From Candidatus Omnitrophota bacterium (GTDB lineage Bacteria > Omnitrophota > Gorgyraeia > Aquiviventales > Aquiviventaceae): a stretch of DNA of 64,000 nt. This document shows positions 1 to 64,000 of this stretch, piece by piece. Every line of letters begins with the position of its first letter. Positions within the stretch are counted from its first letter, which is position 1. The stretch is taken from NCBI GenBank assembly GCA_016190215.1, contig JACPRA010000020.1, positions 12,868 through 76,867 on the forward strand, written 5' to 3'. The notes under the pieces are model-generated. The model saw only the letters and a program-made list of their open reading frames with translations, was not told where the DNA came from and made no database searches. A program made the position numbers and the translations under genes.

Positions 1-1
1 G

Positions 2-487
2 CGGCAGGGGCTGTTCACCGGCTACCTCAGCTCCCGCGAATCAGCCTCCCGGCTCGGCTTACCCTCCAGCGGCGGCGCGATGCGCGCCGAGCACTGGGAC
101 ACCCCGCCCCTGGTGCGCATGACCAACGTGAACCTGGAGCCGGGCGAGGCCACCGTCGAGGAACTGCTCCGGGACGTCCGGCGCGGCTACCTGCTCAGCA
201 CCAACAAAAGCTGGTCCATCGACGACAAACGCCTCAACTTCCAGTTCACCACGGAGATCGGCCGCGAGATCATCAACGGGCACATGGGCGCCCTGATCGC
301 CAACCCGCTCTACACCGGCATCACCCCGCAGTTCTGGGGGCGCTGCACCGGTCTGTCCAATAAGGCAAGCTGGCAGTTATGGGGCGTGCCCAACTGCGCC
401 AAAGGCGAGCCGATGCAGCTCATGCACGTCGGGCACGGCGCGCCGTACGCCCGGTTCGACGGCGTATGGATCGGAGCCGCGGACTGA
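2..487 (+). CDS. tldD: TldD-family metalloprotease, C-terminal part (5' end outside window)
   Basis: Open frame from the window edge. The C-terminal motifs GVPNCAKGEPMQLMHVGHGAPYARFDGVWIGA are typical of TldD/PmbA. The stop overlaps the next start (ATGA at 485-489). Confidence 0.7.
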   Translation, partial: RQGLFTGYLSSRESASRLGLPSSGGAMRAEHWDTPPLVRMTNVNLEPGEATVEELLRDVRRGYLLSTNKSWSIDDKRLNFQFTTEIGREIINGHMGALIANPLYTGITPQFWGRCTGLSNKASWQLWGVPNCAKGEPMQLMHVGHGAPYARFDGVWIGAAD

Positions 488-1839
488 TGATCGGCTCCAC
501 ACGACTCCTCGAGGAGTTGACGCGCCTGGCGGCCCGTTCGAAGGCGGACGGCACCAGCATCTGCGCGCAGGGGCAAGGGCGGCACGTGTTGCGCTTCGCC
601 TACGGCACGGTGCATCAGGTGCTGTTTCAAGAGCACATCACCGTCACCATCAAGGCCGTGCTGGGCAAACGGGTGGGGGTGGCCTCCACCGACACCTTCG
701 ACCGCGCGAGCTTGAACCGCACGCTGGCCGCCGCCGTGGCCCTGGCCCGGCACTCCCCCAACCACCCCTCGCTGCCGCCACTGCCCGCCTCTCATCAGCT
801 CTTGACCACGGAAGACCACGACGCTGCGACCGCCCAGGCCGGTCCGGAAGCCTTTTTGCCGTCGCTGAAGCGGCTGTTCCACCTCTGCCAGGGCGCGGGC
901 GCGTCGCTGGCCGGGTCGTGCGCCGTGGGGGAGGACGAGCTGGCCGTCGTCAATTCCGCCGGGGTGGCCTGCTATGCCGCCTCGACGCTGACCGGGGCGA
1001 AGCTGGTGACGATGTACCGCAAGCTCAGCGGCTTCTCCAGCCGGGTGGAGCGCCAGGTGAGCCGGCTCAACCTGGAAGCGCTGCTGGAAACTTCCTTGGG
1101 CCAGTGCCTGCACCGGCAGGCCCCCATCACACTGCCGCTGGGAACCTACGAGGTCATCCTGGAGCCGGAAGCGGTGGCGGAGCTGCTGATGTGGCTGGGT
1201 TCCATCGCGTTCGGCGCCAAGAGTTTTCATGAGAAGAGCAGCTGCATCTCCGGGCGCATCGGCGAGCAGGTGATGGACAAGCGCATCACGATCCTCGACG
1301 ACGGCGCGCACCCGGACGGGCTGCGGATGCTGTTCGATTTCGAGGGGGTGCCCAAGCGGCGCGTCCCGCTCATCAACCGCGGCACGGCGGCCGGCCTGGT
1401 CTACGATACGACCTACGGCCACCTGTACGGCCAGGCCTCCACCGGCCACGGCCTCCCGCCGGACGACGTGGAAGGCCCGCAACCCTTGCACATGTTCTTG
1501 GAGCCGGGCACCGCGTCCCGCGACGAGCTGATTCGCGGCTGCGAGCGGGGCGTCCTGATCCCGAGGTTCCACTACGTCAACGGCCTGCTGAACCCGCCTG
1601 AGGCGCTGATGACCGGCCTCACCCGCGAAGGCGCCTGGCTAATCGAGCGCGGCCGCCGCAAAGCACCGGTGACGACGCTGCGCTTCACGCACAGCCTGCT
1701 GGACGCGCTGCGCCATGTGGTGGCCATTTCGAAAGAGCGCCACCGCGTGGCCGACCCGATGCAGGAATCCGGCTGCGCGGTCGTGCCGGCGCTGCACCTG
1801 GCCCGGTTCAAATTCACCGGCCGCTCCGAGGACGCATGA
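487..1839 (+). CDS. pmbA: PmbA/TldE-family metalloprotease
   Basis: A 450-aa protein immediately downstream of tldD with a 1-nt start/stop overlap. Its composition and length fit a TldD/PmbA family partner. Confidence 0.65.
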   Translation: MIGSTRLLEELTRLAARSKADGTSICAQGQGRHVLRFAYGTVHQVLFQEHITVTIKAVLGKRVGVASTDTFDRASLNRTLAAAVALARHSPNHPSLPPLPASHQLLTTEDHDAATAQAGPEAFLPSLKRLFHLCQGAGASLAGSCAVGEDELAVVNSAGVACYAASTLTGAKLVTMYRKLSGFSSRVERQVSRLNLEALLETSLGQCLHRQAPITLPLGTYEVILEPEAVAELLMWLGSIAFGAKSFHEKSSCISGRIGEQVMDKRITILDDGAHPDGLRMLFDFEGVPKRRVPLINRGTAAGLVYDTTYGHLYGQASTGHGLPPDDVEGPQPLHMFLEPGTASRDELIRGCERGVLIPRFHYVNGLLNPPEALMTGLTREGAWLIERGRRKAPVTTLRFTHSLLDALRHVVAISKERHRVADPMQESGCAVVPALHLARFKFTGRSEDA

Positions 1840-3086
1840 ACCACAGCAGACAGCAGACAGCACACAGCCGACAGACAGGTCCAGAGCGGTATCCGCTTGT
1901 TCTGTTTGCTGTGTGCTGTGTGCTGTGCGCCGGGCTCTCCGTCGGATGCGCGGTGCTGTGGCCGATCGGCTCCCGGGTGCCCCATCATCCGGCCAGGGCG
2001 CAGGAAACACTGGAGGACGGCTACCACGATCACCCCGGCGTCATCCACGTGCACACCACGTACTCCCACGACGCCGACGGCACGCTGGCGGACGTCGCGC
2101 GGGTGGCCAACGCGGAAGGGCTGCACTACGTCATCACGACGGAGCACAATAATCTCCGCTCGCTGCGCGAAGGCAACCAGGGCTGGCACGGCATGACGCT
2201 GATCCTCGTGGGCGAGGAGGTCTCCACGCGGGACGGGCACGTGCTCGCGCTCAACGTGCAGGAGGAGATTGACCGGGACCAGCCCACCCAAGCGATCCTC
2301 GACGAGATCGCCCGGCAGGGCGGGCTGTCGTTCCTGGCCCACCCCTACTTCAAAAAACATCGCTGGAAGAACTGGTCCGTGCAGGGGTTCACCGGGATCG
2401 AGGGATACAACACCACCCACGACGCCTTCGACGAAAACCTGCTGCGCGTGGCGTTGTGGGGCCTGACGGTGTCGCCCCATACGCTGTATCTCTCGCTCGT
2501 GGACCGGCCGTACGATCCGCTGGACCGGTGGGACGCGCTGGTCCGTCGGCACGGCCGCGTCGTCGGCATCGGCTCCAGCGACGCGCATGAAGTCCGCCTG
2601 TTGGGGGTGAAATTCGTGCCGTATGAGGTGCTCTTCAAGCTGGTGCGCACGCACCTGCTCGTGCCCGCCGGCGCGGCGTTGTCGCCGGCCGCGGTGTACG
2701 AGGCGCTGCGCGCCGGCCATGCCTATTTTTCCCTGGACCTGCTCGCGGACGCCACCGGATTCACCTTCATGGCCGACGACGGCCAACAGGTCTTCGGCGT
2801 GATGGGCGATGAGATCGAGCTGGCCGACCCGATGCAGCTGACCGTCATCCTGCCGGCCTCGGCCCACCTCGCGCTCTTCAAAGACGGCAGCGTAACGGCC
2901 ACCAGCGTCGGGCGGGTGTGGCACATCCGCGTGAGCGAGCCGGGCAGTTACCGGGTGGAGGCTTCCTTGAACGGCAAGCCCTGGATTTTTTCCAACCCCA
3001 TCTACGTCAGCCTACAGCCTACAGCACACAGCATACAGAACGAGCCGTCGTCTTCAATGCCCTCCCCGACCCCCACCGCGGAGTGA
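1836..3086 (+). CDS. PHP-domain metal-dependent phosphoesterase, secreted/membrane-anchored
   Basis: Carries the HVHTTYSHDADG ... ITTEHNN PHP motifs. The N-terminus MNHSRQQTAHSRQ...[13 protein letters not shown] is encoded entirely by the family-1 palindrome. The start overlaps the pmbA stop (ATGA). Confidence 0.7.
   Translation: MNHSRQQTAHSRQTGPERYPLVLFAVCCVLCAGLSVGCAVLWPIGSRVPHHPARAQETLEDGYHDHPGVIHVHTTYSHDADGTLADVARVANAEGLHYVITTEHNNLRSLREGNQGWHGMTLILVGEEVSTRDGHVLALNVQEEIDRDQPTQAILDEIARQGGLSFLAHPYFKKHRWKNWSVQGFTGIEGYNTTHDAFDENLLRVALWGLTVSPHTLYLSLVDRPYDPLDRWDALVRRHGRVVGIGSSDAHEVRLLGVKFVPYEVLFKLVRTHLLVPAGAALSPAAVYEALRAGHAYFSLDLLADATGFTFMADDGQQVFGVMGDEIELADPMQLTVILPASAHLALFKDGSVTATSVGRVWHIRVSEPGSYRVEASLNGKPWIFSNPIYVSLQPTAHSIQNEPSSSMPSPTPTAE
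1843..1935. repeat. Palindromic heptamer-repeat element, family 1 (CAGCAGA/CAGCACA ... GCTGTGT), full hairpin
   Basis: The left arm cagcagacagcagacagcacacagccgacagacag and right arm ctgtttgctgtgtgctgtgtgctgtgcgcc form an inverted repeat. It is embedded in the first 35 codons of the PHP gene. Confidence 0.85.
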
Positions 3087-3152
3087 CCGGCAACCCCCTA
3101 TGACGCGCCGAAACATGTTCACTCTGTTTGCTGTGTGCTGTCTGCTATGTGC
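3008..3152. repeat. Family-1 repeat, two arms separated by about 80 nt spanning the PHP 3' end and lipoprotein 5' end
   Basis: The left arm is cctacagcctacagcacacagcatacag (3008-3040). The right arm is ctgtttgctgtgtgctgtctgctatgtgct (3118-3150). The right arm encodes the lipoprotein signal peptide LFAVCCLLCASLGC. Confidence 0.75.
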
Positions 3153-4065
3153 TAGCCTGGGCTGCGCCCACGTGCGGCTGGACCCGCGCTATCAGGGCGT
3201 CCAACCGCTTCCTCCTGAGGCCGTCGAGTACTACACCGTCCCGGGCGAGCCGCCCGCTGCGGAACCGGAATGGATCGAGGAGCGCAGAGCGTACCGTCGA
3301 GGTATGGTGCGATTTCCGTTGCAGGCGGATTTCGAGCCCACCGAACCGATGGTGGAGATCGAATGGTTCGAATCCCGCAAACCCGGCCGGCGGCCGGCGA
3401 TCCTCTTTTCCCCGATCCTCGGCGGCGACTACCCGCTGGAGCGAGGATTTTGCAAGTACTTTGCTTCCAAAGGGTTCCATGTCGCTTTGGTCCACAGAAA
3501 AACGCTGAAAATTTCTCCGGAGCACGGCGCCGACCGCATCGAGCTGTTGCTGCGCCAGACCGTCGTGCGCAACCGGCAGATCGTCGGCTGGATGAGCCGG
3601 CAGCCGCGCGTGGACCCGGAGCGACTCGGCGGCGTCGGCATCAGCATGGGCGGGATGGCGGATCTCATCACGGCGGCGGTGGAGCCGCGCCTGAAAGCGC
3701 ATGTCGTCCTCCTGGCCGGCGGCAGCTTGGCCGACATCATCCGCGATTCCCGCGACCGCCTGCTGACCAAACCCCGCGGCCGGTATCTGGCCGCCCACGG
3801 CCTGGATATCCCGACGATGCACCGGCGGCTCAGCGACGAGATCCACACCGATCCGCTGCGCTTCGCTCCGTACGTGGATGCCAGGCGGCTGCTCATGTTC
3901 ATCGCCCTCAACGACTCCACCATCGGCCGGAGCAACGCGCTGCGGCTCTGGCGCGCCGTCGGAAAACCACAGGTCATTTTCGCCCCAACCGGCCATTACA
4001 CCTCCTACCTGTACTTGCCCTATCTTAAATACGCCTCCCTGAAATTCCTCCGCAAGCACCTGTAA
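3100..4065 (+). CDS. Lipoprotein with alpha/beta-hydrolase fold
   Basis: Has a lipobox SLGC after a hydrophobic N-terminus and a GISMGG nucleophile-elbow-like motif. About 320 aa. Confidence 0.5.
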   Translation: MTRRNMFTLFAVCCLLCASLGCAHVRLDPRYQGVQPLPPEAVEYYTVPGEPPAAEPEWIEERRAYRRGMVRFPLQADFEPTEPMVEIEWFESRKPGRRPAILFSPILGGDYPLERGFCKYFASKGFHVALVHRKTLKISPEHGADRIELLLRQTVVRNRQIVGWMSRQPRVDPERLGGVGISMGGMADLITAAVEPRLKAHVVLLAGGSLADIIRDSRDRLLTKPRGRYLAAHGLDIPTMHRRLSDEIHTDPLRFAPYVDARRLLMFIALNDSTIGRSNALRLWRAVGKPQVIFAPTGHYTSYLYLPYLKYASLKFLRKHL

Positions 4066-4161
4066 TCGCGTCCCGCGTAAAAATTAATTCTAACTCATTG
4101 TTATACAGTAAGATACAGTCAACCAGACCTTCGGGGGATATGGTATAGTTACCTTGGTAAC
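4066..4161 (+). promoter_or_regulatory. AT-rich intergenic region, putative promoter of the PilX-like gene
   Basis: A sharp GC drop (taaaaattaattctaactcattgttatacagtaagatacagtc ... tatggtatagtt) in an otherwise roughly 65% GC window. Contains TATAGT/TATACA-like -10 candidates. Confidence 0.35.
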
Positions 4162-4191
4162 ATGGAGGCAGTGCACCTGGAGGGTTCTGGG

Positions 4192-5736
4192 ATGTTCTGG
4201 CGGCAGTTCGAGACAACGCGGACGCGACACCAGCGCCGGTCTTCCGAGCGCGGGGCCGTCTTCCTGCTGCAGAGCTATCTCACGGTGTTTTGGTTCGTCG
4301 TCCTGACCACCGCCATGCTCACCCGCAGCTCCATGGAGCTGCGCCACTCGCAAGTGGCCCTGGAGGAGCACCAGGCGTTCTGGCAGGCGGAGGCCGGTCT
4401 GGACGAAACCCTCTACGGCATCAAAACCAATCCGCCCGCGCTGGCCGCCAATGAATGCACGGAGCCGACGGACCAGCTGCTGTCGCTGTCGGTGGGAGAG
4501 GGCTACGCGTACACGTACCAGGTGTGCCTGAACGAAAACGGGCAATACAGCGTGATCTCCACCGGCGAAGGCAACACCTCGGCGATCGAAGAACTCAGCA
4601 CCACGGTGGCCATTCCGAACGACAACCTGCGCTTCCGGCAGGCGGTGTTGGCCATTGACCAGATGGTCACGCGCCAGGCGACGTTCGGGGCCGTCAGTTC
4701 GGTGCTCACGACGCTGGGCGGAGGCACCACGCTGGTGTTGCCGTCCACTACTACTCTGAACCGGCAGGCCCATCTGGTGGCGCTCGCCAAGAACCCCGAC
4801 GGCGCAGCCGTCAAGCTCTCTGAGCGTTCCTACGTCAAAGGGAACGTGGTCATCCCGCCGGGGCTCACGTCAACCTCAGGATTGGTCATTGAAGAAGACA
4901 GCTCCCTCACCAATGAACAGGGGACCAGCGAGGCCAGCGTCTTGGAGGACCGGATCGTCTTGCCGGAACCCGTGGCCGTGCCGAGCGATGCAGTCAATCT
5001 TGGCGCGCTGGAACTGAAGGGCACCACCCGGTGCCTTGAGCCCGGCACGTACAAAACCACCAGCCTGGTCATGAGCAAAGAGGGCGGCGTGGAGCCGGTG
5101 CTCTGCACGAAAGGCGCGGTGAATCTCTACGTCACCGGCACCGTCACGCAGTCGTCCGGACGCCTGTACGGCCAGCCGGACACGACGAGCAGCACGCCGA
5201 TGAACCGGTACTCCCCCAAGCACCTGCGGATCTTCGTCACGGGAGAGCAGGAAGTGAAGTTCGGCGCCAGCATCACTGCCGCCGTGGTGTACGCGCCCCG
5301 CGCCCACGTGATCATCGGCAAGAAGCAGGTCTTCATGGGATCGGTCATCGCCAAGAAGGCGTCCATCGGCGGAACCGGCGAAGGCAACCGGACCTATTTC
5401 CTCTACGACCAGGCGCTGGCGAACGAGCGGTTCTCGGTGAACACCGGAACCCGCCAGGTGACCGTGCAGGCCCAGCAGGCCGTGCCCCAGGCCAGCGTCT
5501 CGCACTTCGCCGCCGGCACGGTGCCCTTCCGGGTCATTGACGGGTTTGATCCTTCCCACAGGATTGTCGCGCCGCCGGCGGGCGGAGGGCACAGCTTCAG
5601 CGCCCAATCCGCGACCCCCACGACCGCACCGAAAACGGAGTTGTCCGCCGCGGAGAAGCTCGCCGCCTACCTGAAAGAGTTGCTCAAGAAGGCTGCCGCG
5701 GCGATCAGCGCCTACCTGCGGGATCACGACGATTGA
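4192..5736 (+). CDS. PilX N-terminal domain protein (putative type IV pilus/pseudopilus minor component)
   Basis: The N-terminal anchor VFLLQSYLTVFWFVVLTTAMLTRSSMELRHSQVALEEHQAFWQAEAGLDE matches the PilX_N pattern (TM helix followed by QAfxaAEAGl). There is a GGAGGG RBS 8 nt before the ATG at 4192; an alternative ATG lies at 4162. Confidence 0.5.
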   Translation: MFWRQFETTRTRHQRRSSERGAVFLLQSYLTVFWFVVLTTAMLTRSSMELRHSQVALEEHQAFWQAEAGLDETLYGIKTNPPALAANECTEPTDQLLSLSVGEGYAYTYQVCLNENGQYSVISTGEGNTSAIEELSTTVAIPNDNLRFRQAVLAIDQMVTRQATFGAVSSVLTTLGGGTTLVLPSTTTLNRQAHLVALAKNPDGAAVKLSERSYVKGNVVIPPGLTSTSGLVIEEDSSLTNEQGTSEASVLEDRIVLPEPVAVPSDAVNLGALELKGTTRCLEPGTYKTTSLVMSKEGGVEPVLCTKGAVNLYVTGTVTQSSGRLYGQPDTTSSTPMNRYSPKHLRIFVTGEQEVKFGASITAAVVYAPRAHVIIGKKQVFMGSVIAKKASIGGTGEGNRTYFLYDQALANERFSVNTGTRQVTVQAQQAVPQASVSHFAAGTVPFRVIDGFDPSHRIVAPPAGGGHSFSAQSATPTTAPKTELSAAEKLAAYLKELLKKAAAAISAYLRDHDD

Positions 5737-5814
5737 TAGAGCGTCGGCGGCGTAGCCGACCCGCGTTCGCGGCATTCTTGTTCCCGGCCTTCCCGTCCCT
5801 GCTATAATACCCGC

Positions 5815-6768
5815 ATGTCCATTCAGAAGGTCTTGCTGGCCAAACCGCGCGGATTCTGCGCCGGCGTAGACCGGGCCATTGAGACGGTGGAGCTCGCGCT
5901 CTTGCGCTTGCCCGGGCCGGTCTACGTCCGCCGGGAGATCGTGCATAACCCGCACGTCGTCAACGCGCTGCGGGAAAAGGGCACGAAGTTCGTCGAGGAG
6001 GTCGAGGAGATTCCGGAGGGCGCCACGGCGATCTTCAGCGCCCACGGCATCTCGCCCGCCGTCCGGGAGGCGGCTGCTACCCGACGCCTCCAGGTCATTG
6101 ACGCCACCTGCCCCCTGGTCACCAAAGTGCACGTCGAGGCCACGCGCTATGCCCAAGCCGGGTACACGATCCTGCTGGTCGGGCATGCGGGGCACGACGA
6201 GGTGATCGGCACCACGGGGGAAGCCCCGGAGGCCATCCGGCTGGTCCAGACCGTGGAGGAAGCGGAGCAGGTCGCGGTGGCCGATCCGGACAAAGTGGCC
6301 GTGATCACCCAGACCACCTTGAGCCTCGATGACACCGCCGCCATCATCGCCGTGTTGAAGCGGCGCTTCCCGGCGCTGCTCGCGCCGGCCAAGCAGGACA
6401 TCTGCTATGCCACGCAGAACCGGCAGAACGCCGTCAAAGCGATCGCGGCGGAAGCTGAGGTCATCCTTGTGATCGGGGCGAAGAACAGCTCCAACTCCAT
6501 CCGCCTGACCGAAGTCGCCGAAGACGCCGGGCGCCGGGCGCACCTGATCAACCACGCGTCGGAAATTGACCCCCGGTGGCTGGAGGGAGCGCGCTGCATC
6601 GGCGTGACCTCCGGCGCGTCGGCGCCTGAGCACCTCGTGCAGGAAGTGGTCGAGCGGCTCAAGAGCTTGGGGGCATCTCAAGTCGAAGAGTGGGAGCTGG
6701 TGCGCGAGGACGTCAACTTCGGCCTGCCGAGCGAGCTGACCTCCTCCATCGCGAAAACCCGCGTGTAA
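5815..6768 (+). CDS. ispH: 4-hydroxy-3-methylbut-2-enyl diphosphate reductase
   Basis: MSIQKVLLAKPRGFCAGVDRAIE is a typical IspH/LytB N-terminus. The protein is 317 aa. Confidence 0.9.
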   Translation: MSIQKVLLAKPRGFCAGVDRAIETVELALLRLPGPVYVRREIVHNPHVVNALREKGTKFVEEVEEIPEGATAIFSAHGISPAVREAAATRRLQVIDATCPLVTKVHVEATRYAQAGYTILLVGHAGHDEVIGTTGEAPEAIRLVQTVEEAEQVAVADPDKVAVITQTTLSLDDTAAIIAVLKRRFPALLAPAKQDICYATQNRQNAVKAIAAEAEVILVIGAKNSSNSIRLTEVAEDAGRRAHLINHASEIDPRWLEGARCIGVTSGASAPEHLVQEVVERLKSLGASQVEEWELVREDVNFGLPSELTSSIAKTRV

Positions 6769-6781
6769 CTCCGCCCGCCCC

Positions 6782-7195
6782 GTGAAACACCTCACCGAGT
6801 ACTTGTGGTTCCACACTAAGACCCGCCGCGACCTGGTCAATATCACCGACCGGATCGGCGAGCTTGTGGCCGACAGCGGCGTGCAGGAGGGGTTCTGCCT
6901 CGTCTCGGCGATGCACATCACCGCCGGCATCTGGGTCAACGATGACGAGGACGGCTTGTGGAAGGATTTATGGGAGCTGCTGGACCGGCTGGTCCCGGTG
7001 GAGCGGGCCTACCAGCACCACCTCACCGGGGAAGACAACGGCGACGCCCACCTGAAGCGCACGCTGGTGCATCATCAGGCCATCCTCCCGATCACCAAGG
7101 GCAAGCTGGACTTGGGCCCGTGGGAGCAGGTCTTCTATGCCGAGTTCGACGGCCGCCGCAAGAAGCGCGTGGTAGTCAAGATCCTCGGTGAGTGA
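6782..7195 (+). CDS. yjbQ: YjbQ/UPF0047 family secondary thiamine-phosphate synthase-like enzyme
   Basis: 137 aa. The conserved LVSAMHITAGIWVNDDEDGLWKDL ... HHLTGEDNGDAHLKRTL matches YjbQ. Confidence 0.75.
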   Translation: MKHLTEYLWFHTKTRRDLVNITDRIGELVADSGVQEGFCLVSAMHITAGIWVNDDEDGLWKDLWELLDRLVPVERAYQHHLTGEDNGDAHLKRTLVHHQAILPITKGKLDLGPWEQVFYAEFDGRRKKRVVVKILGE

Positions 7196-7310
7196 ACTTG
7201 ATTATGGATGCCTGACGAAAGATGATGCTGGATGACTGATGATAGGTGATGGATGTCGTTCGCCCTTCATCAATCATCCATCATCAGGCATCAATCATCT
7301 CTCCTCAGAA
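7196..7310. repeat. Palindromic element of about 100 bp, family 3 (GATGATGGATG), copy 1
   Basis: The arms gatgcctgacga...gatgatag and catcaatcatccatcatcaggcatc form a long stem. It is about 93% identical to the copy at 18858-18975. It sits between the convergent genes yjbQ and the C45 peptidase. Confidence 0.85.
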
Positions 7311-8508
7311 GTTCCTCTACGTTAAGGCGGTGGTACGGGGTCTGAGCCGCCCGCGTCATTCCCTGCGCATTGGCGACCCACATGTCGGGCCACGCAAACA
7401 CCACGCTTTGCATATTGGAGCCGGGGGCCACCGCCTGCGCGATTTGCATCGCGCCCTGGGCGTCGAGACGGCCGTAGTGGGCCATGAGGCCGGCGGCTTG
7501 GCCGAGATAGCGCACCTCATACGCGGAGCCGGACGGCGGCTCCAGCCCCGGGCGCTTGGGGTCCCCGCCGGAGGCGATCTGCCTGGCGCGGATGCCGGGG
7601 TCCATCGCCGTATCCGCGCGCAGCACGGCATCCGGCACCGGGCGGGCGTAGGAGACTCCGGCTTCCTTCGGGTCGTCCGCCTGGAAGACCACCGCCTGCC
7701 GGTGCGTGGTTTCGACCGCCACCGCCCGCGGCGGCTCGGCCTGCGCGATCACGTAGTTGACGCCGACGGTGCGGGGCGCCGTCCGGATGATCTCCACCGC
7801 TTGGTCCAGCGCGGAGGCGTCTTCCAACACGCGGCGCATCAGGAACACCATGGGGATCCCGCGGGCGGAGATGTCGTCGGTTTCCGCGCCCACCTGCCCG
7901 ATCGAGATCGCCTGGTCATTGATGCCGGTGAGGACGCCGATAAACCCGGCCCACCCCGCATTCACAAACGCGCGGCGGCCCGACGGCTTCACCACGAACA
8001 CCGCCGCAAACTGCTGGAGGCCCACCTCGATGTTCCAATCCAGGTTCCGGCTATGCACCAGCCGTCCCGATGAGGTGGCGCGCCCCCAGGCCGCCACGTT
8101 CGCGCAGGAATACGTGCGGTCTGGAATCGCGTGCAGGCGGGCCAGCTCGCGCAGCGGCACGCCGGACCCCTGCGCCAACCCCCGCAGTTCTTCGCGGTAG
8201 GCCTCCGGCAGAAAATCCCATCCCTGCGCCCAGGCACGGTCCAGCCACCAGTCCGCCGCCCAGCGGTTGACCAGCGGCACCTTCAGGTAGCGCCGGAAGT
8301 AGCTCAGCACCTGCGCCACACACTGCCGCACCTCCTCGCGCAGCAGCTCCCCATGCTGCCGTCCCAGCTCGTACGGTGAGCCCTCCAGAAAAACGATGGG
8401 AAGTTCTTCCTGATATTCGACGTGCGCCGCCTCCGCCGTGACAAGTGACAAGTTACAAGTGACAAGAATCATGACCAACCACACTCGCCAGGTTCGCATT
8501 TCTTTCAC
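7291..8508 (-). CDS. C45-family peptidase (acyl-CoA:6-APA acyltransferase-like), secreted
   Basis: Has the autoproteolytic YSCANVAAWG motif region. The signal peptide MILVTCNLSLVTAEA is encoded by the GTGACAAG repeat arm. An AGGTGA RBS precedes the start. Confidence 0.5.
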   Translation of the reverse strand: MKEMRTWRVWLVMILVTCNLSLVTAEAAHVEYQEELPIVFLEGSPYELGRQHGELLREEVRQCVAQVLSYFRRYLKVPLVNRWAADWWLDRAWAQGWDFLPEAYREELRGLAQGSGVPLRELARLHAIPDRTYSCANVAAWGRATSSGRLVHSRNLDWNIEVGLQQFAAVFVVKPSGRRAFVNAGWAGFIGVLTGINDQAISIGQVGAETDDISARGIPMVFLMRRVLEDASALDQAVEIIRTAPRTVGVNYVIAQAEPPRAVAVETTHRQAVVFQADDPKEAGVSYARPVPDAVLRADTAMDPGIRARQIASGGDPKRPGLEPPSGSAYEVRYLGQAAGLMAHYGRLDAQGAMQIAQAVAPGSNMQSVVFAWPDMWVANAQGMTRAAQTPYHRLNVEELLRRDD

Positions 8509-8570
8509 CTGTCACCTGTCACGTGTCACTTGTTGCCCGCCCTGTCACCTATCACTTCATCCATCATCCG
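8436..8570. repeat. Family-2 heptamer repeat (GTGACAG), inverted pair
   Basis: The left arm is gtgacaagtgacaagttacaagtgacaag (8438-8466). The right arm is cacctgtcacctgtcacgtgtcacttgt...ctgtcacctatcac (8505-8560). The left arm encodes the C45 signal peptide. The right arm encodes the ceramidase C-terminus GDRAGNK plus stop. Confidence 0.85.
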
Positions 8571-9800
8571 CTTCAACTCCTCCACGATCAGCGGCCCGGT
8601 CGTCGGCCCGTTGAAGCTCATCAGCGCCTCATACGCCCCGCTGTCATACCAGCGGCTCGGCAGGCAGTAGCCGATATAGTCGTCGGCGAACCCCACGATC
8701 ATGCCGGTCCATCCCGCGGCGCGCGCCGCCTCCTTGAGCTCCAGGCCCAGCTCCGAGGAGAGATCGCACGGCACGCCGATGAAGGCGATCCCGCCGACGG
8801 CGGCGAGCGTGAGGGTCGCATCGTCGTCCACGAGCCGCCGGCTCATCCAGCCCGGCAACGCGGTTGTCGTGCTCAGGCGCGCCTTGGCCGGCGGCAGGGG
8901 GATGGTGCGCTGAACAGCCTCGATGTCCTCGCCGGTCTCCGGCGTCATGTGCTCCAGCAATCCCAGCGCCGCGGCCGCAATCGGCCGGCCGATGCGCTCC
9001 GCCCGCTCGAAGGCGTCGCCGGATTTGGCCGGCGCCTGATCGGCCACGGCACCGGCGAAAAACAAGACGACCGCGTTCGGAAATCGCTCGGCGATCGCGC
9101 GGCGGGCGGCGCCTGGATAATCCGCTGAGAGCTGCCGGTTCCAGCTTCCCAGGGACGTCGGATGCGCGGAGAAGTTGACGACGAGGGCCAGCGGATCGTT
9201 CGCGCCGGAGGGATAGACGCCCAGCACCTGCACGGCGGGATCCGTGCGGCCGCGCGGATCCATCCGATTTTGGATGAGCTGCGGAAGCTCGGCGCGCGCC
9301 GCGACGATGCTCGCGGGCGCCAGGCGCGACACGGCACGCTCGACCGACATCGCCGCGGCTTCCACGATGCCGTCGAAGGCCTCGGGGTCATAGTGCCCCA
9401 TGGAGATTTTTTCAAGGAATCGCCGGCCATAGGCGCCGGGGCCGGAGTGGGTATGCGTGGCCGCAATCAACATCGTCGCTGTCGGATCCACGCGGCCTCC
9501 GCGGAGCACGCGGTCGCGGATCGCCTGCGAGAGCGCTTCATCCACAATCAACACATCCAGGCTCACCAGCGCGATCGCGCGGCGATCGGTTGTCAAGACC
9601 AGGGCGTGCGCGCCGACCGGATCATGGGTGCCGGTCGAGGGCCGGCCCTTGCGCCGGCTGTAGCCGGCCAACGGCACGCCGCGCGGCAAAGCGAACTCGG
9701 CGGACGCGGCCCCGGCTTTGAGCTCGCCGCTCCATGCAGCCTCCGGCGACGCGGCGCATGCCAGGCAGAGCACGACGAGCGCCGGCCGGCCAATCCGCAT
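8526..9800 (-). CDS. Neutral/alkaline ceramidase-like hydrolase, secreted
   Basis: The start is MRIGRPALVVLCLACAASPEAAW. HTHSGPG and the downstream motifs match the non-lysosomal ceramidase N-terminal domain. The upstream part of the longer ORF 8526..10742 is antisense to cca and was rejected. Confidence 0.6.
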   Translation of the reverse strand: MRIGRPALVVLCLACAASPEAAWSGELKAGAASAEFALPRGVPLAGYSRRKGRPSTGTHDPVGAHALVLTTDRRAIALVSLDVLIVDEALSQAIRDRVLRGGRVDPTATMLIAATHTHSGPGAYGRRFLEKISMGHYDPEAFDGIVEAAAMSVERAVSRLAPASIVAARAELPQLIQNRMDPRGRTDPAVQVLGVYPSGANDPLALVVNFSAHPTSLGSWNRQLSADYPGAARRAIAERFPNAVVLFFAGAVADQAPAKSGDAFERAERIGRPIAAAALGLLEHMTPETGEDIEAVQRTIPLPPAKARLSTTTALPGWMSRRLVDDDATLTLAAVGGIAFIGVPCDLSSELGLELKEAARAAGWTGMIVGFADDYIGYCLPSRWYDSGAYEALMSFNGPTTGPLIVEELKRMMDEVIGDRAGNK

Positions 9801-11275
9801 TATCGCGTCCGCTCGAGCTCTTCCCGAGCGACGCGGAGGGCGTCCTCTACGCCGGCGACGCGTCCCTCGGCCTGCGCCTCCTGGACCGCTTGAAGCAACC
9901 GGCCGATCACCGGGCCGGGGGGCAGTCCCAACGCCTGCATCAGTTGGCGGCCGTCCAGCAACTTCGGCGGCGCGACCGCCTCTTCGGGTTTGAGGAAATA
10001 CGCGCGCAGCAGCTCCTCCAGCCGGGCGCGCTGCTGGTCGATCTGGTCCACATTGGAAGACGGGCCGCGCGTGGCCATCCGGTCCGCCCACCACACCAGC
10101 AGGCAGGCGGGGCCGTCTTCGCCCAGGTCGCGGAAGAACCGGAACACGGCGCGGGCCGTCAACTGCACTTCCCGGCTCAAGTGGCCGGGGCGCAGGTGGG
10201 AGCGAACGAGCTGCTCCACCATGGCGGTTTCGCGGTTCGCCAGCCGCAACCGCTCCAAGGGCGCGCCCACCAGCTCCGCGCCGAAGTGCTCGTGCCCCAG
10301 GAACCAAATGTCGCCATCCGGCTTGACCCGTTTGGTCGCCGGCTTGCCGACGTCGTGGAACAGGCCGGCCAGCTTGATGAGCGCTTTGCGGGAGCGCCCC
10401 TCCACCGGCTCGACGGCGCAATAGGCAGCCATGGGAGCGCGCAGCTCTTCGCTGAATTCGGCGAAATCCCGCAGCATGCGGTCGCCCTGCGCGACCGTTT
10501 CCAGCTCGTGCCCGAGCACGTCCAGGTGATGGTACGTGCCCTGGTCGAGCCCGCGCCCCGGCGCCAGCTCGGGAAACAACCGGCCGAGCACGCCAAGCTG
10601 CTCCAATGAGCGTAGGGCGGGCGCGGCCGCATCCGTCTGAAAGATCGCCAGCAGCTCGTCGCGGACGCGCTCGCCGGACACGCCGGCCAAACGCGGGGCT
10701 ACGGCCGAGATCAACGGCAGCATGGCGGGATCCAGGTGCCACCCAAGACCGGCGGCGAACCGGAACGCGCGCAGGATGCGGACCGGGTCGTCTTCAAACG
10801 TCTTGGGAAAGCAGGCGCGCAGCAGGCCGCGTTCGGCATCGCGGCGGCCGCCCAGCGGGTCCAGCAGGTGCGCGGCCCAGTGCGGGTCGCGGCACCAGCG
10901 CTCCAGCACAACGGCGAAGGCGTTGACGGTGAAATCCCGTCGGCTGAGATCCTCTTCGATGGTCCGCCCGCGGAACTCCGCGCAGTCCAGCTCCACCCGG
11001 CCGGACGACGACGTGAAGACGATGCGGGCGGTCGGCTGGCTTTCGTCGAGGCAGATATACGTCCCCCCGAGCCGGTCCGCCAGCCGGCGGGCGAAGGCCA
11101 GCGCCTCCGAGGGCACGGCCACGTCCACGTTCACGCGGGCGGGCGACGGCAGCGGACGCCCCAGGACGGCATCGCGCAGCAACCCGCCGACGAGATAGAC
11201 CGGCCGGCCTTCGGCGCGGCCGGCGTCAGCGACGCGGCCGAGCAGCGTGCGAAGCGATTCCAATGTCGTCGTCAT
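9800..11275 (-). CDS. cca: CCA tRNA nucleotidyltransferase / polyA polymerase family with HD domain
   Basis: Carries the LVGGLLRD ... RRDFTVNA head-domain motifs plus an HD region (LFHDVGK, HEHFGAELV). The TAA stop overlaps the ceramidase ATG (TAATG). Confidence 0.8.
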   Translation of the reverse strand: MTTTLESLRTLLGRVADAGRAEGRPVYLVGGLLRDAVLGRPLPSPARVNVDVAVPSEALAFARRLADRLGGTYICLDESQPTARIVFTSSSGRVELDCAEFRGRTIEEDLSRRDFTVNAFAVVLERWCRDPHWAAHLLDPLGGRRDAERGLLRACFPKTFEDDPVRILRAFRFAAGLGWHLDPAMLPLISAVAPRLAGVSGERVRDELLAIFQTDAAAPALRSLEQLGVLGRLFPELAPGRGLDQGTYHHLDVLGHELETVAQGDRMLRDFAEFSEELRAPMAAYCAVEPVEGRSRKALIKLAGLFHDVGKPATKRVKPDGDIWFLGHEHFGAELVGAPLERLRLANRETAMVEQLVRSHLRPGHLSREVQLTARAVFRFFRDLGEDGPACLLVWWADRMATRGPSSNVDQIDQQRARLEELLRAYFLKPEEAVAPPKLLDGRQLMQALGLPPGPVIGRLLQAVQEAQAEGRVAGVEDALRVAREELERTR

Positions 11276-11337
11276 CGGTTCGACGTCTATTATACCTGCC
11301 CCTTGACAAGCTTCCTGCGGTATTCAACAATACCCGC

Positions 11338-11730
11338 ATGCAGAAACGGTCGCGTACGAAAGAGCTGCTGGAATTTGAAATCGGATTTTATGAACGGCTC
11401 CTGGAGGCGCATCCGGATTTCACGGACGCGCTCACGGCCCTCGGCGAGGCGTACACGCGCAGCCGGCTCTACGACAAGGGGCTGGCGGTGGACCTGAAGC
11501 TGGCCCAGATCAAAGGCCGAGATCCGGTGGTCTGGTACAACCTCGCCTGCAGCTACTCCCTGCTCAACCGGCCCGAGGAATCTCTGGACGCGCTGCAGCG
11601 GGCCATCACGCTGGGGTACGACGACTTTTCCCACCTGGGCAAAGACCCGGACCTCTCGCACCTGCGGCAGTCGCCCAAGTTCCGCCGCTTTCTCGAAACC
11701 CTCGTCGCCGCCAAACCCTCAGCGGCGTGA
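11338..11730 (+). CDS. TPR-repeat protein
   Basis: Short protein with a TPR-like ALTALGEAY...VWYNLACSY pattern. The start is uncertain: the ATG at 11263 would overlap the cca start. Confidence 0.4.
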   Translation: MQKRSRTKELLEFEIGFYERLLEAHPDFTDALTALGEAYTRSRLYDKGLAVDLKLAQIKGRDPVVWYNLACSYSLLNRPEESLDALQRAITLGYDDFSHLGKDPDLSHLRQSPKFRRFLETLVAAKPSAA

Positions 11731-12228
11731 CGGCGGCAGCGCCCACAATCCACGCCGCTCGGCCCGCGCCTGCTTCGCCAGTTCGCGGAATTCCTCAGCG
11801 TGCTTCACGTTCGGAGGGATCGTCAGCAGGTGCGCGTAGCCCTCTTCCACGAGCTGCGCGTTGATCAAGCGCCCGTCCACGTATACATACGCCAGCAGCC
11901 GCCCATAGCGGTCGTGCGGCTCCACGTCGTATTCCAAGCGCACGGTATGGCCTTCCACGAGCCGCCGGTTGGCCTCGGAGGCTTCCCGGCCGAACGGTTC
12001 TGGGTCCTCCACCCAGCGATCCCCTGCTCGCCGGCGCGTCTCCGGCGTATCAATGCCGATATAGCGCACGAGACGCCCGTCCGTCAGCTCAATGGTATCG
12101 CCGTCAATGACGCGGCGTACGCGGGCGTCCGTCGGGAGCGGGGCCGCGCAGCTTGCAAGGGGAAGGACAAGGCTGAGAAGGACGGCGGCGCACCACCGGC
12201 CGGCCGATCGGCGCACGGTGCGGATCAC
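11719..12228 (-). CDS. Thermonuclease (SNase-like) lipoprotein
   Basis: VIDGDTIEL...YIGIDTPE ... YGRLLAYVYVDGRLINAQLVEEGYA matches the staphylococcal nuclease family. Has a lipobox LASC. Confidence 0.75.
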   Translation of the reverse strand: MIRTVRRSAGRWCAAVLLSLVLPLASCAAPLPTDARVRRVIDGDTIELTDGRLVRYIGIDTPETRRRAGDRWVEDPEPFGREASEANRRLVEGHTVRLEYDVEPHDRYGRLLAYVYVDGRLINAQLVEEGYAHLLTIPPNVKHAEEFRELAKQARAERRGLWALPPSRR

Positions 12229-12539
12229 TTCTTGAGGGATTTGCCGACTTTCGCTTCCAGCGACGCGACTTTTGAGGTGATACGACCCGACCCGGGCTGA
12301 TCGCGCCGGTCGTCCACGCGGATGGTCGTCATGACGCGCTGGGCGTTTTTCAGCATCGCCTCATGGCACTGCTTGGCCAGCTTCATCACATCGTCCCAGC
12401 TGCCTTCGACCACGGTGCCCATCGGGCCGACCCGGTAGTCGAGCCCGCTGGCGTCAATCAGCTTGGCCACCTGCGCCAGCGCCGGGCTCACGCTGGCGCT
12501 TCCCGTACCCAGCGGCACAATTTCCAGCTCAGCCAGCAT
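12225..12539 (-). CDS. MTH1187/YkoF-family small protein
   Basis: 104 aa. EIVPLGTGSASVSPALAQVAKLIDASGLDYRVGPMGTVVEG fits the DUF77 pattern. It has a 4-nt overlap with the thermonuclease start. Confidence 0.6.
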   Translation of the reverse strand: MLAELEIVPLGTGSASVSPALAQVAKLIDASGLDYRVGPMGTVVEGSWDDVMKLAKQCHEAMLKNAQRVMTTIRVDDRRDQPGSGRITSKVASLEAKVGKSLKK

Positions 12540-12575
12540 GGGTCTCCTCCTCGCGGTCCTGTAACCTTCCTGGAC

Positions 12576-13979
12576 TTAACGACAATCAACAGTGGCCCAA
12601 CCCGTCCGATACTCGAGCAGCCAGCTATTTCCAGACGAGGGGCATGGTGAGGTGCAGCTCGTTCCTCCCGTCGCAATAATCGTGGAGCTTCCACTGTAAC
12701 AGCTCGGGCCGGTATATGCATGACAGACTCTCCATCCACCCCCGGCACCGCACGATGGAACGGTGGATGAGGTAAATCCGCCGGTACCCCCCGGCACCGT
12801 CCCCCTGTAACACGGTCCAGTAGGCCACACACCCAACACCTCCTCAGAAGATGTTGTGGTGTAGCTGTCGAGGCAGGTCCACTCCGGATTGCGCGTCTCC
12901 TCCCCGTCACAATTATAGTCGTAGCTTCCGCTGCTTCTCGGCGAGGAGAAAAACGCGTTCTGTTCAGGATGGACATTGTTGTTCCCATCATCGCAGTCCG
13001 AAGGAGTCGTCCTGCTGGTTCGATAGCCGCCGAGGCTCTCACAAGAGATGCCCCGACACACCGTCACTACCCCAGCGAGCGTCCAAACGTCGTTGTCGCT
13101 ATCCGGATAGCACGCGAGCAGCTGCCATTGGCTTCCGTCCGTTGGCGCGCAGTCAGTGCCATCATGGCTCGCAGTCCACCCGGTCGCCGGAGCTGGCTCT
13201 CCACAGACTTGGGTGGCCACGGCGTCAGGGGTGGTATGACCATCATTGTCCGGATCGGGATAGCGGGTATACAGCGCGTATTTGGTCGGATCGCCGTCAT
13301 CGCAGTCATCAGGACTCGAGCGGGTTGTCTTCCATCCGGCTGGGAGAAACGGATCCCCTTGAATCGTCTGCAACTCACCAATGGTATGCCCATCCCCATC
13401 ACTATCACGGTAGGCTTGATACGTTTGGCCTCCAGGGGGGTCCGCACACGCGACAGAGACTGGAAGCAACGTCCCATCAGTCTTGATATAGAGGTTATGA
13501 CAGGTCGGGTTGCCGACCGGACTGTCCACGTCAACCAGTCGCAAGCCGGTGCCGCGAACCGGCAGAAAGACGTCTCCCGCCACCGCCAACGGCGCTCCCG
13601 GCTGCGTGGTTCCGATCCCGACCCGGCCCTCCATGGTCACCAGCAGCCCGGCGGGTTTGCACTCCTGGTCGTCCAGCGCGCGATCCGCATTCTCGTCATA
13701 CCAGGCGGTCCCGCTCGGACAGGGGCCGGTCGTCCCGCCGACCATTGTGGGGTTGGTGGCCGGGGAGCCGGCGACCACCAGCCGATGCAAAATCGGTTGA
13801 TTGTCCGAATCGGTAGGCCGCTGGCCGCCGATGGCCAGCGTTTCGGTAGCACGCAGCTCCTGATAGACCCCGCGCGGGGAGGGGTAGTAGGTCGTGAGGG
13901 TGAGGTCTTCGGCGAGGGCGTAGGCCAGGGTGCCCACGCTAACCAGCACGACCAACCAGTTCCCGATTCTCGTTCGCAT
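12576..13979 (-). CDS. Secreted Cys/Asp-rich protein with shared N-terminal module (paralogue A)
   Basis: Has a signal peptide then EDLTLTTYYPSPRGVYQELR. The body carries repeated DSDGDGHT / DPDNDGHT / DCDDGDP / DCDDGNN motifs and is Cys-rich. 467 aa. Confidence 0.8.
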   Translation of the reverse strand: MRTRIGNWLVVLVSVGTLAYALAEDLTLTTYYPSPRGVYQELRATETLAIGGQRPTDSDNQPILHRLVVAGSPATNPTMVGGTTGPCPSGTAWYDENADRALDDQECKPAGLLVTMEGRVGIGTTQPGAPLAVAGDVFLPVRGTGLRLVDVDSPVGNPTCHNLYIKTDGTLLPVSVACADPPGGQTYQAYRDSDGDGHTIGELQTIQGDPFLPAGWKTTRSSPDDCDDGDPTKYALYTRYPDPDNDGHTTPDAVATQVCGEPAPATGWTASHDGTDCAPTDGSQWQLLACYPDSDNDVWTLAGVVTVCRGISCESLGGYRTSRTTPSDCDDGNNNVHPEQNAFFSSPRSSGSYDYNCDGEETRNPEWTCLDSYTTTSSEEVLGVWPTGPCYRGTVPGGTGGFTSSTVPSCGAGGGWRVCHAYTGPSCYSGSSTIIATGGTSCTSPCPSSGNSWLLEYRTGWATVDCR

Positions 13980-14130
13980 GGTGGTGGGGCTCTCCGGGAT
14001 ACTCGGAACACCTCAAGAACTTTTCATGCCATTATACGCCGGTACGGCGTCTCTGAGTTTGGCACCAACAGGAACGCCTCCGATGCTCCCCTACGTTACG
14101 TGTCCCCGCGGAACCCGGTACGGATTTCCA

Positions 14131-15408
14131 TCAATGATATACCTCCTCAACGCAATAGTAGACGTTGTTGCCTGCGCTGGAAGCAAAGTTCTGATAGAAC
14201 TGAACGCCGAAACACGTAACGTTCGAACCAGACCCGACATGGTCGGACGCAAACAGGCGGCAACTGCTCCCCTGTGGGCACGGGTTCACAGAACAGGCAC
14301 TGCCGGTTAACCAACGGTATGGAGCAGTGACGACAGGCCCGCAGCTGCTGTTGAGAACTCCCCACTCTTGGCTCGTCGTATCATCGGCCGTCCCATTGCA
14401 ATCTTGGTCGAGACCATCAGGACTGCTCGTCGCATTGCCGCTGCTCGGAAAACACATCGAACAGCTATCATTGCAATCGGTATTGGAGGCCGCCAGATTC
14501 GTTCCGCAGACGCCCGGCCCCGAAGCACAAATCGGCGACCCGCCTGCGGCATTTCGGTCTCCATACTCGTCATTATCGCCATCGGGATAACAGGTCACGA
14601 GCACATGCACCGCCGCATCGTTGTCGTTGCAGTCCGCCGACGCACTGCTGGTCGTCTTCAAATACGCTGGATGAGTGCCGGCGGCGCACACCGTGGCGGG
14701 ATCGGCCAGCGTCCAGCCATCGTTGTCTTGATCCGGCCAGCCGGTGTAGGACTGCCAAACGCTGGGGTCGTTGTCGTCACAATCGTTCCCCTGTTGGGAC
14801 GCTCGCCAGCCCCCCTGCTCAAACGTTTCCAAGGAAACATTCTGCGCCCCTCCTACGGTGTAACCATCGTAGTCGCTGTCCCGATAGGCGGAGAGTGTCC
14901 GGCCGCCAGGCGGATCCACGCAGGTGACGGCGAGCGTCAATAGCGCACCGGTCGAATCCACGTACAGGTTATAGCATTTCGTCGGGTCGTTGATGGCGCG
15001 CATGCGCAGGCCGGCGCCTTGGGTTTCAATGGCAATGTCGCCGCCCTTAACGCCGAACGTCGCCGCCGGCTGCACGGTCCCGATCCCCACCGGCCCCGAT
15101 GTGCTCACCACTAATGCGGTCCGCTTGCACTCTCCCTGCGCGTCCTTCAACCCATTCTGATTCTCGTCATACCAGTCATACCCGGCGGGACAGTCCCCGA
15201 ATTCCGTTCCCACGCTTCCCCCCACGATTGTGAGAACCCCCTTGGACTCGCTCGTCCCCAGGCTGGCGTTATCTACCACCCGCAAGGATTTATAGACCCC
15301 GCGCGGGGAGGGGTAGTAGGTGGTCAGCGTGAGGTCTTCAGCAATCGCATAGGCGACCGCGCCGAAGCACGCCAGCAGCAGCAGCCCGCGCGACCGGATC
15401 GGACTCAT
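14131..15408 (-). CDS. Secreted Cys/Asp-rich protein with shared N-terminal module (paralogue B)
   Basis: The same N-terminal module (AEDLTLTTYYPSPRGVYKSLR) and the same DxDxDG / DCDD / DCND Cys-rich motifs. The ATG overlaps the ICMT stop (ATGA). Confidence 0.8.
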   Translation of the reverse strand: MSPIRSRGLLLLACFGAVAYAIAEDLTLTTYYPSPRGVYKSLRVVDNASLGTSESKGVLTIVGGSVGTEFGDCPAGYDWYDENQNGLKDAQGECKRTALVVSTSGPVGIGTVQPAATFGVKGGDIAIETQGAGLRMRAINDPTKCYNLYVDSTGALLTLAVTCVDPPGGRTLSAYRDSDYDGYTVGGAQNVSLETFEQGGWRASQQGNDCDDNDPSVWQSYTGWPDQDNDGWTLADPATVCAAGTHPAYLKTTSSASADCNDNDAAVHVLVTCYPDGDNDEYGDRNAAGGSPICASGPGVCGTNLAASNTDCNDSCSMCFPSSGNATSSPDGLDQDCNGTADDTTSQEWGVLNSSCGPVVTAPYRWLTGSACSVNPCPQGSSCRLFASDHVGSGSNVTCFGVQFYQNFASSAGNNVYYCVEEVYH

Positions 15409-16103
15409 CGTTTCGGCAGACCCGCCCGGCAGCGCAATTCAGCGATGCCGTCCGTCAGGATGCACGCCACCAAAACGAGCGCCAGCACGATATGCGTGAG
15501 CCGCGATGCCCCGGCAAACAGCTCGCCCTCCTGCAAGAACTCTTCGTGGAAATACAACCCCACCAGGCCCACCCCCAGCCAGAGCACCGTCTTGAGCTCT
15601 TTGCTGGCCTGGATGCCCTGCCGGCTCCACGTGCCGTTCCGGTGGGCATACCGGCGCCAGGTCGGAACCCATCGCGGCACCGCCCGCTGGTACGCCGCGT
15701 AAGCCTCGCCCCACTCTTCGAGGATCAGCGCTTCTTCCTGGCGGACTTTCGGGACGTACGTCAGCGCATAGAACAGCACGACGCCGAGGGCGCCCCACAC
15801 GCTTTGGGCCGCCACGCACAACCCGATGCCGATCAGAAAGGTCCCCACGTAGAGGGGATTGCGCATGTAGGCATAGGGCCCGGCGGTGATGAGCGAGCCA
15901 ATTTTTTTCGCCTCAAGCCCAGCGTGAGCCGTATTCACTTTGCGATGGCCGACGTAGCCGTTCGCCCAGAGGCGGATCACCTCGCCAAGCAGCGCCAGCA
16001 GGACCCCGACGCGCAGCGACGTCTCGCTGGTGCGGGCGGTCAGCACCCCGAAGACCACCAGCGGATAGACCCAGATGAATCGCAACTTTCGAAACGATCT
16101 CAT
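15405..16103 (-). CDS. Isoprenylcysteine carboxyl methyltransferase (ICMT/PEMT) family membrane methyltransferase
   Basis: A multi-TM protein with the YMRNPLYVG ... EEALILEEWGEAYAAYQRAVPRWVP C-terminal signature of ICMT/phospholipid methyltransferase. The start overlaps the Ste24 stop (ATGA). Confidence 0.7.
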   Translation of the reverse strand: MRSFRKLRFIWVYPLVVFGVLTARTSETSLRVGVLLALLGEVIRLWANGYVGHRKVNTAHAGLEAKKIGSLITAGPYAYMRNPLYVGTFLIGIGLCVAAQSVWGALGVVLFYALTYVPKVRQEEALILEEWGEAYAAYQRAVPRWVPTWRRYAHRNGTWSRQGIQASKELKTVLWLGVGLVGLYFHEEFLQEGELFAGASRLTHIVLALVLVACILTDGIAELRCRAGLPKR

Positions 16104-17206
16104 GACGCGCCCTGCTCCGCCACCCGAATCCGCTCGCTGATCGGCGGGTGATCATACAGCAGCCACACGATCCAGGCCGGCGGGCTGGGATCGGCGAGGT
16201 TCAACTGACCCAGCCGCTTGAGCGCCGACGCGAACGCGCGGGGCTGGTTCGTCAGCCGCACCGCGAACCGGTCCGCCTGCCACTCGAACGCGCGCGAGAT
16301 CGCCTGCTGAATGGGCAGCCCCAGGAGGCCCACCGCCGACAGGGCCAGCAGTAAAATTGGAAACCCGCGCAGATCATCCAGGGCGGCCATCAGGCCGGCC
16401 GGGATGGCCCAGCCATGCACCCAGCTATTGATGAGGCTCAGCGCGATCCACGACCCGACCCCGCTGATGGCCAGCATCCGCACCAGGTGGCGATGCACGT
16501 GGTGCCCCAGCTCATGCGCCAGCACGGTTTCAATTTCTTCCGGAGGAAACGATTCGAGCAGTGTGTCGGACACCAGCACCCGCCGGGTGCGCCCCAAGCC
16601 GGTGAGGGCGGCGTTGGCCTTGCGCGTCTCCTTCCCCAGCTCCACGCGGAAGACGCCCAGGGCCGGCAGGCCGATGCGGTCGCACAAGGCCAGGAGGCGC
16701 GGGGCCACCTCGCGATCCCGCAGCGGCTCCGTCCGATAAAACAACCGCAGGAGCCAGGTGGGAAACACGCGCGTCATCACCACGCTGAGGCCCATCCAGC
16801 CCAGCGCCGCCACCAGCGGCCAGGCGGCGGGCCACTGCCGGATCAGCGCGTACCAGCCTTCCATGATCAGCAGCCCGAACGTTCCGCTCAGGAGCAGCTG
16901 CTTCGCCTCGCGACGCGCCCATTCGCCGGGACTCATGCGAGACAATCCGAAGCGATGTTCCAAGACGAACCCGCCATACCAGCGCAGCGGCAGCATGATC
17001 AGCGCATTGACGATCCCGAACACCACGAGGTAGGCCGCCAGCGTGATGCTGAAGGGCGCGGCCCACGCTTCCACGCGCGCGGCCACGGCCGCCGAGCATC
17101 CGCCGGCGTGATAGCCCCACACGAACAGAAACCACCCCAGCAGCTCCAGGAGCGCCACGCGGTAGCGCAGCGTCGCGTACCGGCGGGCCTGGGTGTCTTC
17201 AATCAT
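16100..17206 (-). CDS. Ste24-type M48 zinc metalloprotease (CAAX prenyl protease-like)
   Basis: HELGHHVHRH is an HExxH motif. A long multi-TM N-terminal domain precedes the M48 domain (Ste24 architecture, about 370 aa). The start at 17206 (MIEDTQ) overlaps the glpD stop by 8 nt. Confidence 0.7.
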   Translation of the reverse strand: MIEDTQARRYATLRYRVALLELLGWFLFVWGYHAGGCSAAVAARVEAWAAPFSITLAAYLVVFGIVNALIMLPLRWYGGFVLEHRFGLSRMSPGEWARREAKQLLLSGTFGLLIMEGWYALIRQWPAAWPLVAALGWMGLSVVMTRVFPTWLLRLFYRTEPLRDREVAPRLLALCDRIGLPALGVFRVELGKETRKANAALTGLGRTRRVLVSDTLLESFPPEEIETVLAHELGHHVHRHLVRMLAISGVGSWIALSLINSWVHGWAIPAGLMAALDDLRGFPILLLALSAVGLLGLPIQQAISRAFEWQADRFAVRLTNQPRAFASALKRLGQLNLADPSPPAWIVWLLYDHPPISERIRVAEQGAS

Positions 17207-18839
17207 TGGCTTCAGAGGAGAAGGCTTCGGCCGGCTCGGCGGACGCGTCGCGAAACGCCAGGCTCTCCGCCAAGAGCGTCCGGTACTCCGCCACCTGCGC
17301 GTCCAGCTCCTCGCGGCTGGCATGGCCGTACCGCCCCATCAGCTCGGTCAAGGTGGAGAGAAAATCCAGCCCCTGGCACGCGCTGTAGGCGACGCGCGTC
17401 CGGCGGACCAGCACGTCGCTGACGGTGCACGCCAGCTCCTGCTGGAGCGCGTAGACCAATTCCGCCAGCAGATAGTCGTGGTGCGGGCACGCCGGTTCCG
17501 CCAACTTCGGCTCGAACTCGACGAGCTCCAGAACACGGAACGCGCCGGTGCCGTAGAGCGAGAGCAAGCGGCCCAACAGCTCCGGATGGATGCGCTGCGT
17601 GACGCGCTGCCAGCGGTCCAGTACCACTGGATGCACCGGCTCCAGCAGACTCACTTGATCAGTCAGGCACCGCTCCACGGAGAACCGCCACCGGCGGACG
17701 ATCGCGTCCACCGTCTGTTGGGCGATCAGCCGATACGTTGTATATTTACCGCCGAGCACGCTGACCAATCCGAACCGGTCCACCTCAATGCGGTGCTCGC
17801 GGGATGCCGAGGTCGAGGAACCGGAAAACGCCAGTAAGGGCCTCGCCCCGGCATACGCCCCGATCACGTCCTGCGGGGCCAGCGCTTCGTCTGGAAAGAG
17901 CCGGTTCGCTTCATCGAGCAAATAGGCGGCCTCATCGCGCGTCGGCCGCAACCCGTCCAGCGACGGCACGGGCGATTCGGTGGTGCCGAGAATGGAGGTG
18001 TTGCCCCACGGCAACAGGAAGATCACGCGGCGGTCCGCGTGGGCTTGGAAGCAGACGCCGTGCGTCGCCAGCCTGGGCACGACCAAATGGATGCCTTTGG
18101 TCGGGGCCAGCCGGAGGCCGGTCTGCCGGTCGCTGAGCTGCCGCACGCGGTCCCCCCAGGGGCCGCCGGCGTTCACGACGACGGTAGCACGCACATCGAA
18201 CACTTCGCCGGTGCGCCGGTCTTCCACGGCAGCACCGTAGAGCCGGCCCAGGGCTTTCTCGAGCGCGATGACCCGGAGATAGTTGCCGCAGATGGCGCCG
18301 AAGCTGACCGCCTGCAGGATGTTGGCCAGGCAGAGCCGGGCGTCGTCCATCATGCCGTCCGTGTACTCGCCCATCGCCTGCAAGCCGCCCTGGCGCAACC
18401 GCGGCTCCAGCCGCGCGGCGTGGCGGGCCGCGTGCCAGCGATGCCGGCGCACGGCGTGAGAGGCGCTGAGGAGGTCATACAGCGTTAAACCCGCCCGCAC
18501 CACCGACGGGCGGCGCGCGTCTCCGCGATAGACCGGCAACAGCAGCGACAGCGGCCGCACCAGCCCCGGCGCGATCGTCAACAGGGTGCTGCGCTCCTGC
18601 AGGCCCTCCCCGACCAGGCGCAGGCGCCCGTGCTCCAGATACCGCAGCCCGCCGTGGATGAGCTTGGAGGTTTTGGAGCTGGTGCCGCCGGCGAAATCGC
18701 CCTGCTCCACCAGCGCGACGCGCAGCCCGCGCATGGCGGCATCGCGGGCGATGCCCGCGCCCACAATGCCTCCGCCGATGACCAGCAGGTCAAAGGCTTG
18801 ATGGCGTAATTGCGCTAGAATTTCGTTGCGACGCGCCAT
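17199..18839 (-). CDS. glpD: FAD-dependent glycerol-3-phosphate dehydrogenase
   Basis: DLLVIGGGIVGAGIARDAAMRGLRVALVEQGDFAGGTSSKTSKLIHGGLRYLE is the GlpD N-terminus. 546 aa. Confidence 0.85.
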   Translation of the reverse strand: MARRNEILAQLRHQAFDLLVIGGGIVGAGIARDAAMRGLRVALVEQGDFAGGTSSKTSKLIHGGLRYLEHGRLRLVGEGLQERSTLLTIAPGLVRPLSLLLPVYRGDARRPSVVRAGLTLYDLLSASHAVRRHRWHAARHAARLEPRLRQGGLQAMGEYTDGMMDDARLCLANILQAVSFGAICGNYLRVIALEKALGRLYGAAVEDRRTGEVFDVRATVVVNAGGPWGDRVRQLSDRQTGLRLAPTKGIHLVVPRLATHGVCFQAHADRRVIFLLPWGNTSILGTTESPVPSLDGLRPTRDEAAYLLDEANRLFPDEALAPQDVIGAYAGARPLLAFSGSSTSASREHRIEVDRFGLVSVLGGKYTTYRLIAQQTVDAIVRRWRFSVERCLTDQVSLLEPVHPVVLDRWQRVTQRIHPELLGRLLSLYGTGAFRVLELVEFEPKLAEPACPHHDYLLAELVYALQQELACTVSDVLVRRTRVAYSACQGLDFLSTLTELMGRYGHASREELDAQVAEYRTLLAESLAFRDASAEPAEAFSSEAND

Positions 18840-18857
18840 GTGTTCTCCGCTACGACA

Positions 18858-18959
18858 GGCTCATGATGCTGAATGCCTGATGAAAGATGATGCCGGATGA
18901 CTGATGATAGATGATGGATGTAATTCGCCCTTCATCAATCATCCATCATCAGGCATCAA

Positions 18960-18975
<16 letters not shown>
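18858..18975. repeat. Palindromic element of about 100 bp, family 3, copy 2
   Basis: Near-identical to 7196-7310. It lies between glpD and glpK. Confidence 0.85.
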
Positions 18976-20472
<1,497 letters not shown>

Positions 20473-20474
<2 letters not shown>

Positions 20475-21267
20475 GTCCTTCACATCCGATTCCACACGTT
20501 TTTTGGCCGTCGCGGTCCGCGCCGCGCGCGCGGCCGGCGTCTTGCTGGCCGAGCGCGCCGGCAAACCGCGCCGCGTTGACACCAAGCGCAATGCCATTGA
20601 TCTGGTGACGGAGGTGGACCGCGCCGCCGAACGGATGATCCACCAGGCGGTGCGCGCCGCGTTTCCGTCCCACGGGTTTCAGGGAGAAGAGCGCACCCGC
20701 GCCAACCCGGCGTCCCCGTTCCAGTGGATCGTGGACCCGGTGGACGGCACGATGAACTTCGTGCACGGCCTGCCGACGTTCGCCGTCTCGATCGGCCTGC
20801 ATCACGAGGGCCGGCCGCTCGTCGGTGTCATCTATGACCCGATGCGCCGGGAACTGTTTTCCGGCATCGCCGGGCGCGGCGCGTGGCTCAACGGCGCGCG
20901 CATCCGCGTCTCCCGCGCCCCGCACCTCTCCACCAGCCTGCTCTCGACCGGATTTCCCTCAGCGTTCCGCCGGACCCCGCGCCGGTTTCTCAAGCCCTTT
21001 GAGGCGTTTCAGTCCCGCTGCCACGGCGTCAGGAGGATGGGCTGCACGACCATCAGCTTAGCGTATGTGGCCTGCGGGAGATTGGAAGGGTTTTACGAGC
21101 AGAACTTGTGGCCGTGGGACATCGCCGCCGGCATGCTCCTGGTGCAGGAAGCCGGCGGGCGCCTCAGCGACTTCCGCGGCCGTCCGGCCCAGCTGAGCCG
21201 GGGCGAGTTGGTCGCATCTAACAGCTTGATCCACCACGAGATGCTGTCGCATCTCGCCACAGTATAG
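20473..21267 (+). CDS. Inositol monophosphatase family protein (SuhB-like)
   Basis: WIVDPVDGTMNFVHGLP and downstream motifs are typical of the IMPase family. It is divergent from glpK with overlapping start codons. Confidence 0.75.
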
Positions 21268-21396
21268 CCCAACCGCTTTCCCTTGCCTAGCGTTCGAGCA
21301 TAACGGCCGGGCAACATAGTTGCATCATACCTTCCAAATAGGCCTACACTGCAGGTATCCCCCATACAGACAACCAGAATTTGAGAGGACGTGAGC

Positions 21397-21993
21397 ATGG
21401 CGCACGACGGTCTGAGTCATCCCGCATGGCGGGTGTCCTATCTCGCAGTCGTGGCATCGCTGCTGCTCGCGCTCTTCCCCGCGCTGGGCCGCGCCGGCTC
21501 CCTGGCGCCGGCGCTGCACCCCTTCGCGAAAGGTTCGCGCTACTGGTCGGCGACGGCCGGGGTGGCGGAGGACACCTCGTACGGCCCGATCGCCCTCGCG
21601 CAGGTCGCCGTCAGTCACTACATCCGCGACAACCTGGCCCTGGAGTGGGGCGGGATGTTCGGCTATGCCGATTCGAAGCGAACGTCCGGGGGTGTATTGG
21701 GCGGGGCGGGACTGGGCTTGCGCTGGCATGTGGCCACGCGAGCGCGTTGGTCCTGGTACCTCGACGCGTTGGTCGGAGCGGTGTACCAGGAGCTGCCGCT
21801 CAGCCAGGACAGCCTGCGATTCAATTTTAATCTTCAGCCCGGCGGCGGGGCGACCTATCGCCTCAGCGACACCACGCTGTTCCAGGGCGGGTTTCGCTGG
21901 TATCACCTCTCCAACGCCGGCGTCCGCGGCAAAGCCCATAACCTCGGCTACGACGGCCCGATGCTGTACCTCGGCATGCTGCGCTCGTTTTGA
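21397..21993 (+). CDS. PagL-like lipid A deacylase / outer-membrane acyloxyacyl hydrolase family
   Basis: Has a signal peptide. The size fits a beta-barrel of about 200 aa. HLSNAG resembles the PagL HxSNG catalytic motif. An RBS gagagga lies upstream. Confidence 0.45.
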   Translation: MAHDGLSHPAWRVSYLAVVASLLLALFPALGRAGSLAPALHPFAKGSRYWSATAGVAEDTSYGPIALAQVAVSHYIRDNLALEWGGMFGYADSKRTSGGVLGGAGLGLRWHVATRARWSWYLDALVGAVYQELPLSQDSLRFNFNLQPGGGATYRLSDTTLFQGGFRWYHLSNAGVRGKAHNLGYDGPMLYLGMLRSF

Positions 21994-22047
21994 ACACGCG
22001 CATCGTGTGCCGTGCCCACGGCGCCATCCCACCCGGCTGAGGCGTGC

Positions 22048-22938
22048 CTATTCGGCTGCCAGTGGTTGTGGTCTCCAACGCCGATGGCCCCACGACCATT
22101 GCTCAGGATAGGCGCGGATCTGAGACTCCAGAACGTCATTGAGCCGCTGCGTGGTGCGGATCTCCCAGGCCGGATCACGCGGCAACGGGACGGCCGGCAG
22201 CATGTGAATCTCGTAGTGGCCGATGGCTGTTCTGATGCAATAAATCGGGATGAGCGCGCAGCCTGTTTTATTGGCCAGCCGCGCCGGAAGCGACGTGGTC
22301 GAGGTGGCCTGGCCGAAGAACTCAACCCACAGCCCGGCGCTGCCCGCCCATTGGTCGATCACAATCGCGACCCCGTGATTCTGGCGCAATTCGGCCAAAG
22401 TGCGCCGGAGGGCGCTCGCGTCTTTCGGGATGGGCACGGTATCGGTGGCTCTTCGTAAGGCATCGATCATGCGGTCCAGATGCGGATTCTTGAGTGTTTT
22501 GACGATCACCGCATGCGGAAAGTGCGCGAGGTAGCCGGGGAATCCGATGTATTCCCACGAACCCAGGTGTGACGCGACAAACACCACGCCGTGCCCGCGC
22601 GCCACGGCCTCATCGAAATGCTGCTGTCCCGTGATGGAAAACCGGCGCGCGGCGTTCCGTTTCATGTGTGTGACGACCAGCAACTCCAGAATCGAGAGCG
22701 CTTGGTTCTCGAACGACCGCCGGGCGATGGTCCGTTTCTGCTCAGCGGACCGCGTGTGCCCGTAGGCGATGGTGAGGTTGGCTAACGCGATATTTCTTCG
22801 TTTGGGAGAACAGACAAAATAGAGATCGGCGGCGCGCGTGACCAGCCATCCGGACAGCGCGAACGGCACAAGCCTCAGACCGATCACCAGGGCTTGCACG
22901 ATATAAAATTGCAGCACATATCCCATCGAGGACCCCAC
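22048..22938 (-). CDS. lpxL: Lipid A biosynthesis late acyltransferase (LpxL/HtrB family)
   Basis: ASHLGSWE is an HX4E-type acyltransferase motif. There is an N-terminal membrane anchor. About 296 aa. Confidence 0.65.
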   Translation of the reverse strand: MGSSMGYVLQFYIVQALVIGLRLVPFALSGWLVTRAADLYFVCSPKRRNIALANLTIAYGHTRSAEQKRTIARRSFENQALSILELLVVTHMKRNAARRFSITGQQHFDEAVARGHGVVFVASHLGSWEYIGFPGYLAHFPHAVIVKTLKNPHLDRMIDALRRATDTVPIPKDASALRRTLAELRQNHGVAIVIDQWAGSAGLWVEFFGQATSTTSLPARLANKTGCALIPIYCIRTAIGHYEIHMLPAVPLPRDPAWEIRTTQRLNDVLESQIRAYPEQWSWGHRRWRPQPLAAE

Positions 22939-23023
22939 CGTGAGTCACGGGCTCTGAAAAATCTGGACGGTTCTATTTTCCCCTACTGACCTGAGCTTCG
23001 CCACCGAGAAATGACATGGAGCG

Positions 23024-24235
23024 CTACGCGCGGTCGAGGAGGGCGAGGACTTCGACGTGGGCGGTGTGGGGGAAGAGGTCGAACGCTTCCACGCGGCGCA
23101 GGCGGTAGCGCGGGAAGCCGGAGCCCAGCCGCTGCAGGTCGCGCGCCAGCGCCTCGGCGTTGCAGGAGATGTAGATGATCTGCGCCGGGCGCGCCCCCAG
23201 CAGCGTCGAGATGACGCGCTCGTGCAGGCCGGTTCGCGGCGGGTCTACGACCACGAGGTGCGGCTTGGCCTCCAGCAGCCAAAACCGCTTGTCCGCCACC
23301 ACGTCTTCGGCGCGGCCCTGGTGAAACGTCACGTTGTCCAAGCGGTTGCGCTGCGCGTTGAGGCGGCCCAACTCGATGTTGCGCGGCTCGCTGTCCACCC
23401 CGTAGACATGCCGGTACTTCCCGGCCAGGTGGAAACCCACCACGCCGATCCCGCAGTAGAAATCCCACGCGTTGCCTGAGGGCGCGCCCTCCGCCCACTC
23501 CGCCATCCGCGCATACAAGCGCTGCGCCAGCGCCGGGGTGGGCTGCAGAAACGTCAGCGGATGCACCTGCAGCTCAAAGGGGCCCAGCCGGTCTTCCAGA
23601 TACGCGCGGCCCCGCACGAGGATCAGCTCCTCCGGTGCTGACACATCAGCCAGCTTCGACGTCACCCCCCAATAGACGCTGACCAGGTTCGGATGCGCGG
23701 CCATGAGCGTGCCGGCCAGCGCGTCCACGGCGGCGCGGTCCCACGGCGTGGTCACCAGGCAGAGCATGATCGTCCCGTCGGCGTGGCTGGACCGCACCAG
23801 CAAGAAGCGGAAGATGCCTTCGTGCCGCCGGGGAAAGTACGGCGACAGTCCGGTCTCGCGAATGAGCGCGCGGACATCGCGGATCACGCGGGCCACCGCC
23901 TCCGGCAGCAGCAGGCAGTCGTCCAGGTCCACGATCTTCCAAAAGGAGCGCGCCGCGTGGAACCCCAGCGTCACGCTGCCCTGCTCGGCGCCGAAGCTCA
24001 GCTCGGCTCGATGGCGGTACCGCCAGGGCGGCTCCAGCGCGTGCACCGGGATCGCCGCCGGGAGCTCGAACGGGCTGAACACGCGCGCGAGGCGCTGCTG
24101 CTTGAGGGCGAGCTGGTCCGGGTAGCTTAGGTCCTGGAGGGTGCAGCCGCCGCACGCGCCGACCAGGGGGCACGGGGCGTCAATGCGGGGAAAGAGGGCT
24201 TTGTCGTGCGCGAGCTGTTGCTCCGCCTGGCTCAT
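23024..24235 (-). CDS. rlmD: 23S rRNA (uracil-5-)-methyltransferase RlmD/RumA family
   Basis: Has a TRAM-like N-terminus with CGGC Fe-S cysteines, plus a SAM-MTase C-terminal domain. Confidence 0.7.
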   Translation of the reverse strand: MSQAEQQLAHDKALFPRIDAPCPLVGACGGCTLQDLSYPDQLALKQQRLARVFSPFELPAAIPVHALEPPWRYRHRAELSFGAEQGSVTLGFHAARSFWKIVDLDDCLLLPEAVARVIRDVRALIRETGLSPYFPRRHEGIFRFLLVRSSHADGTIMLCLVTTPWDRAAVDALAGTLMAAHPNLVSVYWGVTSKLADVSAPEELILVRGRAYLEDRLGPFELQVHPLTFLQPTPALAQRLYARMAEWAEGAPSGNAWDFYCGIGVVGFHLAGKYRHVYGVDSEPRNIELGRLNAQRNRLDNVTFHQGRAEDVVADKRFWLLEAKPHLVVVDPPRTGLHERVISTLLGARPAQIIYISCNAEALARDLQRLGSGFPRYRLRRVEAFDLFPHTAHVEVLALLDRA

Positions 24236-24322
24236 CCCCCCACCTGCCGCATGCCGCGGTGCGGCATCTGCGGCCGCAGGCCGCAGGTCACCTTCGGTGA
24301 AGCGGCAGGTGGGGGGATCATC

Positions 24323-25000
24323 TCACGCGACGCGGCGCCGGCGCAGCCACCCCACCAAGACGAGGCCGCTGACAAACCCGCCGACATGCGCCCACCATGC
24401 CACCCCGCCGGTCTGCGCCGCCTCGCCGAGTGCGGGCAGGCCCTGGATCCACTGGAGCACGAACCAGAACCCGAGAAACACGAAGGCCGGGATTTCCACT
24501 GTCTGTAATACTAAGAAGATCGGCACGAGTGTGACAATTTTGGCAAAGGGGAACAGCAGGAAATAGGCGCCTAGCACCCCGGCAATGGCGCCGCTGGCCC
24601 CGATCATCGGCACCGACGAGTCTGGATGCATGAACAGTTGCGTCAGCGCCGCCACGATGCCGCAGCCCAAGTACAGCGCGAGGAACCGCCCATGCCCCAG
24701 CCGGTCTTCCACGTTATCGCCGAAGATCCACAAGTAGAGCATGTTGGATCCCAGGTGCAGCAGCCCGCCGTGGAAAAACTGCGACGTGACCAGCGTCCAG
24801 AGGCGCTGCGGCAGCTCCAGCATGTCGGCCGGCCGCTCCCAGACCCAGAGGCTGGGCACCACGCCGAACCGGTACAGCCATGCCTCCGCGGCAGGACCCT
24901 GCCAGAGCTCCCAGAAAAATACGAGGACATTGAGGTGCACGAGGGCCAGCATGACCCAGGGGGCGCGCTGGGACGGAATGGTGTCGCGAATCGGGATCAT
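24323..25000 (-). CDS. Rhomboid family intramembrane serine protease
   Basis: GASGAIAGVLGAY carries the catalytic Ser. HLGSNMLYLWIFG is also present. Multi-TM. Confidence 0.8.
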   Translation of the reverse strand: MIPIRDTIPSQRAPWVMLALVHLNVLVFFWELWQGPAAEAWLYRFGVVPSLWVWERPADMLELPQRLWTLVTSQFFHGGLLHLGSNMLYLWIFGDNVEDRLGHGRFLALYLGCGIVAALTQLFMHPDSSVPMIGASGAIAGVLGAYFLLFPFAKIVTLVPIFLVLQTVEIPAFVFLGFWFVLQWIQGLPALGEAAQTGGVAWWAHVGGFVSGLVLVGWLRRRRVA

Positions 25001-25036
25001 GGCGCAGGCGCGCGTGGGCGCAGGCGGATCGAGGGA

Positions 25037-25855
25037 TCAGGCAGCGGGCTCAACGCCCACGAGGGCGATGCCGGCGGCGTCGGCCTGGGAGACGCAGGCG
25101 TCGCGGTCCAGGAGCAGGGTCTTGCCCGCGTGAACCGCCAGGCAGGTCACCCCAGCCGCCCGAGCCGCCGCGACCGTGTTGATACCGAGGACCGGGACAT
25201 CAAACCGCATGTCCTGGTTCGGGGCGGCCATCTTGACCACCACGCAGCCCGGCCCGGCCAGGGCCCCGGCCCGCTGGATGGCGGCATCGGTGCCTTCCAG
25301 CGCTTCCACGGCCACCACGACGGTGCGCTTGACGACGACGGTCTGCCCCACGTCCCAGCGCGCGAGCTGGCGCGCGATGTCCGTGCCGAGTCGGATGTCC
25401 GCCTGCTCCTCCGGGGTGGGCTGGCGCCGGGTCAGCGTGCCAGCGGGACAGAGGCTCTCGCGGAGGAACGTGGAGGAATCCACCAGCGCGATGCCGCGCT
25501 CGCCCAACTGGGCGGCGACGGCGCCGAGGAGTTGCGGGACGGAGAACTCGTTCGCGCCGGCGAGCACGCGCTGCGCGGCGGCGTCAAACGACGCGCGTGA
25601 ATCCAGGAGGACCTGCTTCGTGACTTTCCCGGCCATGATGGCCGTTGAGGCGCCCTGGCCGGCCACCCACGCGATGAGGCGGCCGAGCTCGCCCACCGGG
25701 ATGGAGGCGTAGGCATCCACCTGCGCTTCCAGCGAGGGGTCCGCCCATCCGTGCAGCCCCACGGCGACCACCCGGCATCCCGCGCGCTTGGCTTCCCGGG
25801 CCACCTGCAGCGGAAACGACCCGGACCCGGCAATAATCGCGCAGGTCGTCGTCAT
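25037..25855 (-). CDS. lpxI: UDP-2,3-diacylglucosamine diphosphatase LpxI (DUF1009)
   Basis: The N-terminal IIAGSGSFP motif and a length of about 270 aa match the LpxI family. It is adjacent to lpxA. Confidence 0.65.
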   Translation of the reverse strand: MTTTCAIIAGSGSFPLQVAREAKRAGCRVVAVGLHGWADPSLEAQVDAYASIPVGELGRLIAWVAGQGASTAIMAGKVTKQVLLDSRASFDAAAQRVLAGANEFSVPQLLGAVAAQLGERGIALVDSSTFLRESLCPAGTLTRRQPTPEEQADIRLGTDIARQLARWDVGQTVVVKRTVVVAVEALEGTDAAIQRAGALAGPGCVVVKMAAPNQDMRFDVPVLGINTVAAARAAGVTCLAVHAGKTLLLDRDACVSQADAAGIALVGVEPAA

Positions 25856-25874
25856 GGGCGCCCGTCGCGGCGGA

Positions 25875-26666
25875 TCACGCCCGGCAGACGCCGCGCTTCG
25901 ACTGCCGAATGAACTCCAGCAGGCGCGTCACTTCCGGGCAGGGGGCCACTTCCTTCGCCACCCGCTCGAGGGCATGGCTCATGGAAAGCCCGGAGTTGAA
26001 GAGCAGCCGGAACGCCTTGTGCAGAAGCTCTTTGGATTCGGCGGAGACTCCGGCGCGCCGCAGGCCTTCGTTGTTCAGCCCGAACACCTGCGTGGGATAC
26101 CCGGCACAGGTGGAATAGGGCGGGATGTCCTGCGCCACGCGCGAGCAGCCGCCGGTGATGGACAGCCGCCCCACCCGGACAAACTGATGGATGCCCACGA
26201 GCCCCCCCATCACCGCGCCGTCTTCAATTTCGATGTGCCCGGCCAACTCTGTGGTATTCGCGATGATCACGTGGTTGCCGATGAGACAGTCATGCGCCAC
26301 GTGGGAATACGCCATGAGCAGGCAGTCGGAGCCGATCACCGTCTTGCCCCCGCCGCCCTTGGTGCCGGGATTGATGGTCACGTACTCGCGGATGCGGTTG
26401 CGGTCGCCGATGATGAGCTCGGTTTTTTCGCCGGCGTACTTGAGGTCCTGCGGGATGCTGCCGATCACCGCGCCGGTGAAGAGCTGGCAGTCGGAGCCGA
26501 TGGTGGTGTAGCCCTCCACGACGCAGTGCACGCCGATGCGGGTGCCGGACCCGATGCGGACGTTCGGCCCGATCACCGAGTAGGGGCCGACGTCCACCCC
26601 CTCGCCCAGGACGGCCTGCGGATCAATGATGGCCGTCGGATGGATGGTCGCGGTGGCCGCCATCAT
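25875..26666 (-). CDS. lpxA: Acyl-ACP--UDP-GlcNAc O-acyltransferase
   Basis: IHPTAIIDPQAVLGEGVDVGPYSVIG and hexapeptide repeats. The start is placed at MMAATATIHPT. Confidence 0.85.
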   Translation of the reverse strand: MMAATATIHPTAIIDPQAVLGEGVDVGPYSVIGPNVRIGSGTRIGVHCVVEGYTTIGSDCQLFTGAVIGSIPQDLKYAGEKTELIIGDRNRIREYVTINPGTKGGGGKTVIGSDCLLMAYSHVAHDCLIGNHVIIANTTELAGHIEIEDGAVMGGLVGIHQFVRVGRLSITGGCSRVAQDIPPYSTCAGYPTQVFGLNNEGLRRAGVSAESKELLHKAFRLLFNSGLSMSHALERVAKEVAPCPEVTRLLEFIRQSKRGVCRA

Positions 26667-27991
26667 GCGCTCTCCTCCGCCAGCGCGAACATCAGCTCGC
26701 CCTCGCACACCAGCTTGCCGTCCACGTACGCTTTCCCGCTCAGCTGGCCGGTCCGCGAGCGCAGCTTCACCAGCTCGGCTTCCAGGACCAGCTGGTCGCC
26801 CGGCACGACCGGCTTGCGGAATTTCACCTTGTCCACGGACATGAAGTAGGCCAGCTTCCCGAGGTTTTCTCCTTTATTCAGGATCAAGATGCCCCCCACC
26901 TGCGCCATCGCTTCGATGATCAGGACGCCCGGCATCACCGGCCGGTTGGGGAAATGGCCGCGGAAGAAATAGTCGTTCATCGTCACGCATTTCAGGCCGA
27001 CGGCCTTGGTGTCCGTCAGCGACGTGATGCGGTCCACCAGCAGGAACGGATAGCGGTGCGGCAGGACTTTCTGGATCTGGAGAATATCGAGCTGCGGCCC
27101 GACCATGATCTCCTGGCTGGGAGACTGCAGCGAGCCGGTCAGCCAGGCGTCCCGGGCCTGGGCCAGCTTGTGCAGCAGCTTCACGTTCAGGCGATGCCCG
27201 CTCTTGATGGCGACAACATGGGCGTTCAGGTGCGCCCCCAGCAAGTAGAGATCGCCGATCAGGTCGAGGATCTTGTGCCGGACGAATTCATCGTCAAACC
27301 GGAGCGTGTTCTGGATCACGCCCTTCGCTCCGACCACCAGGGTGTTGGTGTAGTTGGCGCCCCGGCCGAACCCCTGGGCCCGCAGCGCTTCCGCCTCTTC
27401 CTGCAGGCAGAACGTCCGCGCCGGCGCGATCACCTCGTCGAAGTGCTGATGGCCGTTGCGCTCGAAGGACGCGAACTGGGATTTCAGCGCCACGTGCGGG
27501 TAGCTCAGCGTATAGGACACTTTGAAGGACGGACTCGGGAAGACAGCCAGCATGGACTCGCCCTCGTCCACGATGACCGGTTCGCGCAGCGAAAAGACCT
27601 TGCGCGGGGCCGCCTGCTCGACGATGCCGGCGGCTTTCAATTGCTCGGCAAACGGGGCGGCGGAGCCGTCCACCCCCGGCAGCTCGATCCCGGAAACCTC
27701 CACGTATGCGTTGTCGATGCCCACGCCCCACAGGGAGGCCATGAAGTGCTCCACCGTCTGCACCTCCACCCCGTCCTTGGTCAGGCTGGTGCGCCGCATG
27801 CCCATGCCGGTGTCCACCGCATGGGCCGGCGTGGCGGGGATGGTCGGGCGGTTCGGCAGGTCCGTCCGAATAAAGATCACCCCCGCGTGCTCAGGGGCGG
27901 GCATTACCCGCATGGTCACTGTCTCGCCGGTGTGCAGTCCAGCGCCCTCGAGGGACACCGGCCGGGCCAGTGTGCGCTGCTGCGCGCTCAT
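26663..27991 (-). CDS. lpxC-fabZ: Bifunctional UDP-3-O-acyl-GlcNAc deacetylase / 3-hydroxyacyl-ACP dehydratase (LpxC-FabZ fusion)
   Basis: The N-terminal half has LpxC motifs (QRTLARPVSLEGAGLHTG, HxxxD region). The C-terminal half has the FabZ hot-dog (LPHRYPFLLVDRI, GHFP). Confidence 0.8.
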   Translation of the reverse strand: MSAQQRTLARPVSLEGAGLHTGETVTMRVMPAPEHAGVIFIRTDLPNRPTIPATPAHAVDTGMGMRRTSLTKDGVEVQTVEHFMASLWGVGIDNAYVEVSGIELPGVDGSAAPFAEQLKAAGIVEQAAPRKVFSLREPVIVDEGESMLAVFPSPSFKVSYTLSYPHVALKSQFASFERNGHQHFDEVIAPARTFCLQEEAEALRAQGFGRGANYTNTLVVGAKGVIQNTLRFDDEFVRHKILDLIGDLYLLGAHLNAHVVAIKSGHRLNVKLLHKLAQARDAWLTGSLQSPSQEIMVGPQLDILQIQKVLPHRYPFLLVDRITSLTDTKAVGLKCVTMNDYFFRGHFPNRPVMPGVLIIEAMAQVGGILILNKGENLGKLAYFMSVDKVKFRKPVVPGDQLVLEAELVKLRSRTGQLSGKAYVDGKLVCEGELMFALAEESA

Positions 27992-28016
27992 GGTTCGATT
28001 CCTCGGTGTTGACGGA

Positions 28017-28580
28017 TCATGATCCCTTTTTGCCGCCGGCGGCATACCGGTCGTTGAGCGACTTCAGCACTTCGTCGGTGAGATCGTAGACATCGTCGCC
28101 GACGATCAGCGAGCGCTGGTCCAGCACCAGGGAAAATCCGTTCGCCCTGGCGTACGCGGTGACGGCGCCGTCAATCTCATCAAAAATCTGCTTGGCCACC
28201 TGGTTGCGGTCGCGCACCGACTCCCGCTCGCTCTTGGTCTTGAGCCGCTGGAATTCGTCCGACTTCTCTTCCAGCTCTTTCGACTTGGCTTCTTTCGCCT
28301 GGTCGTTGAGCAGCTCCAGGTTCTGCCGCATCTTCTTGAGCTCGCCGAGCCGCCCTTCCAGCTCCGACAGCTTCTGCTTGCCGCGCTGCTCCAGCACCTG
28401 CTCGGTATCCTTGGTGCGCTGGTACTCTTCAAACACACGGACCAGGTTCACGTAGCCGATTTTCAGCTCGGCCGCCTTCAGGACGGGACAGGAGACAGGT
28501 GACAGGAGACAGGTGCCAACCAACAACGCTCGGATGCTCCAGGACATCATCCACGTGTTCAGCCGAACTGGCGTCTTCAT
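28017..28580 (-). CDS. skp: OmpH/Skp periplasmic chaperone
   Basis: Has a signal peptide. The coiled-coil is rich in Lys/Glu (KIGYVNLVRVFEEY...). It sits between bamA and the lpx genes. Confidence 0.7.
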   Translation of the reverse strand: MKTPVRLNTWMMSWSIRALLVGTCLLSPVSCPVLKAAELKIGYVNLVRVFEEYQRTKDTEQVLEQRGKQKLSELEGRLGELKKMRQNLELLNDQAKEAKSKELEEKSDEFQRLKTKSERESVRDRNQVAKQIFDEIDGAVTAYARANGFSLVLDQRSLIVGDDVYDLTDEVLKSLNDRYAAGGKKGS

Positions 28581-28662
28581 CACGTCGTCTCTCCTCATGC
28601 AGTTGTTGTGTCGTCGCATACCTGTCTCACTTGTAACCTGTCACGTGTCACCTGTTACTTTG
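28478..28662. repeat. Family-2 heptamer repeat (GTGACAG), inverted pair flanking the skp 5' end
   Basis: One arm is gacaggagacaggtgacaggagacaggtgcc (28478-28520). The other is cctgtctcacttgtaacctgtcacgtgtcacctgtt (28620-28660). The first arm encodes the Skp signal peptide LLVGTCLLSPVSCPV. Confidence 0.8.
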
Positions 28663-28663
28663 G

Positions 28664-30967
28664 CTAAAAACTCCGGCTGACGTTGAAGTGGATGCGCGGG
28701 GAGCGCTTCTCATCGCCCAACTGGGTGATGGGGAACCCCAGATCCACCCGGACCGGGCCGATCGGCGTGTTCACCCGCATGCCGATGCCGGTGCCGCTCT
28801 CGAATGACTGCCCGAAATCGCTGATGCTCCTCCACACATTGCCCACGTCATAGAAGACCGACCCCTTCAGGATGGACTTGCCGCGCTCATCCTTCAAGAT
28901 GGTCGCCACCTCTTCCAGCGTGCCCATGAAGATCGCTTCACCGCCAATGGGGTCGTTGGAGACGGCGTCCTTCGGGCCGACGCGCCGCTCGCGGAACCCG
29001 CGGATGGTGTCCGCGCCGCCGGCGAAGAACCGCTCGAAGATCGGGACCTGCGCGGTGTTATCGTATTCGTTGACCAGGCCGGTTTTGAGGCGGGTCTCCA
29101 GCGTGAACCGGTCCCAGTGCGAATAGTAGGTGCTGACACCGCCCTGCAGCCGGTAGAAATCCCGGTTGCCGGCCAGCAGCCCGCCGGCCAGGTCGGACGA
29201 CACGAAGGTCACGATGCCGCGCGTGGGCTCGAAGCGGTTGTCCCGCGTGTCCCACGTCAGCGTCGCGTTCGCCACGCTGATGTCGCTGCGGCCCTGTTCC
29301 GCTTTCAAGTCGGCCGACGCGTCCGCCACCACATCCGAGATGTCCGTCCGGAACAGCTGGTAGCCGATCCCCGCGTGGAGGTTTTCGCCGAAGCTCTTGC
29401 CCAGCCGCAGGCCGCCTCCCTGCCGCCGCTCTTCAAACGCCAACCCCAGGTTCCGGCTGCGCAGCCGGGTCCGGCTGAACGCATCCACCCCGAGGGAGAC
29501 CGGATGGCCGAAAATCCACGGCTCGGTAAACGAGAGGTCGAAGTACCGCCGCACCGTCCCGACTTCCACGCGGAAGCGCAAATCCTGCCCCGCCCCCGTG
29601 AAGTTCGGCGGGTTGAAGAGATCGAAGTTGCGCTGCTCGACTTCCACCAGCCCGACGATGCGGTCCACTGAGGAGAACCCGCCTCCGAAGCTGAAGCTGC
29701 CGGTCTTGGCTTCCTTCACGTTGACGATCAGGTCGTCATGCTGCGGCAGCGGCGTCGCCTGCGTGTCCACGTTCACTTCTTCGAAATAACCGAGATTGTA
29801 CAGCCGCTCGATGGACCGGCGGATGCGCGAGCCGTCGAAGGGCTCGCCCGGATGCAGGCGTATTTCCCGCCGCACCACCACGTCTTTCGTGCGCAGGTTT
29901 CCCCGGATGTCAATGCGCCGCACGTAGGTGAGGTCGTGCTCCTCGACCTGCAGCGCCAGGTCCACGCGCTTGCTGGCCGGGTCCAGGGTCGTCGCCGGCG
30001 TCACCACCGCGTGGATGTACCCGCGGTCGCCGTAGTACTGCGTCATCGTGCGCAAGTCTTCCTGCAGCACCTCGGTGTTGTACACCGCGCCCGGCTTCAA
30101 GCGCAGGAGCACTTGCAGGTCTTCCGGCGGGAACAGCGTCACGCCAGCGAGGGAGATCGTCCCGATGCGGTGCTGCAACCCCTCGGCAATTTTCAGGTGG
30201 AGATACAGCTGGCGGCCGGACGGATCGGCGGCCAGGGAGTGCTCCACGCGGACATCCTGGTAGCCGTTGCGCCGGTAAAACGCGCGGATCCGCTCCGCAT
30301 CTTCTTCCAGCACTTGCTCGTCGTACACGCCGGCGGTGAACCAATGCCGCCGCTTGGTCTTCAGCAGCTTCAGGATGCGCCGGTCCGGAACGGCCAGATT
30401 GCCTTCGATGAAGATCCGGCGGATGCGCATCTGCGGCCCCTCATCCGCCACCACGTACACGGTGGCTTGGTTGGTGGCCGGATCGGCGGACACGCTGCTT
30501 TCGACGGCGATCTTCGAGTAGCCCTTGCGGCGGTACTCAGCCTTGAGCTTGTCGACGCCTTCCTTCACCTTGCGGGGGTCATAGAGCTGCCCGGCCTCCA
30601 CGCCCAGCAATTGCCGCAGCCGCTCGACCCGAAACAGCCGGAACCCCTCGAATTCCACCGCGGTGATCGTGGGCTTCTCGGTGACCTGAAAGACCACGCG
30701 CACGCCGTCCGCCGCCGGCTCCGTGGCCACCTGGATGTCGGTGAAGTAGCCCAGCGCGTAGAGCCGGCGGATGTCCTCGCTGACGACGGATTCGGCATAG
30801 AGCATGCCCGGCTTGGTTTGCACGCGCGCCAAGCACGTTTCCGACGCGATGGTGTGCAGGCCGGCCACGTCCACGCTGACGACGCGCGGGGCCTCGTTCT
30901 CCGCCATCGCCGGGGCGGCCCCGCCGATCAGCACGACCCCCAGCCAGAGCGCCTGCCACGCGCGCAT
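28664..30967 (-). CDS. bamA: Outer membrane protein assembly factor BamA
   Basis: 767 aa. Has a signal peptide, POTRA repeats and a C-terminal beta-barrel. Confidence 0.85.
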   Translation of the reverse strand: MRAWQALWLGVVLIGGAAPAMAENEAPRVVSVDVAGLHTIASETCLARVQTKPGMLYAESVVSEDIRRLYALGYFTDIQVATEPAADGVRVVFQVTEKPTITAVEFEGFRLFRVERLRQLLGVEAGQLYDPRKVKEGVDKLKAEYRRKGYSKIAVESSVSADPATNQATVYVVADEGPQMRIRRIFIEGNLAVPDRRILKLLKTKRRHWFTAGVYDEQVLEEDAERIRAFYRRNGYQDVRVEHSLAADPSGRQLYLHLKIAEGLQHRIGTISLAGVTLFPPEDLQVLLRLKPGAVYNTEVLQEDLRTMTQYYGDRGYIHAVVTPATTLDPASKRVDLALQVEEHDLTYVRRIDIRGNLRTKDVVVRREIRLHPGEPFDGSRIRRSIERLYNLGYFEEVNVDTQATPLPQHDDLIVNVKEAKTGSFSFGGGFSSVDRIVGLVEVEQRNFDLFNPPNFTGAGQDLRFRVEVGTVRRYFDLSFTEPWIFGHPVSLGVDAFSRTRLRSRNLGLAFEERRQGGGLRLGKSFGENLHAGIGYQLFRTDISDVVADASADLKAEQGRSDISVANATLTWDTRDNRFEPTRGIVTFVSSDLAGGLLAGNRDFYRLQGGVSTYYSHWDRFTLETRLKTGLVNEYDNTAQVPIFERFFAGGADTIRGFRERRVGPKDAVSNDPIGGEAIFMGTLEEVATILKDERGKSILKGSVFYDVGNVWRSISDFGQSFESGTGIGMRVNTPIGPVRVDLGFPITQLGDEKRSPRIHFNVSRSF

Positions 30968-32310
30968 TACACCTGCGCCAACGTTTCGAATCGCGTGTAC
31001 TCCTTGATGAACGCCAGCTTGATGGTGCCGGTGGGGCCGTTGCGCTGTTTGGCGATGATCACTTCGGCCACCCCCTGGTTTTCCGGCGTGGGGGTGTAGT
31101 AATCTTCCCGGAAGAGCAGGAGCACCACGTCCGCGTCCTGCTCGATGGCCCCGGATTCGCGCAGGTCCGACAGGCGGGGCCGGAAGGTCTCGCGGCGCTC
31201 CGGCGCGCGCGAGAGCTGGCTCACGCCGATCACCGGCACCTCCAATTCCCGCGCGATCGCTTTCAGGCTGCGCGAGATCACCGAGATCTCCTGCTGGCGG
31301 TTGTCCGACTTGTTGGGCTCCTCCATCAACTGCAGGTAATCCAGAATCAGCAGGCCGATGCCGTGGCGGGCCTTCAGGCGCCGCGCGCGCGCCCGCAGCT
31401 CCAGGATCGAGACGCCCGGCGTATCGTCAATATAGATGGGGGCCTCGGAGAGCTTGCCCGCCGCCTGCGTGAGCTTGGGCCAATCGCTGCTGGAGAGCAT
31501 GCCCGAGCGCACGTTGTGGGCGTTGATCCGCGCGTGCGAGCAGAGCAGGCGCTGGACCAGGTTCTCCTTGGACATTTCGAGGCTGAACACCGCCACCGGC
31601 GCGCGCTGGACCAGCGCGGCGTGCTCCGCCAATCCCATGGCGAAGCTGCTCTTGCCCATCGCCGGCCGGCCGGCGACGACGATAAAATCCGCCGGCTGCA
31701 GCCCGGAGAGCATCTGATCCAGCTCGGTGAACCCGGTGGGCAGCCCGGTGGTGGCCCCTTTGCGCTGGTAGAGCGCGTCAATGGTCTCGATGGAGCCCTT
31801 GATCAGCTCCTTGATGGCCACGGCGTCCCGCTTGATCTTGTGGGAGGCGATCTGGAAAATCCGCTGCTCGGCCTGGTCCAGCAGCCCGCTCGCCTCGCCG
31901 GAGGACTCGTAGCATTCCGTGGCGATGCTGGTGGAGGCTTTGATGAGGGAGCGGAGAATGGCCTTGTCGCGGACGATCCGGCAGTAATGCTCGACATTGG
32001 CGGCGGTGGGCACCACCCCCGTCAGGCTGGCCAGGTAGCTGGCCCCGCCGACGGCGTCGAGCAGGTTGCGGCTCTTGAGCGCCTCCGTCACGGTGACGAG
32101 GTCAACCGCCACATCCTGCTGGTAGAGCTGGGTCAGGACGGAGAAAATCTTGCGGTGCGCGTCTTTGTAGAAGGCGGTTTCGTCGAGCTGCTCGAGCGCG
32201 GCGGCCAGGGCGTCCTCCTCCAGCAGCATGGACCCCAGGACGGCCATCTCGGCGTCCAGGTTCTGCGGGGGAAGACGCTCCAGCGACGTCGTCAGTTCGG
32301 ACACATTCAT
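30967..32310 (-). CDS. dnaB: Replicative DNA helicase
   Basis: PQNLDAEMAVLGSMLL is the DnaB N-terminus. Carries Walker A GRPAMGKSSFA. Confidence 0.9.
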   Translation of the reverse strand: MNVSELTTSLERLPPQNLDAEMAVLGSMLLEEDALAAALEQLDETAFYKDAHRKIFSVLTQLYQQDVAVDLVTVTEALKSRNLLDAVGGASYLASLTGVVPTAANVEHYCRIVRDKAILRSLIKASTSIATECYESSGEASGLLDQAEQRIFQIASHKIKRDAVAIKELIKGSIETIDALYQRKGATTGLPTGFTELDQMLSGLQPADFIVVAGRPAMGKSSFAMGLAEHAALVQRAPVAVFSLEMSKENLVQRLLCSHARINAHNVRSGMLSSSDWPKLTQAAGKLSEAPIYIDDTPGVSILELRARARRLKARHGIGLLILDYLQLMEEPNKSDNRQQEISVISRSLKAIARELEVPVIGVSQLSRAPERRETFRPRLSDLRESGAIEQDADVVLLLFREDYYTPTPENQGVAEVIIAKQRNGPTGTIKLAFIKEYTRFETLAQV

Positions 32311-32316
32311 AATCTT

Positions 32317-32420
32317 ATCCTAGCGTACAGCGTACAGCGTGCAGCGTGCAGGAAAGGCGACGCGAGCAACGTGATGTGGTGTGGTTGCCTGTCCGCTCTA
32401 CGCTGAACGCTGTCCGCTAG
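32317..32420. repeat. Heptamer palindromic repeat variant (GTACAGC/GTGCAGC)
   Basis: The left arm tagcgtacagcgtacagcgtgcagcgtgcagg faces a complementary arm cgctctacgctgaacgctgtccgctag. It lies between dnaB and rplI. Confidence 0.7.
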
Positions 32421-32436
32421 CCATACGTCCTGAGGC

Positions 32437-32880
32437 TTAGGCTTTGACGACCCACACTTTGAGGGTCGCCGTGACGTCCGCCGCCAGCCGGACCGGCACG
32501 TCGTAAATCCCCAGGGCCTTGAACGGCTCATCCAGCTGGACCGCCTGCTTCTCCACGGTAATCCCGTCGCGCGCCAGGGCGTCCACGATGTCGCGGGCGG
32601 TCACCGATCCGAACGTCGCGCCGTGCTCGCCCGTCGTCAGCTTCACGCTCAGCGAGTGCTGCTGCACGCGCTGCTTGAGCGATTCCAGCTCCGTCCGCGC
32701 GCGCGTGGCTTTCTGCTCGGCCTGCCGCCGCTTGGCCTCGACCGCCCGTCGCTGCTCCTCCGTCGCCGGGACCGCCAATCCGCGCGGCAGCAGGAAATTG
32801 CGGGCATAGCCGGGCTTGACGTGCACCACCGCTTCGGCCTTGCCGACGCGGTCCACATCTTTCACCAAGATCACATCCAT
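32437..32880 (-). CDS. rplI: 50S ribosomal protein L9
   Basis: MDVILVKDVDRVGKAEAVVHVKPGYARNFLLP is the L9 N-terminus. Confidence 0.85.
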   Translation of the reverse strand: MDVILVKDVDRVGKAEAVVHVKPGYARNFLLPRGLAVPATEEQRRAVEAKRRQAEQKATRARTELESLKQRVQQHSLSVKLTTGEHGATFGSVTARDIVDALARDGITVEKQAVQLDEPFKALGIYDVPVRLAADVTATLKVWVVKA

Positions 32881-32994
32881 TGGACGCTCCTCTGAGGATT
32901 GTCGGTGCACGGCGATCAGCCACGGCCGTCCTGTTGCCGGTCAACGATCACCAGCACGACTCACGTGACCGTCAACCGTGGACCGAGATCGAGA

Positions 32995-33264
32995 TCACCC
33001 GGCCACGTACGGCAGCAGGGCCATGTACCGCGCCCGCTTCACGGCGGTCGCCAGCCAGCGCTGGTGCTTGGCGCAGTTTCCGGTCACGCGGGAGGGCATG
33101 ATCTTGCCGCGATCGGTCACGTACCGGCTGAGGCGCTCCAAGTCCTTATAATCAATGTCCCGCACCTTATCCGTGCAAAACCGGCAGCCTTTGCGGGGCC
33201 CGCGCCGCGCAAACGCCGTCGTCCCTCGTTTTTTCGTCCCTCGCTTTTCAGAACGGCGGTTCAT
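32995..33264 (-). CDS. rpsR: 30S ribosomal protein S18
   Basis: [60 protein letters not shown] matches S18. Confidence 0.85.
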
Positions 33265-33673
33265 CTTCTCCTGGCCCGTCCCCGCCAGCCTCCTGTTGAG
33301 CAAGTTCCTGGGCGGGCTCGGGAGCCGCAGCCCCCTCGTCCCGGCGCGGACCGAGAAATTGGACGCGGTCCGCTTTGACTTCCAGGGTGGAACGGGTCTT
33401 CCCGTCTTGCTCCCAGCTACGATACACCAACCGGCCCTCGATGAATACCGAGCGGCCTTTCTTCAAATATTGATTGCACAGCTCGGCCTGCTTGCCCCAC
33501 ACCACCACCCGAAGAAAACAGACTTCGGTCTTCGGCTCGTTGCCCGCGCCCATAGGGATCGTGGTGTTGACGGCCAAACCGATCGTGGCCACGGCAGCAC
33601 CCGAGGGGATGTAGCGCAGCTCCGGATCGCGCGTCAAGTTGCCGATCAGAAACACCCGGTTCAGGCTCGCCAT
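33248..33673 (-). CDS. ssb: Single-stranded DNA-binding protein
   Basis: Has an OB fold ([21 protein letters not shown]) and an acidic C-terminal tail DEPPF. Confidence 0.9.
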
Positions 33674-33677
33674 GGGG

Positions 33678-34055
33678 CTAGTCTCGGTATTCCCGGTGGC
33701 GTCCAGCCGGCGCCGACGAGCGCTCGCTCAGCACCGGCGGGGTCGTGCCGGCCGCAGCCAGCGCCGCCTCGTCCTGCGTCAGGATCAGGTAGCGGACGAT
33801 GGACTCGTTGAGCTGCAGGAGCCGCTTGAGCTCATCGAGCTGCAGCGAATCGAGACGGAACCGCAGCCAATGATAATAGCCTTCCTGCTGGCGCGCGATG
33901 CGGTAGGCAAACCGCCGCCGGCCCCAGCTGCTGGAGAGGTCAATCTGCCCGCTAAGCTTCTTGACGGGCTCCTCGACCCGGGCGACTGCTTGCGATTGCT
34001 CGGCTTCGGTCCCGATCGCCTTGAGGATGACGAGGGCTTCATACGTCCGGTTCAT
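33678..34055 (-). CDS. rpsF: 30S ribosomal protein S6
   Basis: MNRTYEALVILK is the S6 N-terminus. The start overlaps the pth stop (ATGA). Confidence 0.85.
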   Translation of the reverse strand: MNRTYEALVILKAIGTEAEQSQAVARVEEPVKKLSGQIDLSSSWGRRRFAYRIARQQEGYYHWLRFRLDSLQLDELKRLLQLNESIVRYLILTQDEAALAAAGTTPPVLSERSSAPAGRHREYRD

Positions 34056-34684
34056 TCGTCCGTCTCAACTCCTTCCCGTTTCGCCTCGGGTGCATTCACC
34101 CCGCCCCCAGGGGCGGGGTTCACCCGGTTCATTGCCGTCTTCATCCCGTCCCGGGCCCACACCCGGCATCCGTCAACGGCGATGCGGCATGCCTGATCCA
34201 CCACGGCCTGTTCCTCCGATCGGAACGGCGAGAGCACAAATTCCGTCAAATCTCTCGGCAGCGGAGCGCGGCCCACTCCCACGCGCATCCGCGCCACCTG
34301 CAGCGTCTTGAGGGCTTCAAAACACGACGCCAGCCCGTGGTGCCCGCCGTCGCTGCCCTGCGGCCGCAACCGCACGACGCCCAGCGGCAGGTTGACGTCG
34401 TCGCATACCAGCAGCAACCCCTGCTCGACCTGGATATGCCAGGCTGTTGCCGCCGCCGCCACGGCCCGGCCTGAGGCGTTCATCAGCGTCTCCGGCAAGA
34501 GCAGCCGGACGCGCAACCCGCCTTCCGTCAGCTCGCAGTAGCGGCCCAGAACCTCCCGGCCCTCCCGCAGCGGCTGCCAGGCGGCTCGCGGTCCCGCCAG
34601 CGCTACGACCACGTCCCAGCCCGCGTTGTGGCGCGTGTGCGCGTACGCGTCGCCGACGTTGCCTAATCCGACAATGACCTTCAT
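34052..34684 (-). CDS. pth: Peptidyl-tRNA hydrolase
   Basis: MKVIVGLGNVGDAYAHTRHNAGW. Confidence 0.9.
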   Translation of the reverse strand: MKVIVGLGNVGDAYAHTRHNAGWDVVVALAGPRAAWQPLREGREVLGRYCELTEGGLRVRLLLPETLMNASGRAVAAAATAWHIQVEQGLLLVCDDVNLPLGVVRLRPQGSDGGHHGLASCFEALKTLQVARMRVGVGRAPLPRDLTEFVLSPFRSEEQAVVDQACRIAVDGCRVWARDGMKTAMNRVNPAPGGGVNAPEAKREGVETDE

Positions 34685-34775
34685 TCAGCACACAGCTGAC
34701 AGCACACAGCCGACAGCAGACAGAGGAAACGCCGTAATGAAATGTCTGTGTGCTGTCTGCTGTGTGCTCAAGGCT
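34682..34775. repeat. Family-1 palindromic heptamer element, full hairpin
   Basis: cagcacacagctgacagcacacagccgacagcagacag, then a loop, then ctgtgtgctgtctgctgtgtgct. It lies between the pth start and the rplY stop. Confidence 0.85.
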
Positions 34776-35515
34776 TATTTCTCAGACTTCTTTTCTTCCT
34801 TCTCCGGCTTGGCTTCCGCGGCTTCGCCTTCGGCTTCAGGCTTCTTCTCGCGGATCACTTCCGGCTCGGTGATGGCAGCTTCTTCGGTTTCCGGCTTCTC
34901 TTCCTTCGGCGCCATCACCGAAGCGACCACGCTGTCGGCCTCGGTCAGGATGCGCACCCCGGCGGGGGCGGCCAGATCGCGCACATGGATCGTGTCGCCC
35001 AGCTTCATCGCGGAGATGTCGTGCGCCACCTGCTCCGGGATCTCCGTGGGCAGACACTCCACCTCCAGCTCGCGCAGGAAGTGCTCCAGAATCCCGCTGT
35101 CCTGCTTGACGCCGATGGATACGCCGGTGAGCGCCAGGGGCACTTTCACGCGGATCTGTTCCGTCAGGAGAATGGCTTGGAAATCCACGTGCAGGATGTC
35201 GCCGGTCACCGGGTGGTGGTCCACATGCTTGATGAGGGCGGGCTTTTCCCACTCGGCGGCCGCCTCAGCCTTGGATGACGACGCGCCCAGGCGCAGCGTC
35301 ACCAGCCCATGCTCTCCGGTGCGCAGCTTCAGCACCTGCACCAGATCTTTCCGGACGACGGCAATAGCCGTGGCTTTCACTTTCTTGCCGTAGACCACCC
35401 CCGGCACGATGCCTTCGAGGCGGCTCCGCCGCGACACGCGGGTGCCGAGCGCCTCGCGCGGCTGCACGGTCAGCGTCGGACGCTGGGGTGACGAGATCTT
35501 CTGACGAGCGCTCAT
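34775..35515 (-). CDS. rplY: 50S ribosomal protein L25 / general stress protein Ctc form
   Basis: Has the L25 N-terminal domain plus a Lys/Glu/Ala-rich C-terminal tail (KPEAEGEAAEAKPEKEEKKSEK). Confidence 0.85.
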   Translation of the reverse strand: MSARQKISSPQRPTLTVQPREALGTRVSRRSRLEGIVPGVVYGKKVKATAIAVVRKDLVQVLKLRTGEHGLVTLRLGASSSKAEAAAEWEKPALIKHVDHHPVTGDILHVDFQAILLTEQIRVKVPLALTGVSIGVKQDSGILEHFLRELEVECLPTEIPEQVAHDISAMKLGDTIHVRDLAAPAGVRILTEADSVVASVMAPKEEKPETEEAAITEPEVIREKKPEAEGEAAEAKPEKEEKKSEK

Positions 35516-35542
35516 GTGGACTCCCGGGTATGGTGCCTGGCG

Positions 35543-36517
35543 TCAGCCATGCACTCCGTCAAACAACGAACTGATGGACTGCGAGTAATGGATCCGCCGG
35601 ATGGCCTCGCCCAACAAGGGCGCCACCGACAACACGGTCAACTTGGGATGCCGTTTCTCTTTGGACAGGGGGATGGTGTCGGTCACGATCAGCTCCGTCA
35701 GCGGCGAGCGGTTGATATTGTCGAAGGCGTTGCCGGACAACACCGCGTGGGTGATGGCCCCGTAGATCGCTTTGGCGCCCTGCTGGTGCAGCGCCCGCGC
35801 CGCTTCCATCAGCGAGCTGCCGGTAGCGATCAGGTCATCCACCATCAGGCAGACGCAGCCCTTCACTTCCCCCAGGATGTGCATCACCTCGGTGGCCTCG
35901 GGGCTCGTGCGCCGCTTGTCCACGATGGCCAGCCCGGCCCCCAGGCGCTTCGCATAGGCGCGGGCCATCTTGATGCCGCCCACATCCGGCGACACCACGA
36001 CGAGGGGCTTCAGGCGCTTTCGTTTGACATACTGCGCCATCACGTTGATGGCGTAGAGGTGATCGAGCGGGATGTCGAAAAATCCCTGGATCTGGCCCGC
36101 GTGTAAGTCCATGGTGATCACGCGGTCCGCGCCAGCGGTGGTGATGAGGTTGGCCACCAGCTTGGCGGTAATGGGCACCCGCGGCTGGTCCTTGCGGTCC
36201 TGCCGGGCATACCCGTAATACGGCACCACCGCCGTAATCCGCTTCGCGGACGCCCGCCGGAGCGCGTCAATCATGATCAGCAGCTCCATGAGGTTGTCGT
36301 TCGGCGGCGAGCACGTCGGCTGCACGACGAAGACGTCTTTACCGCGGACGTTTTCATTGATCTTGACCCGGATTTCCCCTTCGCTGAACCGCCCGACGAA
36401 ACAATCAGACAGCTTCACCCCCAGGAACCGGCAAATGGCGTCGGCCAAGCGGGGATTGGCGTTCCCGCTGAAGACGGACAGCTCTGAGGCGAGTTGTTTC
36501 GGAGTTACGCGCGGCAT
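35543..36517 (-). CDS. prs: Ribose-phosphate pyrophosphokinase
   Basis: Has the Prs family PRPP-binding loop and DLHAGQIQGFF. Confidence 0.9.
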   Translation of the reverse strand: MPRVTPKQLASELSVFSGNANPRLADAICRFLGVKLSDCFVGRFSEGEIRVKINENVRGKDVFVVQPTCSPPNDNLMELLIMIDALRRASAKRITAVVPYYGYARQDRKDQPRVPITAKLVANLITTAGADRVITMDLHAGQIQGFFDIPLDHLYAINVMAQYVKRKRLKPLVVVSPDVGGIKMARAYAKRLGAGLAIVDKRRTSPEATEVMHILGEVKGCVCLMVDDLIATGSSLMEAARALHQQGAKAIYGAITHAVLSGNAFDNINRSPLTELIVTDTIPLSKEKRHPKLTVLSVAPLLGEAIRRIHYSQSISSLFDGVHG

Positions 36518-36529
36518 GCCGTCACGGTG

Positions 36530-37960
36530 TTATCGTTTCTTCCGCTGCACGGGCCGCGGCCGCGGGACCGGGCGGCGGACGGCCGGCTTCGCCTTGCGGG
36601 CCGGAGCCGGCTTTCGAGCCGGCGCAACCTTCGCGCGCGATCTGGCCGCCGGACGCGGAGCAGCCGCCGGGCGGGACGCCGGTTCCGGATGATCGCCATT
36701 CTTCGACGCCTTCTCCAGCAACCGCGCCGGCACGCCGACGACGACGCCGCGCTGCGGCACATCGTGCCCCTTGGGCACGACACTGCCCGCACCCGTGACC
36801 GCGCCGGGGCCGACCTTCACCGGGGCCACCAGCACCGTATCCGAGCCGATGAAGGCCCCTTTGCCGATCAGGGTGGCGTGTTTTTCTTTGCCGTCATAAT
36901 TCGCGGTGATGGTGCCCGCGCCGATGTTGACGTCGTCTTCCACGGTGGAATCGCCCAAGTAGCTCACGTGGCCGATGCGCACGCGCTCGCCGATTTTGGC
37001 GCGCACGAGCTCCGCGAAGTTGCCCACCCGCGTGCCATCGCCGATGGCGACCCCGCTGCGCAGCCGCGCGAACGGCCCGATCGAGCAGCGGCGGCCGATG
37101 TGGACGCCGGATTCGATCACCGTGCCGGGGTGGATCACCGTGTCCTGGCCGATGGTCACGCCGTGATCGATGTAGGTGGCGTGCGGGTCCACGATGGTGA
37201 CACCATTGTGCAAATGCGCGTCCACGATCCGCTGGCGGATGATGCCGGTGGCTTTGGCCAGCTCGACGCGGGAGTTGACGCCCAGCGCTTCCAGGGCGTT
37301 ATCGAGCCGGGCCGTGCTGAATTTCGTGCCGGATTGCTGGGCGAGCAGTCCCACCGCTTGCGTCAGGTACCACTCTTTGGTGGCGGAGGCGGGCTTGACC
37401 TGGGCCAGCGCTTCAAAGAGCGCATGCGCTTTCAGGCAGATGGGGCCGACGTTGACTTCGCGGACGGCCCGCTGCGCGAGATTGGCTTCCGCTTCTTCCA
37501 CCACGCCGGTGACGACGCCGGTGGCGTCGCGGATGACGCGCCCGTATCCGGTGGGGTCCGCCAGGTGCGTGGTCAGCAAGGTGCAGGTGGAGCTGGCCCG
37601 GCGGTGGGTTTCAATGAGGCGCTGGATCGTCGTGCGGCGCACCAGCGGGGTGTCGGCGTACAGGATGACGACGTCGCCGGAGAATCCGCCGAGGGTGCGT
37701 TTGGCCAGAGCCACCGCGTCGCCGGTGCCCAGCGGCTTGGGCTGAATCACCACCCGGGCTTCTTTGGGGAGGATCGGCTTCACCTGCTCGGCCGCCTTGC
37801 CGAGGATGACGATCGGCTGCTTGACGCCGGTTGCTGCGGCCAGGTCCAAGGCATACGAGATCATCGGGCGCCCGCAGATCGGGTGCAACACTTTCGGGGT
37901 CTCCGACTTCATCCGCGTCCCGTCGCCCGCAGCCAGGATGATGATTTGGACAGCGCTCAT
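36530..37960 (-). CDS. glmU: Bifunctional GlcNAc-1-P uridyltransferase / GlcN-1-P acetyltransferase, with basic Pro/Arg/Lys-rich C-terminal extension
   Basis: MSAVQIIILAAGDGTRMKS is the GlmU N-terminus. Hexapeptide repeats follow. The protein ends in a roughly 55-aa tail ...PRPAARSRAKVAPARKPAPARKAKPAVRRPVPRPRPVQRKKR. Confidence 0.85.
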   Translation of the reverse strand: MSAVQIIILAAGDGTRMKSETPKVLHPICGRPMISYALDLAAATGVKQPIVILGKAAEQVKPILPKEARVVIQPKPLGTGDAVALAKRTLGGFSGDVVILYADTPLVRRTTIQRLIETHRRASSTCTLLTTHLADPTGYGRVIRDATGVVTGVVEEAEANLAQRAVREVNVGPICLKAHALFEALAQVKPASATKEWYLTQAVGLLAQQSGTKFSTARLDNALEALGVNSRVELAKATGIIRQRIVDAHLHNGVTIVDPHATYIDHGVTIGQDTVIHPGTVIESGVHIGRRCSIGPFARLRSGVAIGDGTRVGNFAELVRAKIGERVRIGHVSYLGDSTVEDDVNIGAGTITANYDGKEKHATLIGKGAFIGSDTVLVAPVKVGPGAVTGAGSVVPKGHDVPQRGVVVGVPARLLEKASKNGDHPEPASRPAAAPRPAARSRAKVAPARKPAPARKAKPAVRRPVPRPRPVQRKKR

Positions 37961-38084
37961 CGGTCTGTGTGCTCCTTACCAACCTCGTTGCTGTGCCGAT
38001 TCATGATACCGTTTCTCTAACAGTTGCCCCGACGTGACGAGGATCGCGGCTCCCTTCGAGCCCTGGAATACCCACGACAAAACC

Positions 38085-38154
38085 TGGGGAGCCAGGGCTC
38101 GAACCTGGACGTAGGGCTTCAAAGGCCCTTGTGCTACCGTTACACTACTCCCCA
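38085..38154 (-). tRNA. tRNA-Gln (anticodon UUG)
   Basis: Manual fold of the reverse complement TGGGGAGTAGTGTAACGGTAGCACAAGGGCCTTTGAAGCCCTACGTCCAGGTTCGAGCCCTGGCTCCCCA. It has a 7-bp acceptor stem, anticodon loop CTTTGAA (TTG) and T-loop TTCGAGC. CCA is not encoded. Confidence 0.85.
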
Positions 38155-39041
38155 CCGCAGCGCTCCGTGCGTACCACATGAATGGTCCAGGTGGGCGAAC
38201 CTTTGGCGCGAAGGCTGTCGGCGATCGTGCGGGCATGCGACTCATCGCGACAGAGACCGAAAACGGTTGGTCCGCTCCCTGACATCAGCACCACAGGACA
38301 TCCCGCCTCGTGAAGGCGGGACAGGATCGTCGCAATGAGAGGACAACGCCGGATCGCCACAGGCGTCAAATCATTGACCAATCCCTGAGCGAGCTCGCTG
38401 AGCGAGCCGTTGGACAAGGCGTGTGCAAGTATTTTAAGCGATCCCTCCGGCACTGTCAAGGCGGCCCCCGCCTGCGCGCAGTCCCAGTCGTCAAAGATGT
38501 CCTTCGTGGAGAGGGCCGTCGGCAGGGCCACCAGCACGTGCCACAGCGTCGGGACTCCGCGCAGCGGCTCGCACCGCTCGCCTCGGCCCCGTCCCACGGC
38601 CACGGCGGCCTCCTCGAGGAAAAAGGGCACGTCGCTGCCCAGTTGGGCCGCCAAAGGCTTGAGGCGCGCTCGCGACCACGACAACCCCCACAGATCGTTC
38701 AAGCCCAGCAGCGTCGTGGCGGCGTCTGAGGAGCCCCCGCCCAACCCGCCGGCCACCGGAATGCGCTTGGTCAAGCGGATCGCCGCCCCGGTTGAGACGC
38801 CGGCCGTCTGCTGCAACAGCTTGGCCGCCTTCAAGATCAGGTTATCCGGTCCAACGCTTAAGGTGGGATGATCCGTCGTCAGCGTCACAGTGGAATCGGG
38901 CCACGGCTCGAACGTCAGCTCGTCGGCGAGGTCAATGCGCTCAAACACCGTCTCCAACTCGTGATAGCCGTCAGGACGGCGTCCCACGATGCGCAGGTAG
39001 AGATTCAGCTTGGCAGGTGCTCTCAATTGAACCGGGGGCAT
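38145..39041 (-). CDS. ispE: 4-diphosphocytidyl-2-C-methyl-D-erythritol kinase
   Basis: APAKLNLYLRIVGRRPDGYHEL is the IspE N-terminus. The ATG directly follows the paralogue C stop (TAAATG). Confidence 0.85.
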   Translation of the reverse strand: MPPVQLRAPAKLNLYLRIVGRRPDGYHELETVFERIDLADELTFEPWPDSTVTLTTDHPTLSVGPDNLILKAAKLLQQTAGVSTGAAIRLTKRIPVAGGLGGGSSDAATTLLGLNDLWGLSWSRARLKPLAAQLGSDVPFFLEEAAVAVGRGRGERCEPLRGVPTLWHVLVALPTALSTKDIFDDWDCAQAGAALTVPEGSLKILAHALSNGSLSELAQGLVNDLTPVAIRRCPLIATILSRLHEAGCPVVLMSGSGPTVFGLCRDESHARTIADSLRAKGSPTWTIHVVRTERCGGE

Positions 39042-40223
39042 TTACCACGAGATCACAACCTTGCCTTTGGCGCCAGTGCCCCCGTCCGGGCCACCTCCCG
39101 CTCCCCCGCCACCAGGCGCGGCCCCCACCGCAGCCGTCGTGGCTCCGCCGGATCCGCCATTGCCGCCATCGCCGCCTCGACCGCCGGAGCCGGCCACTGG
39201 CGTATCGCCCTGGGCTCCTGCTTGGCCTGAAATCGCCAAGGTCAGCGTACTACTCCCTCCCTGGCCGGCCCCTGAGCAGGTGGTACTGCACCCGTTTTTC
39301 CCTCCACCACCACCGGTCGCGTTATACGAGATCCCTTGTCCGGAAAATGTGCTCGAGCCGCCGGTGCACCCGTACCCGCCACATGCCGCTCCGCCTGCTC
39401 CGCCCGCTCCAACCACCACCGTATATGAGGCTCCGGAGATGACCGGCACAATCCCCTTGCCGTATCCTCCGCCTCCTCCCCCGGCGCCTGGCGTCCAACA
39501 ACACACGGCATTCCCGCCTCCGCCGCCCGCCCCCCACATCTCCAGCACAATCTGGGGCACATCCGCCGGAGCGATAAACGTATAGGTGCCTGCCGTGTCA
39601 TACGGTTGTATCCCATGCGGGAGGGCCCCGCCGGCGGATTTCCAACTCGTCCCATCATAGACTTCCAGTTGGTTCGAGTCCGTGTTATAGATGACCATCC
39701 CCTCCACCGGAGAGGTCACCGCGCTCGGGAGCAGCCGGGGCGGAAGGAAGCCGGAATTGGTCGAACGAATGTCCAGGGCGGCGGTCGGATTCGTCGTCCC
39801 AATGCCGACCTGGCCGTTGAGGAAAATGAGTGTGCTCGTGTCGCTGGTCCCGACGCGTAACGTATTGCCCTGCACCCGCAGCGCGTACCCTCCCGGATCG
39901 GTCGTCCCGATGGCGACATTGCCGTTACTATCGATCAAGAAGGGGCTCGTATCCCCGCTCGGAGCATCATCAATACGAAGGGTCGTTGTTCCGCCGCCGC
40001 CGACCACATACACGGCAGGATTGTTCAGATCGCCGATGACCTGCAATCGCGCGGCGGGCGAACTCGTCGTGCCGATCGCCACATCTCCGCTGGTGCGCAG
40101 CTCCTTATAGACGCCGCGGGGCGAGGGGTAGTACGTCGTGAGGGTCAAGTCTTCGGCGAGGGCGTAGGCGAGGGTGCCAAGAAGGATAACCAGAACCCAC
40201 CAGCCGCGGAGGCGTGAAGTCAT
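39042..40223 (-). CDS. Secreted Gly-rich protein with shared N-terminal module (paralogue C)
   Basis: The start MTSRLRGWWVLVILLGTLAYALAEDLTLTTYYPSPRGVYKELR is chosen by alignment to the other three paralogues. The body has the motif LPPRLLPSAVTSPVEGMVIYNTDSNQLEVYDGTSWK, then a Gly-rich domain (LEMWGAGGGGG ...), and ends GKVVISW. Confidence 0.75.
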   Translation of the reverse strand: MTSRLRGWWVLVILLGTLAYALAEDLTLTTYYPSPRGVYKELRTSGDVAIGTTSSPAARLQVIGDLNNPAVYVVGGGGTTTLRIDDAPSGDTSPFLIDSNGNVAIGTTDPGGYALRVQGNTLRVGTSDTSTLIFLNGQVGIGTTNPTAALDIRSTNSGFLPPRLLPSAVTSPVEGMVIYNTDSNQLEVYDGTSWKSAGGALPHGIQPYDTAGTYTFIAPADVPQIVLEMWGAGGGGGNAVCCWTPGAGGGGGGYGKGIVPVISGASYTVVVGAGGAGGAACGGYGCTGGSSTFSGQGISYNATGGGGGKNGCSTTCSGAGQGGSSTLTLAISGQAGAQGDTPVAGSGGRGGDGGNGGSGGATTAAVGAAPGGGGAGGGPDGGTGAKGKVVISW

Positions 40224-40230
40224 TGCGTGT

Positions 40231-40533
40231 TTATACCCACCCGAGTTTGCGCAGCCGAGGGATGGCGTCCAAATAGACCTGTGCGTCTCGACGCATGCCG
40301 ACTTTGACAACGAGCACGATCAGACGTTGGCGCTCGATCCGGTAAATCACGCGGTAGTCCTCAACCCGCAGCCGCCGATATCCCGCCAAGACGCCTCCCA
40401 ACGGTTTGCCGAACTCGGTCGGGGCCGCGGTCAATTTCTTCCGGAGGGCCTTGGTGATCTGCAGGCGAGCCTGCGGATCGAGCCGAGCCAAATCCTCTGT
40501 CCAGACGAGTGGATGAATCTCAACCTGCCACAT
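40231..40533 (-). CDS. relE: Type II toxin RelE/ParE family
   Basis: 100 aa. GYRRLRVEDYRVIYRIERQRLIVLVVKVGMRRD is the RelE/ParE core. It follows the Phd gene. Confidence 0.75.
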   Translation of the reverse strand: MWQVEIHPLVWTEDLARLDPQARLQITKALRKKLTAAPTEFGKPLGGVLAGYRRLRVEDYRVIYRIERQRLIVLVVKVGMRRDAQVYLDAIPRLRKLGWV

Positions 40534-40539
40534 CCAGGG

Positions 40540-40830
40540 TTAGGAATGCCGCAGGCCCACTCGCCGTTCCAGCTCTTCCAAGCTCAGGTAGGATTTCACC
40601 GGATGGCGCTGCTCGCGTTCTTTCGCCAACAACCCCAGCAGGTACTCTTCCAGCGCATCCAAGGTGGCTTCCGTGCGCTCATATCGCTGGATGGGCACCA
40701 ACACCGCAATCGGCCGATGGTGTTTTTCGAGAATGACGGATTCCCTCTGCGCCACTTTCACAATTTCCTCCGCGTGGGTGCGCAACTCCGAGATCCCCAC
40801 GAGCGTCGTATCCCCTTTAATCTGCCGCAT
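40540..40830 (-). CDS. Type II antitoxin Phd/YefM family
   Basis: 96 aa. ISELRTHAEEIVKVAQRESVILEKHHRPIAVLVPIQRYE is the Phd/YefM pattern. It lies 7 nt upstream of relE. Confidence 0.75.
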   Translation of the reverse strand: MRQIKGDTTLVGISELRTHAEEIVKVAQRESVILEKHHRPIAVLVPIQRYERTEATLDALEEYLLGLLAKEREQRHPVKSYLSLEELERRVGLRHS

Positions 40831-40913
40831 CGTCCCTCCTGTTCCTCACCAGCACAAGCCTATCATATGACTATTTAATTGTCAAATTAATTGTCAATCG
40901 TATTCTCTCTCGC

Positions 40914-42158
40914 TCACCACGTGATCGCGACTCGGCCCGGGGCGCCATCCCCACCATCATATCCACTCACCACCGATGGATGCGCACCGCCACCACCTCC
41001 CCCACCGCCGGGAGCGTCGCCATTCGCCCCTGCATTCTGAGGCGCTCCCCCGCGACCACCGGTACCACCGTTGCCACCACTTCCGCCACTACCGCCTTTG
41101 GGAGGAATGTTTTGAGAAATGCACGCAGCATTTTCTCCCCACTGACCGGAGACACTCATGTATTCACTACTCCCGCCACCACGACCGCCATAGATCACAC
41201 CGCTCTCCGTGCTGCCTCCGGTCGCTAAGACCGTGCCGAATGCTTGGCTCGCAACAGTACTCGAGCCTCCAGCCGTCGCAGCCCACTCACCCTGAGCGAT
41301 GCCGCCCTGCCCTCCTGCCCCGACGGTGACGGTGATCGGATAGGAGGCTACGTCGGGCGTCACAGCCACCACCCGCTTTCCATATCCTCCTCCCCCGCCC
41401 CCTCCACCACCACAGGCTACCAACACCCCACCACTCATATACGAGTTCGCGTAGCTTCCACCCGCCCCCGCACCCCATGCTTCTATCTGGATGCTGGATA
41501 CATCTGGCGGAATCAGAAACGTGTTAGAACCGGGGCTAGTAAAGACTTCCATCCCGTGCGCCGATGGCGGCGGAGGTGGGGGCGGCGGAGTGCCGCCGCA
41601 TGGCCAGACCACGCTGCCACAGGCTTCCAGCTGATTCGTGTCGGTGTTGTAGACCACCAACCCCTCGGCTGGAGTGAGAATTGCATCCCGCTGGCTCGTC
41701 GTCATCCGGGGAGGCAACAATCCTTGAGTGACGGACGAGATTTCGACGGCCGCGGAAGCAGTGGGACTCGTTGTTCCGATCCCCACCTGCCCTGCCGTAG
41801 TCACGAGCAGGCCGGGGGGCCTGCACTCCTGGTTATCGAGGGAGAGGTCCGCGTCCTCGTCATACCAGGCGGTCCCGGCGGGGCAGGGGCCGGTCACACC
41901 CCCCACCTCTGTCGGGTTTGTCGCCGGGGCACCGGCCACGACCAACCGGTGCGGAATCAGCTGGGCTGAGGTGTCGGTGGGGCGCTGGCCGCCAATGGCG
42001 ACCATCTCGGTGGCGCGCAGGTCCGTCGTGCGCAGCGACTGATAGACCCCCCGCGGCGAGGGGTAGTACGTCGTGAGGGTCAAGTCTTCGGCGAAGGCGT
42101 AGGCGAGGGTGCCCACCAACAGAACAGCCACGATCCAACCGTTCAGGCGCGGAGACAC
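40914..42158 (-). CDS. Secreted Gly-rich protein with shared N-terminal module (paralogue D)
   Basis: Has a signal peptide then AEDLTLTTYYPSPRGVYQSLR. The first third resembles paralogue A (GPCPAGTAWYDEDAD). It then has LPPRMTTSQRDAILTPAEGLVVYNTDTNQLE, a P8 stretch, a Gly-rich domain, and ends GRVAITW. Confidence 0.8.
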   Translation of the reverse strand: MSPRLNGWIVAVLLVGTLAYAFAEDLTLTTYYPSPRGVYQSLRTTDLRATEMVAIGGQRPTDTSAQLIPHRLVVAGAPATNPTEVGGVTGPCPAGTAWYDEDADLSLDNQECRPPGLLVTTAGQVGIGTTSPTASAAVEISSVTQGLLPPRMTTSQRDAILTPAEGLVVYNTDTNQLEACGSVVWPCGGTPPPPPPPPSAHGMEVFTSPGSNTFLIPPDVSSIQIEAWGAGAGGSYANSYMSGGVLVACGGGGGGGGGYGKRVVAVTPDVASYPITVTVGAGGQGGIAQGEWAATAGGSSTVASQAFGTVLATGGSTESGVIYGGRGGGSSEYMSVSGQWGENAACISQNIPPKGGSGGSGGNGGTGGRGGAPQNAGANGDAPGGGGGGGGAHPSVVSGYDGGDGAPGRVAITW

Positions 42159-42188
42159 GTGCCCTCTCTGGTTGACAGGTGGAACGTC

Positions 42189-43148
42189 TTACGTTTTGGA
42201 GCTGCACGCATGCGATTTCGCGCGCAGCAGGTCTTTTGCGGCCGTGACCAGATCGTCGGGCATGAGATGGAACGCTTTCAGCAGCTCGGCCGGATCGCCG
42301 GAGGTGCCGAAGCGGTCCATGACGCCGACCATCCGCATCGGCACCGGGTGTTGCTGCGCCACCACCTCCGCGACGGCGCCGCCCAACCCGCCCAGGATTG
42401 TGTGCTCTTCGGCAGTAACAATCGCCCCAGTCTCGCGGGCGGCGGAGAGGATGGCGGCCTGGTCAATCGGCTTGATGGTGTGCAGGTTCAATACGCGCGC
42501 CTCGACACCCTCGCGCGCCAACTGCGCGGCGGCCTCCAGGGCGTGGGAGACGAGGACGCCGCACGCGATAAAGGTGAGGTCCTGCCCGGCGCGAAGCTGG
42601 TTGGCCTTGCCGATGATGAAGGGGTCCTCGGGCTTGGTCAGCTCCGGCACCGGGTTGCGGCCCAGGCGCAGATAGACCGGACCCGGATAGGCCGCGGCCG
42701 CGATGGTGGCTTTCTTGGCTTCTAATGCATCGCACGGGGAGATCACCGTCATGAACGGCAGGCAGCGCAGATGGGCGAACTCTTCCAGGGCTTCCGCGGT
42801 GGCGCCATCTGCCCCGACGGAGAGCCCGCCGTGCGAGCCGGCCATCTTGACGTTGAGCCGCTGGTAGCAGACCGCCATGCGCATCTGCTCCAGCCCCTTG
42901 CCGACGAGAAACTGGGAGAAGGAGCAAGCGAAGGGCAGCTTGCCCGCCATCGCCAAGCCGGCGGCGGTGCCCACGAGGTCTTGCTCCGCGATGCCGACCG
43001 AGAAGAAGCGGTCCGGAAACTGCTGCTTGAACCAGATGGCGCGGGCGGAATCTTCCAAGTCGCCGGAGAGGGCGACCACGTTGGGGTTGGTCTTCCCCAG
43101 CTCCACCAAGCCTTCGCCAAATCCGTCGCGCGTGGGTTTATTTGCCAT
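42189..43148 (-). CDS. tkt: Transketolase, C-terminal subunit (split transketolase)
   Basis: Has the pyrimidine-binding and C-terminal domains (FFSVGIAEQDLVGTAAGLAMAGKLPF). Confidence 0.8.
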   Translation of the reverse strand: MANKPTRDGFGEGLVELGKTNPNVVALSGDLEDSARAIWFKQQFPDRFFSVGIAEQDLVGTAAGLAMAGKLPFACSFSQFLVGKGLEQMRMAVCYQRLNVKMAGSHGGLSVGADGATAEALEEFAHLRCLPFMTVISPCDALEAKKATIAAAAYPGPVYLRLGRNPVPELTKPEDPFIIGKANQLRAGQDLTFIACGVLVSHALEAAAQLAREGVEARVLNLHTIKPIDQAAILSAARETGAIVTAEEHTILGGLGGAVAEVVAQQHPVPMRMVGVMDRFGTSGDPAELLKAFHLMPDDLVTAAKDLLRAKSHACSSKT

Positions 43149-44001
43149 GAGCCGTCAGCGCCTCCGCCTGGACGTCCAGTTCCTTCAACGCGCGGGCCAA
43201 TTCGTCCGGCTTCGGCGCCACCCCGTGCCAGGCGTGATTGTTCTCCATGAAGGAAATGCCTTTCCCTTTTACCGTCCGGGCGATGACGACCTGCGGCTTG
43301 CCCTTCACCGCCGCCGCCTCGTCGTACGCCCGCAGCACCTGCGTGATGTCGTGGCCGTCAATCTCGATGACATGCCAGCCGAAGGCCCGCCATTTGTCCG
43401 CCAGCGGCTCGATGTCCTGGATCTGCTTGACCGGGCCGTTCTGCTGCAGCCCATTGGCGTCCACGATGCCGCAGACGCGGTCCAGCTTGTGATGATGGGA
43501 CGTCATTGCCGCTTCCCAGACCTGGCCTTCCTGCAGTTCTCCGTCGCCCATGATGCAAAACACCCGGCGCGTCCGGCCGTCCAGCCGGTCGGCCAGCGCG
43601 ATGCCATTGGCCATGGACAATCCTTGTCCCAGCGAGCCGGAGGACATCTCGATGCCGGGGAGCGATCCGCGCTCCGGGTGCCCCTGCAGGCGCGTGGGAT
43701 AGCGGCGCAGGGTCGCCAGCTCCTCCTTCGGGAAATAGCCGCGCCAGGCCAGCACGGTGTAGAGCGCCGGGCAGCCGTGCCCCTTGGAGAGCAGGCACAG
43801 GTCGCGCTCCGCCCAATCGGGCCGGGCGGGATCATGCCGCAGCGCGTGCCAAAACAGCCCCACGAGAATCTCGACCATCGAGAGTGACCCGCCGGGGTGG
43901 CCGCTGCCGGCCGTGGCGATGGTGCGCAGGATGTCGCGCCGCAGGTCCACAGCCAACCGGCGCAATGCCGCCGCGTCCGGCGTCTTCACAGCAGGCGTCA
44001 T
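43138..44001 (-). CDS. tkt: Transketolase, N-terminal subunit (split transketolase)
   Basis: Has the TPP-binding domain (GSGHPGGSLSMVEILVGLF ... GDGELQEGQVWEA). Confidence 0.8.
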   Translation of the reverse strand: MTPAVKTPDAAALRRLAVDLRRDILRTIATAGSGHPGGSLSMVEILVGLFWHALRHDPARPDWAERDLCLLSKGHGCPALYTVLAWRGYFPKEELATLRRYPTRLQGHPERGSLPGIEMSSGSLGQGLSMANGIALADRLDGRTRRVFCIMGDGELQEGQVWEAAMTSHHHKLDRVCGIVDANGLQQNGPVKQIQDIEPLADKWRAFGWHVIEIDGHDITQVLRAYDEAAAVKGKPQVVIARTVKGKGISFMENNHAWHGVAPKPDELARALKELDVQAEALTAHGK

Positions 44002-45500
44002 GGCACTTTCACCTCGCGAGCTCGTTGATCCGTCAACATGTCCAGTTTATACCGCACCAGGTCCAATGTCGCATCCAGTTCCAGGGCTGTGCGCCAGGCC
44101 GCTTGCGCGCGGGCCGTATCACCGCGCCGGGCGTAGGCGTCGCCTAGGTGCTCGAAGATGGTCGGGTCCGTCTCCAACAGCTCGGCCGCCCGCTCCAACT
44201 GCCGGATCGCTTCCGGCAGGTTGCCCATCTTGAAATATGCCCAGCCTAAACTATCCACGTAGGCGCCGTTGTCCGGGTCAATGGCCAGGGCGCGCTCGAC
44301 CAGCGCTTTCGCCTGCGGCAGGTTGATCCCCTCGTCAATATCGAGGTAGCCGAGGTAGTTCAGCGCGTCCGCGTGCGAGGGCTCCAGCTCCACGGTCTGC
44401 TGCAGCTCTCGGCGCGCCTCCGCGTGGCGCCCCATCCGGTCCAATTGGACCCCGCAGTAAAAGTGCGCGGTGGCGGACGCGCCCTGTAACGCCACTGCTT
44501 GTTCGAACGCCCGGAGGGCTTCAAGCGGAGCATCGGCTTCCTGGTACAGTAAGCCGAGGATGAGGTACAGCTCCGTGCGCCGGCCCGAGATGCTCAACTG
44601 GTGCGCCAGCAAGGTTTGCGCCGGCCCGAATTTCCGCTGCGCGATCCACGCGTGCACCAGGCCGTTGACCGCTTCGAGGTCTTTGGGCGCCAAATCCAGA
44701 ATGGCCTGGTAATCCGCCACCGCCTCCGGCCAGCGTTGCTGCGCGGCGTACACGCGGGCCGCGTGCGGATAGACCCGCGGGTTGAGCGGGTCGAGGCGAA
44801 TCGCCTCTTCGTACTGCCGCACCGCCTCGTCCGGATGCTGCCTGATCTCGTGGGTCAGGCCCAGCGCCACGCGCATGTCGGCGGAGTCGGGAGACAGCTC
44901 CACCGCCCGAGACAGCTCCTGCACCGCGCGCTCAAACTGGTTCAGCCGGCCGTACAGCACCCCGAGATTGAAATGTAATTGCGCTGAGGCATCGTCGTGC
45001 TGCGCGAGCTGCTCATAGAGGCTCACCGCTTGCGTGAGGTCGCCTTGGAGCACGTACAGGTCCGCCAGGGCGCTCAACAGGAACTGATCGGCCGGCTCCT
45101 GCTCCAGCAATTGCTGGTACGCGCGGATCGCCCCCTCGATGTTCCCCTGCGACGTCTGGAGCATCGCGATCCAGCGCCAAGCGTCGCGGTTCGTCGGGTC
45201 CGACGCCAGGGCGCGCTGAAAGCTCTTCAGGGCCTGCTCAGGCTGGCCGAGGCGGACTTGCGTCGCGCCGATGCGGACGTGCAAAAACGGCGAGCGCGCG
45301 TCGCGCTCCGCCGCCTGCTCATACGCCTTCAGCGCATCCGGAAGCTCCGAGGAGCGCTCCAGCATCAACCCGCGCAGATACAGGCCGAGGGCGGCGCGCT
45401 GGCTTTCAGGATGGCGGCGGATCGGCTGGCCCGCGCACCCTTGCGCCAGCACGAGCGCGACCGCGCCGACGATCCATGGCGTGCGTGATGCAGTGCTCAC
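43998..45500 (-). CDS. TPR-repeat lipoprotein
   Basis: Has a lipobox LAQGC and more than 10 TPR units. The stop overlaps the tkt start (ATGA). Confidence 0.65.
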   Translation of the reverse strand: MSTASRTPWIVGAVALVLAQGCAGQPIRRHPESQRAALGLYLRGLMLERSSELPDALKAYEQAAERDARSPFLHVRIGATQVRLGQPEQALKSFQRALASDPTNRDAWRWIAMLQTSQGNIEGAIRAYQQLLEQEPADQFLLSALADLYVLQGDLTQAVSLYEQLAQHDDASAQLHFNLGVLYGRLNQFERAVQELSRAVELSPDSADMRVALGLTHEIRQHPDEAVRQYEEAIRLDPLNPRVYPHAARVYAAQQRWPEAVADYQAILDLAPKDLEAVNGLVHAWIAQRKFGPAQTLLAHQLSISGRRTELYLILGLLYQEADAPLEALRAFEQAVALQGASATAHFYCGVQLDRMGRHAEARRELQQTVELEPSHADALNYLGYLDIDEGINLPQAKALVERALAIDPDNGAYVDSLGWAYFKMGNLPEAIRQLERAAELLETDPTIFEHLGDAYARRGDTARAQAAWRTALELDATLDLVRYKLDMLTDQRAREVKVP

Positions 45501-45592
45501 GACGAAGTATCCTCGCTCGATGTCAACAAAACGCCCTACGGGCCAAGGGGCTTGGCCCGTCGCCGTGCCTGGGCCAGCGCCCGAGGCGACCG

Positions 45593-45679
45593 CTACTTCT
45601 TATGCCGCAGCCGTCGGCGCAATTTCTTGCGCTTGTGGGTGCGGATTTTCTGCAGTTTTCGTTTCCGACCGCTTGGCAT
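45593..45679 (-). CDS. Small, extremely basic 28-aa protein (MPSGRKRKLQKIRTHKRKKLRRRLRHKK)
   Basis: Has a strong RBS GAGGTGAAT immediately before the ATG. The 28 residues are 60% Lys/Arg, like small ribosomal/RNA-binding peptides. No confident family assignment. Confidence 0.4.
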   Translation of the reverse strand: MPSGRKRKLQKIRTHKRKKLRRRLRHKK

Positions 45680-45689
45680 ATTCACCTCG

Positions 45690-45790
45690 ATTCGCTCGGT
45701 GGATGATAGATGACGGATGATTGATGACTGATGGACGGATGCCTTGCACATCCATCATCCATAATCCGTCATCCATCATGGTAGTTAATG
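45690..45790. repeat. GATGATGGATG-type palindromic element (family 3 relative)
   Basis: ggatgatagatgacggatgattgatgactgatggacggatgccttgcacatccatcatccataatccgtcatccatcatgg. It is self-complementary around gccttgca. Confidence 0.75.
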
Positions 45791-46750
45791 GATGACTTTG
45801 TTCAGCGGATATTCAATAATGTCTTGGGCGCCGGCGTCTTTCAAGGCGGGCACCAGGCGCTTGACCTGGTCTTCTTCGATGACCACTTCCACCGCCCACC
45901 AGGGATCGCCGCCGTTCTTCGACCACAGCTTCGAGACGGTGGGCCGCTTCATCGCCGGCAGCACGTCCATGACGCGGTTCAATTGCGTTTCCGGCACGTT
46001 GAGCTTCAGGCCCACCTTGCCTTCGGCCGCCACTGCCCCTTGCAGCAGCATGCAGAGGTGTTCGATCTTCCGGCGCTTCCAGGGGTCCGTGAGGGCGGCG
46101 TGATTGGCGATCAACTGGGTGGTGGACTCGCAAATGGTATCAACGATCCGCAGGCCGTTGGCAATGAGCGTCTGGCCGGGTTCGGTCAGCTCCACGATGG
46201 CGTGCACCAGCCCGGCGCGCACTTTGCCTTCCGTGGCGCCCCAGGAAAACTCGACGTCGGCGCTCACCCCGTGCCGGGCCAGGTATTGCTTGGTGACTTG
46301 GACCAGCTCGGTGGCGATGCGCTTGCCCTGGAGGTCCTTCACCGAGACGATCGCAGAGTCTTTCGGGACCGCCACGACCCAGCGTACCGCGCGGTTGGTG
46401 CGTTTGGCATAGCGCAGTTCCGTCACGCGCGCCACGTCGGAGCCGTTCTCGAGCACCCAATCGTTGCCGGTAATGCCGCAATCGAGCACGCCCTGCTCGA
46501 CGTAGCGGGCCATCTCCTGGGCGCGGAGCAGCATCGGCTCCAGCTCCGCATCGTCAATGCTGGGGGCATAGGACCGGTCGCTGATGGACACTTTGAATCC
46601 GGCCCGCTCGAACAGGCGGGCGGTCGCCTCCTGCAGGCTGCCCTTGGGCAGCCCCAGCTTGAGGCGCTGCGCGCCGCCTGCGGGGGCGGCGGAACGTCCG
46701 GTGGAGCGCGGCTGCGTGCCGCGGGCGCGAGTCGAGCGTTTGGCGGTCAT
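45785..46750 (-). CDS. hisG: ATP phosphoribosyltransferase, long form
   Basis: [23 protein letters not shown] and a C-terminal regulatory domain. The N-terminal 29 aa of the ORF are an unusual extension, so the true start may be a downstream non-ATG codon. Confidence 0.75.
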
Positions 46751-47026
46751 GAATGTGAGTGTGCAGGTGCCGGGCCGTCGAGCGCGGCCGGTGTCACAGA
46801 AAGTGCATTATATCGTAGAGGGCGCGCTGGTGTCAACGCGCTGACGCTTGGTTGGCGGGTCCTGCCGCCTCATCTATCCGGTGACCGAGCCGCCATCGAG
46901 GCGGCGACGGTCATGTCGCACGCGGAGGTGCGTGCGACGCTCCGGCGTCACCCGCCAACTTAACCCTTCGCTGGCGCGAAGGGAGGGTTGAAGGGGAAAA
47001 GAGAATACGGTACGATACCTCACACT

Positions 47027-47734
47027 ATGTTCAAAAAATTACTGCATTCGAAATCGGTGCAGCGGCGGGCGGCGTGGATTCTCATCATCATGCTGGTGCC
47101 CCCCTTCATTCTCTTCTTCAACACGTGGATGGGCGGTACCGCGCTCACCGGCGGCGAAACGGCGGGCGTCGTGTTCGGGCGGCACGTCCCGCTGAGCGAG
47201 TTTCAGGAAGAATACGCGCGGCTGCGCCAGCGGCTGGAGGACGAGGTCGGTCCGGTGCCGGAGGTGCTGGAGCCCTGGCTGCGCGATCAGACCTGGGACC
47301 GGCTGATCCTGCAGGCGGAAGCTAAGCGGCGCGAGAAGGTCAGCGACCAGGAGCTGGCGGAGTTCATCCGGAATCAGCCGGCGTTCCAGCGGGATGGCCG
47401 CTTCATGCCGGAGATCTACCACCAGTTCATCGCCTCGCGCGGCATGACGCCCGCGCGGTTCGAAACCCGGCTCCGGAATGAGCTGCGCATCACCAAGCTC
47501 GTCAACTCGGCAACGGCGTCCGTGCAGATGTCCGATGAGGAGTTACGGCGCGCCTGGGAAGAGGACCGCCCGGCGTCGGACGACGCGGAGTTTGCGCACG
47601 AGAAAGAGGCCTTCCGGACCGCCGCGCTCGGCGGGAAACAGCAACTGCGCTTCCACGAGTGGCTCACGCAACTGCGCGAGCGCGCCCACCTGAAGAATCT
47701 TCTGCCGCCGGCCCCGCTGTCGGCGGCCCCGTAA
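47027..47734 (+). CDS. SurA N-terminal domain / PpiD-like periplasmic chaperone fragment-type protein
   Basis: Has an N-terminal TM anchor followed by a SurA_N-like helical region. The start at the ATG 47027 is uncertain; a TTG lies at 46988. Confidence 0.45.
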   Translation: MFKKLLHSKSVQRRAAWILIIMLVPPFILFFNTWMGGTALTGGETAGVVFGRHVPLSEFQEEYARLRQRLEDEVGPVPEVLEPWLRDQTWDRLILQAEAKRREKVSDQELAEFIRNQPAFQRDGRFMPEIYHQFIASRGMTPARFETRLRNELRITKLVNSATASVQMSDEELRRAWEEDRPASDDAEFAHEKEAFRTAALGGKQQLRFHEWLTQLRERAHLKNLLPPAPLSAAP

Positions 47735-47758
47735 CCCAACCGCCGGCGCGCCCCGCCG

Positions 47759-48226
47759 CTACGACGCGGGGTGCCGCTTTGCCAGCAGGTCGTTGAGCTC
47801 GCGCATGAACTGCTCGGCGTCCTTGAACTCGCGGTAGACCGAGGCGAACCGCACGTAGGCGATGGGGTCCAGCTCGTGCAGGCGCTTCATCACCCGCTCG
47901 CCGATCTGCCGGGAGGGCACTTCGCGCTCCGCCTGGCGCGAGATGTCGCGCTCGATTTCGTCCACCAGGTCTTCGATCTGGTCCATGCTGATGGGGCGCT
48001 TCTCGCAAGCTTTGAGCAACCCGCCGAGGAGCTTGTCGCGGTCGAAGGGTTCGCGGCGGCCGTCCTTCTTGATGACCATGAGCCGCTCTTCCTCCACGTG
48101 CTCATAGGTCGTGAACCGCTTGCCGCAGGAGAGGCACTCGCGCCGGCGGCGGATGGCGGACCCTTCCGCGCTGGCGCGGGAATCCACCACCTTGTCCTCC
48201 TGATGGCCGCAGACGGGGCACTTCAT
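47759..48226 (-). CDS. nrdR: Transcriptional repressor NrdR
   Basis: [17 protein letters not shown] ... [12 protein letters not shown] has a zinc ribbon plus an ATP-cone. Confidence 0.9.
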
Positions 48227-48290
48227 TGCGTTGAAGGCTAGCGTCCGGAACTCAGCGGCCAGATTTCAGAAGTCAGATCTCTGCCCTCTG

Positions 48291-49577
48291 TCATCCGACT
48301 TCTGAGCGCGAGGCCATATGTAATTCCGGATACAGGGGAAACTGCTCCGTCAGCGCTTCGACGCCGGAGCGGACGGCTTTCACGGCCTCCGCGTCCGCGC
48401 GGCCGATCAGCGCGTCGTCAATCAATTGGGCGATGCGGCGCATCTCCGCTTCTTTCATGCCGCGCGCCGTCACGGCCGGCGTGCCCAGGCGGATCCCGCT
48501 GGCCTTGCCGGGCGGCAGCGGATCGAACGGGATGGCGTTTTTGTTCACGGTGATCCGCGCGGCCTCCAGCGCCTCCTGCGCCTCTTTCCCGTTCACGCCC
48601 TTCGACGTCACGTCCACAAGCATCAGGTGGTTGTCCGTTCCGCCGGAGACGATCCGGTAGCCGCGGCCCGCCATCGCCGAGGCCAGCGTCTTGGCGTTGG
48701 CGACCACCTGCCGCTGGTACTGCGCGAACTCCGCGGAAGCCGCGTCGCGGAAGCAGACCGCTTTGGCGGCGATCACGTGCATCAGCGGCCCGCCCTGGAT
48801 GCCGGGGAACACCGCGGAATCAATCGCCTTGGCATAGGCCTGCCGGCAGAGGATGAAGCCGCCGCGCGGGCCGCGCAAGGTCTTATGGGTGGTGGAAGTG
48901 ACGACGTCCGACACCGGGACGGGGTTCGGGTACACGCCGCCGGCCACGAGGCCGGCAAAATGGGCCATGTCCACCATCAAGAGCGCGCCCACCTCATCGG
49001 CGATGGCGCGGAACCGCGCAAAATCTAATACCCTAGAGTAGGCGGAATAGCCGGCCATGATCAGCTTAGGCCGGTGCTCGCGCGCGAGTGCGGCCACCTC
49101 ATCGTAGTTGATCTGCTCGGTCCCCTGGCTCACCCCGTAGGGGATGATGGTGAAGAGCCGGCCGGAGTAATTCTTGGGATGCCCATGCGAGAGGTGCCCG
49201 CCGTGCGCCAGGCTCATGGCGAGGATCTTGTCGCCCGGCTGCAGCAGGGCGAACAGCACGGCGATGTTGGCCTCGGTGCCGGAATGGGGCTGCACGTTGG
49301 CGTGCTCGGCGCCGAAGAGAGCCTTGACCCGGTCGATCGCCAGTTGCTCGACGACGTCCACGAACTCGCAGCCGCCGTACCAGCGCGCCTTGGGGTAGCC
49401 TTCGGCGTATTTGTTGGTCAGCACGGAGCCTTGCGCTTCCAGCACGGCGAGGCTGGTGAAATTCTCCGAGGCGATCAGCTCCAGGTGCTCGTGCTGGCGT
49501 CGGCGCTCGCCCTGGATCGCCGCGTAAATGTCCGGGTCGTTCTCCTGCAACCGCCCCATCGAGTCGCTCTCCTTCAT
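48291..49577 (-). CDS. glyA: Serine hydroxymethyltransferase
   Basis: [12 protein letters not shown] plus a PLP-binding region. The start overlaps the rpiB stop (ATGA). Confidence 0.9.
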
Positions 49578-50128
49578 GACGATGTTGAGCTGCGTGATCG
49601 TGTCGCCGGGGCGGCAGCGCGCGCGCCCGCGAGAATCTTCCGTTCCAACGCGGCGATCTGCCGGACGCGCCGCTCATGCCGGCCGCCGGACTCAAAGGGG
49701 GTCGCGAACCAGGCGGCGACGATGCGGCGGGCCGCCGCGAGCGGCAGGCGCTCCGCGCCGAGCACCAGCACGTTGGCGTCGTTATGGCTGCGGCTGCGCT
49801 CCGCGTCGAACAGGTCGTGGCAGACCGCAGCACGGATGCCGGGCACCTTGTTGGCGGCGATGGCGATGCCGACACCGGACTTACACAGCAGCACCCCGCG
49901 GCTGAACGAGCCGGAGGCCACCGCTTGGGCCACCTTGAAGCCGATGGCCGGATAGTCGCACGCCTCCGGCGAATGGGTCCCCAGGTCGGCCACCTCGTAC
50001 CCCAGGTCCGACAACCAGGCCACCACCTTCGCCTTGAGCTCAAACCCGCCGTGGTCGGCCCCGACGGCGACCCGGTGGGCGATGCCGCGCGCCTGGCCAG
50101 ATTTTTTGTGAACCATGCGCCGGCTCAT
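49574..50128 (-). CDS. rpiB: Ribose-5-phosphate isomerase B
   Basis: [10 protein letters not shown]...[15 protein letters not shown] is the RpiB/LacAB family. Confidence 0.8.
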
Positions 50129-50173
50129 TCGCGCTCTCCGTCACTTTGCCACTCTGTCACTTGGCCACTCATC

Positions 50174-50671
50174 CTATGGCTCCTGGGGAGCGAAGAGCGC
50201 ATTGGCGACCCGCTCGACGCACGTTCGAATCAGGGCAAAACATCGTTCATACACCTCCGGCGGTTTGCCGATGGGATCCGGAATGTCGGCGTCCAGCGAC
50301 GCAACGTCGGACGCCAGGGGCAGCCCGAACGTTTTGAGCAGATGCACTTTTGGCGTGGCGTCCGGCACGCGCCGGACGAGTTCATTCGCCTGGAACCGTT
50401 CCATCACGAAAATGAGGTCCGCCTCCCGAATCAGGCGGTCTGTCACGACCTGCGCCATGTGGGAAGACATATCAATGCCCGCCTGCTGCAGGAGCCGCAC
50501 GGTGTCCCGCGAGGGCGGCATGCCCTCGATGGCGAAGATGCCGGCCGAGGCCACCTCCACCGGCTCGCTGAGCCGGTGCTCCTGCTGCTTGAGCGCATGC
50601 TGGAGCAACCCCTGCGCCATCACGCTACGGCAGCTGTTGCCGGTGCAAACCAACAGGATGCGCTTCGGCAT
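50174..50671 (-). CDS. Low-molecular-weight protein tyrosine phosphatase / ArsC-like
   Basis: ILLVCTGNSCRSVMAQGLL is the CX5R P-loop. The start is placed at MPKRI. Confidence 0.7.
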   Translation of the reverse strand: MPKRILLVCTGNSCRSVMAQGLLQHALKQQEHRLSEPVEVASAGIFAIEGMPPSRDTVRLLQQAGIDMSSHMAQVVTDRLIREADLIFVMERFQANELVRRVPDATPKVHLLKTFGLPLASDVASLDADIPDPIGKPPEVYERCFALIRTCVERVANALFAPQEP

Positions 50672-50687
50672 CGCTGCAACCCCTTCG

Positions 50688-51290
50688 TCACGCCGCCTCA
50701 AGGGCGGCCGCGGAGATGGCGCCTTCGCGCAAGATCTGCAGGCGGCCGCCGACGACGGACACCACGGTGGATTCCCGCCCCAGCGGCGTCGGGCCGGCAT
50801 CGAGCAGGCATTCGCACGCCTCGCCGAGCGCGGCCAGCACTTCCGGGCTGTCGGTCGGCGGAGGAGAACCTGAGCGGTTGGCGCTGGGCGCGACGACGGG
50901 CGTGCCGCACGCTTGCAGGAACGCCTGGGCCACGGCGTGCTGCGGCAGCCGGAACCCCAATGACCCGGTCCGCGCCGGCATCACGATGGTCAACGGGCCG
51001 GGCCAAAACTTGTCCATCAGGCGCTGGGCGATGGGCGGCACCGCATCCACGAACTCCCGCACCTGGGCAACGGAATAGAGATGCAGCGAATAGGGCTTCT
51101 CCGGCGGGCGCCCCTTCACGCGGTTGAGGCGCTCGATGGCCTTGGGGTTGTTCGCGGCGGCCGCGAGGCCGTAGACCGTCTCGGTGGGAAACGCCACGAG
51201 CCCGCCGCGCCGAATGCGGTCGGCCGCGTCCTTGATGGCGGCCGGATCAATGTCGCTGGGGTTGACTGTGAGAATCACAGGCTGGGCCAT
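50688..51290 (-). CDS. tsaC: L-threonylcarbamoyladenylate synthase (YrdC/TsaC family)
   Basis: GGLVAFPTETVYGLAA ... KGRPPEKPYSLHL. Confidence 0.85.
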   Translation of the reverse strand: MAQPVILTVNPSDIDPAAIKDAADRIRRGGLVAFPTETVYGLAAAANNPKAIERLNRVKGRPPEKPYSLHLYSVAQVREFVDAVPPIAQRLMDKFWPGPLTIVMPARTGSLGFRLPQHAVAQAFLQACGTPVVAPSANRSGSPPPTDSPEVLAALGEACECLLDAGPTPLGRESTVVSVVGGRLQILREGAISAAALEAA

Positions 51291-51299
51291 GGAGATGTG

Positions 51300-51872
51300 T
51301 TAGGCGCGTCCGCCACCCCGGCCCGCCGGCGGTACTTTCTGCCGGGGCGGGCGGCGAGGAGCTGTCTCGGCGGGCCGGGGGATCCGCTTGCCCAATGCGC
51401 GGTCGGCTTGCAGGCACTTCCGGGCCAGCTCGCGCTTATAGGCCGTGAGTTTCGCGCGCAAGGCGGCGTCGTGCAGCGCCAACATCTGCACCGCCAGGAT
51501 GGCGGCGTTGGCGGCATTGCCGATCGCCACCGTCGCCACCGGCACGCCGCGCGGCATCTGGACGGTGGAGAGCAGGCTGTCCAGCCCGTTGAGCGACGGG
51601 GTGCTCACCGGCACGCCGATGACCGGGCGGATCGTGTGCGCCGCCACCGCGCCGGCCAGGTGGGCTGCCCCGCCGGCCGCCGCGATAAAGACGGCCGTGC
51701 CCTGGCGCGAGGCCCGCTCCACGTACTGCCGCAACGGCGCCGGGCTGCGGTGCGCGGAAAGCACCCGGACGTCGGAGGAGAGGCCGAAATCCTTCAGCAC
51801 CGTAGCGGCCGACTCCATCACCGGCCAATCCGAATCCGATCCCATGAGAATGGCGACTAGGGCTTGTTTCAT
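51300..51872 (-). CDS. purE: N5-carboxyaminoimidazole ribonucleotide mutase, with Pro/Arg-rich C-terminal extension
   Basis: LMGSDSDWPVM ... AAGGAAHLAG. The roughly 25-aa C-terminal tail RIPRPAETAPRRPPRQKVPPAGRGGGRA is not typical of PurE. Confidence 0.8.
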   Translation of the reverse strand: MKQALVAILMGSDSDWPVMESAATVLKDFGLSSDVRVLSAHRSPAPLRQYVERASRQGTAVFIAAAGGAAHLAGAVAAHTIRPVIGVPVSTPSLNGLDSLLSTVQMPRGVPVATVAIGNAANAAILAVQMLALHDAALRAKLTAYKRELARKCLQADRALGKRIPRPAETAPRRPPRQKVPPAGRGGGRA

Positions 51873-52003
51873 CGCTCGTCTCTCCAGGTTATCGGTCGTC
51901 GGAAACTGGTCACGTCAGTCGTAACGTCCCACGATGATTGGTAACGTCAACAACCGACGGCCGTGTGCCGACAACCGGCACCATCTTCGTGACCGATCAC
52001 CGT

Positions 52004-53287
52004 TTACCGAGTGATAGGTTTCTTCATCGCGCGCCAGGCGATGTCCTTGCGGTACACCATGCCCTCGTAGCTGATGTCATCAATGGCGCGGTACACTTTC
52101 TTCACGGCCGACTCGATATCCACGTCCGTCGCCACGACGTTGAGCACCCGTCCGCCCCACGTGACGAACCGGTTGCGGTCCCGCTTGGTGCCGCCGTGGA
52201 AGACCGCGACCCCCTCGCGGCCCTTCAGCTTGTCGAGGCCCTTGATCTCTTTGCCGATCTGGTATTCGCCGGGGTAGCCCTGGGAGGCCAGCACGACGCA
52301 GACGCAGGAGCCCTCCTGCCACTCGCAGTGGTCCGCGGAGAGGCGCCCTTCCACCGTGTCGTCGAGGAGCGACACCAGATCGCTCTTGAGCAGCGGGAGA
52401 ATCGCCTGCAGCTCCGGGTCGCCGAAGCGCACGTTGTATTCCAGCACTTTCGGCCCCTCCGGCGTCATCATGAGCCCGGCGTAGAGCACGCCGCGGAACA
52501 AGATGCCCTCATTGGCCAGTCCTTTCAGCGTCGGGTGGATCACCTGCGTCATGATCTGCTTCGCCAAGGCGTCCGTCACCACCGGGGCCGGGGCGTACGC
52601 GCCCATGCCGCCGGTGTTCGGCCCCTTGTCGTGGTCCAGCAGCCGCTTGTGGTCCTGCGAGGTCAGCAGTGGCACCGCGGTCGTACCGTCGGTGAGCACG
52701 ATGATGGAGGCCTCTTCGCCCTGCAATCGCTCCTCGACGACGATGCGCTCGCCGGCTTGCTTGAAGATGTGGTCTTCCATCAGCAGGTCAATGGCGCCCA
52801 GCGCTTCGCTGAGCGTGCTGGCGACGATGGTGCCTTTGCCGCCGCAGAGCCCGTCCGCCTTCACTACGATGGGCGCGCCCACCTGGCGGACGTAGGCCCG
52901 GGCCGCCTGGGCGTCGTCGAACACGGCGAACTGCCCGGTCGGCACGTGGTATTTCTTCATGAGGGTCTTGGCGAAGGCTTTGCTGGATTCCAAGCGGGCG
53001 GCCGCTTTGCCCGGGCCGAAGATCCGCAGGCCGCGCTTCTCGAAGACGTCCACGATGCCCTTGGCCAGCGGCCCTTCCGGCCCGACGATGGTCAAGTCAA
53101 CGTCCTTCGTCTCGGCGAACTCCGCGAGAGCTTCCAAATCCTCCGGGCCGATCTCCACCGGCTCCGCCAATTCGCTGATGCCGCCGTTGCCCGGCGCGCA
53201 GTAGATCGCCTGGACCTCCGGCGACTGGCTCAGCTTCCAGATTAAGGCATGCTCCCGGCCGCCGGATCCCACCACCAGTACCTTCAT
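52004..53287 (-). CDS. purD: Phosphoribosylamine--glycine ligase
   Basis: MKVLVVGSGGREHALIWKL. Confidence 0.9.
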   Translation of the reverse strand: MKVLVVGSGGREHALIWKLSQSPEVQAIYCAPGNGGISELAEPVEIGPEDLEALAEFAETKDVDLTIVGPEGPLAKGIVDVFEKRGLRIFGPGKAAARLESSKAFAKTLMKKYHVPTGQFAVFDDAQAARAYVRQVGAPIVVKADGLCGGKGTIVASTLSEALGAIDLLMEDHIFKQAGERIVVEERLQGEEASIIVLTDGTTAVPLLTSQDHKRLLDHDKGPNTGGMGAYAPAPVVTDALAKQIMTQVIHPTLKGLANEGILFRGVLYAGLMMTPEGPKVLEYNVRFGDPELQAILPLLKSDLVSLLDDTVEGRLSADHCEWQEGSCVCVVLASQGYPGEYQIGKEIKGLDKLKGREGVAVFHGGTKRDRNRFVTWGGRVLNVVATDVDIESAVKKVYRAIDDISYEGMVYRKDIAWRAMKKPITR

Positions 53288-53318
53288 CGCACGGACCCCT
53301 CCGACACGCTCGCGTTGC

Positions 53319-54305
53319 TCATGAGCGCCGCTCCACCGTTCCGATGGGCCACGCGGCCACACCGGCTTGCCGCAGCATCCGGATCACTCCGGCGCCCTCG
53401 CGCGGCGCGCACACCAGCGCCATGCCGATCCCCATGTTGAATGTTGACTCCATCTGCTCGTCGGTCACCTGCCCGGCGGCCTGGATGTGGCGAAAGATCT
53501 CCGGCACCGGCCAGCTCCCTGGCCGCCAGGCCACGTCCAGCGACGGCTGGCGGGCCGTAAGGCTGGCCAGGCGCCGGCGCAGCCCGCCGCCAGTCACGTG
53601 CGCCATCGCACGGATCCGGAACCGTCGCAGCACCGCCAACACCGGCTTGACGTAAATCTTCGTCGGCGTCAACAGGTCCCGGCCCCAGCGCTTGAGCCCG
53701 CGGGACCCCAGCGCCGCCCGCACCAGCGAAAACCCGTTGGCATGGACGCCGGAGGAGGCCAGCCCGATCACCGCATCCCCGGCGCGCACCGCCGAGCCGT
53801 CCACGATGGCGCGGCGCTCCACGATGCCGACGCAGAACCCGGCGATATCGTACTCGCCCGGCTTGTAGACGCCCGGCATCTCGGCGGTTTCTCCGCCGGT
53901 CAAGGCGCACCCGCTCTGCGCGCAGCCATCGGCCACACCGCGGACCAGCGCAGAGAGCAGCCGCCGGTCAATTTTTCCCATCGCCACATAATCCAGGAAG
54001 AAGAGCGGCCGCGCGCCGTAGACCAACACGTCGTTGACGTTCATCGCCACCGCGTCCACCCCGATGCCCTCATGCCGGCCGAGGAGCTGGGCGACTTTGA
54101 GCTTCGTGCCGACCCCGTCGGTGGACGACACCAGCACCGGATCGCGGTACCGGCCGCGCCCCAGCGCGAACAACCCGGCGAACTGTCCGCGGTCCGGCAG
54201 CACTTCCGGCCCATGCGTGGCGCGGATGACCGGCCCAAGCTGATGGAGCCAGCGGTCGGTGGCGGCGATGTTGACGCCGGCTTTCCGATACGTCACACCC
54301 TTCAT
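53319..54305 (-). CDS. purM: Phosphoribosylformylglycinamidine cyclo-ligase
   Basis: VLVSSTDGVGTKLKVA is the PurM motif. The start is at MKGVTYRK. Confidence 0.85.
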   Translation of the reverse strand: MKGVTYRKAGVNIAATDRWLHQLGPVIRATHGPEVLPDRGQFAGLFALGRGRYRDPVLVSSTDGVGTKLKVAQLLGRHEGIGVDAVAMNVNDVLVYGARPLFFLDYVAMGKIDRRLLSALVRGVADGCAQSGCALTGGETAEMPGVYKPGEYDIAGFCVGIVERRAIVDGSAVRAGDAVIGLASSGVHANGFSLVRAALGSRGLKRWGRDLLTPTKIYVKPVLAVLRRFRIRAMAHVTGGGLRRRLASLTARQPSLDVAWRPGSWPVPEIFRHIQAAGQVTDEQMESTFNMGIGMALVCAPREGAGVIRMLRQAGVAAWPIGTVERRS

Positions 54306-54350
54306 CGTCGCTCGTCGCTCGTCGCTCGTGATCCACGAGCGACGATCCAC
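54306..54350. repeat. CGTCGCT heptamer tandem plus palindrome, abutting the purM start codon
   Basis: cgtcgctcgtcgctcgtcgctcgtgatccacgagcgacgatccacg contains three tandem heptamers and a self-complementary core (cgctcgtgatccacgagcg). Confidence 0.75.
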
Positions 54351-54369
54351 GATTCCCGATTCACCGGCA

Positions 54370-55797
54370 TCATTGCGGTCCTTCGCCGGCGTGCTTCTCC
54401 AGCGCGAACTTGTCCCCCTCATCGCCGAAGGGAATGGGATACTGGCCGGTCCAGCAGGCCGTGCAGTAGCGCTCCGGGTGCGTGACGCCTTTCTGCAGCC
54501 GCTCCAGCGAGAGGTAGCCGAGGGTGTCCGCCCCGATGAATTTGCGGATCTCCTCCAGCGACATCCGGTTGGCGATCAGCTCTTTCCTCGTCGGAAAATC
54601 CACCCCGTAGAAGCAGGAATACGACGTCGGCGGGCAGCTGATGCGCATGTGCACTTCTTTCGCGCCCGCTTCCCGAAGGCTTTTGATGCGCGCGCGCGTC
54701 GTCGTGCCGCGGATGAGCGAGTCATCCACGACCACCAAGCGCTTCCCTTTGATGATGTCGCGGATCGGATTGAACTTCACGCGCACTTTGAGGTCGCGGA
54801 TTTCCTGGGCGGGCTGGATGAAGGTCCGCCCGACGTAGTGGTTGCGGATGATGCCCAGCGCGAAGGGTATCTGCGACTCCAGGCTGAAACCCAGGGCGGC
54901 GAAGTTGCCTGAGTCCGGGATCGGCATCACCAGGTCCGCCTTCACCGGGTGCTCCTGGGCGAGCTGGCGTCCCAGTTTGACCCGCACCTCCTGCACGCTC
55001 TCGCCGAAGATGCGCGAGTCCGGCCGCGCGAAGTAGACATGCTCGAAGAGGCAATGGGTCGGCTGGACGGCCGGCTGGTCCTTGAAGGGAAACAGCGAGC
55101 GGAGGCCGGTCGGGCTGATGACGAGCACTTCGCCGGGGGCGACTTCGCGCACGAACCGCGCGCCGATCAGGTCCAGAGCGCACGTCTCCGATGCCAGCAC
55201 GTAGGTCTTGTTCAGCTTGCCCAAGCAGAGCGGCTTGAACCCGTTGGGGTCGCGGCAGCCGAACAGGCCGTCCGGCGTCAGGCACAGCAGCGAGTAGGCG
55301 CCCTTGAGCATCGGCAGCGACTCCATCAAATCTTCCTCAAAGGTCTTGTGTGTGGAGCGCGCCAGCAGGTGCAGGATGATCTCGCTGTCAATGCTGGTCT
55401 GGAAGATGGAGCCGGTCCCTTCGAGCATCCGGCGCAGCTCGTAGGCGTTGACCAAGTTGCCGTTGTGCGCGAGCGCGACCGAGCCCTTGGCGTACGTCAC
55501 CAGCAGGGGCTGCGCGTTCTTGAGGTGGCTCGAGCCGGTGGTGGAGTAGCGCGTGTGGCCGATGGCGGCGCGGCCGGGCAGCAGCCGCAGCGCCTCCTCA
55601 TGGAAGACCTCGGACACCAAGCCCTGCCCCTTGTGGGAATGCATCTTGCGGCCCTGGGAGGTGACGATGCCGGCCGCTTCTTCGCCGCGATGCTGCAGCG
55701 AATACAACCCCAGATAGGTCAGCCGCGCGGCGTCGCGATGGCTCCAAATGCCGAAGAGCCCGCAGGCTTCTTTGGCGCGGTCTTGATCCACACTCAT
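54370..55797 (-). CDS. purF: Amidophosphoribosyltransferase
   Basis: CGLFGIW contains the N-terminal nucleophile Cys, preceded by a short propeptide. The start at MSVDQ gives an ATGA overlap with the purL stop; the ORF also extends to 55824. Confidence 0.85.
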   Translation of the reverse strand: MSVDQDRAKEACGLFGIWSHRDAARLTYLGLYSLQHRGEEAAGIVTSQGRKMHSHKGQGLVSEVFHEEALRLLPGRAAIGHTRYSTTGSSHLKNAQPLLVTYAKGSVALAHNGNLVNAYELRRMLEGTGSIFQTSIDSEIILHLLARSTHKTFEEDLMESLPMLKGAYSLLCLTPDGLFGCRDPNGFKPLCLGKLNKTYVLASETCALDLIGARFVREVAPGEVLVISPTGLRSLFPFKDQPAVQPTHCLFEHVYFARPDSRIFGESVQEVRVKLGRQLAQEHPVKADLVMPIPDSGNFAALGFSLESQIPFALGIIRNHYVGRTFIQPAQEIRDLKVRVKFNPIRDIIKGKRLVVVDDSLIRGTTTRARIKSLREAGAKEVHMRISCPPTSYSCFYGVDFPTRKELIANRMSLEEIRKFIGADTLGYLSLERLQKGVTHPERYCTACWTGQYPIPFGDEGDKFALEKHAGEGPQ

Positions 55798-58100
55798 GCC
55801 GTCCTCCGAAACGCGCCACGCCATGCCGCGCTTAGTTCTCCGATGCCCGCGTCAATCCATTCCCCGATTTTCACGCGGCCTCCGCCGACGGTGCCGACCA
55901 ACCGCGCCGGCACGCCGGCGCGCGCGGTCAAGGCCGCCACCCGCTTGGTGCGGTGCGGCTCGCAGCTGATCACCACGCGCCCGGCGGACTCGCCGAAGAG
56001 CAGCGCATCTAATCTCAGTGACAGGTGACAGGTGACAAGTGACAGGTCCAACACAGCGCCAATGATATGATCCGGCTCCGCGATGCAGCACTCTGCCACC
56101 GCCACGGCCAGCCCGCCTTCGGCGCAATCATGCGCGGACTTCCACAGCCCGGCCCGCGCGCCCTCCACCAGCAACTGCTGCAACCGGCGCTCCGCCGCCA
56201 AGTCCACGCGCGGCGGCCGGCCCTGCTTGCGGTGATGGATCAGCTTGAGATATTCGCTCGCCCCCAGCTCCTCGCGCGTCTCGCCCAGCAGCCAGACCAG
56301 ATCTCCTTCATCCTTAAATCCCATCGTCACCGGCGCATAGCAGGCGCGTCCCTCTGTATGCTGTATGCTGTGTGCTGTGTGCTGAATCAATCCGATCATC
56401 CCGATCACCGGCGTGGGGTCCACCGCTCCGCGCGGGCTTTCGTTGTAGAGGCTGACATTGCCGCCGGTCACCGGCGTGCCGAAGGCGCGGCAGGCCTCGG
56501 AGATGCCGCGCACGCATTCGCGAAACTGCCACATGACGCCGGGGTCCAAGGGGCTGCCGAAATTGAGGCAATCCGTCACCGCCAGCGGCTCGGCCCCGAC
56601 GCAGGCCACGTTGCGCGCGGCTTCGGCCACGGCGAGCTTACCGCCTTCGTACGGGTCGAGCAGGCAGTACGTGCCATTGGCGTCCGTCGTCGCGGCCAGC
56701 AGCGTGCCGGTGCCTTTCAGGCGCAGCACCGCCGCGTCCGACCGGCCCGGCAGCACGACGGTGTTGGTCTGGACCATGTGGTCGTACTGCTCGTATACGG
56801 CTGCTTTATCGGCGATCGTGGGCGAGCCCAGCAGCTGCAGCAGGGTGTGATTCAGGTCGCGCGGCACCGGCACGGCGCGCAGCGGCAAGCGCTGGAGACG
56901 CGCAAAGCCCGCCGGGCGCTTGACCGGGCGGCGGTAGACCGGCGCCCCGTGCGTCAGCGCGGCGACCGGGGCATCCGCCACGAGCTCAGTCCCGTCGAAG
57001 ACGCGCACCCGGTCGCCGCCGGTGACGCGGCCGATCGTCACGGCATTCAATCCCCATTTGGCGAAGAGCTTCTTCACCGCGGCTTCTTGGCCCTGCTTAG
57101 CGATGAGCAGCATCCGCTCCTGCGATTCGGAGAGCATCACCTCGTAGGGCGTCATGCCGGTTTCGCGCCGGGGCACTTTGGCGACGTCAATCTCCATGCC
57201 GCACCCGCCGCGCGACGCGGTCTCAGAGGTGGAGCAGGTCAAGCCGGCGGCACCCATGTCCTGGATGCCGACGACGTCGCCGGTGGCCAGCGCCTCCAGC
57301 GTCGCCTCGATCAGACATTTCTCGGCGAACGGATCGCCAAGCTGCACCGCCGGGCGGTCCGCTTCGGATTCGTCGCTCAGCTCCCGCGAGGCGAAGCTGG
57401 CCCCGCCCAGGCCGTCGCGGCCCGTCGAGGAGCCGACGTAGATCACCGGGTTGCCCCTCCCGCGCGCCGCACCCTTCGCCACCGCTGTGTGCGGCACGAC
57501 GCCGATGCACATCACGTTGACCAGCGGATTCTCCCGATACGCTTCATCGAAGTAGATTTCTCCGCCCACCGTCGGCACGCCGACGGAGTTGCCGTAATCG
57601 GCGATGCCTTTCACGACCCCCTCGAACAGGAACCGCGTGCGGGCGTGGCCGTTGAGCGGACCGAAGCGCAGGCTGTCGAACAGCGCAATCGGCCGCGCGC
57701 CCATCGTGAAGATGTCGCGGATGATGCCGCCGACCCCGGTGGCCGCCCCGGCATGCGGTTCCACCGCTGAGGGGTGGTTGTGCGACTCGGCCTTGAACGC
57801 GACTGCCAGGCCGTCGCCGATATCCACCAGCCCCGCATTCTCCTTGCCGGCCGCCACCAGGATCCGCTTGCCTTTCGTCGGAAACGTCCTCAGATAAATC
57901 TTCGAGCTCGCGTAAGAACAATGTTCGGCCCAGAGGACGCCAAACATTCCCACTTCGGTCAGCGTGGGCGGGCGGCGCAGGATGCGCACGATCTGCGCGT
58001 ACTGCTCATCAGTCAGGTTGTGCGATTTCGCCACCCGACGGACGAGCCGCTCATCGTCTTTCACTGTGGGAGCCGTCGGCCTGGCTGGACTCATCGGCAC
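55794..58100 (-). CDS. purL: Phosphoribosylformylglycinamidine synthase subunit PurL, carrying two in-frame repeat insertions
   Basis: Full-length PurL (768 aa). The GTGACAG repeat at 56003-56047 encodes ...[15 protein letters not shown]... The GCTGTGT repeat at 56338-56382 encodes ...[15 protein letters not shown]... Both are in frame. Confidence 0.9.
56003..56047. repeat. Family-2 GTGACAG repeat arm inside the purL coding sequence
   Basis: cagtgacaggtgacaggtgacaagtgacaggtcc. It has no partner arm nearby. Confidence 0.8.
56338..56382. repeat. Family-1 GCTGTGT/ATGCTGT repeat arm inside the purL coding sequence
   Basis: ctctgtatgctgtatgctgtgtgctgtgtgctgaatc. Confidence 0.8.
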
Positions 58101-58786
58101 GCCACCGACTGGAGAATAGATTCAAACACGCCGCGGCCGTCGGCGGAGCCCAGCGACGGCTCCGAGGCGCGTTCCGGGTGCGGCATCATGCCCAGCACGT
58201 TGCCGGCCTCATTGCACAGCCCGGCGATGGCCTCCAGCGACCCGTTGGGGTTGGCGGCGTCGGTCACTTGCCCATCCGCGTCGCAGTACCGGAAGAGCAC
58301 CTGGCCACGCTCCGCGATCCGCTTCAACCCGGCCGCATCCACCGTGTAATTACCCTCGTTGTGGGCGATGGGCAAGCGCAGCACCTGGCCCGGCTGGAAC
58401 CGGTTGGTGAAGGGCGTGTCGGTCCGCTCCACCCGCACCGTCACGTAGCGGCAGATGAACCGCAAACTGGTATTACGCAGCATCGCGCCGGGCAGCAGCC
58501 CGGCCTCGAGCAGGATCTGGAAACCGTTGCAGATGCCGATCACCAGCCCGCCGTCCTTGGCGAAGGCCGCGACGGACTTCATCACCGGCGAGAGCTTCGC
58601 GATCGCGCCGGTCCGCAGGTAGTCGCCGTAGCTGAAGCCGCCCGGCAGCACCACACAGTCGCACCCGCGCAGCGAGGACTCTTGGTGCCACAACAGCACC
58701 ACCTCCTGCTCCAGCACGTCGCGCAGCACGTGCACGCAGTCCTGGTCGCAGTTCGATCCGGGGAACACCACCACGCCGAATTTCAT
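58091..58786 (-). CDS. purQ: Phosphoribosylformylglycinamidine synthase glutaminase subunit
   Basis: [16 protein letters not shown]. The GATase1 Cys is in GICNGFQ. Confidence 0.9.
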
Positions 58787-58882
58787 GAGAGAACCCTGAA
58801 GTAAGAAGTAGGAAGTATGATGTATGAACTGGAAAAACTGCTTGGCCGTTTCATACTTCCGACTTCATACCTCTTACTTCGA

Positions 58883-59122
58883 TCATTTAATTTCAATCCG
58901 GTACATTTCCACGATGGGATTGGCGAGCAGCTTCTGGCACATCCGCTCGACCTCTTTCTTGGCCGCGGCCTTGCTGCCGCCTTGCAGTTCGATCTCGATC
59001 AATTTGCCCATGCGCACGCGCTTGACCCCCTTGAAGCCGAGCGATTCCAGCGCCTGGTGGATGGTGGTGCCCTGCGGATCGAGGATGCTGGGCTTAAGCG
59101 TGACCGACACTCGAGCGATCAT
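58883..59122 (-). CDS. purS: Phosphoribosylformylglycinamidine synthase subunit PurS
   Basis: 79 aa. VTLKPSILDPQGTTIHQAL is the PurS fold pattern. Confidence 0.85.
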   Translation of the reverse strand: MIARVSVTLKPSILDPQGTTIHQALESLGFKGVKRVRMGKLIEIELQGGSKAAAKKEVERMCQKLLANPIVEMYRIEIK

Positions 59123-59174
59123 GGTTCGACTCCTTGCTCACCATGATCCTGAGCACGTGCAACACGTCGAAGGA

Positions 59175-59894
59175 TCATACCCCCTCCCCCAGCACGCGCG
59201 TGAGCATTTCCTGATACGCGGCTTCCACGTCGCCGAGGTCGCGGCGGAACCGGTCTTTGTCCAGCTTCTTCTTCGTGCCCTGCTCCCAGAAGCGGCAGGT
59301 GTCCGGCGAAATCTCGTCGCCCAGCAGGATGGTCCCGCGATGCCGGCCGAACTCCAGCTTGAAGTCCACCAGGTCGATCCCGCGCGCGGCGAAATAGGCC
59401 TTCAGCTCGTCGTTGACCCGCGCTGACAGCGCGCGGATGGTCTGCAGCTCCTCCGGGGTGGCCAGCTTCAGGGCGAGAATATGGTCGTCGTTGATGAGCG
59501 GGTCGCCCAGCGGATCGCTTTTGTAGTGCCATTCAAAGACCGGCGGATTCAAGACGATCCCTTCCTCGATGCCGAGCATCCGGCTCATACCGCCGGCGGT
59601 GAGGTTGCGCATGGTCACCTCCAGCGGGATGATCTCCAGGCGCTTGACCAGCATCTCGCGGTCGCTCAATTGCTTGATGAAATGGGTCGGCACGCCGCGC
59701 TGCGCAAGCCACTCGAACAGGCGCGAGGCGATGCGGTTGTTGCACACCCCTTTGCCGATGATCGTGCCGCGCTTCTGCGCGTTGAACGCGGTGGCGTCGT
59801 CTTTGAAATATTGGATCACCTGGTGGGGATCCTCCGTCGCGTACAGGATCTTGGCTTTCCCTTCGTAGAGCTTCTCTCCTCGCGTCGTCACCAT
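59175..59894 (-). CDS. purC: SAICAR synthetase
   Basis: LYEGKAKILYATEDP ... is the PurC pattern. The start is placed at MVTTRGEK. Confidence 0.85.
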   Translation of the reverse strand: MVTTRGEKLYEGKAKILYATEDPHQVIQYFKDDATAFNAQKRGTIIGKGVCNNRIASRLFEWLAQRGVPTHFIKQLSDREMLVKRLEIIPLEVTMRNLTAGGMSRMLGIEEGIVLNPPVFEWHYKSDPLGDPLINDDHILALKLATPEELQTIRALSARVNDELKAYFAARGIDLVDFKLEFGRHRGTILLGDEISPDTCRFWEQGTKKKLDKDRFRRDLGDVEAAYQEMLTRVLGEGV

Positions 59895-59911
59895 GCAGGC
59901 GCCATCCTTGT

Positions 59912-60361
59912 TCACTCGTCCACAGCCGGATCGGGCGGCAGCTCGCGCGGCGGCAGCGCCGGCGGTTTCGGAACGTTCAGCTCCGGGGTCGGCGCGAGCT
60001 GATAGGACAACACCCGGTTGTCCCGCACCTGAAACGGCACCACTTCCATCACCAGGTCGAAGGGAATCCACATGTAGGGCGGCGCCTTGAGCAGGGTGAG
60101 ATCGTCCGTCCGCTCATAGCCGTCCTTGACGAGGGCGATGCGGTGCCAGCCGTACCATTCAAAATCGTAGGTATAGGGGGTGACCCCTTGCATCTTGTGG
60201 TCATTGACGAAAATGACCGCACCCGGCGGGTTGGATTTGATCGTCAGGCTGCGGTGCAGGCAACCCGTGATCAGCAGACAGCAGACAGCACACAGCACAC
60301 AGATAAAGCGGTTGATCGGTTGGTCTTCCTGTCCGCTGTATGCTGTCTGCTGTGTGCTCAT
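59912..60361 (-). CDS. PEGA-domain lipoprotein
   Basis: Has a lipobox LITGC. PGAVIFVNDHKMQGVTPY...RIALVKDGYE is a PEGA-like domain. The first 35 codons (MSTQQTAYSGQ...FICVLCAVCCLLITGC) are encoded by a complete family-1 palindrome. The start overlaps the purB stop. Confidence 0.6.
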   Translation of the reverse strand: MSTQQTAYSGQEDQPINRFICVLCAVCCLLITGCLHRSLTIKSNPPGAVIFVNDHKMQGVTPYTYDFEWYGWHRIALVKDGYERTDDLTLLKAPPYMWIPFDLVMEVVPFQVRDNRVLSYQLAPTPELNVPKPPALPPRELPPDPAVDE

Positions 60362-60362
60362 G
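60268..60362. repeat. Family-1 palindromic heptamer element, full hairpin, entirely coding
   Basis: cagcagacagcagacagcacacagcacacag, then a loop, then ctgtccgctgtatgctgtctgctgtgtgct. Confidence 0.85.
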
Positions 60363-61653
60363 AAAGTCCTACCCGCTTGAAGATCTCGTCCACATGGCGC
60401 AAGGCGGCGGCCGGGTCCAGGCAGCGCGCGATCTGCGTCGGGGTCAGGTGCCGGCGGATGCGGGCATCCTTCAGGAGCGCCTCCTGGAAATTCGTGCCGG
60501 TGCGCCAGACCTGCAGCGCCACCCCCTGCACCAGCTCATACGCGGCCGTGCGCGACAGCCCCCGGCCCATCAGGGCCAGGAGCACCTGGCCGGAAAATAC
60601 CACCCCGTGAGTGAGGTTGATGTTCGCGCGCATCCGGTCTGCGTGCACCACCAGCCCCTCGAGCACCCAGGTCATGGTCTGCAGCATGTAGTCCATGAGG
60701 ATGCTCGCGTCGGCCAGCATCACCCGCTCCGTCGAGGAGTGGGTGATGTCCCGCTCGTGCCAGAGGCAGATGTTTTCCAGGGCGGTCACGCTGTAGCCGC
60801 GCAGCAATCGGGAGAGGCCCGCGATGCGCTCGCAGGTGATAGGGTTTTTCTTGTGCGGCATGGCGGAGGAGCCTTTCTGTCCCGTACCGAAGGGCTCCTC
60901 CAGCTCGCGCACTTCGGTACGCTGCAGGTTGCGGATCTCGGTCGCGAGCTGCTCGAGGGTGCCGCCGATGAGGGCCAGCGTCGTGACGTAGCTGGCGTGG
61001 ATGTCCCGCTGCACGATCTGGGTGGAGATGGGTGCGGGACGCAGCCCCAGGCGGCGGCAGACGTGGCGCTCCACCGCCGGGTCCACGTTGGCGAACGTGC
61101 CGACCGCGCCGGAGATCTTGCCGACGCTGACCTCGCGCTGCACCGCCTCCAGGCGGGTGCGGTGGCGGGTAAACTCGTCGTAAAACATCGCCAGCTTCAA
61201 CCCGAAGGTGGTCGGCTCGGCGTGCACGCCGTGGGTGCGGCCCATGGCCAGCGTGCGCTTGTGCCTCCGGGCCTGCGAGGCCAGCACCTGCATGAGCCGC
61301 CGCAAGTCCTGCTGCAGCAGCCCGGCGGAGTCGCGCAACACCACGCCCAACGAGGTGTCGAGCACGTCGCTGGAGGTCAACCCGAAGTGGAGGTAGCGCC
61401 CATAGGGGCCGACCCGCTCTTCCAAGTGCTCGATGAAGGCGATGACATCGTGGCGGGTGGCGGCCTCGCGCTGCTGCACGCGGGCGACGTCCACGCGCAC
61501 TTTCTTACGGATCTCCCGGAGGGCCTTGGCCGGCACCAGGCCCAGCGTGACTTGGGCCTCCAGCACCAGCAGCTCGACGTCGAGCATGACCTGGAGCCGA
61601 TGCGCATCGCTCCAGAGGCGGCCCATCTCCGGCAGGGTATAGCGGGGAATCAT
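60358..61653 (-). CDS. purB: Adenylosuccinate lyase
   Basis: MIPRYTLPEMGRLWSD is the PurB N-terminus. 431 aa. Confidence 0.9.
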   Translation of the reverse strand: MIPRYTLPEMGRLWSDAHRLQVMLDVELLVLEAQVTLGLVPAKALREIRKKVRVDVARVQQREAATRHDVIAFIEHLEERVGPYGRYLHFGLTSSDVLDTSLGVVLRDSAGLLQQDLRRLMQVLASQARRHKRTLAMGRTHGVHAEPTTFGLKLAMFYDEFTRHRTRLEAVQREVSVGKISGAVGTFANVDPAVERHVCRRLGLRPAPISTQIVQRDIHASYVTTLALIGGTLEQLATEIRNLQRTEVRELEEPFGTGQKGSSAMPHKKNPITCERIAGLSRLLRGYSVTALENICLWHERDITHSSTERVMLADASILMDYMLQTMTWVLEGLVVHADRMRANINLTHGVVFSGQVLLALMGRGLSRTAAYELVQGVALQVWRTGTNFQEALLKDARIRRHLTPTQIARCLDPAAALRHVDEIFKRVGLS

Positions 61654-61675
61654 ACGGCTTCCCCGAAGAAGTACG

Positions 61676-61712
61676 AGGTGACAGGTGACAGGTGACAGGT
61701 GACAGGAGGAAC
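61676..61712. repeat. Family-2 GTGACAG tandem (4 units) in the purB 5' leader
   Basis: gaggtgacaggtgacaggtgacaggtgacaggagg. Confidence 0.8.
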
Positions 61713-61876
61713 AACGAATACAAGGACGGGGTGAGGCGTCAACCCCGGCCGAAGACGCCTGGCGCTATCTCTTGAAGGAGTGTCGCACACAGTCGGTCAC
61801 GGTTCGTTGCGGTTTGCAAGGCAGGTGTGACGTCGAACGACGAACATATGTATGCTAACACAGTCCCCGCATACTG

Positions 61877-62539
61877 TCAAAACCCCGGCCCGGCGGGCGC
61901 CGCATCGCTGGGACGGGTGCGAGCACGCTGCACCAGGTACCCGGACGGCGTCACCGCCACCTCAACCGGGACCGCCGGGTTGACATAGGCAAACGCTGTG
62001 CTGCCATACACCGCGTCCACGAACGGCAGGTAGGGATCCAGTTGGTAGAACCACCACCATACCAGGCCGGGTTCCGGCCCGATGGCGACCGCGCTGGGCG
62101 GCAGCGCGGCTTCCTCCGACGCGGTGGCATACCGGCCGCTCAGCCGGGTGGGCCGGTGGTAGCTGGGCAGCCCCAAGGCCGTCAGCCAGGGGTGCCATTT
62201 CACGACCCCGCCGCTGATCGCCCATTGGTCGCCGCGCAGCGGGACGATCAGCGGTTGGCCCGGCGCGTCCGGTGTGACCGGCACCCAGGTCAGCTCAAAC
62301 GCCTTCGGCCCGGTCCAGCGGCAGCGCACCTGGGCAATGACCGTGGAGGTGGAAAACGCCTCAAACGACCGCAGCGCCAGGCCCAGGCCCAGCGAGAGCC
62401 CGCCCACGCCCATCAGCAGCATGCCCAGCAGCATCCCGCGCAGCTTGGCCAGGAGGGGCCGACGCCACGCCGTCATCCACGCCAGCGCGCCGATGAGCAG
62501 CAGCCCCCATCCCAGCACGGTGAACCATCCCGTCAGCAT
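61877..62539 (-). CDS. Hypothetical membrane protein
   Basis: Two N-terminal TM helices (LLLIGALAWMTAW, LLGMLLMGVGGLSLGLGLAL). No recognisable family. Confidence 0.4.
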   Translation of the reverse strand: MLTGWFTVLGWGLLLIGALAWMTAWRRPLLAKLRGMLLGMLLMGVGGLSLGLGLALRSFEAFSTSTVIAQVRCRWTGPKAFELTWVPVTPDAPGQPLIVPLRGDQWAISGGVVKWHPWLTALGLPSYHRPTRLSGRYATASEEAALPPSAVAIGPEPGLVWWWFYQLDPYLPFVDAVYGSTAFAYVNPAVPVEVAVTPSGYLVQRARTRPSDAAPAGPGF

Positions 62540-62593
62540 CGCAGACCTTTCTCCTTGCTGGGCGTTGAAGCCCTATGCTAGACTACGGGCGAC

Positions 62594-63415
62594 ATGCGCG
62601 ACTTCTTGACGCTGTCAGCGGATGTGCCCGTCGAGGAACTGGTTCACGTGCAGGAGGAACCGGCCCTCGAAATCGCCCTCCCCCAGGTCTTCACGCAGCC
62701 TGACCTCGGCGCCCTGCGCCGGGGCAAGCTGCCGCACGCCGAATGGCTGGTCGCTCAATTGTACCAAACCCACGCCGCCGCGCTGCATTCCGGCGAGGCC
62801 ATCCCCGGCGGGCTGGGGCCGGCCTATCAAGAGCTGGTCCAGGAGTTTCAGCCGTTATTTACCTGGGGGATCGCGTGCTGGGACTTCTTGCTCTCCACCG
62901 AGGGCTGCCGGTTCGTTCCCAGGACCAGCGACGAGCGCCGCAGCGCCCGCGGAGATTACCGGGCGTTCACCGACCGGGACCATTCCCGGCTGCTCCACCG
63001 AATCTTCCGCCAAGAGGTGTTCGCCTTTGCGCATGACCCGGCTGAATCCTCGCTGGCCGGGTACCTGCGCGCCCGGTTCTGGCCTGAGGTGGTGGCCGCC
63101 TACAACAAGTTGAGCGATCCGCCGAATCCGCTTGAACGCAAGCTCAGTGCGTACAGCTACTTACGATGTATTCCCTATCAATTCCTCAACAGCGTCCACC
63201 AGACCCTGGTCGCCGATGCGCTCTCGACTCTGCCCCGGCAAGAACGCGCCACCGTGGAAGGGTATTTTCTGCGGTTCCAGACCATTTCCGGCACGGCGCA
63301 ACTCATGAGTTTCTCTGAAGAGGCCGTGGAAACCCTGCTGCAGCGCTCCTTAGTCACTCTGCTCACCCGCGACCGGCTGGTCTACTGCCTGCTCCGTCAG
63401 ATAGAGCGGTACTAA
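62594..63415 (+). CDS. Hypothetical protein
   Basis: 273-aa ORF in a clean frame with coding-like composition. No recognisable motif. Confidence 0.35.
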   Translation: MRDFLTLSADVPVEELVHVQEEPALEIALPQVFTQPDLGALRRGKLPHAEWLVAQLYQTHAAALHSGEAIPGGLGPAYQELVQEFQPLFTWGIACWDFLLSTEGCRFVPRTSDERRSARGDYRAFTDRDHSRLLHRIFRQEVFAFAHDPAESSLAGYLRARFWPEVVAAYNKLSDPPNPLERKLSAYSYLRCIPYQFLNSVHQTLVADALSTLPRQERATVEGYFLRFQTISGTAQLMSFSEEAVETLLQRSLVTLLTRDRLVYCLLRQIERY

Positions 63416-63527
63416 CCCGCCCCCAGCCCCGCGGCGCTTTTCCTTTGACAACCCCTCCCGCACCCGATATTCTAGAGGGGCGCGTGTTCTCCAGCGCACA
63501 CACCAAAAGCCCCACAAAAGGAGGCTG

Positions 63528-64000
63528 ATGTCCACCACCCTTGCTAACCCTGAACTCCAAGCGGTTGAACAGGACCTGGACCGCCAAGCGGCCGCAGGAC
63601 TGATCAAGCCGCGCCTGAAAATTAAATGGGACATCGCCGTGGGGATCGCGATCATCCACCTGGGCGCCCTCCTGGCTCTGTCGCCATCCATGTTCACCTG
63701 GAAAGCGTTTTGGACGTTTTTCGTGCTCCAATGGCTCACCGGCGGGGTCGGCATTACCTTGGCGTTCCACCGCCTGCTGACCCACCGAAGTTTCCGAGTG
63801 CCCAAGTGGCTGGAATATGCCGTCACCTTCCTGGGCTCGCTGGCCTTACAGGGCGGGCCGTTGAAGTGGGTGGCCACACACCGGGTGCATCACGCCTTTT
63901 CCGACCGGCCGGAGGACCCGCACAGCCCCACCCGCGGGTTCTGGTGGGCCCACGTCCTCTGGCTCTTCGCCTACGACGACGTGCTGGACCATCCCGTCAA
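63528..64000 (+). CDS. Acyl-CoA/acyl-lipid delta-9 fatty-acid desaturase (3' end outside window)
   Basis: AGGAGG RBS before the ATG. Has the histidine boxes HRLLTHRSF and HRVHHAFSD and is TM-rich. Confidence 0.8.
   Translation, partial: MSTTLANPELQAVEQDLDRQAAAGLIKPRLKIKWDIAVGIAIIHLGALLALSPSMFTWKAFWTFFVLQWLTGGVGITLAFHRLLTHRSFRVPKWLEYAVTFLGSLALQGGPLKWVATHRVHHAFSDRPEDPHSPTRGFWWAHVLWLFAYDDVLDHPV

Follow-up and report, generated by a model that had tools for sequence, protein, structure and literature searches.

Inverted heptanucleotide arrays at gene junctions of an Omnitrophota clade and their probable translation as export signals

In a 64,000-nucleotide stretch of DNA from an Omnitrophota bacterium (the window; genome GC content 66%), inverted arrays of the heptamer ACAGCAC/GTGCTGT occur at five sites, including the starts of genes for predicted lipoproteins. 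This raises the question of whether such repeats lie between genes or are translated and, if the latter, what they supply to the proteins and how they came to be there. The answer that we consider probable is that they are clade-specific palindromes of inverted 7-nt arrays located at gene junctions, which are translated as export signals where they precede exported proteins.

The 12-mer GCTGTGTGCTGT, with at most one mismatch, has 19 matches in the window against 0.32 expected, a count reached in none of 100 shuffles. Likewise, 18 period-7 arrays were detected in the 64 kb, against zero each for periods 5, 8 and 10. ACAGCAC is one of several heptamer families (units present include ACAGCAC, GTGACAG, GGATGAC, AGTCCAC and others), and the other families, dispersed across the window, went unmentioned in the preliminary description of this DNA. 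The arrays are degenerate, with ~3-6 units each that match the unit at ~75-95%. The paired arms fold as RNA hairpins with stems of 25-30 bp, loops of ~4-110 nt and folding energies of -46 to -57 kcal/mol (z -3.4 to -6.4). In families not targeted by the search, the order with the A-rich arm first is a preference only (8 versus 3); single arms and hairpins with the T-rich arm first also occur. Two hairpins, at 7205-7299 and 18863-18964, are nearly the same throughout, loops included. An assembly artefact was ruled out, as many assemblies made independently contain these structures. Intrinsic terminators were also rejected: terminator-like sites show no excess (12 versus 10.9 expected), and the hairpins are not called as terminators. 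A scan of the window with Rfam covariance models returned tRNA only, with no match for the hairpins.

The clearest case of translation is the PHP/CehA-family lipoprotein, with the following features:

1836..1838, plus strand: ATG start, overlapping the TGA (1837-1839) of the upstream pmbA/tldD-like gene (ATGA)
1841..1874, plus strand: 5' arm, A/C-rich array of CAGCAGA/CAGCACA units, encoding the polar n-region HSRQQTAHSRQT
1875..1897, plus strand: loop of the hairpin, encoding GPERYPL
1898..1932, plus strand: 3' arm, T/G-rich array of GCTGTGT units, encoding the 11-residue h-region
1947..1949, plus strand: codon of the lipobox Cys38 (LSVGC followed by A), invariant in orthologues

Both arms (1841-1932) fall within the ORF 1836..3086, and Cys38, which follows the pyrimidine-rich arm, is invariant in 31/31 PHP orthologues, always with a hydrophobic stretch before it. 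The earlier proposal that this inverted repeat is coding rather than intergenic is thus borne out. The ATGA overlap at the start recurs in loci L001, L002, L004 and L133, and the ATG at 1836 is the only in-frame start upstream of Cys38 that gives an n-region. The NCBI record (P0001, 100% identical) instead starts at the GTG at 1953, two codons downstream of the Cys38 codon. This shorter start is probably wrong since it cuts off the conserved Cys, and it truncates the protein such that it appears cytoplasmic.

A second hairpin spans the junction between the PHP gene and the next one, which codes for an alpha/beta-hydrolase lipoprotein, and a third lies at the start of a gene for a PEGA lipoprotein:

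3005..3039, plus strand: 5' arm, A/C-rich array, encoding SLQPTAHSIQN, the C-terminal tail of the PHP protein
3040..3122, plus strand: long loop with the PHP stop (3084-3086), a 13-nt spacer, the ATG (3100) and the n-region MTRRNMFT of the next gene
3123..3153, plus strand: 3' arm, T/G-rich array, h-region LFAVCCLLCA of the alpha/beta-hydrolase lipoprotein
3163-3165, plus strand: codon of the lipobox Cys22 of the alpha/beta-hydrolase lipoprotein
60329..60359, minus strand: A/C-rich arm, n-region STQQTAYSGQ of the PEGA lipoprotein
60270..60306, minus strand: T/G-rich arm, h-region ICVLCAVCCLLI of the PEGA lipoprotein
60262-60260, minus strand: codon of the lipobox Cys34 of the PEGA lipoprotein

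The preliminary description held that the element of the PHP gene also supplies the N-termini of these two proteins. For the hydrolase, this applies to a part: the arm 3123-3153 encodes LFAVCCLLCASLGC of the ORF 3100..4065, and its partner at 3005-3039 in the PHP C-terminal tail had been missed. The orthologues keep GC followed by A at eight loci besides the window, namely those read at that site. The PEGA case agrees with the description, with the arms translated across 60270-60359. The ORF (59912..60361, minus strand) opens with an ATG (60361-60359) that overlaps the TGA stop of a purB-like gene (ATGA). Its lipobox Cys is kept in nine of ten fetched orthologues; the remaining one is a call truncated at the N-terminus. 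The orthologues keep xGC followed by [LIV]xR. Counted from this ATG, the n-region of the PEGA protein has a net charge of -1; translation could instead begin at an internal GTG, with only a very short signal peptide left.

Two further exported proteins of the window show the same arrangement with a different unit family:

28485..28660, minus strand: hairpin of another family, with a GACAGGA/GACAGGT arm (28485-28515) and a TCACCTG-type arm (28627-28660)
8437..8555, minus strand: hairpin of the GTGACAA/TCACCTG family at the gene for a C45-like secreted hydrolase

Both have their start codon in the loop. In the first, whose 5' arm falls between BamA and Skp, translation of the 3' arm gives the h-region of the Skp/OmpH signal peptide, TCLLSPVSCPV. 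In the second, the 5' arm comes after the stop codon of the preceding gene, and the C45-like protein owes its h-region, ILVTCNLSLVT, to the 3' arm. Both h-regions are written by a GTGACAG-type unit and not by ACAGCAC, and orthologues in other genomes have at least five further units in this part of the signal peptide; the earlier notion of a single palindrome family does not survive this. Altogether, heptamer arrays affect 5 of the ~10 signal-peptide proteins of the window, and five of the six translated pyrimidine-rich arms fall within signal-peptide regions (binomial p ~6e-9). The metagenome loci add ~10 distinct signal-peptide cases, LptE-like and amidohydrolase proteins included, and the ACAGCAC family alone encodes signal peptides of at least eight unrelated protein families. 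The lipobox core [LVI][ASTVI][GAS]C (PROSITE PS51257-type) matches PHP residues 28-38, hydrolase residues 12-22 and PEGA residues 24-34. On this sequence evidence, the claim that translated repeats repeatedly supply the n- and h-regions of lipoprotein signal peptides appears sound, and cleavage, lipidation and export of the repeat-bearing proteins are predicted. Thus, a simple-sequence palindrome can apparently write a whole functional protein segment. Searched against 1.84 billion representative proteins, the 38-residue PHP signal peptide, a short and compositionally biased query, gave one marginal match; a profile of 11 repeat-encoded signal peptides against an index of 5.8 billion proteins returned only hypothetical proteins of 37-72 aa.

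Could the repeats instead be untranslated 5'-UTR or intergenic hairpins, with the true starts downstream and the ORFs passing through only for lack of stops? The NCBI start of the PHP protein conforms to this, T-free units are stop-free in all six frames and many other copies are truly untranslated (see below). Indeed, as units without T lack stop codons, ORFs run through them by default and a part of the read-through evidence is trivial; the weight therefore rests on orthologue conservation. Here, a downstream start would strip the protein of both the invariant lipobox Cys and the entire hydrophobic core that the 31 PHP orthologues retain, and in the window sequence no start codon lies between the pyrimidine arm and Cys38. 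Further, the canonical signal peptides of heptamer-free relatives align to the same position, and NCBI's own annotation of the PEGA protein runs through the repeat. The n-region net charge also points to the real frame: it is +2 in both the PHP and the hydrolase proteins and positive in 13 of 15 cases across loci (the PEGA protein being an exception), and summed over the 15 cases it is +30 in the real frame versus +12 and -3 in the other two. We therefore regard downstream starts as very improbable; for all three lipoproteins the conservation of the lipobox Cys in orthologues places the start upstream of the repeat. Gene callers disagree at the hairpin sites and call small spurious ORFs on the hairpins, and the secretome predictions for Omnitrophota are thus likely to be biased.

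The preferred reading, of junction palindromes translated before exported proteins, would work as follows. The palindromes are lineage-specific simple sequences made of two inverted arrays of ~3-6 degenerate 7-nt units, usually with the A-rich, T-poor arm first; they occupy gene junctions, beginning within a few nucleotides of the stop codon and ending similarly close to the start of the next gene. A tandem 7-nt unit cycles through all three frames, such that any frame gives the same 7-residue periodic peptide, and a unit without T on one strand (e.g., ACAGCAC) yields no stop codon in six frames. The T-poor arm can encode only polar residues (Thr, Ala, His, Ser, Gln, Arg), and its complement only Val, Leu, Cys, Ala, Phe and similar ones; in effect, the genetic code guarantees a polar peptide from the one and a hydrophobic peptide from the other. 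Hence, a hairpin read 5' to 3' on either strand gives a polar and then a hydrophobic stretch. Since this order holds on both strands, the orientation test of the preliminary description, which asked how copies face gene starts, is inapplicable as written. Among the families examined, ACAGCAC has the strongest polar/hydrophobic asymmetry (Kyte-Doolittle -1.47 versus +3.07). In exported proteins, the start codon lies at the 5' foot of the hairpin, often in an ATGA overlap with the upstream stop, or in the loop where the 5' arm holds stop codons. The arms would then be translated into the n- and h-regions, followed by a conserved lipobox or AxA cleavage site encoded by the host gene. With the cleavage site after the arms, the repeat-encoded peptide would be removed, leaving the mature protein unchanged.

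Relatives indicate how the arrays came to occupy these sites. A contig profile search with the PHP alignment recovered ~8 close relatives. Period-7 arrays reach 2.4-7 per 10 kb in the window and loci L001-L004, with other periods near zero, and are absent from L005-L009 and almost all other phyla. The comparison with relatives lacking the element, which had been proposed at the outset, revealed ordinary signal peptides at the same positions in the PHP, hydrolase, C45-like and PEGA proteins. The suggestion that the repeat confers export is therefore not supported: the proteins were ancestrally exported, so the arrays have overwritten older signal-peptide sequence, a change that a signal peptide should bear, given that charge and hydrophobicity are all it requires. 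The closest relative (77% amino-acid identity) has conserved flanks and no A-arm, with lengths only 6 nt apart; the PHP-hydrolase junction of the same relative is without both arms. The PEGA gene in its closest relative has a different unit, and no target-site duplication was seen in these comparisons. Thus, orthologous signal peptides appear to be replaceable wholesale and repeatedly with the cleavage site fixed. Some loops are common to unrelated loci; most ACAGCAC loops differ, and one spans a host gene junction. Accordingly, of the earlier claim that the element is mobile, the sharing of some loops across unrelated loci speaks in favour, whereas the overwriting of a stretch of near-equal length speaks against insertion; the arrays may have spread by copying or template switching.

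These observations also bear on the idea that a single mobile ACAGCAC palindrome was domesticated into a ready-made cassette, giving export to whatever gene it lands in. Its occurrence in the signal peptides of at least eight unrelated protein families, the shared loops and the marked asymmetry of its arms would all fit. However, outgroup orthologues already possess signal peptides, with no gain of export seen, other unit families serve equally, the arm replaces rather than inserts, and the loop at the PHP-hydrolase junction holds a host stop codon, spacer and start codon. As about half of the copies are, moreover, untranslated (see below), we consider this idea unlikely.

A further alternative is that the arrays are contingency loci, where slipped-strand events add or remove 7-nt units and so turn surface lipoproteins on or off. 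As in this system, the CTCTT repeats of Neisseria opa and the poly-G tract of pilC are simple-sequence repeats in the part coding for the signal peptide (PMC5354566), a unit length indivisible by 3 would shift the frame, and phase variation typically acts on surface lipoproteins (PMC5354566 for opa). The opa and pilC tracts, however, consist of perfect direct repeats, are hypervariable and work as frameshift switches, whereas the present arrays are short, degenerate, palindromic and stable among strains: near-identical contigs from different samples (L095, L114, L137) have identical unit numbers, and the protein P0011 is identical on 23 contigs. Arrays also stand beside housekeeping genes and inside purL, and it is hard to credit that such switching explains them.

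Not all copies are translated. The further copy that had been reported between pth and rplY is indeed present:

34686..34769, minus strand: untranslated ACAGCAC-family copy, filling the spacer between the rplY stop and the pth start

The ATG of pth (34684) follows 1-2 nt after the arm. In a survey covering the window, L001-L004 and 98 metagenome stretches, true heptamer hairpins were picked by run detection, and the gene context at metagenome loci was assigned by hand from GC3 and recognisable protein motifs. Since stop-free arms extend every downstream ORF, automated read-through calls are misleading, and cases were reclassified by hand from recognisable N-termini. Of ~35 distinct ACAGCAC hairpins, about 17 immediately precede the start codons of genes whose products were read as non-exported and mostly cytoplasmic (including mtnA, rplK, trpS, pfk and pth), which contradicts the view of these elements as dedicated to export. 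In these ~17 cases, 0-28 nt separate the upstream stop from the 5' arm and -3 to +31 nt the 3' arm from the ATG, and at several junctions the gap before the ATG is too short to hold a Shine-Dalgarno sequence. At such junctions the same hairpins are untranslated intercistronic elements. This raises the question of how translation proceeds with a stem of about -50 kcal/mol at or just before the start and no Shine-Dalgarno room. As such a stem at the start codon would normally block initiation, expression would have to use a putative coupling to the upstream ORF, and an RNA-level role, such as translational coupling, may be suspected.

Another reading, possible but not probable, is that selection maintains the hairpins as RNA devices between cistrons (for coupling or ribosome hand-over from the stop at the 5' foot to the start at the 3' foot, or for mRNA processing or stability), with signal-peptide coding as a by-product; it is compatible with the preferred reading, to which it adds a function. 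The tight geometry, the very stable stems, the missing Shine-Dalgarno room and the overlap of the ATG with the upstream stop in 9 of 12 signal-peptide cases argue for it. Conversely, paired arms are only 81-88% complementary, with variant units uncompensated between the two arms; single arms and T-rich-arm-first hairpins exist; close relatives lack a hairpin at the same junctions; and neither an Rfam family match nor a terminator signature was found. A bolder version holds that the hairpins are an interchangeable operon module that folds to place the preceding stop and the following start at opposite feet of a single stem and so hands terminating ribosomes to the next cistron, with the stop-free versions acting as a copy-and-paste signal-peptide cassette swappable between genes. 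We think this rather unlikely; if true, a cytoplasmic protein could in principle become an exported one in a single step.

Literature searches found no published description of Omnitrophota heptamer repeats or of repeat-encoded signal peptides. The cyanobacterial STRR are heptamer repeats of a comparable kind. A close parallel is the TAACTGA repeats of Beggiatoaceae, cyanobacteria and Bacteroidetes, which, as described (PMC4679880), likewise comprise 2-6 tandem 7-nt units in many copies per genome, are lineage-restricted and mostly intergenic, lie a few nucleotides upstream of starts with few Shine-Dalgarno sites (a precedent, in Beggiatoaceae, for the RNA-device reading) and in some cases overlap upstream stops or are translated at protein termini. 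The translated copies here differ in systematically forming signal peptides, which that description (PMC4679880) does not mention. In contrast to both TAACTGA repeats and STRR, several unrelated units coexist here, mostly as inverted pairs with stems of 25-30 bp in a genome of high GC content; TAACTGC occurs only as an occasional variant unit, and no single unit is characteristic. REP/BIME, ERIC and Correia elements are, like these hairpins, abundant short palindromes of junctions and operon spacers that form stable mRNA stem-loops. Some of the REP/BIME, ERIC, Correia and MITE-like palindromes are occasionally fused to ORFs (PMC10969869). Unlike REP and MITE elements, the present hairpins showed neither a consensus common to all copies nor terminal inverted repeats nor a target-site duplication; their arms are tandem heptamers of variable number, and their loops may hold host stop and start codons. 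PARCELs are repeats in coding DNA that show dyad symmetry and are linked to membrane-targeted proteins and lipoproteins (PMC2996958), but they are horizontally spread 25-residue domain repeats in mature proteins, and neither heptanucleotide arrays nor signal peptides.

Single arrays also occur within a coding region, in PurL:

56353..56387, minus strand: single ACAGCAC-type array, in frame, 12 residues, in a loop absent from the Thermus thermophilus PurL structure
56016..56047, minus strand: single GTGACAG-type array, in frame, 11 residues

These PurL insertions resemble the Rickettsia palindromic elements, which are palindromes translated in frame at positions compatible with protein function (PMC10969869). 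The Rickettsia elements differ in being ~100-150 bp long with a conserved consensus rather than tandem heptamers, and the review (PMC10969869) makes no mention of their supplying signal peptides. The single arm at 56353-56387 was not noted in the preliminary description; both PurL arrays are inserted in loops.

In the window (G+C content 65.8%), Tandem Repeats Finder together with our own period scan recovered about 27 arrays of heptamers, distributed over about 14 sites. This periodicity is specifically enriched, with 18 arrays of period 7 against none for periods 5, 8 and 10. Units of the ACAGCAC type make up the following features:

1841-1874, degenerate heptamer array (CAGCAGA CAGCAGA CAGCACA CAGCCGA...)
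1898-1932, complement of the 1841-1874 array (CTGTTTG CTGTGTG CTGTGTG...)
3005-3039 and 3123-3153, the two arms of a further ACAGCAC-type pair
34686-34769, further ACAGCAC-type pair
60270-60359, further ACAGCAC-type pair
56353-56387, lone ACAGCAC-type arm without a pair

Re-reading the window bore out the coordinates and translations that the preliminary description had given for these repeats; its observation of them is confirmed and extended here. The 12-mer GCTGTGTGCTGT, with at most one mismatch, occurs 19 times in the window against 0.32 expected. On folding as RNA, the paired arrays form stems of 25-30 bp with energies of -46 to -57 kcal/mol and z-scores of -3.4 to -6.4.

Several properties of the code let such hairpins read as signal peptides. 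A tandem heptamer crosses all three frames every 21 nt, and the encoded peptide is therefore independent of the frame. The (ACAGCAC)n arm yields the polar repeat TAHSTQH (mean Kyte-Doolittle hydropathy -1.47), its complement yields the hydrophobic repeat VLCAVCC (+3.07), and stop codons are absent from all six frames of T-free units. The preliminary description had proposed to judge the copies by their orientation relative to gene starts; since a palindrome is identical on both strands, that test is undefined, and the meaningful variable is which arm comes first, the A-rich or the T-rich one. Of the families not targeted by our search, eight have the A-rich arm first and three the T-rich arm, with eight neutral. 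The T-rich arm comes first in the hairpins of three loci outside the window, namely L165 (331-409), where the hairpin lies between divergent gene starts, L003 (1018-1096), and L140 (1200-1395), a run of about 190 nt of TGAGTGC/TGTGTGC units.

Whether the repeat is translated is the crux for the CehA-family lipoprotein (PHP; ORF 1836..3086), because its NCBI start lies downstream of the repeat. The window protein is 100% identical to P0001, annotated in a Candidatus Omnitrophica MAG as a "CehA/McbA family metallohydrolase"; P0001 is called from GTG 1953 and has 377 rather than 416 residues. Across 31 aligned orthologues, which share 53-75% identity with the window protein, Cys38 is invariant and Gly37 nearly so. 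This cysteine, two codons ahead of the NCBI start, always follows a hydrophobic stretch, which makes the site a lipobox. The interval from the pyrimidine-rich arm to Cys38 is devoid of start codons, and among the in-frame starts only ATG 1836, in an ATGA overlap with the upstream TGA, gives an n-region. The lipobox cysteine is likewise kept in 8 loci orthologous to the alpha/beta-hydrolase lipoprotein (ORF 3100..4065), and in nine of ten fetched orthologues of the PEGA lipoprotein, the tenth being an N-terminally truncated call; NCBI's own PEGA annotation runs through the repeat. In heptamer-free relatives, ordinary signal peptides occupy exactly the same positions, as in the PHP protein of locus L005 (MRRQRWPQLLCLLVAGAAAGC) and the PEGA protein P0131 (MKKLILLLFLLLFFSLFSAGC). 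This comparison, which the preliminary description had called for, supports translation through the repeat and marks export as ancestral. The net charge of the n-regions gives further support: over 15 cases it sums to +30 in the real frame, and to +12 and -3 in the shifted frames. Judged from the sequence, four lines of evidence argue that the upstream ATG, and not GTG 1953, is the right PHP start; with the NCBI start, the invariant cysteine of the lipobox is lost and the lipoprotein appears cytoplasmic. The repeat-encoded peptide would then be cleaved by signal peptidase II or I. For the PHP orthologue P0011, alternative truncated starts have been called too (P0017 and P0023). In locus L133 (7977-8066), the purine arm apparently serves two frames, ending PHP as its C-terminal tail (...PSTQHTE-stop) and giving the hydrolase gene that overlaps it an n-region (MTSQQHQAHSTQ...).

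Signal peptides are also encoded by heptamers other than ACAGCAC. In two window genes, the h-region comes from the pyrimidine arm of a GTGACAG-type hairpin:

28017..28619, minus strand, Skp/OmpH
7291..8508, minus strand, C45-like secreted hydrolase

The 5' arm of these hairpins follows, or itself forms, the upstream stop; TGA occurs in the purine arm, which is why the loop carries the start codon. Overall, about five of the ten signal-peptide proteins in the window are affected by repeats, and five of the six translated pyrimidine arms fall in signal-peptide regions, about 1.6% of the coding sequence (p ~6e-9). Different units are found at the same site in the PHP, hydrolase and PEGA orthologues of other genomes, giving peptide pairs such as SPQSIVHSPQ/CGLWTVDCGL, RGQRSEVRGQ/LISDFCLLTS and QKAEGRRQ/LPTAYCLLL; inspection of the DNA of loci L001-L004 confirmed arrays at these sites. 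The proposal of one mobile palindrome serving as a ready-made export signal is partly supported: it stands as regards translation into signal peptides, but other unit families do the same and the hairpins are not specific to export.

The latter point emerges from the distinct ACAGCAC hairpins of metagenome loci, which we classified by hand. About 10 encode signal peptides, including those of LptE-like, amidohydrolase, cytochrome-like, PHP and hydrolase proteins; here the distance from the ATG to the 5' arm that follows it is 0-12 nt, and among 12 signal-peptide cases nine have the ATG overlapping the upstream stop. Against these, in about 17 the 3' arm precedes the ATG by -3 to +31 nt and the gene is read as non-exported (mostly cytoplasmic products and a few membrane proteins; e.g., mtnA, rplK, trpS, pfk, treY, pilM and pth), which speaks against a dedicated export signal. 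About 8 more lie at contig edges or between convergent genes. Upstream stop codons fall 0-28 nt before the 5' arm or within the hairpin. From these counts, the hairpins fill cistron junctions generally and enter the reading frame of exported proteins only. Where a start codon abuts a stem of -50 kcal/mol, initiation would presumably depend on coupling to the upstream ORF.

Among 80 loci encoding PHP relatives, only the Omnitrophota loci L001-L004 are rich in heptamers (2.4-7 arrays per 10 kb); the close relatives L005-L009 and nearly every other phylum lack them. A scan of metagenomes for the ACAGCAC hairpin returned 98 stretches, at least 44 of them true heptamer hairpins. Isolated arrays are also present in one locus each of Planctomycetota (L025, 11562-11629) and Anaerolineales (L068), and in two "uncultured delta proteobacterium" loci (L039 and L044); among them is a (GACAGAT/GGCAGAC)n array of 68 nt. 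At low density, the phenomenon may extend beyond this clade. In public gene calls, many "hypothetical proteins" of 37-72 aa (P0133-P0178) match the profile of the repeat-encoded peptides and are probably spurious ORFs across untranslated hairpins.

Turnover is evident between relatives. The PHP gene's closest relative lies in locus L179 (77% amino acid identity). Both flanks are conserved there, as is part of the pyrimidine arm; the place of the purine arm is taken by unrelated sequence of almost equal length (a difference of 6 nt), and the PHP-hydrolase junction of L179 has neither arm. In the closest PEGA relative the unit is CTTACGG, and its loop holds an AAGGAG site followed by a GTG start. 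Some hairpin loops are common to unrelated loci. Phase variation is unlikely, as arrays are unchanged among near-identical contigs, and P0011 is identical on 23 contigs. Taken together, these observations and the two near-identical window hairpins described below suggest instead copying, or overwriting by template switching, with fast turnover; arrays would spread by copying.

The nearest precedent is the heptamer repeats immediately upstream of start codons in Beggiatoaceae and cyanobacteria, occasionally translated at protein termini (PMC4679880); that paper describes neither hairpin pairs nor signal peptides. Also related are in-frame palindromes, the RPEs (PMC10969869); the CTCTT repeats of opa, which lie in leader peptides and cause phase variation (PMC5354566); the PARCELs (PMC2996958); and REP and MITE elements. 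In none of these do tandem heptamers occur together with inverted pairing and a systematic coding for signal peptides, and our literature searches found no description of signal-peptide-encoding heptamer hairpins in Omnitrophota.

Besides ACAGCAC, the window has GTGACAG/GTGACAA, GGATGAC/TCATCAA, AGCGTAC, TGAAGTA and TCGTCGC units; its sole Rfam match is a tRNA gene (38084-38154, minus strand). Two hairpins of about 100 nt (7205-7299 and 18863-18964), near-identical down to their loops, have a 5' arm of period 24 nt (TGGATGACTGACGAAAGATGATGC) and a 3' arm of TCATCAA units. Convergent genes flank one of them, a start codon follows about 22 nt after the other, and by sequence they look like copies of a single dispersed element. 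Some arrays are single. A perfect (AGGTGAC)x4 array (61674-61709), to which no partner arm could be matched, precedes purB by 22 nt and reads CCTGTCA/CACCT on the purB mRNA strand, resembling the 3' end of 16S rRNA. A single (AGCTAGG)n array in locus L001 (13079-13103) places three AGGAG motifs immediately before an ATG, and could itself be a source of Shine-Dalgarno sites. Heptamers are also translated elsewhere in proteins: those of the 3005-3039 array form a C-terminal tail, and PurL (55794-58100, minus strand) contains two in-frame arrays of different families (56353-56387 and 56016-56047), both in surface loops of which the T. thermophilus PurL structure (3viu) has shorter versions.

Follow-up and report, generated by a model that had tools for sequence, protein, structure and literature searches.

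The ceramidase-C45 junction

The window analysed here, the whole stretch of 64,000 nucleotides, carries a ceramidase-like gene and a C45 peptidase gene in tandem on the minus strand, with the ceramidase gene upstream; an earlier annotation made from the DNA letters (the sequence-only reading) had taken the two genes to be convergent. The C45 protein is 100% identical to the NCBI MAG protein HYY15_02070. The two genes and the repeat element at their junction are arranged as follows.

7291-8499, minus strand: C45 peptidase gene.
8437-8466, minus strand: 3' pyrimidine-rich arm, (CTTGTCAC)n on the gene strand, encoding ILVTCNLSLVT, the hydrophobic core of the C45 signal peptide.
8467-8504, minus strand: hairpin loop, holding the probable C45 start (ATG 8497-8499) and the start called by NCBI (8470-8472); n-region MRTWRVWLVM.
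8505-8533, minus strand: proximal 5' purine-rich arm, (GTGACAS)x4, with an SD-like AGGTGA (8505-8510), a 26-nt spacer and the ceramidase stop TGA (8526-8528).
8534-8556, minus strand: distal, degenerate 5' arm, GTGATAG GTGACAG plus an interruption, which together with 8529-8533 encodes the ceramidase tail VIGDRAGNK.
8526-9797, minus strand: ceramidase-like gene (PF04734).

Read on the minus strand, the four GTGACAA units at 8438-8466 give M-ILVTCNLSLVT-AEA, which confirms the earlier proposal that the C45 signal peptide is encoded by the repeat. The corresponding proposal for the partner arm also holds, as 8505-8555 encodes both the ceramidase tail and the TGA, the stop codon being furnished by a repeat unit. 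Between each array and the conserved domain there is no other in-frame start, in agreement with the view that the arrays are translated, and in the predicted reading frames the arms are translated wherever they overlap genes. Judged from the sequence, the upstream ATG, which would give MRTWRVWLVMILVTCNLSLVTAEA and has AGGTGA 6 nt upstream of it, is a likelier C45 start than the ATG called by NCBI. With this start, the start codon lies inside the hairpin loop and, since the two genes are in tandem, the element is a cistron-junction hairpin that brackets the C45 start codon. No terminator-like site is present in 8300-8700, no T-run follows the arms at either the C45 or the skp element, and a -35-like reading of GTGACA yielded a single weak promoter match.

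Heptamer arrays across the window

Period-7 tandem arrays occur 18 times in the whole 64-kb window, against 0.4 in shuffles, and the same count returned no arrays with periods of 8 to 12; TRF reports more than 30 period-7 rows. The plain count of GTGACAG is mildly raised (14 against 7.2 expected, a value reached by 3 of 100 shuffles), so that it is the tandem arrangement that is decisive for a non-chance origin. The heptamer repeats are real and far above chance. The survey covered these 64 kb and about 0.6 Mb of relatives. For most period-7 arrays an inverted partner lies no more than 300 nt away, and the paired arrays are built from dozens of unit types, including GTGACAG, ACAGCAC, GCGACAA, GAGACAG, AGTCCAT and GGATTTC. 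GTGACAG, first described as a family of its own, is thus one unit type among dozens in a general inverted-heptamer class. Within a single genome one unit recurs at several junctions. The tracts are short, with 3-4.5 imperfect units, and the elements typically have 3-5 units per arm and a loop of 1-130 nt. Further arrays and related repeats in the window are listed below.

1841-1932, plus strand: ACAGCAS / CTGTGTG element; the 5' arm is the n-region NHSRQQTAHSRQT and the 3' arm the 13-residue h-region of a lipoprotein-like signal peptide.
3005-3157, plus strand: ACAGCNN / CTGTGTG element; the 5' arm falls within the upstream gene's C-terminal tail and the 3' arm is FTLFAVCCLLCAS of the next gene's signal peptide.
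28485-28515, minus strand: 3' arm of the skp element, (CTGTCNC)n, encoding LLVGTCLLSPVSCPV, with the hydrophobic core (GT)CLLSPVSCPV of the Skp (PF03938) signal peptide.
28620-28660, minus strand: 5' arm of the skp element, in the bamA-skp spacer, beginning 4 nt past the bamA stop (28664-28666).
45703-45779, strand not given: hisG-TPR pair.
50136-50170, strand not given: period-16 (8+8) direct repeat, core GTGAC, located 8 nt ahead of the rpiB ORF start and only loosely related.
56016-56047, minus strand: solo purL array, (GTGACAG)x4 / CTGTCAC type, within the purL coding sequence and translated as 10 residues.
60270-60361, strand not given: purB-purC pair.
61674-61709, strand not given: solo purB array, including a perfect (AGGTGAC)x4.4 at 61676-61706, lying 20 nt ahead of purB (start 61653, minus strand).

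At the skp element, where the repeat does encode the hydrophobic core of the signal peptide and the inverted partner lies where it had been placed, the SD and the start ATG (28578-28580) are inside a 112-nt loop. At the element at 1841-1932, the start codon is an ATGA overlap with the upstream stop. The copy reported in the purB leader was recovered at 61676-61706 and has no inverted partner within 300 nt, whereas the presumed variant copy at 50128-50172 is no heptamer array. The original list of family members also missed the one in purL. In comparison with T. thermophilus PurL (3VIU), this purL array is inserted sequence, and being solo and in frame it shows that arrays enter coding DNA without a hairpin partner. 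In total, arms overlap the coding sequences of C45, skp, ceramidase, purL and two lipoprotein-like genes.

The diversity of the units bears on the idea that the arrays are DNA-level sites, which would either bind a protein reading one heptamer per subunit (cold-shock, OB-fold) or adopt non-B DNA (cruciform, G-quadruplex) affecting supercoiling, replication or transcription. Similar roles were proposed for the heptamers of Xanthomonas and Nostoc (G-quadruplex; PMC4692102) and of Beggiatoaceae (binding of CSP, S1 or CsrA; PMC4679880), and the symmetry of the two strands described below, with no RNA-strand signal, would fit them. The presence of dozens of unrelated units within and between genomes argues, however, against a sequence-specific binder. 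G3 tracts are absent from GTGACAG, ACAGCAC, GCGACAA, AGTCCAT and the other units surveyed, and GTGACAG and ACAGCAC are without the G-tracts that a G-quadruplex requires. We consider a role of this kind very unlikely.

Position, folding and strand symmetry of the arm pairs

Arm pairs with at least 70% complementarity number 44. On its outer side the 5' arm ends where the upstream ORF stops: the distance from arm edge to stop codon has a median of +1.5 nt and lies within -40 to +20 nt in 28 of 34 co-directional pairs. The GC3-based gene map misplaces some downstream genes, and distances to downstream starts were therefore not used. The position of the start codon varies: it can precede both arms, sit in the loop or follow both arms. 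Both strands of the elements fold far better than shuffles, with strong predicted stems (z-scores from -2.9 to -4.8).

Strong stems anchored at stop codons are compatible with hairpins that are selected as operon-mRNA elements, in which the stem starting at the upstream stop would shield the upstream cistron from 3'-5' exonucleases or partly terminate, as in REP/BIME, and would couple downstream translation where it encloses the SD and AUG, the coding overlap being secondary. The 5' arm hugs the upstream stop even where the spacer is long, as in the purB-purC and hisG-TPR pairs, whose next start is 160-210 nt away, and the same asymmetry (28 nt against 160 nt) is seen in Xanthomonas (PMC4692102). 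The strands themselves give a different picture: over the 44 pairs G-U and A-C mismatches are about equally frequent on the sense strand (about 35 against 34) and the sense fold is not consistently the more stable one (more stable than the antisense fold in about 20 pairs, less so in 12), and selection on the sense-strand RNA was dropped in view of this symmetry. The arms also keep no fixed register with the translation start, solo arrays exist, and no U-tract terminators were found. A selected mRNA element thus seems possible but rather unlikely, and the related loci discussed below bear on it from both sides.

Other candidates were considered and set aside. The polarity in which the purine-rich arm comes first was discarded as a strand signal, as an inverted repeat reads alike on both strands and units such as AGTCCAT break the rule. 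Mimicry of SD and anti-SD (AGGTGA against TCACCT) fits GTGACAG units only, and neither ACAGCAC nor others, so it does not serve as a general mechanism. An intrinsic terminator (GC-rich stem plus U-tract) was rejected in view of the search of 8300-8700 and of the absence of T-runs after the arms, and a MITE origin was rejected because the ACAGCAC-type elements share their arms only and have unrelated loops. The only element copied at full length is a GATGA-type pair (7190-7310 / 18850-18975). Rfam 15 at gathering score returned a single tRNA across the whole window.

Conservation and turnover at related loci

The ceramidase-C45 junction carries an inverted heptamer pair in 14-15 of the 28 related loci examined, with units that differ between loci and arms that match each other. 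Complementarity of an arm to its own partner amounts to 15-19 of 21 at these junctions. As aligned, the arms match their own partner better than any arm from another genome at six loci (L001, L003, L007, L010, L011 and L013), but not at all of them: at other loci, including the unit-unique L005, L009 and L021, the own pairing is matched or exceeded by some cross pairings.

The imprint of the arrays is visible at the protein level. A tripeptide repeated 7 residues apart is found in the N-termini of 39 of 111 C45 and 31 of 120 Skp orthologues, where about 1-2 would be expected in each set, and tripeptide repeats at other distances number 0-5, so that the 7-residue period alone is enriched. The comparison of orthologous signal peptides that had been proposed as a check upheld the original claim: orthologues with a similar 10-residue motif carry the repeat and its partner arm in the DNA, while array-less orthologues have unrelated signal peptides and ATGA or TGATG overlapping junctions. 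A signal peptide is already present in the array-less proteins, and they share the AEA|A cleavage region. Among the relatives, nzgw325 (L040) is array-free. The claim that the repeat supplies signal peptides is accordingly right as to translation, and "overwrites" describes the relation better than "supplies". In the Skp loci L056 and L057 the SD and ATG stand ahead of both arms, the 5' arm forming the n-region (MSEVRSQKSEDK...) and the 3' arm the h-region.

Similar 10-residue motifs in many orthologues of two unrelated proteins might also result from protein-level selection for a sorting motif, or from a coincidence of composition, with the DNA repeats as a by-product. The motifs vary widely among orthologues, however (LVACCLSLVA, LTTHHLPLTT, LTPHTSHLTP, LSPVSCLLS), and some are poor as hydrophobic cores. 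Every one of them is matched by a complementary arm, either in non-coding DNA or within a second gene; their units are also those of purely intergenic pairs and of the purL array; and no period other than 7 residues is enriched. These observations contradict the protein-level reading, the least credible of the explanations considered. The array-encoded leader MTVLLLTPHTSHLTPIAVEA is an example of a poor leader.

In comparisons between pairs of loci, L005 and L007 have a third-codon identity of 0.92, and their 160-nt cassettes (arm, loop and arm) are 0.45 identical, with different units in both arms. Conversely, L004 and L031 have a third-codon identity of 0.48, and their 3' arms are identical at 36 of 36 positions while the 5' arms differ by one 7-nt unit. 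The class of cassette carries no phylogenetic signal among the related loci, and the L010 junction is chimeric, its 3' arm matching a locus 5.5 kb away. As far as these alignments indicate, the cassettes turn over independently of the flanking genes.

For a selected mRNA element, the swapping of cassettes between near-identical relatives is unfavourable. On the other hand, the junction is occupied in most members of the clade although the units differ, array-less orthologues show ATGA/TGATG coupling at the same junction, and arm and loop are conserved far above synonymous sites between L004 and L031. That the arm shared by L004 and L031 is perfectly conserved while their synonymous sites are saturated might be due to purifying selection on a real function and not to recent exchange; likewise, the element in about half of the 28 loci could mean that some hairpin is needed there, and not that the junction is an insertion hot spot.

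The 7-nt indel between the 5' arms of L004 and L031 also recalls contingency loci, in which a 7-nt unit added to or lost from the signal-peptide region would frameshift the gene on or off, like CTCTT in the Neisseria opa leader. Seven nucleotides do not make up whole codons, and the arrays fall, like those of opa (PMC3960869), within the part of the gene that codes for the leader peptide. Against this, the tracts are short, with imperfect units; phase variation would not account for the arrays being mostly non-coding and paired; and the genes concerned have housekeeping functions (skp and purL, and the dnaB, pth, purC and purQ junctions). Moreover, the C45 junction is identical in 4 independent assemblies of this organism, with no polymorphism in unit number, in a lookup conditioned on an identical C45 protein, which left only the 5' arm free to vary; slippage at this junction is therefore not fast. 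Phase variation appears highly improbable here.

Relation to known repeat systems

REP, BIME and REPIN sequences of gamma-proteobacteria are short palindromic repeats located at gene 3' ends within operons, present in many copies per genome as genome-specific families and persisting at orthologous intergenic sites. REPs are single imperfect palindromes of 20-40 bp with a GTAG or CGTC head, extragenic by definition and mobilised by RAYT transposases. The elements described here resemble them as short imperfect palindromes in many copies, with genome-specific unit families that recur at several junctions. They differ in being built of tandem heptamers and in having arms that overlap coding sequence, and REP head tags were rejected, as GTAG/CGTC is found at both outer ends in only 1 of the 44 pairs. 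Roles proposed for REP/BIME include mRNA stabilisation and termination (PMC3733652).

A closer counterpart is provided by the heptameric simple-sequence repeats GGGAATC of Xanthomonas and GGGGAYT of Nostoc (Rehm et al. 2015, PMC4692102), a paper that attributes the observation of a general excess of heptamer repeats in bacteria to a 2007 survey. The Xanthomonas arrays typically have about 4 units, lie mostly at gene boundaries, nearer to the end of the upstream ORF, and in 70-75 cases per genome form nearby inverted pairs able to fold into stem-loops; in both genera the same, often housekeeping, genes flank the repeats in related species, while length and sequence are highly variable (PMC4692102). 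Both hallmarks of this type, the period-7 excess and the inverted pairs at gene boundaries near the upstream ORF end, are found here. Unlike Xanthomonas, with its one G-rich unit and G-quadruplex potential, the present clade has dozens of units, several per genome, without G-tracts. Inverted heptamer arrays are thus already known, but their routine translation into signal peptides is not described there: intragenic cases are rare in Xanthomonas (7-11%), with no coding role described (PMC4692102), whereas here arms routinely encode the cores and n-regions of signal peptides, C-terminal tails and purL loops.

Two further systems share single traits. The TAACTGA direct repeats of marine Beggiatoaceae, cyanobacteria and Bacteroidetes (MacGregor 2015, PMC4679880), like the cyanobacterial STRR heptamers, are abundant heptamer arrays at gene boundaries, with 2-6 copies often just upstream of starts and sometimes over the upstream ORF end, and with indels between strains in 7-nt steps. 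They consist, however, of one conserved unit in direct orientation (1 inverted case in 170 sets; PMC4679880), have no hairpin partner, and no translation into signal peptides is reported for them. The CTCTT repeat of Neisseria opa has, as here, a short, pyrimidine-rich unit of a length not divisible by three, repeated in tandem, and encodes the hydrophobic portion of a leader peptide (PMC3960869). Its tracts are long, perfect and hypermutable, drive phase variation of surface proteins and have no inverted partner, in contrast to the short, imperfect, paired and mostly non-coding arrays at housekeeping genes described here. We found no description of these repeats in Omnitrophota in the literature.

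A model for the heptamer elements

On balance, we favour an interpretation of the arrays as lineage-specific, REP-like palindromic elements, each composed of two inverted tandem-heptamer arrays, that are self-renewing, occupy cistron junctions in a high-GC Omnitrophota clade and have arms that are tolerated as coding sequence. In this model, the arrays would arise and renew themselves at the DNA level, with slipped-strand mispairing gaining or losing 7-nt units, and ectopic conversion or template switching would spread a genome's favoured units among junctions and keep the arms complementary. As a consequence of such renewal and conversion, whole arm-loop-arm cassettes, including start codon and signal peptide, would be replaced independently of their flanks.

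Overlap with genes would be tolerated because of the genetic code, the pyrimidine-rich units being stop-free and their complements polar. As 7 is coprime to 3, each heptamer unit comes to be read in every one of the three frames. A unit rich in pyrimidines, for example CTGTCAC, contains no stop in any frame and, encoding L, S, P, V, T, C and H, passes as the hydrophobic core of a signal peptide, while the purine-rich complement encodes polar or charged residues and passes as an n-region or a C-terminal tail; with GTGACAG, this complement also brings a TGA, by which the upstream ORF is closed within 7 codons. Complementary codons are opposite in hydropathy, so that an inverted repeat encodes a polar stretch and, after it, a hydrophobic one, in the order found in signal peptides.

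In a polycistronic mRNA, the arms would necessarily form a predicted stem of 24-30 bp. At the C45 locus, this stem would enclose the SD and the start codon, with the upstream stop in the 5' arm, and translation of C45 probably depends on ribosomes finishing the ceramidase gene. That the array-led proteins are exported and that the proposed start codons are in use is what we infer from the gene sequences.

A bolder version, which we regard as quite unlikely, would make the arm-loop-arm units mobile or convertible junction cassettes of a kind not described before, in which one event would bring an upstream stop, a translation start and an export signal, through a dedicated exchange mechanism, enzymatic or by template switching, within and between Omnitrophota genomes. 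The export signal would come with the cassette because a purine-rich arm followed by its pyrimidine-rich complement would necessarily encode a polar n-region and then a hydrophobic h-region.

Implications

At this locus, non-coding repeat DNA is read as protein on a large scale. About one third of the C45 and one quarter of the Skp orthologues in the clade appear to have export signals written by heptamer arrays. The arrays also mislead gene-start calling and break metagenome assemblies in Omnitrophota. Heptamer microsatellites, whose excess in bacteria has long been noted and left unexplained, find here a testable system for their origin, their spread and the upkeep of their pairing, as well as for the wholesale replacement of signal peptides and for how much sequence a signal peptide needs. 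If the junction-cassette reading were true, such cassettes would be a source of both new and replaced signal peptides.

Heptamer arrays at gene boundaries

Counting the GTGACAG word in the window (G+C 65.8%) gave 14 occurrences against 7.2 expected, only an approximately twofold enrichment, whereas period-7 arrays number 18 in the window and 0.4 in composition-matched shuffles; at periods 8-12 the window has none. The real signal of these repeats is their tandem arrangement, not the word count. The sequence-only reading, in which GTGACAG repeats supply signal peptides, was right at its core and its observation is confirmed with corrections; it was too narrow, as many other period-7 units (ACAGCAC, AGCGTAC, GGATGAC, GAAGTAn and others) occur in the window, mostly as inverted pairs between co-directional housekeeping genes. 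The first array of a pair on the gene strand is termed the 5' arm and the second the 3' arm; with the loop between them they form a cassette.

Arrays and repeat elements in the window
L9-dnaB, L25-pth, glpK-glpD, hisG and a TPR gene: inverted pairs at gene boundaries
purB-purC, purS-purQ, purF-purM: inverted pairs at gene boundaries
54303-54364: purF-purM boundary, (TCGTCGC)x3.6, 1-2 nt, then a partly complementary (GATCCAC)-type array
56353-56387, minus strand: solo ACAGCAC-type array, in frame in purL
56016-56047, minus strand: solo CTGTCAC-type array, in frame in purL
7190-7310 and 18850-18975: copies of a palindromic GATGA-type element of ~100 nt

In the purF-purM element the pyrimidine-rich arm comes first, a polarity opposite to that of most pairs in the window. 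Compared with T. thermophilus PurL (3VIU), the two purL arrays, ~305 nt apart inside an essential gene, both align as in-frame insertions. The GATGA-type copies are near-identical at full length, loop included; one follows the C45 stop, with convergent genes on either side, and the other separates glpK from glpD. Four independent Logan contigs with the C45 peptidase gene (L058-L061) all stop ~20 nt past the C45 stop, beside the first copy, suggesting that this element is a multi-copy repeat that breaks assemblies. Separately, the ORF at 40174-40900 has an unusually low third-position G+C (0.64 versus ~0.85 elsewhere) and terminates beside an AT-rich direct repeat, TTAATTGTCAAA; this stretch may, for these reasons, be of foreign origin or non-coding.

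Among 55 loci sampled around C45 orthologues of Omnitrophota genomes, one high-GC clade is dense in arrays (1.5-8 per 10 kb), and arrays are absent in most other lineages. In the closest relative found, L040 (MAG nzgw325), whose C45 protein is 76% identical, the whole 12-kb locus is free of period-7 arrays, so array content is patchy even between near relatives; its junction is TGATG followed by a 50-residue N-terminal extension. At a threshold of at least 70% arm complementarity, the window and the relatives' loci together contain 44 inverted pairs, with dozens of unit types. Where the flanking genes are co-directional, the outer edge of the 5' arm lies at a median of +1.5 nt from the upstream stop codon, and within -40 to +20 nt of it in 28 of 34 pairs. 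In the long spacers (purB-purC, hisG-TPR), the element is close to the upstream stop, not the downstream start.

Translated arms at the C45 and skp junctions

The C45-family protein of the window is 100% identical to NCBI HYY15_02070, from an Omnitrophota groundwater MAG. Its gene and the ceramidase gene, previously read as convergent, are in tandem, both on the minus strand.

The ceramidase-C45 junction
~8526-9797, minus strand: ceramidase-like gene (PF04734), upstream
7291-8499, minus strand: C45/AAT-family gene (PF03417), downstream
8505-8555: inverted form, plus-strand letters CACCTGT CACCTGT CACGTGT CACTTGT, interruption, CTGTCAC CTATCAC
8526-8528, first feature on the gene strand: TGA from a repeat unit, closing the ceramidase tail ...EVIGDRAGNK
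After this TGA, gene strand: remaining purine-rich 5' arm, terminating in AGGTGA
8497-8499, gene strand: ATG start of C45, 6 nt after AGGTGA
8438-8466: 3' arm, plus-strand letters GTGACAA GTGACAA GTTACAA GTGACAA G
Leader: MRTWRVWLVM, the pyrimidine-rich 3' arm read as ILVTCNLSLVT, then AEA|AHVEY, where the conserved domain begins

The array must be translated, since the stretch from it to the conserved domain offers no in-frame start. In the public annotation, C45 begins at ATG 8470-8472 (MILVTC...); the upstream ATG 8497-8499 is well spaced from AGGTGA and results in a basic n-region. Several Skp orthologues are likewise annotated with very different N-termini, and start-codon calling in these MAGs has probably been misled by the heptamer arrays. 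The skp locus has the same layout as the C45 locus.

The skp locus
28664-28666: bamA stop
28620-28660: 5' arm
112-nt loop: SD and start codon inside
28485-28515: 3' arm, coding for CLLSPVSCPV of the signal peptide

Downstream of skp, a 460-residue ORF (26663-28045, minus strand) looks like a fused LpxC-FabZ, and the precomputed Pfam hits of the syntenic genes of relatives are LpxC and FabA.

The coding overlap is tolerated because of what the units encode in all frames, as read directly from the sequence. The three frames of (CTGTCAC)n give L S P V T C H with no stop codon, (GTGCTGT)n is read as V L C A V C C, and the complements of such units encode residues that are polar or charged (T A H S Q R K E). 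Because TGA is contained in GTGACAG, an ORF running into such an array ends within seven codons. All four window genes with a 3' arm in the N-terminal coding region (C45, Skp and two lipoprotein-like genes at 1836 and 3100) have signal-peptide-like N-termini; at window junctions upstream of cytoplasmic proteins, both arms stay in the spacer.

Leader peptides of orthologues

The ceramidase-then-C45 order is conserved in relatives, and an arm pair flanks the C45 start on both sides at the junctions of 14-15 related genomes, with lineage-specific units (GTGACAN, GCGACAA, GCAACAA, GAGACAG, ACAGCAA, GTGAGTG, CAGTGAT, GGTGAGA). Out of 21 positions, 15-19 in the 3' arm match the upstream arm of the same junction, better than in every cross-genome pairing for loci L001, L003, L007, L010, L011 and L013; for L005, L009 and L021, also with lineage-specific units, one or two cross pairings equal or exceed the own match.

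At the protein level, an exact tripeptide recurs seven residues on (LTPHTSHLTP, for example) in 39 of 111 C45 orthologue N-termini, compared to ~1.1 expected and 0-2 at other distances, and in 31 of 120 Skp orthologues (~1.8 expected). Many Skp orthologues have polar n-regions with this period, such as MSEVRGQRSGVRDQRSEIRNQK. DNA-level reading of two Skp loci shows both arms lying downstream of a strong SD and the ATG, so the purine arm becomes the n-region and the pyrimidine arm the h-region. The same peptide without flanking repeats, which would have counted against the sequence-only reading, was not found: array-less orthologues carry ordinary, unrelated signal peptides, with the same cleavage region at their end and a stop/start overlap of ATGA or TGATG. 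Judged from these sequences, arrays overwrite a pre-existing signal peptide rather than create export from nothing. Some of the leaders that arrays encode have the look of poor signal peptides (L007 4890-4965; P0084, P0019, P0114); MTVLLLTPHTSHLTPIAVEA, for instance, has no basic n-region and a T/P/H-rich core. The arrays may therefore impose an export cost rather than being optimised for export.

Turnover of the cassettes

In the close relatives L005 and L007, C45 third-codon identity is 0.92, while identity falls to 0.45 in the ~160 nt that separate the conserved ceramidase core from the signal-peptide cleavage site. The cassettes (L005 5881-6050, L007 4803-4963) are unalignable, with different units in both arms and unrelated loops, and several further junctions are swapped likewise.

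Unit differences between L005 and L007 at gene boundaries
GGGTTTC x6 versus GGATTTT x2
GCAAGCA versus GTAGGCA; CAGCAAG versus AGTCCGT/CTTCGGA

The reverse is seen in L004 and L031, where synonymous sites have reached saturation (third-codon identity 0.48) but the 3' arms agree at 36 of 36 positions and the 5' arms differ by exactly one 7-nt unit. Over 41 classifiable orthologues, cassette type does not track mature-protein identity: every divergence bin has a same-class fraction of 0.15-0.5, versus 0.35 by chance; the two closest bins comprise only 2 and 20 pairs.

Within a single genome, one unit recurs at several junctions. The L010 junction is chimeric (4708-4799 and 10218-10307), combining a (GCGACAA)n 5' arm with a non-complementary (GGCTTAT)n 3' arm. 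This 3' arm corresponds to the arms of a perfect pair that lies at a distance of 5.5 kb in that genome, pointing to ectopic conversion among junction elements. Within one unit family, the elements have arms in common, but not loops, except for the GATGA-type element. Slippage is not rapid, since the C45 junction is identical in four independent assemblies, all with an identical C45 protein, so that only the 5' arm was free to vary.

Folding at the RNA or DNA level

Folding is far above that of shuffles on both strands (C45 sense -46.8 kcal/mol, z -3.2; antisense -36.5 kcal/mol, z -4.8; skp sense -71.7 kcal/mol, z -2.9). In the predicted C45 fold, the stem takes in the SD-like AGGUGA together with codons 10-20, and the AUG falls in the loop. 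Such an RNA hairpin plausibly couples C45 translation to ceramidase termination, taking the place of the ATGA coupling of array-less relatives. Over the 44 pairs, however, sense-strand G-U and A-C mismatches are about equal and the sense fold is not consistently more stable than the antisense one; the start codon lies before, between or after the arms, no terminator was found at the C45 junction, and no Rfam family matches the elements. For these reasons we regard the RNA hairpin as following unavoidably from the DNA structure, and do not take it as a demonstrated selected function.

Relation to known systems

Of the systems described so far, the heptameric SSRs of Xanthomonas and Nostoc come closest, with ~185 GGGAATC arrays per genome, 70-75 of them in nearby inverted pairs, and 89-93% intergenic and nearer the upstream ORF (PMC4692102). 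Further relatives in kind are the Beggiatoaceae TAACTGA repeats (PMC4679880), cyanobacterial STRRs and REP/REPIN elements, and a leader peptide encoded by a repeat has its precedent in the Neisseria opa CTCTT repeats (PMC3960869). Our literature search found no description of such elements in Omnitrophota. Compared to the known systems, the Omnitrophota elements have many unit types, their arms covary and their cassettes turn over independently of the flanks; the chief difference is the systematic translation of both arms, each into one half of a signal peptide. Their interest lies in how the genetic code connects with signal-peptide layout, and in evolutionary dynamics that can be tested.

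Follow-up and report, generated by a model that had tools for sequence, protein, structure and literature searches.

Secreted fibre-like proteins of the Omnitrophota share a conserved tag at the mature N-terminus, a candidate docking peptide for a type IV filament machine

Secreted proteins of the Omnitrophota carry at their mature N-terminus a conserved tag of about 20 residues that precedes quite different cargos, and its genes often lie within type IV filament operons. We propose, at a probability of roughly 0.5, that the tag works as a disordered docking and export signal, comparable to those of TcpF and CofJ, for the type IV filament machine of this phylum, and that the tagged paralogues are interchangeable, recombining fibre adhesins resembling the MAT fibres of Bdellovibrio.

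The window, that is, the whole 64 kb stretch of DNA analysed here, is a chromosomal contig of a Candidatus Omnitrophica MAG. ORF calls and alignment confirmed the four genes with a common signal peptide and N-terminal module, here termed A to D, that a preliminary description had located in it. All four lie on the minus strand, and each encodes a Sec-type signal peptide followed by the invariant EDLTLTTYYPSPRGVY..LR. The features are as follows.

12576..13979, minus strand: paralogue A, 467 aa; signal peptide, tag, short stalk with a VGIGTT motif and Cys/Asp-rich repeat body (ORF, alignment)
13911..13979, minus strand: predicted Sec signal peptide of A, residues 1-23, ending in AYALA (AXA rule; helix in the AF2 models of relatives)
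13851..13910, minus strand: conserved mature N-terminal tag of A, EDLTLTTYYPSPRGVYQELR, residues 24-43 (alignment, regex, HMM)
14131..15408, minus strand: paralogue B, 425 aa, MBI2884945.1; architecture as in A (ORF, alignment)
15340-15408, minus strand: signal peptide of B
15280..15339, minus strand: conserved tag of B, residues 24-43 (alignment, regex)
39042..40223, minus strand: paralogue C, 393 aa, MBI2884970.1; signal peptide, tag, VGIGTT-repeat stalk, LPPR..YNTD motif and glycine-rich C-terminal domain (ORF, alignment)
40155-40223, minus strand: signal peptide of C
40095..40154, minus strand: conserved tag of C, residues 24-43 (alignment)
39045..39596, minus strand: Gly_rich_2 domain of C, residues 210-393 (Pfam, 1.2e-11)
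40914..42158, minus strand: paralogue D, 414 aa, GTG start; C-like tag, A-like spacer (residues ~45-138) and C-like fibre body with Gly-rich domain (ORF, alignments)
42090-42158, minus strand: signal peptide of D
42030..42089, minus strand: conserved tag of D, residues 24-43 (alignment)
41769..41963, minus strand: A-like segment of D, 76% nucleotide identity to A 13605-13799 (repeat search)
40917..41540, minus strand: Gly_rich_2 domain of D, residues 207-414 (Pfam, 5.7e-12)

As determined by alignment, the four proteins are invariant at A19 Y20 A21. A23 E D L T L T T Y Y P S P R G V Y.. L R. Six-frame regex matching and HMM scanning both put the number of tag copies in the window at exactly four (module E-values 1e-26 to 3e-30), and a repeat search recovered the module as a 133-nt family of four copies. 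The M-x-x-R-x-x-G-W start assigned to all four genes proved loose: B has no Trp, and outside the lineage the signal peptide is not conserved. NCBI lists B and C as hypothetical proteins, and no exact match to A or D exists in the protein collection.

In the wider family only the mature N-terminus is conserved, as A/E[DE][IL]TLTTYYP[SA]P.G.Y.EL (the slash marking the putative cleavage point), whereas signal peptide and cargo vary. The tag profile retrieves 2,596 cluster representatives at E ≤ 1e-3 and 340 at E ≤ 1e-10; in the best 150 listed of the 2,596, the match begins within the first ~40 residues, mostly at residue 1. In a set of 310 members, Ala occupies position -1 in 97% and Glu position +1 in 99%; Y9, P10 and P12 are conserved in 100%, and G14 and Y16 in 99%. 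Position -3 is a small residue or Leu, an uncharged h-region of 17 residues precedes the tag, and its median start is residue 25. The onset of the tag thereby coincides exactly with the signal-peptidase I site predicted from these sequences, and cleavage would fall between the Ala and the Glu. Identity is at least 93% at 12 of 16 tag positions, and at least 97% at ten of them, across a phylum spanning 38-66% GC. A member of 66% GC and one of 42% GC share 12 of 16 residues but only 4 identical codons, and hence selection acts on the protein. In agreement with the earlier failure to match the motif to a described sorting signal, searches of Pfam, NCBIfam, the PDB and the literature gave no match that covers the tag. 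Its start at the predicted signal-peptidase I site and its presence on unrelated cargos support the suggestion that the constant module serves at the mature N-terminus as a dedicated tag for sorting or processing.

Members range from 111 to 765 aa. The two cargo architectures described for the window are real: C and D have Gly_rich_2 domains (~1e-11) and match the tail family phrog_863 (3e-17 and 2.6e-19, respectively), and A and B are rich in Cys and Asp. For A, Pfam, NCBIfam and PHROG gave no match, and a MopE motif match in B stayed below threshold (23 bits against a cutoff of 27 bits). Among 149 members scanned, Peptidase_S74 and Gly_rich_2 each occur eight times, alongside Gp53-like_C; S74 and a YadA head repeat are present in members embedded in pilus operons. 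A Foldseek search with the AF2 model of C gave as top matches the Bdellovibrio MAT fibres Bd2133 and Bd1334, the cyanophage Pam3 fibre and the Bxb1 tail tip. A to D belong to a large family of surface fibres that are Sec-exported and resemble phage tail fibres; they are presumably trimeric and probably adhesins.

A and B are tandem paralogues over their full length, with 374 aa aligning at 40% identity, and C and D have the fibre body and the Gly-rich domain in common. The cargos, previously called unrelated, are so between the pairs A/B and C/D but are homologous within each pair, and whole-gene duplication therefore applies in part. Residues 1-138 of D share 70% identity with A, beyond which the two are unrelated; the body of D matches C, and its tag is 96-98% identical to that of C at the nucleotide level. 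D is a three-part mosaic, and both alignments bear out the A-like segment noted ahead of its C-like body. This segment ends at a shared GQVGIGTT motif, the likely recombination junction, and gene conversion between the adjacent C and D seems to have acted on the tag. The identical run in C and D, given as 39 nt, exists but measures 40 nt (40120-40159 in C), with its second copy at 42055-42094 in D rather than 42076-42114. Identical codons in the tag region exceed the ~12 expected for A-C (20/27), A-D (20/26) and C-D (22/25; z ~3-4), match expectation for B-C (10/24) and B-D (11/24), and are not clearly above it for A-B (15/23 versus 10.5, ~1.9 SD); nucleotide conservation beyond what the protein needs, as originally proposed, consequently holds for the first three pairs. 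The mosaic structure of D and the apparent conversion of the tag support a recombination-driven, variable surface-protein family. This reading and that of a sorting tag are both supported and are not mutually exclusive.

Homology of the cargos to phage tail families, mosaicism typical of tail fibres and the ParE/Phd toxin-antitoxin pair located between C and D could indicate prophage tail-fibre remnants, the shared 5′ end being a phage recombination cassette. Like phage tail fibres and tailspikes, the proteins also combine Gly_rich_2, Peptidase_S74 and PHROG tail homology with a constant, carrier-proximal N-terminal end. Unlike phage fibres, however, they are cellular: all members have a Sec signal peptide, the neighbours in the window are housekeeping genes without phage structural genes, and the conserved sites are the pilus operon and pheS-pheT. 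Moreover, a search of 2.9 million IMG/VR contigs yielded no tag relative. The tag is not carried by phages, and a prophage origin is extremely improbable. Nearly all genomic copies of the tag, across 79 genome loci, belong to Omnitrophota MAGs, with at least 21 copies in one MAG; the family is found essentially only in this phylum.

The tag lies at the base of the fibre stalk, ~10 residues ahead of the first VGIGTT repeat. AF2 monomer models are available for C (tag pLDDT 52-75) and a 123-aa member (tag 56-77, C-terminal domain 85-96); in neither is the low-scoring tag packed against the fibre. It is accordingly predicted to be intrinsically unstructured on its own, disorder in a monomer model being weak evidence. 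This bears on whether the segment has a sorting role at all, or merely nucleates the structure, as trimerization clamp or first β-strand, of one ancestral fibre N-terminus. Such a role would suit the full-length paralogy within A/B and C/D, the contiguity of the tag with the conserved stalk repeat, and the GNVGIGTTxP stalk that is also common to many members. Yet the stalk and the rest diverge or are swapped while the tag stays near-identical, downstream architectures and lengths differ widely, the modelled tag is unpacked, and the operon slot next to minor pilins would go unexplained. We therefore regard pure nucleation as quite unlikely.

The preliminary description had also considered that the alternating LTLTTYY segment, whose I/L-T-L-T-T-Y-Y pattern fits an amphipathic strand, might be a donor β-strand. 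The fibre would then form by head-to-tail donor-strand exchange, with the small protein encoded at pheS-pheT as major subunit and the large paralogues as caps. Small members (111-190 aa) indeed possess a conserved C-terminal β domain, GTVNATAYSVGG...TITVxNGIITxI, as a possible acceptor. However, the large paralogues have no putative acceptor domain, the tag does not co-vary with cargo, and the strand in the AF2 monomer does not self-complement the C-terminal domain, unlike in most true donor-strand subunits. An untargeted survey of the recurrent neighbour families brought no chaperone or usher genes to notice. The invariance of the tag across unrelated cargos argues for one common partner rather than self-complementation, and donor-strand exchange is not supported and appears very unlikely.

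A candidate partner is suggested by gene order. In about 20 independent loci, a type IV filament operon contains one to four tag genes between its minor pilins and PilM/N-PilO-secretin-ATPase. Ten genome loci from different species show, on one strand, the order TPR-ExbB-ExbD-..-pilins-tag gene(s)-PilM/N-PilO-x-secretin-ATPase, replicated in 13 of 24 long metagenome loci (~10 distinct, 1-4 tandem tag genes). In GCA_001805685.1, public gene calls and Pfam give ExbB, ExbD, ..., two tag proteins of 666 and 648 aa, PilM_2, PilO/T2SSM_b, Secretin, MshEN+T2SSE, T2SSF and an N_methyl pilin. Three short genes directly upstream of its tag genes have no Pfam match; their counterparts in L018, an equivalent locus, are called pilins on a regex match to the prepilin motif. 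In a further locus, L073, the order pilin-pilin-tag-pilin directly follows secretin-ATPase-platform. The minor pilins adjoining tag genes are weakly annotated, with N_methyl matches of E 1e-3 to 1e-9. It is this conserved synteny that points to a link between the tag and the filament machinery.

In low-GC lineages the commonest single location is nonetheless a different one: in ~30 species, a small tag-bearing gene lies between pheS and pheT. Moreover, A to D and most copies in multi-copy genomes are located outside the pilus operon, and a regex search found no prepilin gene in the window. Docking to the filament leaves the pheS-pheT location unexplained, and the other observations count against it. 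Locations at pheS-pheT and outside the pilus operon would fit if the tag is an anchor for another common cell-envelope partner, be it an outer-membrane protein, a surface layer or the small family member conserved in the pheS-pheT operon, and the pilus linkage reflects co-regulation of attachment. An invariant tag on unrelated cargos, at the base of the stalk, would equally imply one shared partner; such an anchor would resemble the N-terminal tail of the adenovirus fibre or the conserved N-terminal domain of MAT fibres. MAT fibres follow the same logic with a presumed surface partner (PMC10769870). An anchor, however, accounts neither for the passage of Sec-exported fibres across a diderm's outer membrane (genes for BamA, LpxC and a lipid A acyltransferase lie in the window) nor for the fixed slot between minor pilins and PilM/N, and a neighbour-family survey found no other recurrent partner gene next to tag genes. 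We consider this alternative unlikely.

We favour docking to the filament machine, which would proceed as follows. Signal peptidase I would cut at the Ala/Glu junction, and each member would expose the ~20-residue consensus peptide, unstructured and at the cell-proximal base of the fibre stalk. The machine comprises a GspL-like PilM/N fusion, PilO/GspM, a secretin, a GspE/PilB-type ATPase and a GspF/PilC platform, together with a single major pilin and three or four minor ones. In the periplasm, the tag would attach to the tip complex formed by the minor pilins, and filament extension may then carry the fibre through the secretin for display at the tip or release. With one tag on all paralogues, a single machine could be loaded with many binding 'warheads'. 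The family would diversify as genes duplicate in tandem, swap domains at the conserved VGIGTT motif of the stalk and convert one another's tags.

The closest precedents are TcpF of the Vibrio cholerae TCP and CofJ of ETEC CFA/III. These trimeric cargos are Sec-exported, and their disordered mature N-terminus (first ~10-25 residues) is necessary and sufficient for type IVb-pilus-dependent export: essential aromatic residues bind the trimeric tip minor pilin, the protein rides through the secretin, and the genes lie within the pilus operon (PMC10120004, PMC9565799, PMC6048534). The Omnitrophota tag is likewise mature N-terminal, predicted to be disordered and Tyr/Pro-rich, with genes among minor pilins, but in sequence it does not resemble the signals of TcpF or CofJ, and its binding and export are putative. 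Whereas those systems have one cargo each, a soluble colonization factor, the Omnitrophota have dozens of cargos per genome, fibre adhesins that are mostly encoded elsewhere. Their machine is T2SS/T4aP-like, as judged from the PilM/N fusion and PilO/GspM, not type IVb, and a large lectin-bearing minor pilin of the CofB/TcpB type was not recognized.

For the cargos, the nearest counterpart is the predatory bacterium Bdellovibrio bacteriovorus, whose HD100 strain has 21 MAT fibres: Sec-signal-bearing, phage-tail-fibre-like trimers with a constant N-terminal part, swapped C-terminal tips and S74 and non-S74 subfamilies (PMC10769870). The Omnitrophota family also has S74 and non-S74 members. The constant region of MAT fibres, however, is a folded β-rich domain of ~130 aa, in contrast to the ~20 residues predicted to be unstructured here (the N-termini were compared by description only), and no operon link to pili is reported for MAT fibres.

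The arrangement at L073 further recalls PilY1. PilY1/PilC, the tip adhesin of type IVa pili, is a non-pilin with a type I signal peptide. It is encoded among minor pilin genes (fimU-pilVWXY1E) and probably caps the tip complex of minor pilins, but it is single-copy or few-copy and attaches via its C-terminal domain, not an N-terminal peptide. The C-terminal β-propeller domain of PilY1 was detected in none of the tag members scanned. Within the window, the start of B overlaps the stop of an upstream PEMT/ICMT-like gene.

The four genes that the preliminary description had recognized as secreted paralogues with a common 5′ module lie in the window as follows; ORF calls, alignment, regular-expression matches and HMM hits bear out both the genes and the module.

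12576-13979, minus strand: paralogue A, 467 amino acids
14131-15408, minus strand: paralogue B, 425 amino acids (NCBI MBI2884945.1)
39042-40223, minus strand: paralogue C, 393 amino acids counted from the ATG (NCBI MBI2884970.1)
40914-42158, minus strand: paralogue D, 414 amino acids, GTG start

B and C are identical to MBI2884945.1 and MBI2884970.1, encoded on a 101-kb contig of a Candidatus Omnitrophica MAG and both deposited at NCBI as 'hypothetical protein'. In the alignment of A to D a basic n-region and a hydrophobic h-region precede the invariant block A-Y-A-x-A-E-D-L-T-L-T-T-Y-Y-P-S-P-R-G-V-Y-x-x-L-R. We term the conserved mature N-terminal peptide of about 20 residues behind the predicted signal peptide the tag, and everything downstream of it the cargo. 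A six-frame regular-expression search and a module HMM found exactly four copies in the 64-kb window, those of A to D (E-values 1e-26 to 3e-30), and a repeat search of the window returned the module as a 133-nt family of four copies.

The proposal that the nucleotide sequence is conserved beyond the needs of the protein holds for only some of the pairs. With expected codon identity calculated from the codon usage of 39 other window ORFs picked as likely genes, A and C share 20 of 27 codons, A and D 20 of 26, and C and D 22 of 25, where about 12 are expected (3-4 SD above expectation), whereas codon identity between B and either C or D is exactly as expected. The exact run described for C and D exists as well, but measures 40 rather than 39 nt, and its second copy lies at 42055-42094 instead of 42076-42114. 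The signal peptide is nearly identical among A, C and D, a local feature that reflects recent ancestry.

The cargos, first described as unrelated, are so between the A/B and C/D pairs but not inside them. A and B are tandem full-length paralogues with 40% identity over 374 amino acids, and represent an old tandem pair; C and D have a fibre body and a Gly_rich_2 domain in common. The suspected mosaic nature of D was confirmed: a C-type tag (96-98% nucleotide identity to that of C) is followed by an A-type spacer (residues ~45-138, 70% identical to A) and, from the shared GQVGIGTT motif onward, by a C-like body, so that the junction appears to coincide with a conserved stalk motif. The tags of C and D are almost identical in nucleotides, and their bodies are ~40% identical as proteins. 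To judge from these sequence comparisons, the pattern in A to D would fit gene conversion at the 5′ end combined with domain shuffling, as in tail fibres and the mosaic adhesive trimers (MATs) of Bdellovibrio. Apart from the module and the A/D segment, the repeat search found neither DGR-like template/variable repeats nor other long repeats around the four genes. C and D lie 2 kb apart, separated by a ParE toxin and Phd/YefM antitoxin pair (40231-40830, minus strand). Since transketolase and ispE adjoin each other in another Omnitrophota locus (L077), the block C-ParE/Phd-D looks like an insertion between these two housekeeping genes in the window lineage.

A profile search of the kind that the preliminary description had suggested reveals a phylum-wide family. 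A word-index protein search with the 52-amino-acid profile returned only 5 fragments, and an exhaustive HMM search of protein cluster representatives with the 52-position profile was required; it matched 2,596 representatives at E<=1e-3 and 340 at E<=1e-10. Among the best 150 of the 2,596, which range from 47 to 765 amino acids in length, the match begins at residue 1 in the majority and never later than about residue 41. In GTDB species representatives we located 79 tag loci, nearly all in Omnitrophota MAGs and SAGs, and one MAG (nzgw325) holds at least 21 distinct copies. A few of the 79 loci are labelled Planctomycetia, 'bacterium' (L023, L056 and L063) or Gemmatimonadaceae (L040, with two tag genes adjoining a PilM/N gene), these labels being as deposited and subject to binning error; one metagenome protein (P0263) is labelled Elusimicrobia. 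Such cases could reflect mis-binning, mislabelling or real spread beyond the phylum.

In 310 members an AXA-type site immediately precedes the conserved element, with Ala at -1 in 97%, A/S/V/G/L at -3 and Glu at +1 in 99%; the element starts at a median residue of 25, after a 17-residue uncharged stretch. The consensus of these members reads E-[DE]-[IL]-T-L-T-T-Y-Y-P-[SA]-P-[RY]-G-[VA]-Y-x-E-L, in which Y9, P10 and P12 are present in 100% and G14 and Y16 in 99%. The signal peptide is not conserved between lineages. A member from a 66% GC genome and one from a 42% GC genome agree in 12 of 16 tag residues and in only 4 codons. The tag is thus conserved as protein, and an RNA or regulatory cause was rejected because codons differ between lineages and upstream regions cannot be aligned.

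The tag, which the preliminary description could not place with any described sorting signal, matches no known domain or signal in the collections searched. Over residues 1-45 no curated domain was found in Pfam or NCBIfam r20 (both E<=1), and a PHROG scan of the N-terminus was likewise empty; sequence searches of the PDB with the tag profile (E<=10) and protein C (E<=0.1) gave merely chance matches to transmembrane helices. The motif strings do not occur in the 8 million full texts searched, and the family is not described in the Omnitrophota literature retrieved with related terms. It lacks annotation and is 'hypothetical protein' throughout NCBI. Two metagenome proteins, P0262 and P0265, carry divergent tag variants (KTVKLTTYYPAPYGEY) and a precomputed Pfam label, PF26696, that was not reproduced with the local Pfam copy; this entry probably covers the LPPRMT..QRDAI..YNTD motif, also present in C and D.

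The R-x-x-G-W start with its hydrophobic segment might be read as a type IV prepilin leader, a reading that we rejected. Pilins and pseudopilins carry a class III signal consisting of a short basic leader ending in Gly, F/M-T-L-x-E and a hydrophobic helix that stays in the mature protein, whereas in tag proteins the Gly ahead of the hydrophobic stretch is not conserved, position +5 is not Glu, and the stretch itself is variable and ends in AXA. A prepilin regular expression that detects neighbouring pilins does not match them.

Cargo homologies point to phage-like fibres. Most of 149 representatives have no Pfam match; Peptidase_S74, an intramolecular chaperone of tail fibres and endosialidases, occurs in 8, Gly_rich_2 in 8 and Gp53-like_C in 1. 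C and D match PHROG tail families (1e-17 and 1e-19), and the AF2 model of C (mean pLDDT 71) has its best PDB matches in the Bdellovibrio MAT fibres Bd2133 and Bd1334, a cyanophage Pam3 fibre, the Bxb1 tail tip and the ALK/LTK glycine-rich domain. Most members contain the stalk motif GxVGIGTTxPxxxL downstream of the tag; A and B are rich in Cys and Asp (DxDxDG...DCDDxD repeats), with a sub-threshold match to MopE. On the basis of these homologies we regard the family as Sec-exported, tail-fibre-like proteins with swappable distal domains, and infer that the fibres may be trimeric. The possibility that A to D are remnants of a prophage deserves hardly any credence, for all their fibre-like bodies: members bear Sec signal peptides, no phage-like genes flank A to D in the window annotation, tag genes are not found among phage structural genes, and a scan of 2.9 million IMG/VR viral contigs detected no relative of the tag.

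Conservation among A to D and across the family ends after ~20-25 residues, in a region modelled as coil. In both AF2 models, of C and of a 123-amino-acid member, the signal peptide is a confident helix and the tag a coil with pLDDT 52-77, to which the monomer models assign no fold. The C-terminal domain of the small member reaches pLDDT 85-96 and the tag does not pack on it; Foldseek matched this protein only weakly, to a Bdellovibrio fibre. An unpacked coil is what a peptide that needs a partner would be expected to show, and we take the models as weak evidence to that effect. The preliminary description had also considered the segment as a donor β-strand. Polymerization of the fibres by strand donation through the tag seems very improbable to us: no chaperone or usher was noticed among recurrent neighbour families, the large paralogues have no acceptor domain, the AF2 model shows no self-complementation and, in contrast to chaperone-usher pilins, the cargo folds are not pilin-related.

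Clustering of all ORFs of the 79 genome loci disclosed two conserved contexts. A small tag gene, typically of 111-190 amino acids, lies between pheS and pheT in about 30 species, mostly of low GC, in the arrangement thrS-infC-rplT-...-pheS-X-pheT, with median gaps of 15 and 25 nt (L029, L035, L036, L038, L045, L047, L052, L054, L057, L060, L065, L067, L070, L072, L074 and others; for example L065:7935-8306). These small proteins have a common C-terminal domain, ...TITVxNGIITxI. A secreted fibre-like protein would hardly be expected in this slot, and the docking model favoured below does not account for it.

The second context is a type IV filament operon, in which tag genes of 10 species from high-GC and low-GC lineages lie on one strand with their neighbours. 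In locus L073 the order is PilM, PilO/T2SSM, T2SSB-like, Secretin, T2SSE ATPase with MshEN, T2SSF, pilin, pilin, tag gene, pilin; in L026 it is ExbB, ExbD, three N_methyl pilins, two tag genes, PilM-PilN fusion, PilO, Secretin, an order also present in L016, L018, L020, L025, L032, L033, L040 and L046. Precomputed Pfam annotation of GCA_001805685.1 lists ExbB, ExbD, ..., two tag proteins (666 and 648 amino acids), PilM_2, PilO/T2SSM_b, Secretin, MshEN+T2SSE, T2SSF and an N_methyl/ComP_DUS pilin; three short genes directly upstream of the tag genes have no Pfam match there, and their identification as pilins relies on the prepilin motif seen at the corresponding locus L018. A contig scan replicated the arrangement in metagenomes, where 13 of 24 loci of >=6 kb (~10 distinct) follow TPR-ExbB-..-pilins-TAG x1-4-PilM/N-PilO-x-Secretin-ATPase, which brings the operon-embedded cases to ~20 independent loci. 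Their cargos are varied and include S74 and a YadA head repeat. Of the minor pilins in the operon, one of 212-297 amino acids is encoded directly before the tag genes. The PilM-PilN fusion with a PilO/GspM-like protein we take to be a GspL/GspM-like arrangement; the machine is therefore named a type IV filament system, leaving the choice between pilus and type II secretion system undecided.

An invariant tag on unrelated cargos argues for one common partner, and the proteins, exported by Sec in a diderm and similar in appearance to external fibres, must have some way through the outer membrane. Tag genes moreover keep a constant position, with minor pilins on one side and, on the other, the assembly platform of a machine that contains a secretin. 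Partner, route and gene position are most simply explained if the tag serves as a docking and export peptide for the type IV filament machine, to which we assign a probability of about 0.5. Signal-peptide cleavage would expose the mature N-terminal peptide, which would dock on a minor-pilin tip complex; the docked fibre would then be carried through the secretin, to be either shown on the tip or set free. In this family the steps of cleavage, binding and export are inferred; the pilus-exported proteins TcpF and CofJ provide an experimental precedent. More tentative is the wider proposal of a linear, transferable signal that a T2SS/T4P-like machine reads on dozens of cargos per genome throughout the phylum. 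The original suggestions of a sorting tag and of a variable surface-protein family, first offered as alternatives, are both supported and sharpened by the invariant tag at the AXA site, the unrelated cargos and the mosaic D.

Alternatively, the tag might tie the fibres to a different component of the envelope, a role that has been proposed for the N-terminal domain in the MATs of Bdellovibrio. This would suit both the pheS-pheT member and the many copies located away from the operon, but accounts neither for outer-membrane crossing nor for the operon slot, and we consider it unlikely. A purely structural remnant of an ancestral fibre N-terminus, for its part, is hard to square with near-invariance across the phylum while everything downstream has been replaced, which makes it decidedly improbable.

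In its presumed function, the family comes closest to the export signal of TcpF and CofJ and to the Bdellovibrio MATs. The TcpF signal binds the trimeric tip minor pilin TcpB in a Tyr5-dependent manner, CofJ behaves likewise with CofB, the cargos of both trimerize, and the pilus operon includes the gene in each case (PMC10120004, PMC9565799, PMC6048534). Like these proteins, the tag family has a predicted cleavable Sec signal peptide and a predicted disordered mature N-terminus. In gene location the family is divided: at ~20 independent loci tag genes lie inside a pilus operon, but window annotation and the prepilin regular expression place no pilus genes near A to D. There is no sequence kinship: TcpF and CofJ structures are in the PDB, where the tag profile and protein C remain unmatched. 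With the MATs the family shares a signal peptide, a tail-fibre-like stalk, a variable tip, S74 and non-S74 members and, by homology, a putative trimer, but not their conserved ~130-amino-acid β-rich N-terminal domain. The β-propeller of the PilY1/PilC tip adhesins is absent too: among the 4 window proteins, the 149 representatives and 10 members embedded in operons, Pfam detects no such C-terminal domain. We would classify the finding as a short tag at the N-terminus of a large, recombining family of fibres that is linked to a type IV filament machine.

How type II secretion systems and secreting type IV pili recognize their substrates is a long-standing question, for which only TcpF and CofJ provide defined linear signals, each with one cargo. 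If the multi-cargo reading is true, the tag would stand as the first linear signal to serve multiple cargos in secretion that depends on a type IV filament; a near-invariant, searchable peptide on thousands of proteins beside minor pilins would give a ready test system for substrate recognition (peptide, minor pilin and secretin) and permit prediction of the secretome from sequence alone. Omnitrophota are an uncultured phylum whose nanobacteria are thought to attach to or prey on cells. The tag points to a concrete, diversifying attachment apparatus parallel to the MAT fibres, one that goes unmentioned in published genome surveys of the phylum, which concentrate on giant ORFs and pili. If the multi-cargo reading is true, these ultra-small, probably predatory or epibiotic bacteria would arm one pilus with exchangeable, recombining tail-fibre 'warheads' for host recognition. 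Were the tag merely a structural remnant, this would be an ordinary expanded family of hypothetical fibre proteins. At present it is a clean, phylum-wide and testable candidate recognition signal for type IV filament-dependent export, not yet a demonstrated mechanism.

The window itself is ordinary chromosome of a diderm, with genes for BamA, an LpxC-FabZ fusion, lipid A acyltransferase, DnaB, transketolase, IspE, GlmU and purine and histidine biosynthesis. The fusion is a single ORF (26663-28045, minus strand) of LpxC and a FabA/FabZ-like dehydratase, and adjoins bamA (28664-30967). At 15405-17323, in a chain of start-to-stop overlaps with paralogue B, lie a PEMT/ICMT-family methyltransferase (15405-16103, minus strand) and a Peptidase_M48 with a CAAX-prenyl-protease N-terminal domain (16100-17323, minus strand), a Ste24-plus-ICMT-like pair in a bacterium; as a tag-processing pair it was rejected by its absence beside tag genes at other loci. 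A 524-amino-acid protein with a DUF7305 domain (4162-5736, plus strand) has an N-terminus (a hydrophobic segment, then ...ELRHSQVALEEHQAFWQAEAGL) that by eye looks like those of non-canonical minor pilins of the PilX_N type, a likeness that Pfam does not support; it has no similarity to the unknown proteins that follow tag genes in pilus operons.

Intergenic repeats form two families. Heptamers (ACAGCAG/ACAGCAC) at 1843-1930, 3007-3152, 32320-32361, 34685-34774, 56353-56382 and 60271-60357 are paired with nearby inverted copies (CTGTGTGCTGT) into long imperfect hairpins, such as 60270-60302 with 60329-60361 (33-nt arms, 85% complementary), and look REP-like or terminator-like. GTGACAG units, at 8445-8534, 28485-28656, 56018-56053 and 61678-61713, likewise have inverted partners (8505-8534 and 28627-28656). 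A direct repeat of 102 nt and 92% identity has one copy (7199-7300) that straddles the 3′ end of gene 7291-8508, and another (18864-18965) that covers the intergenic region upstream of gene 17199-18839 together with the final bases of the glycerol kinase gene (18960-20597).
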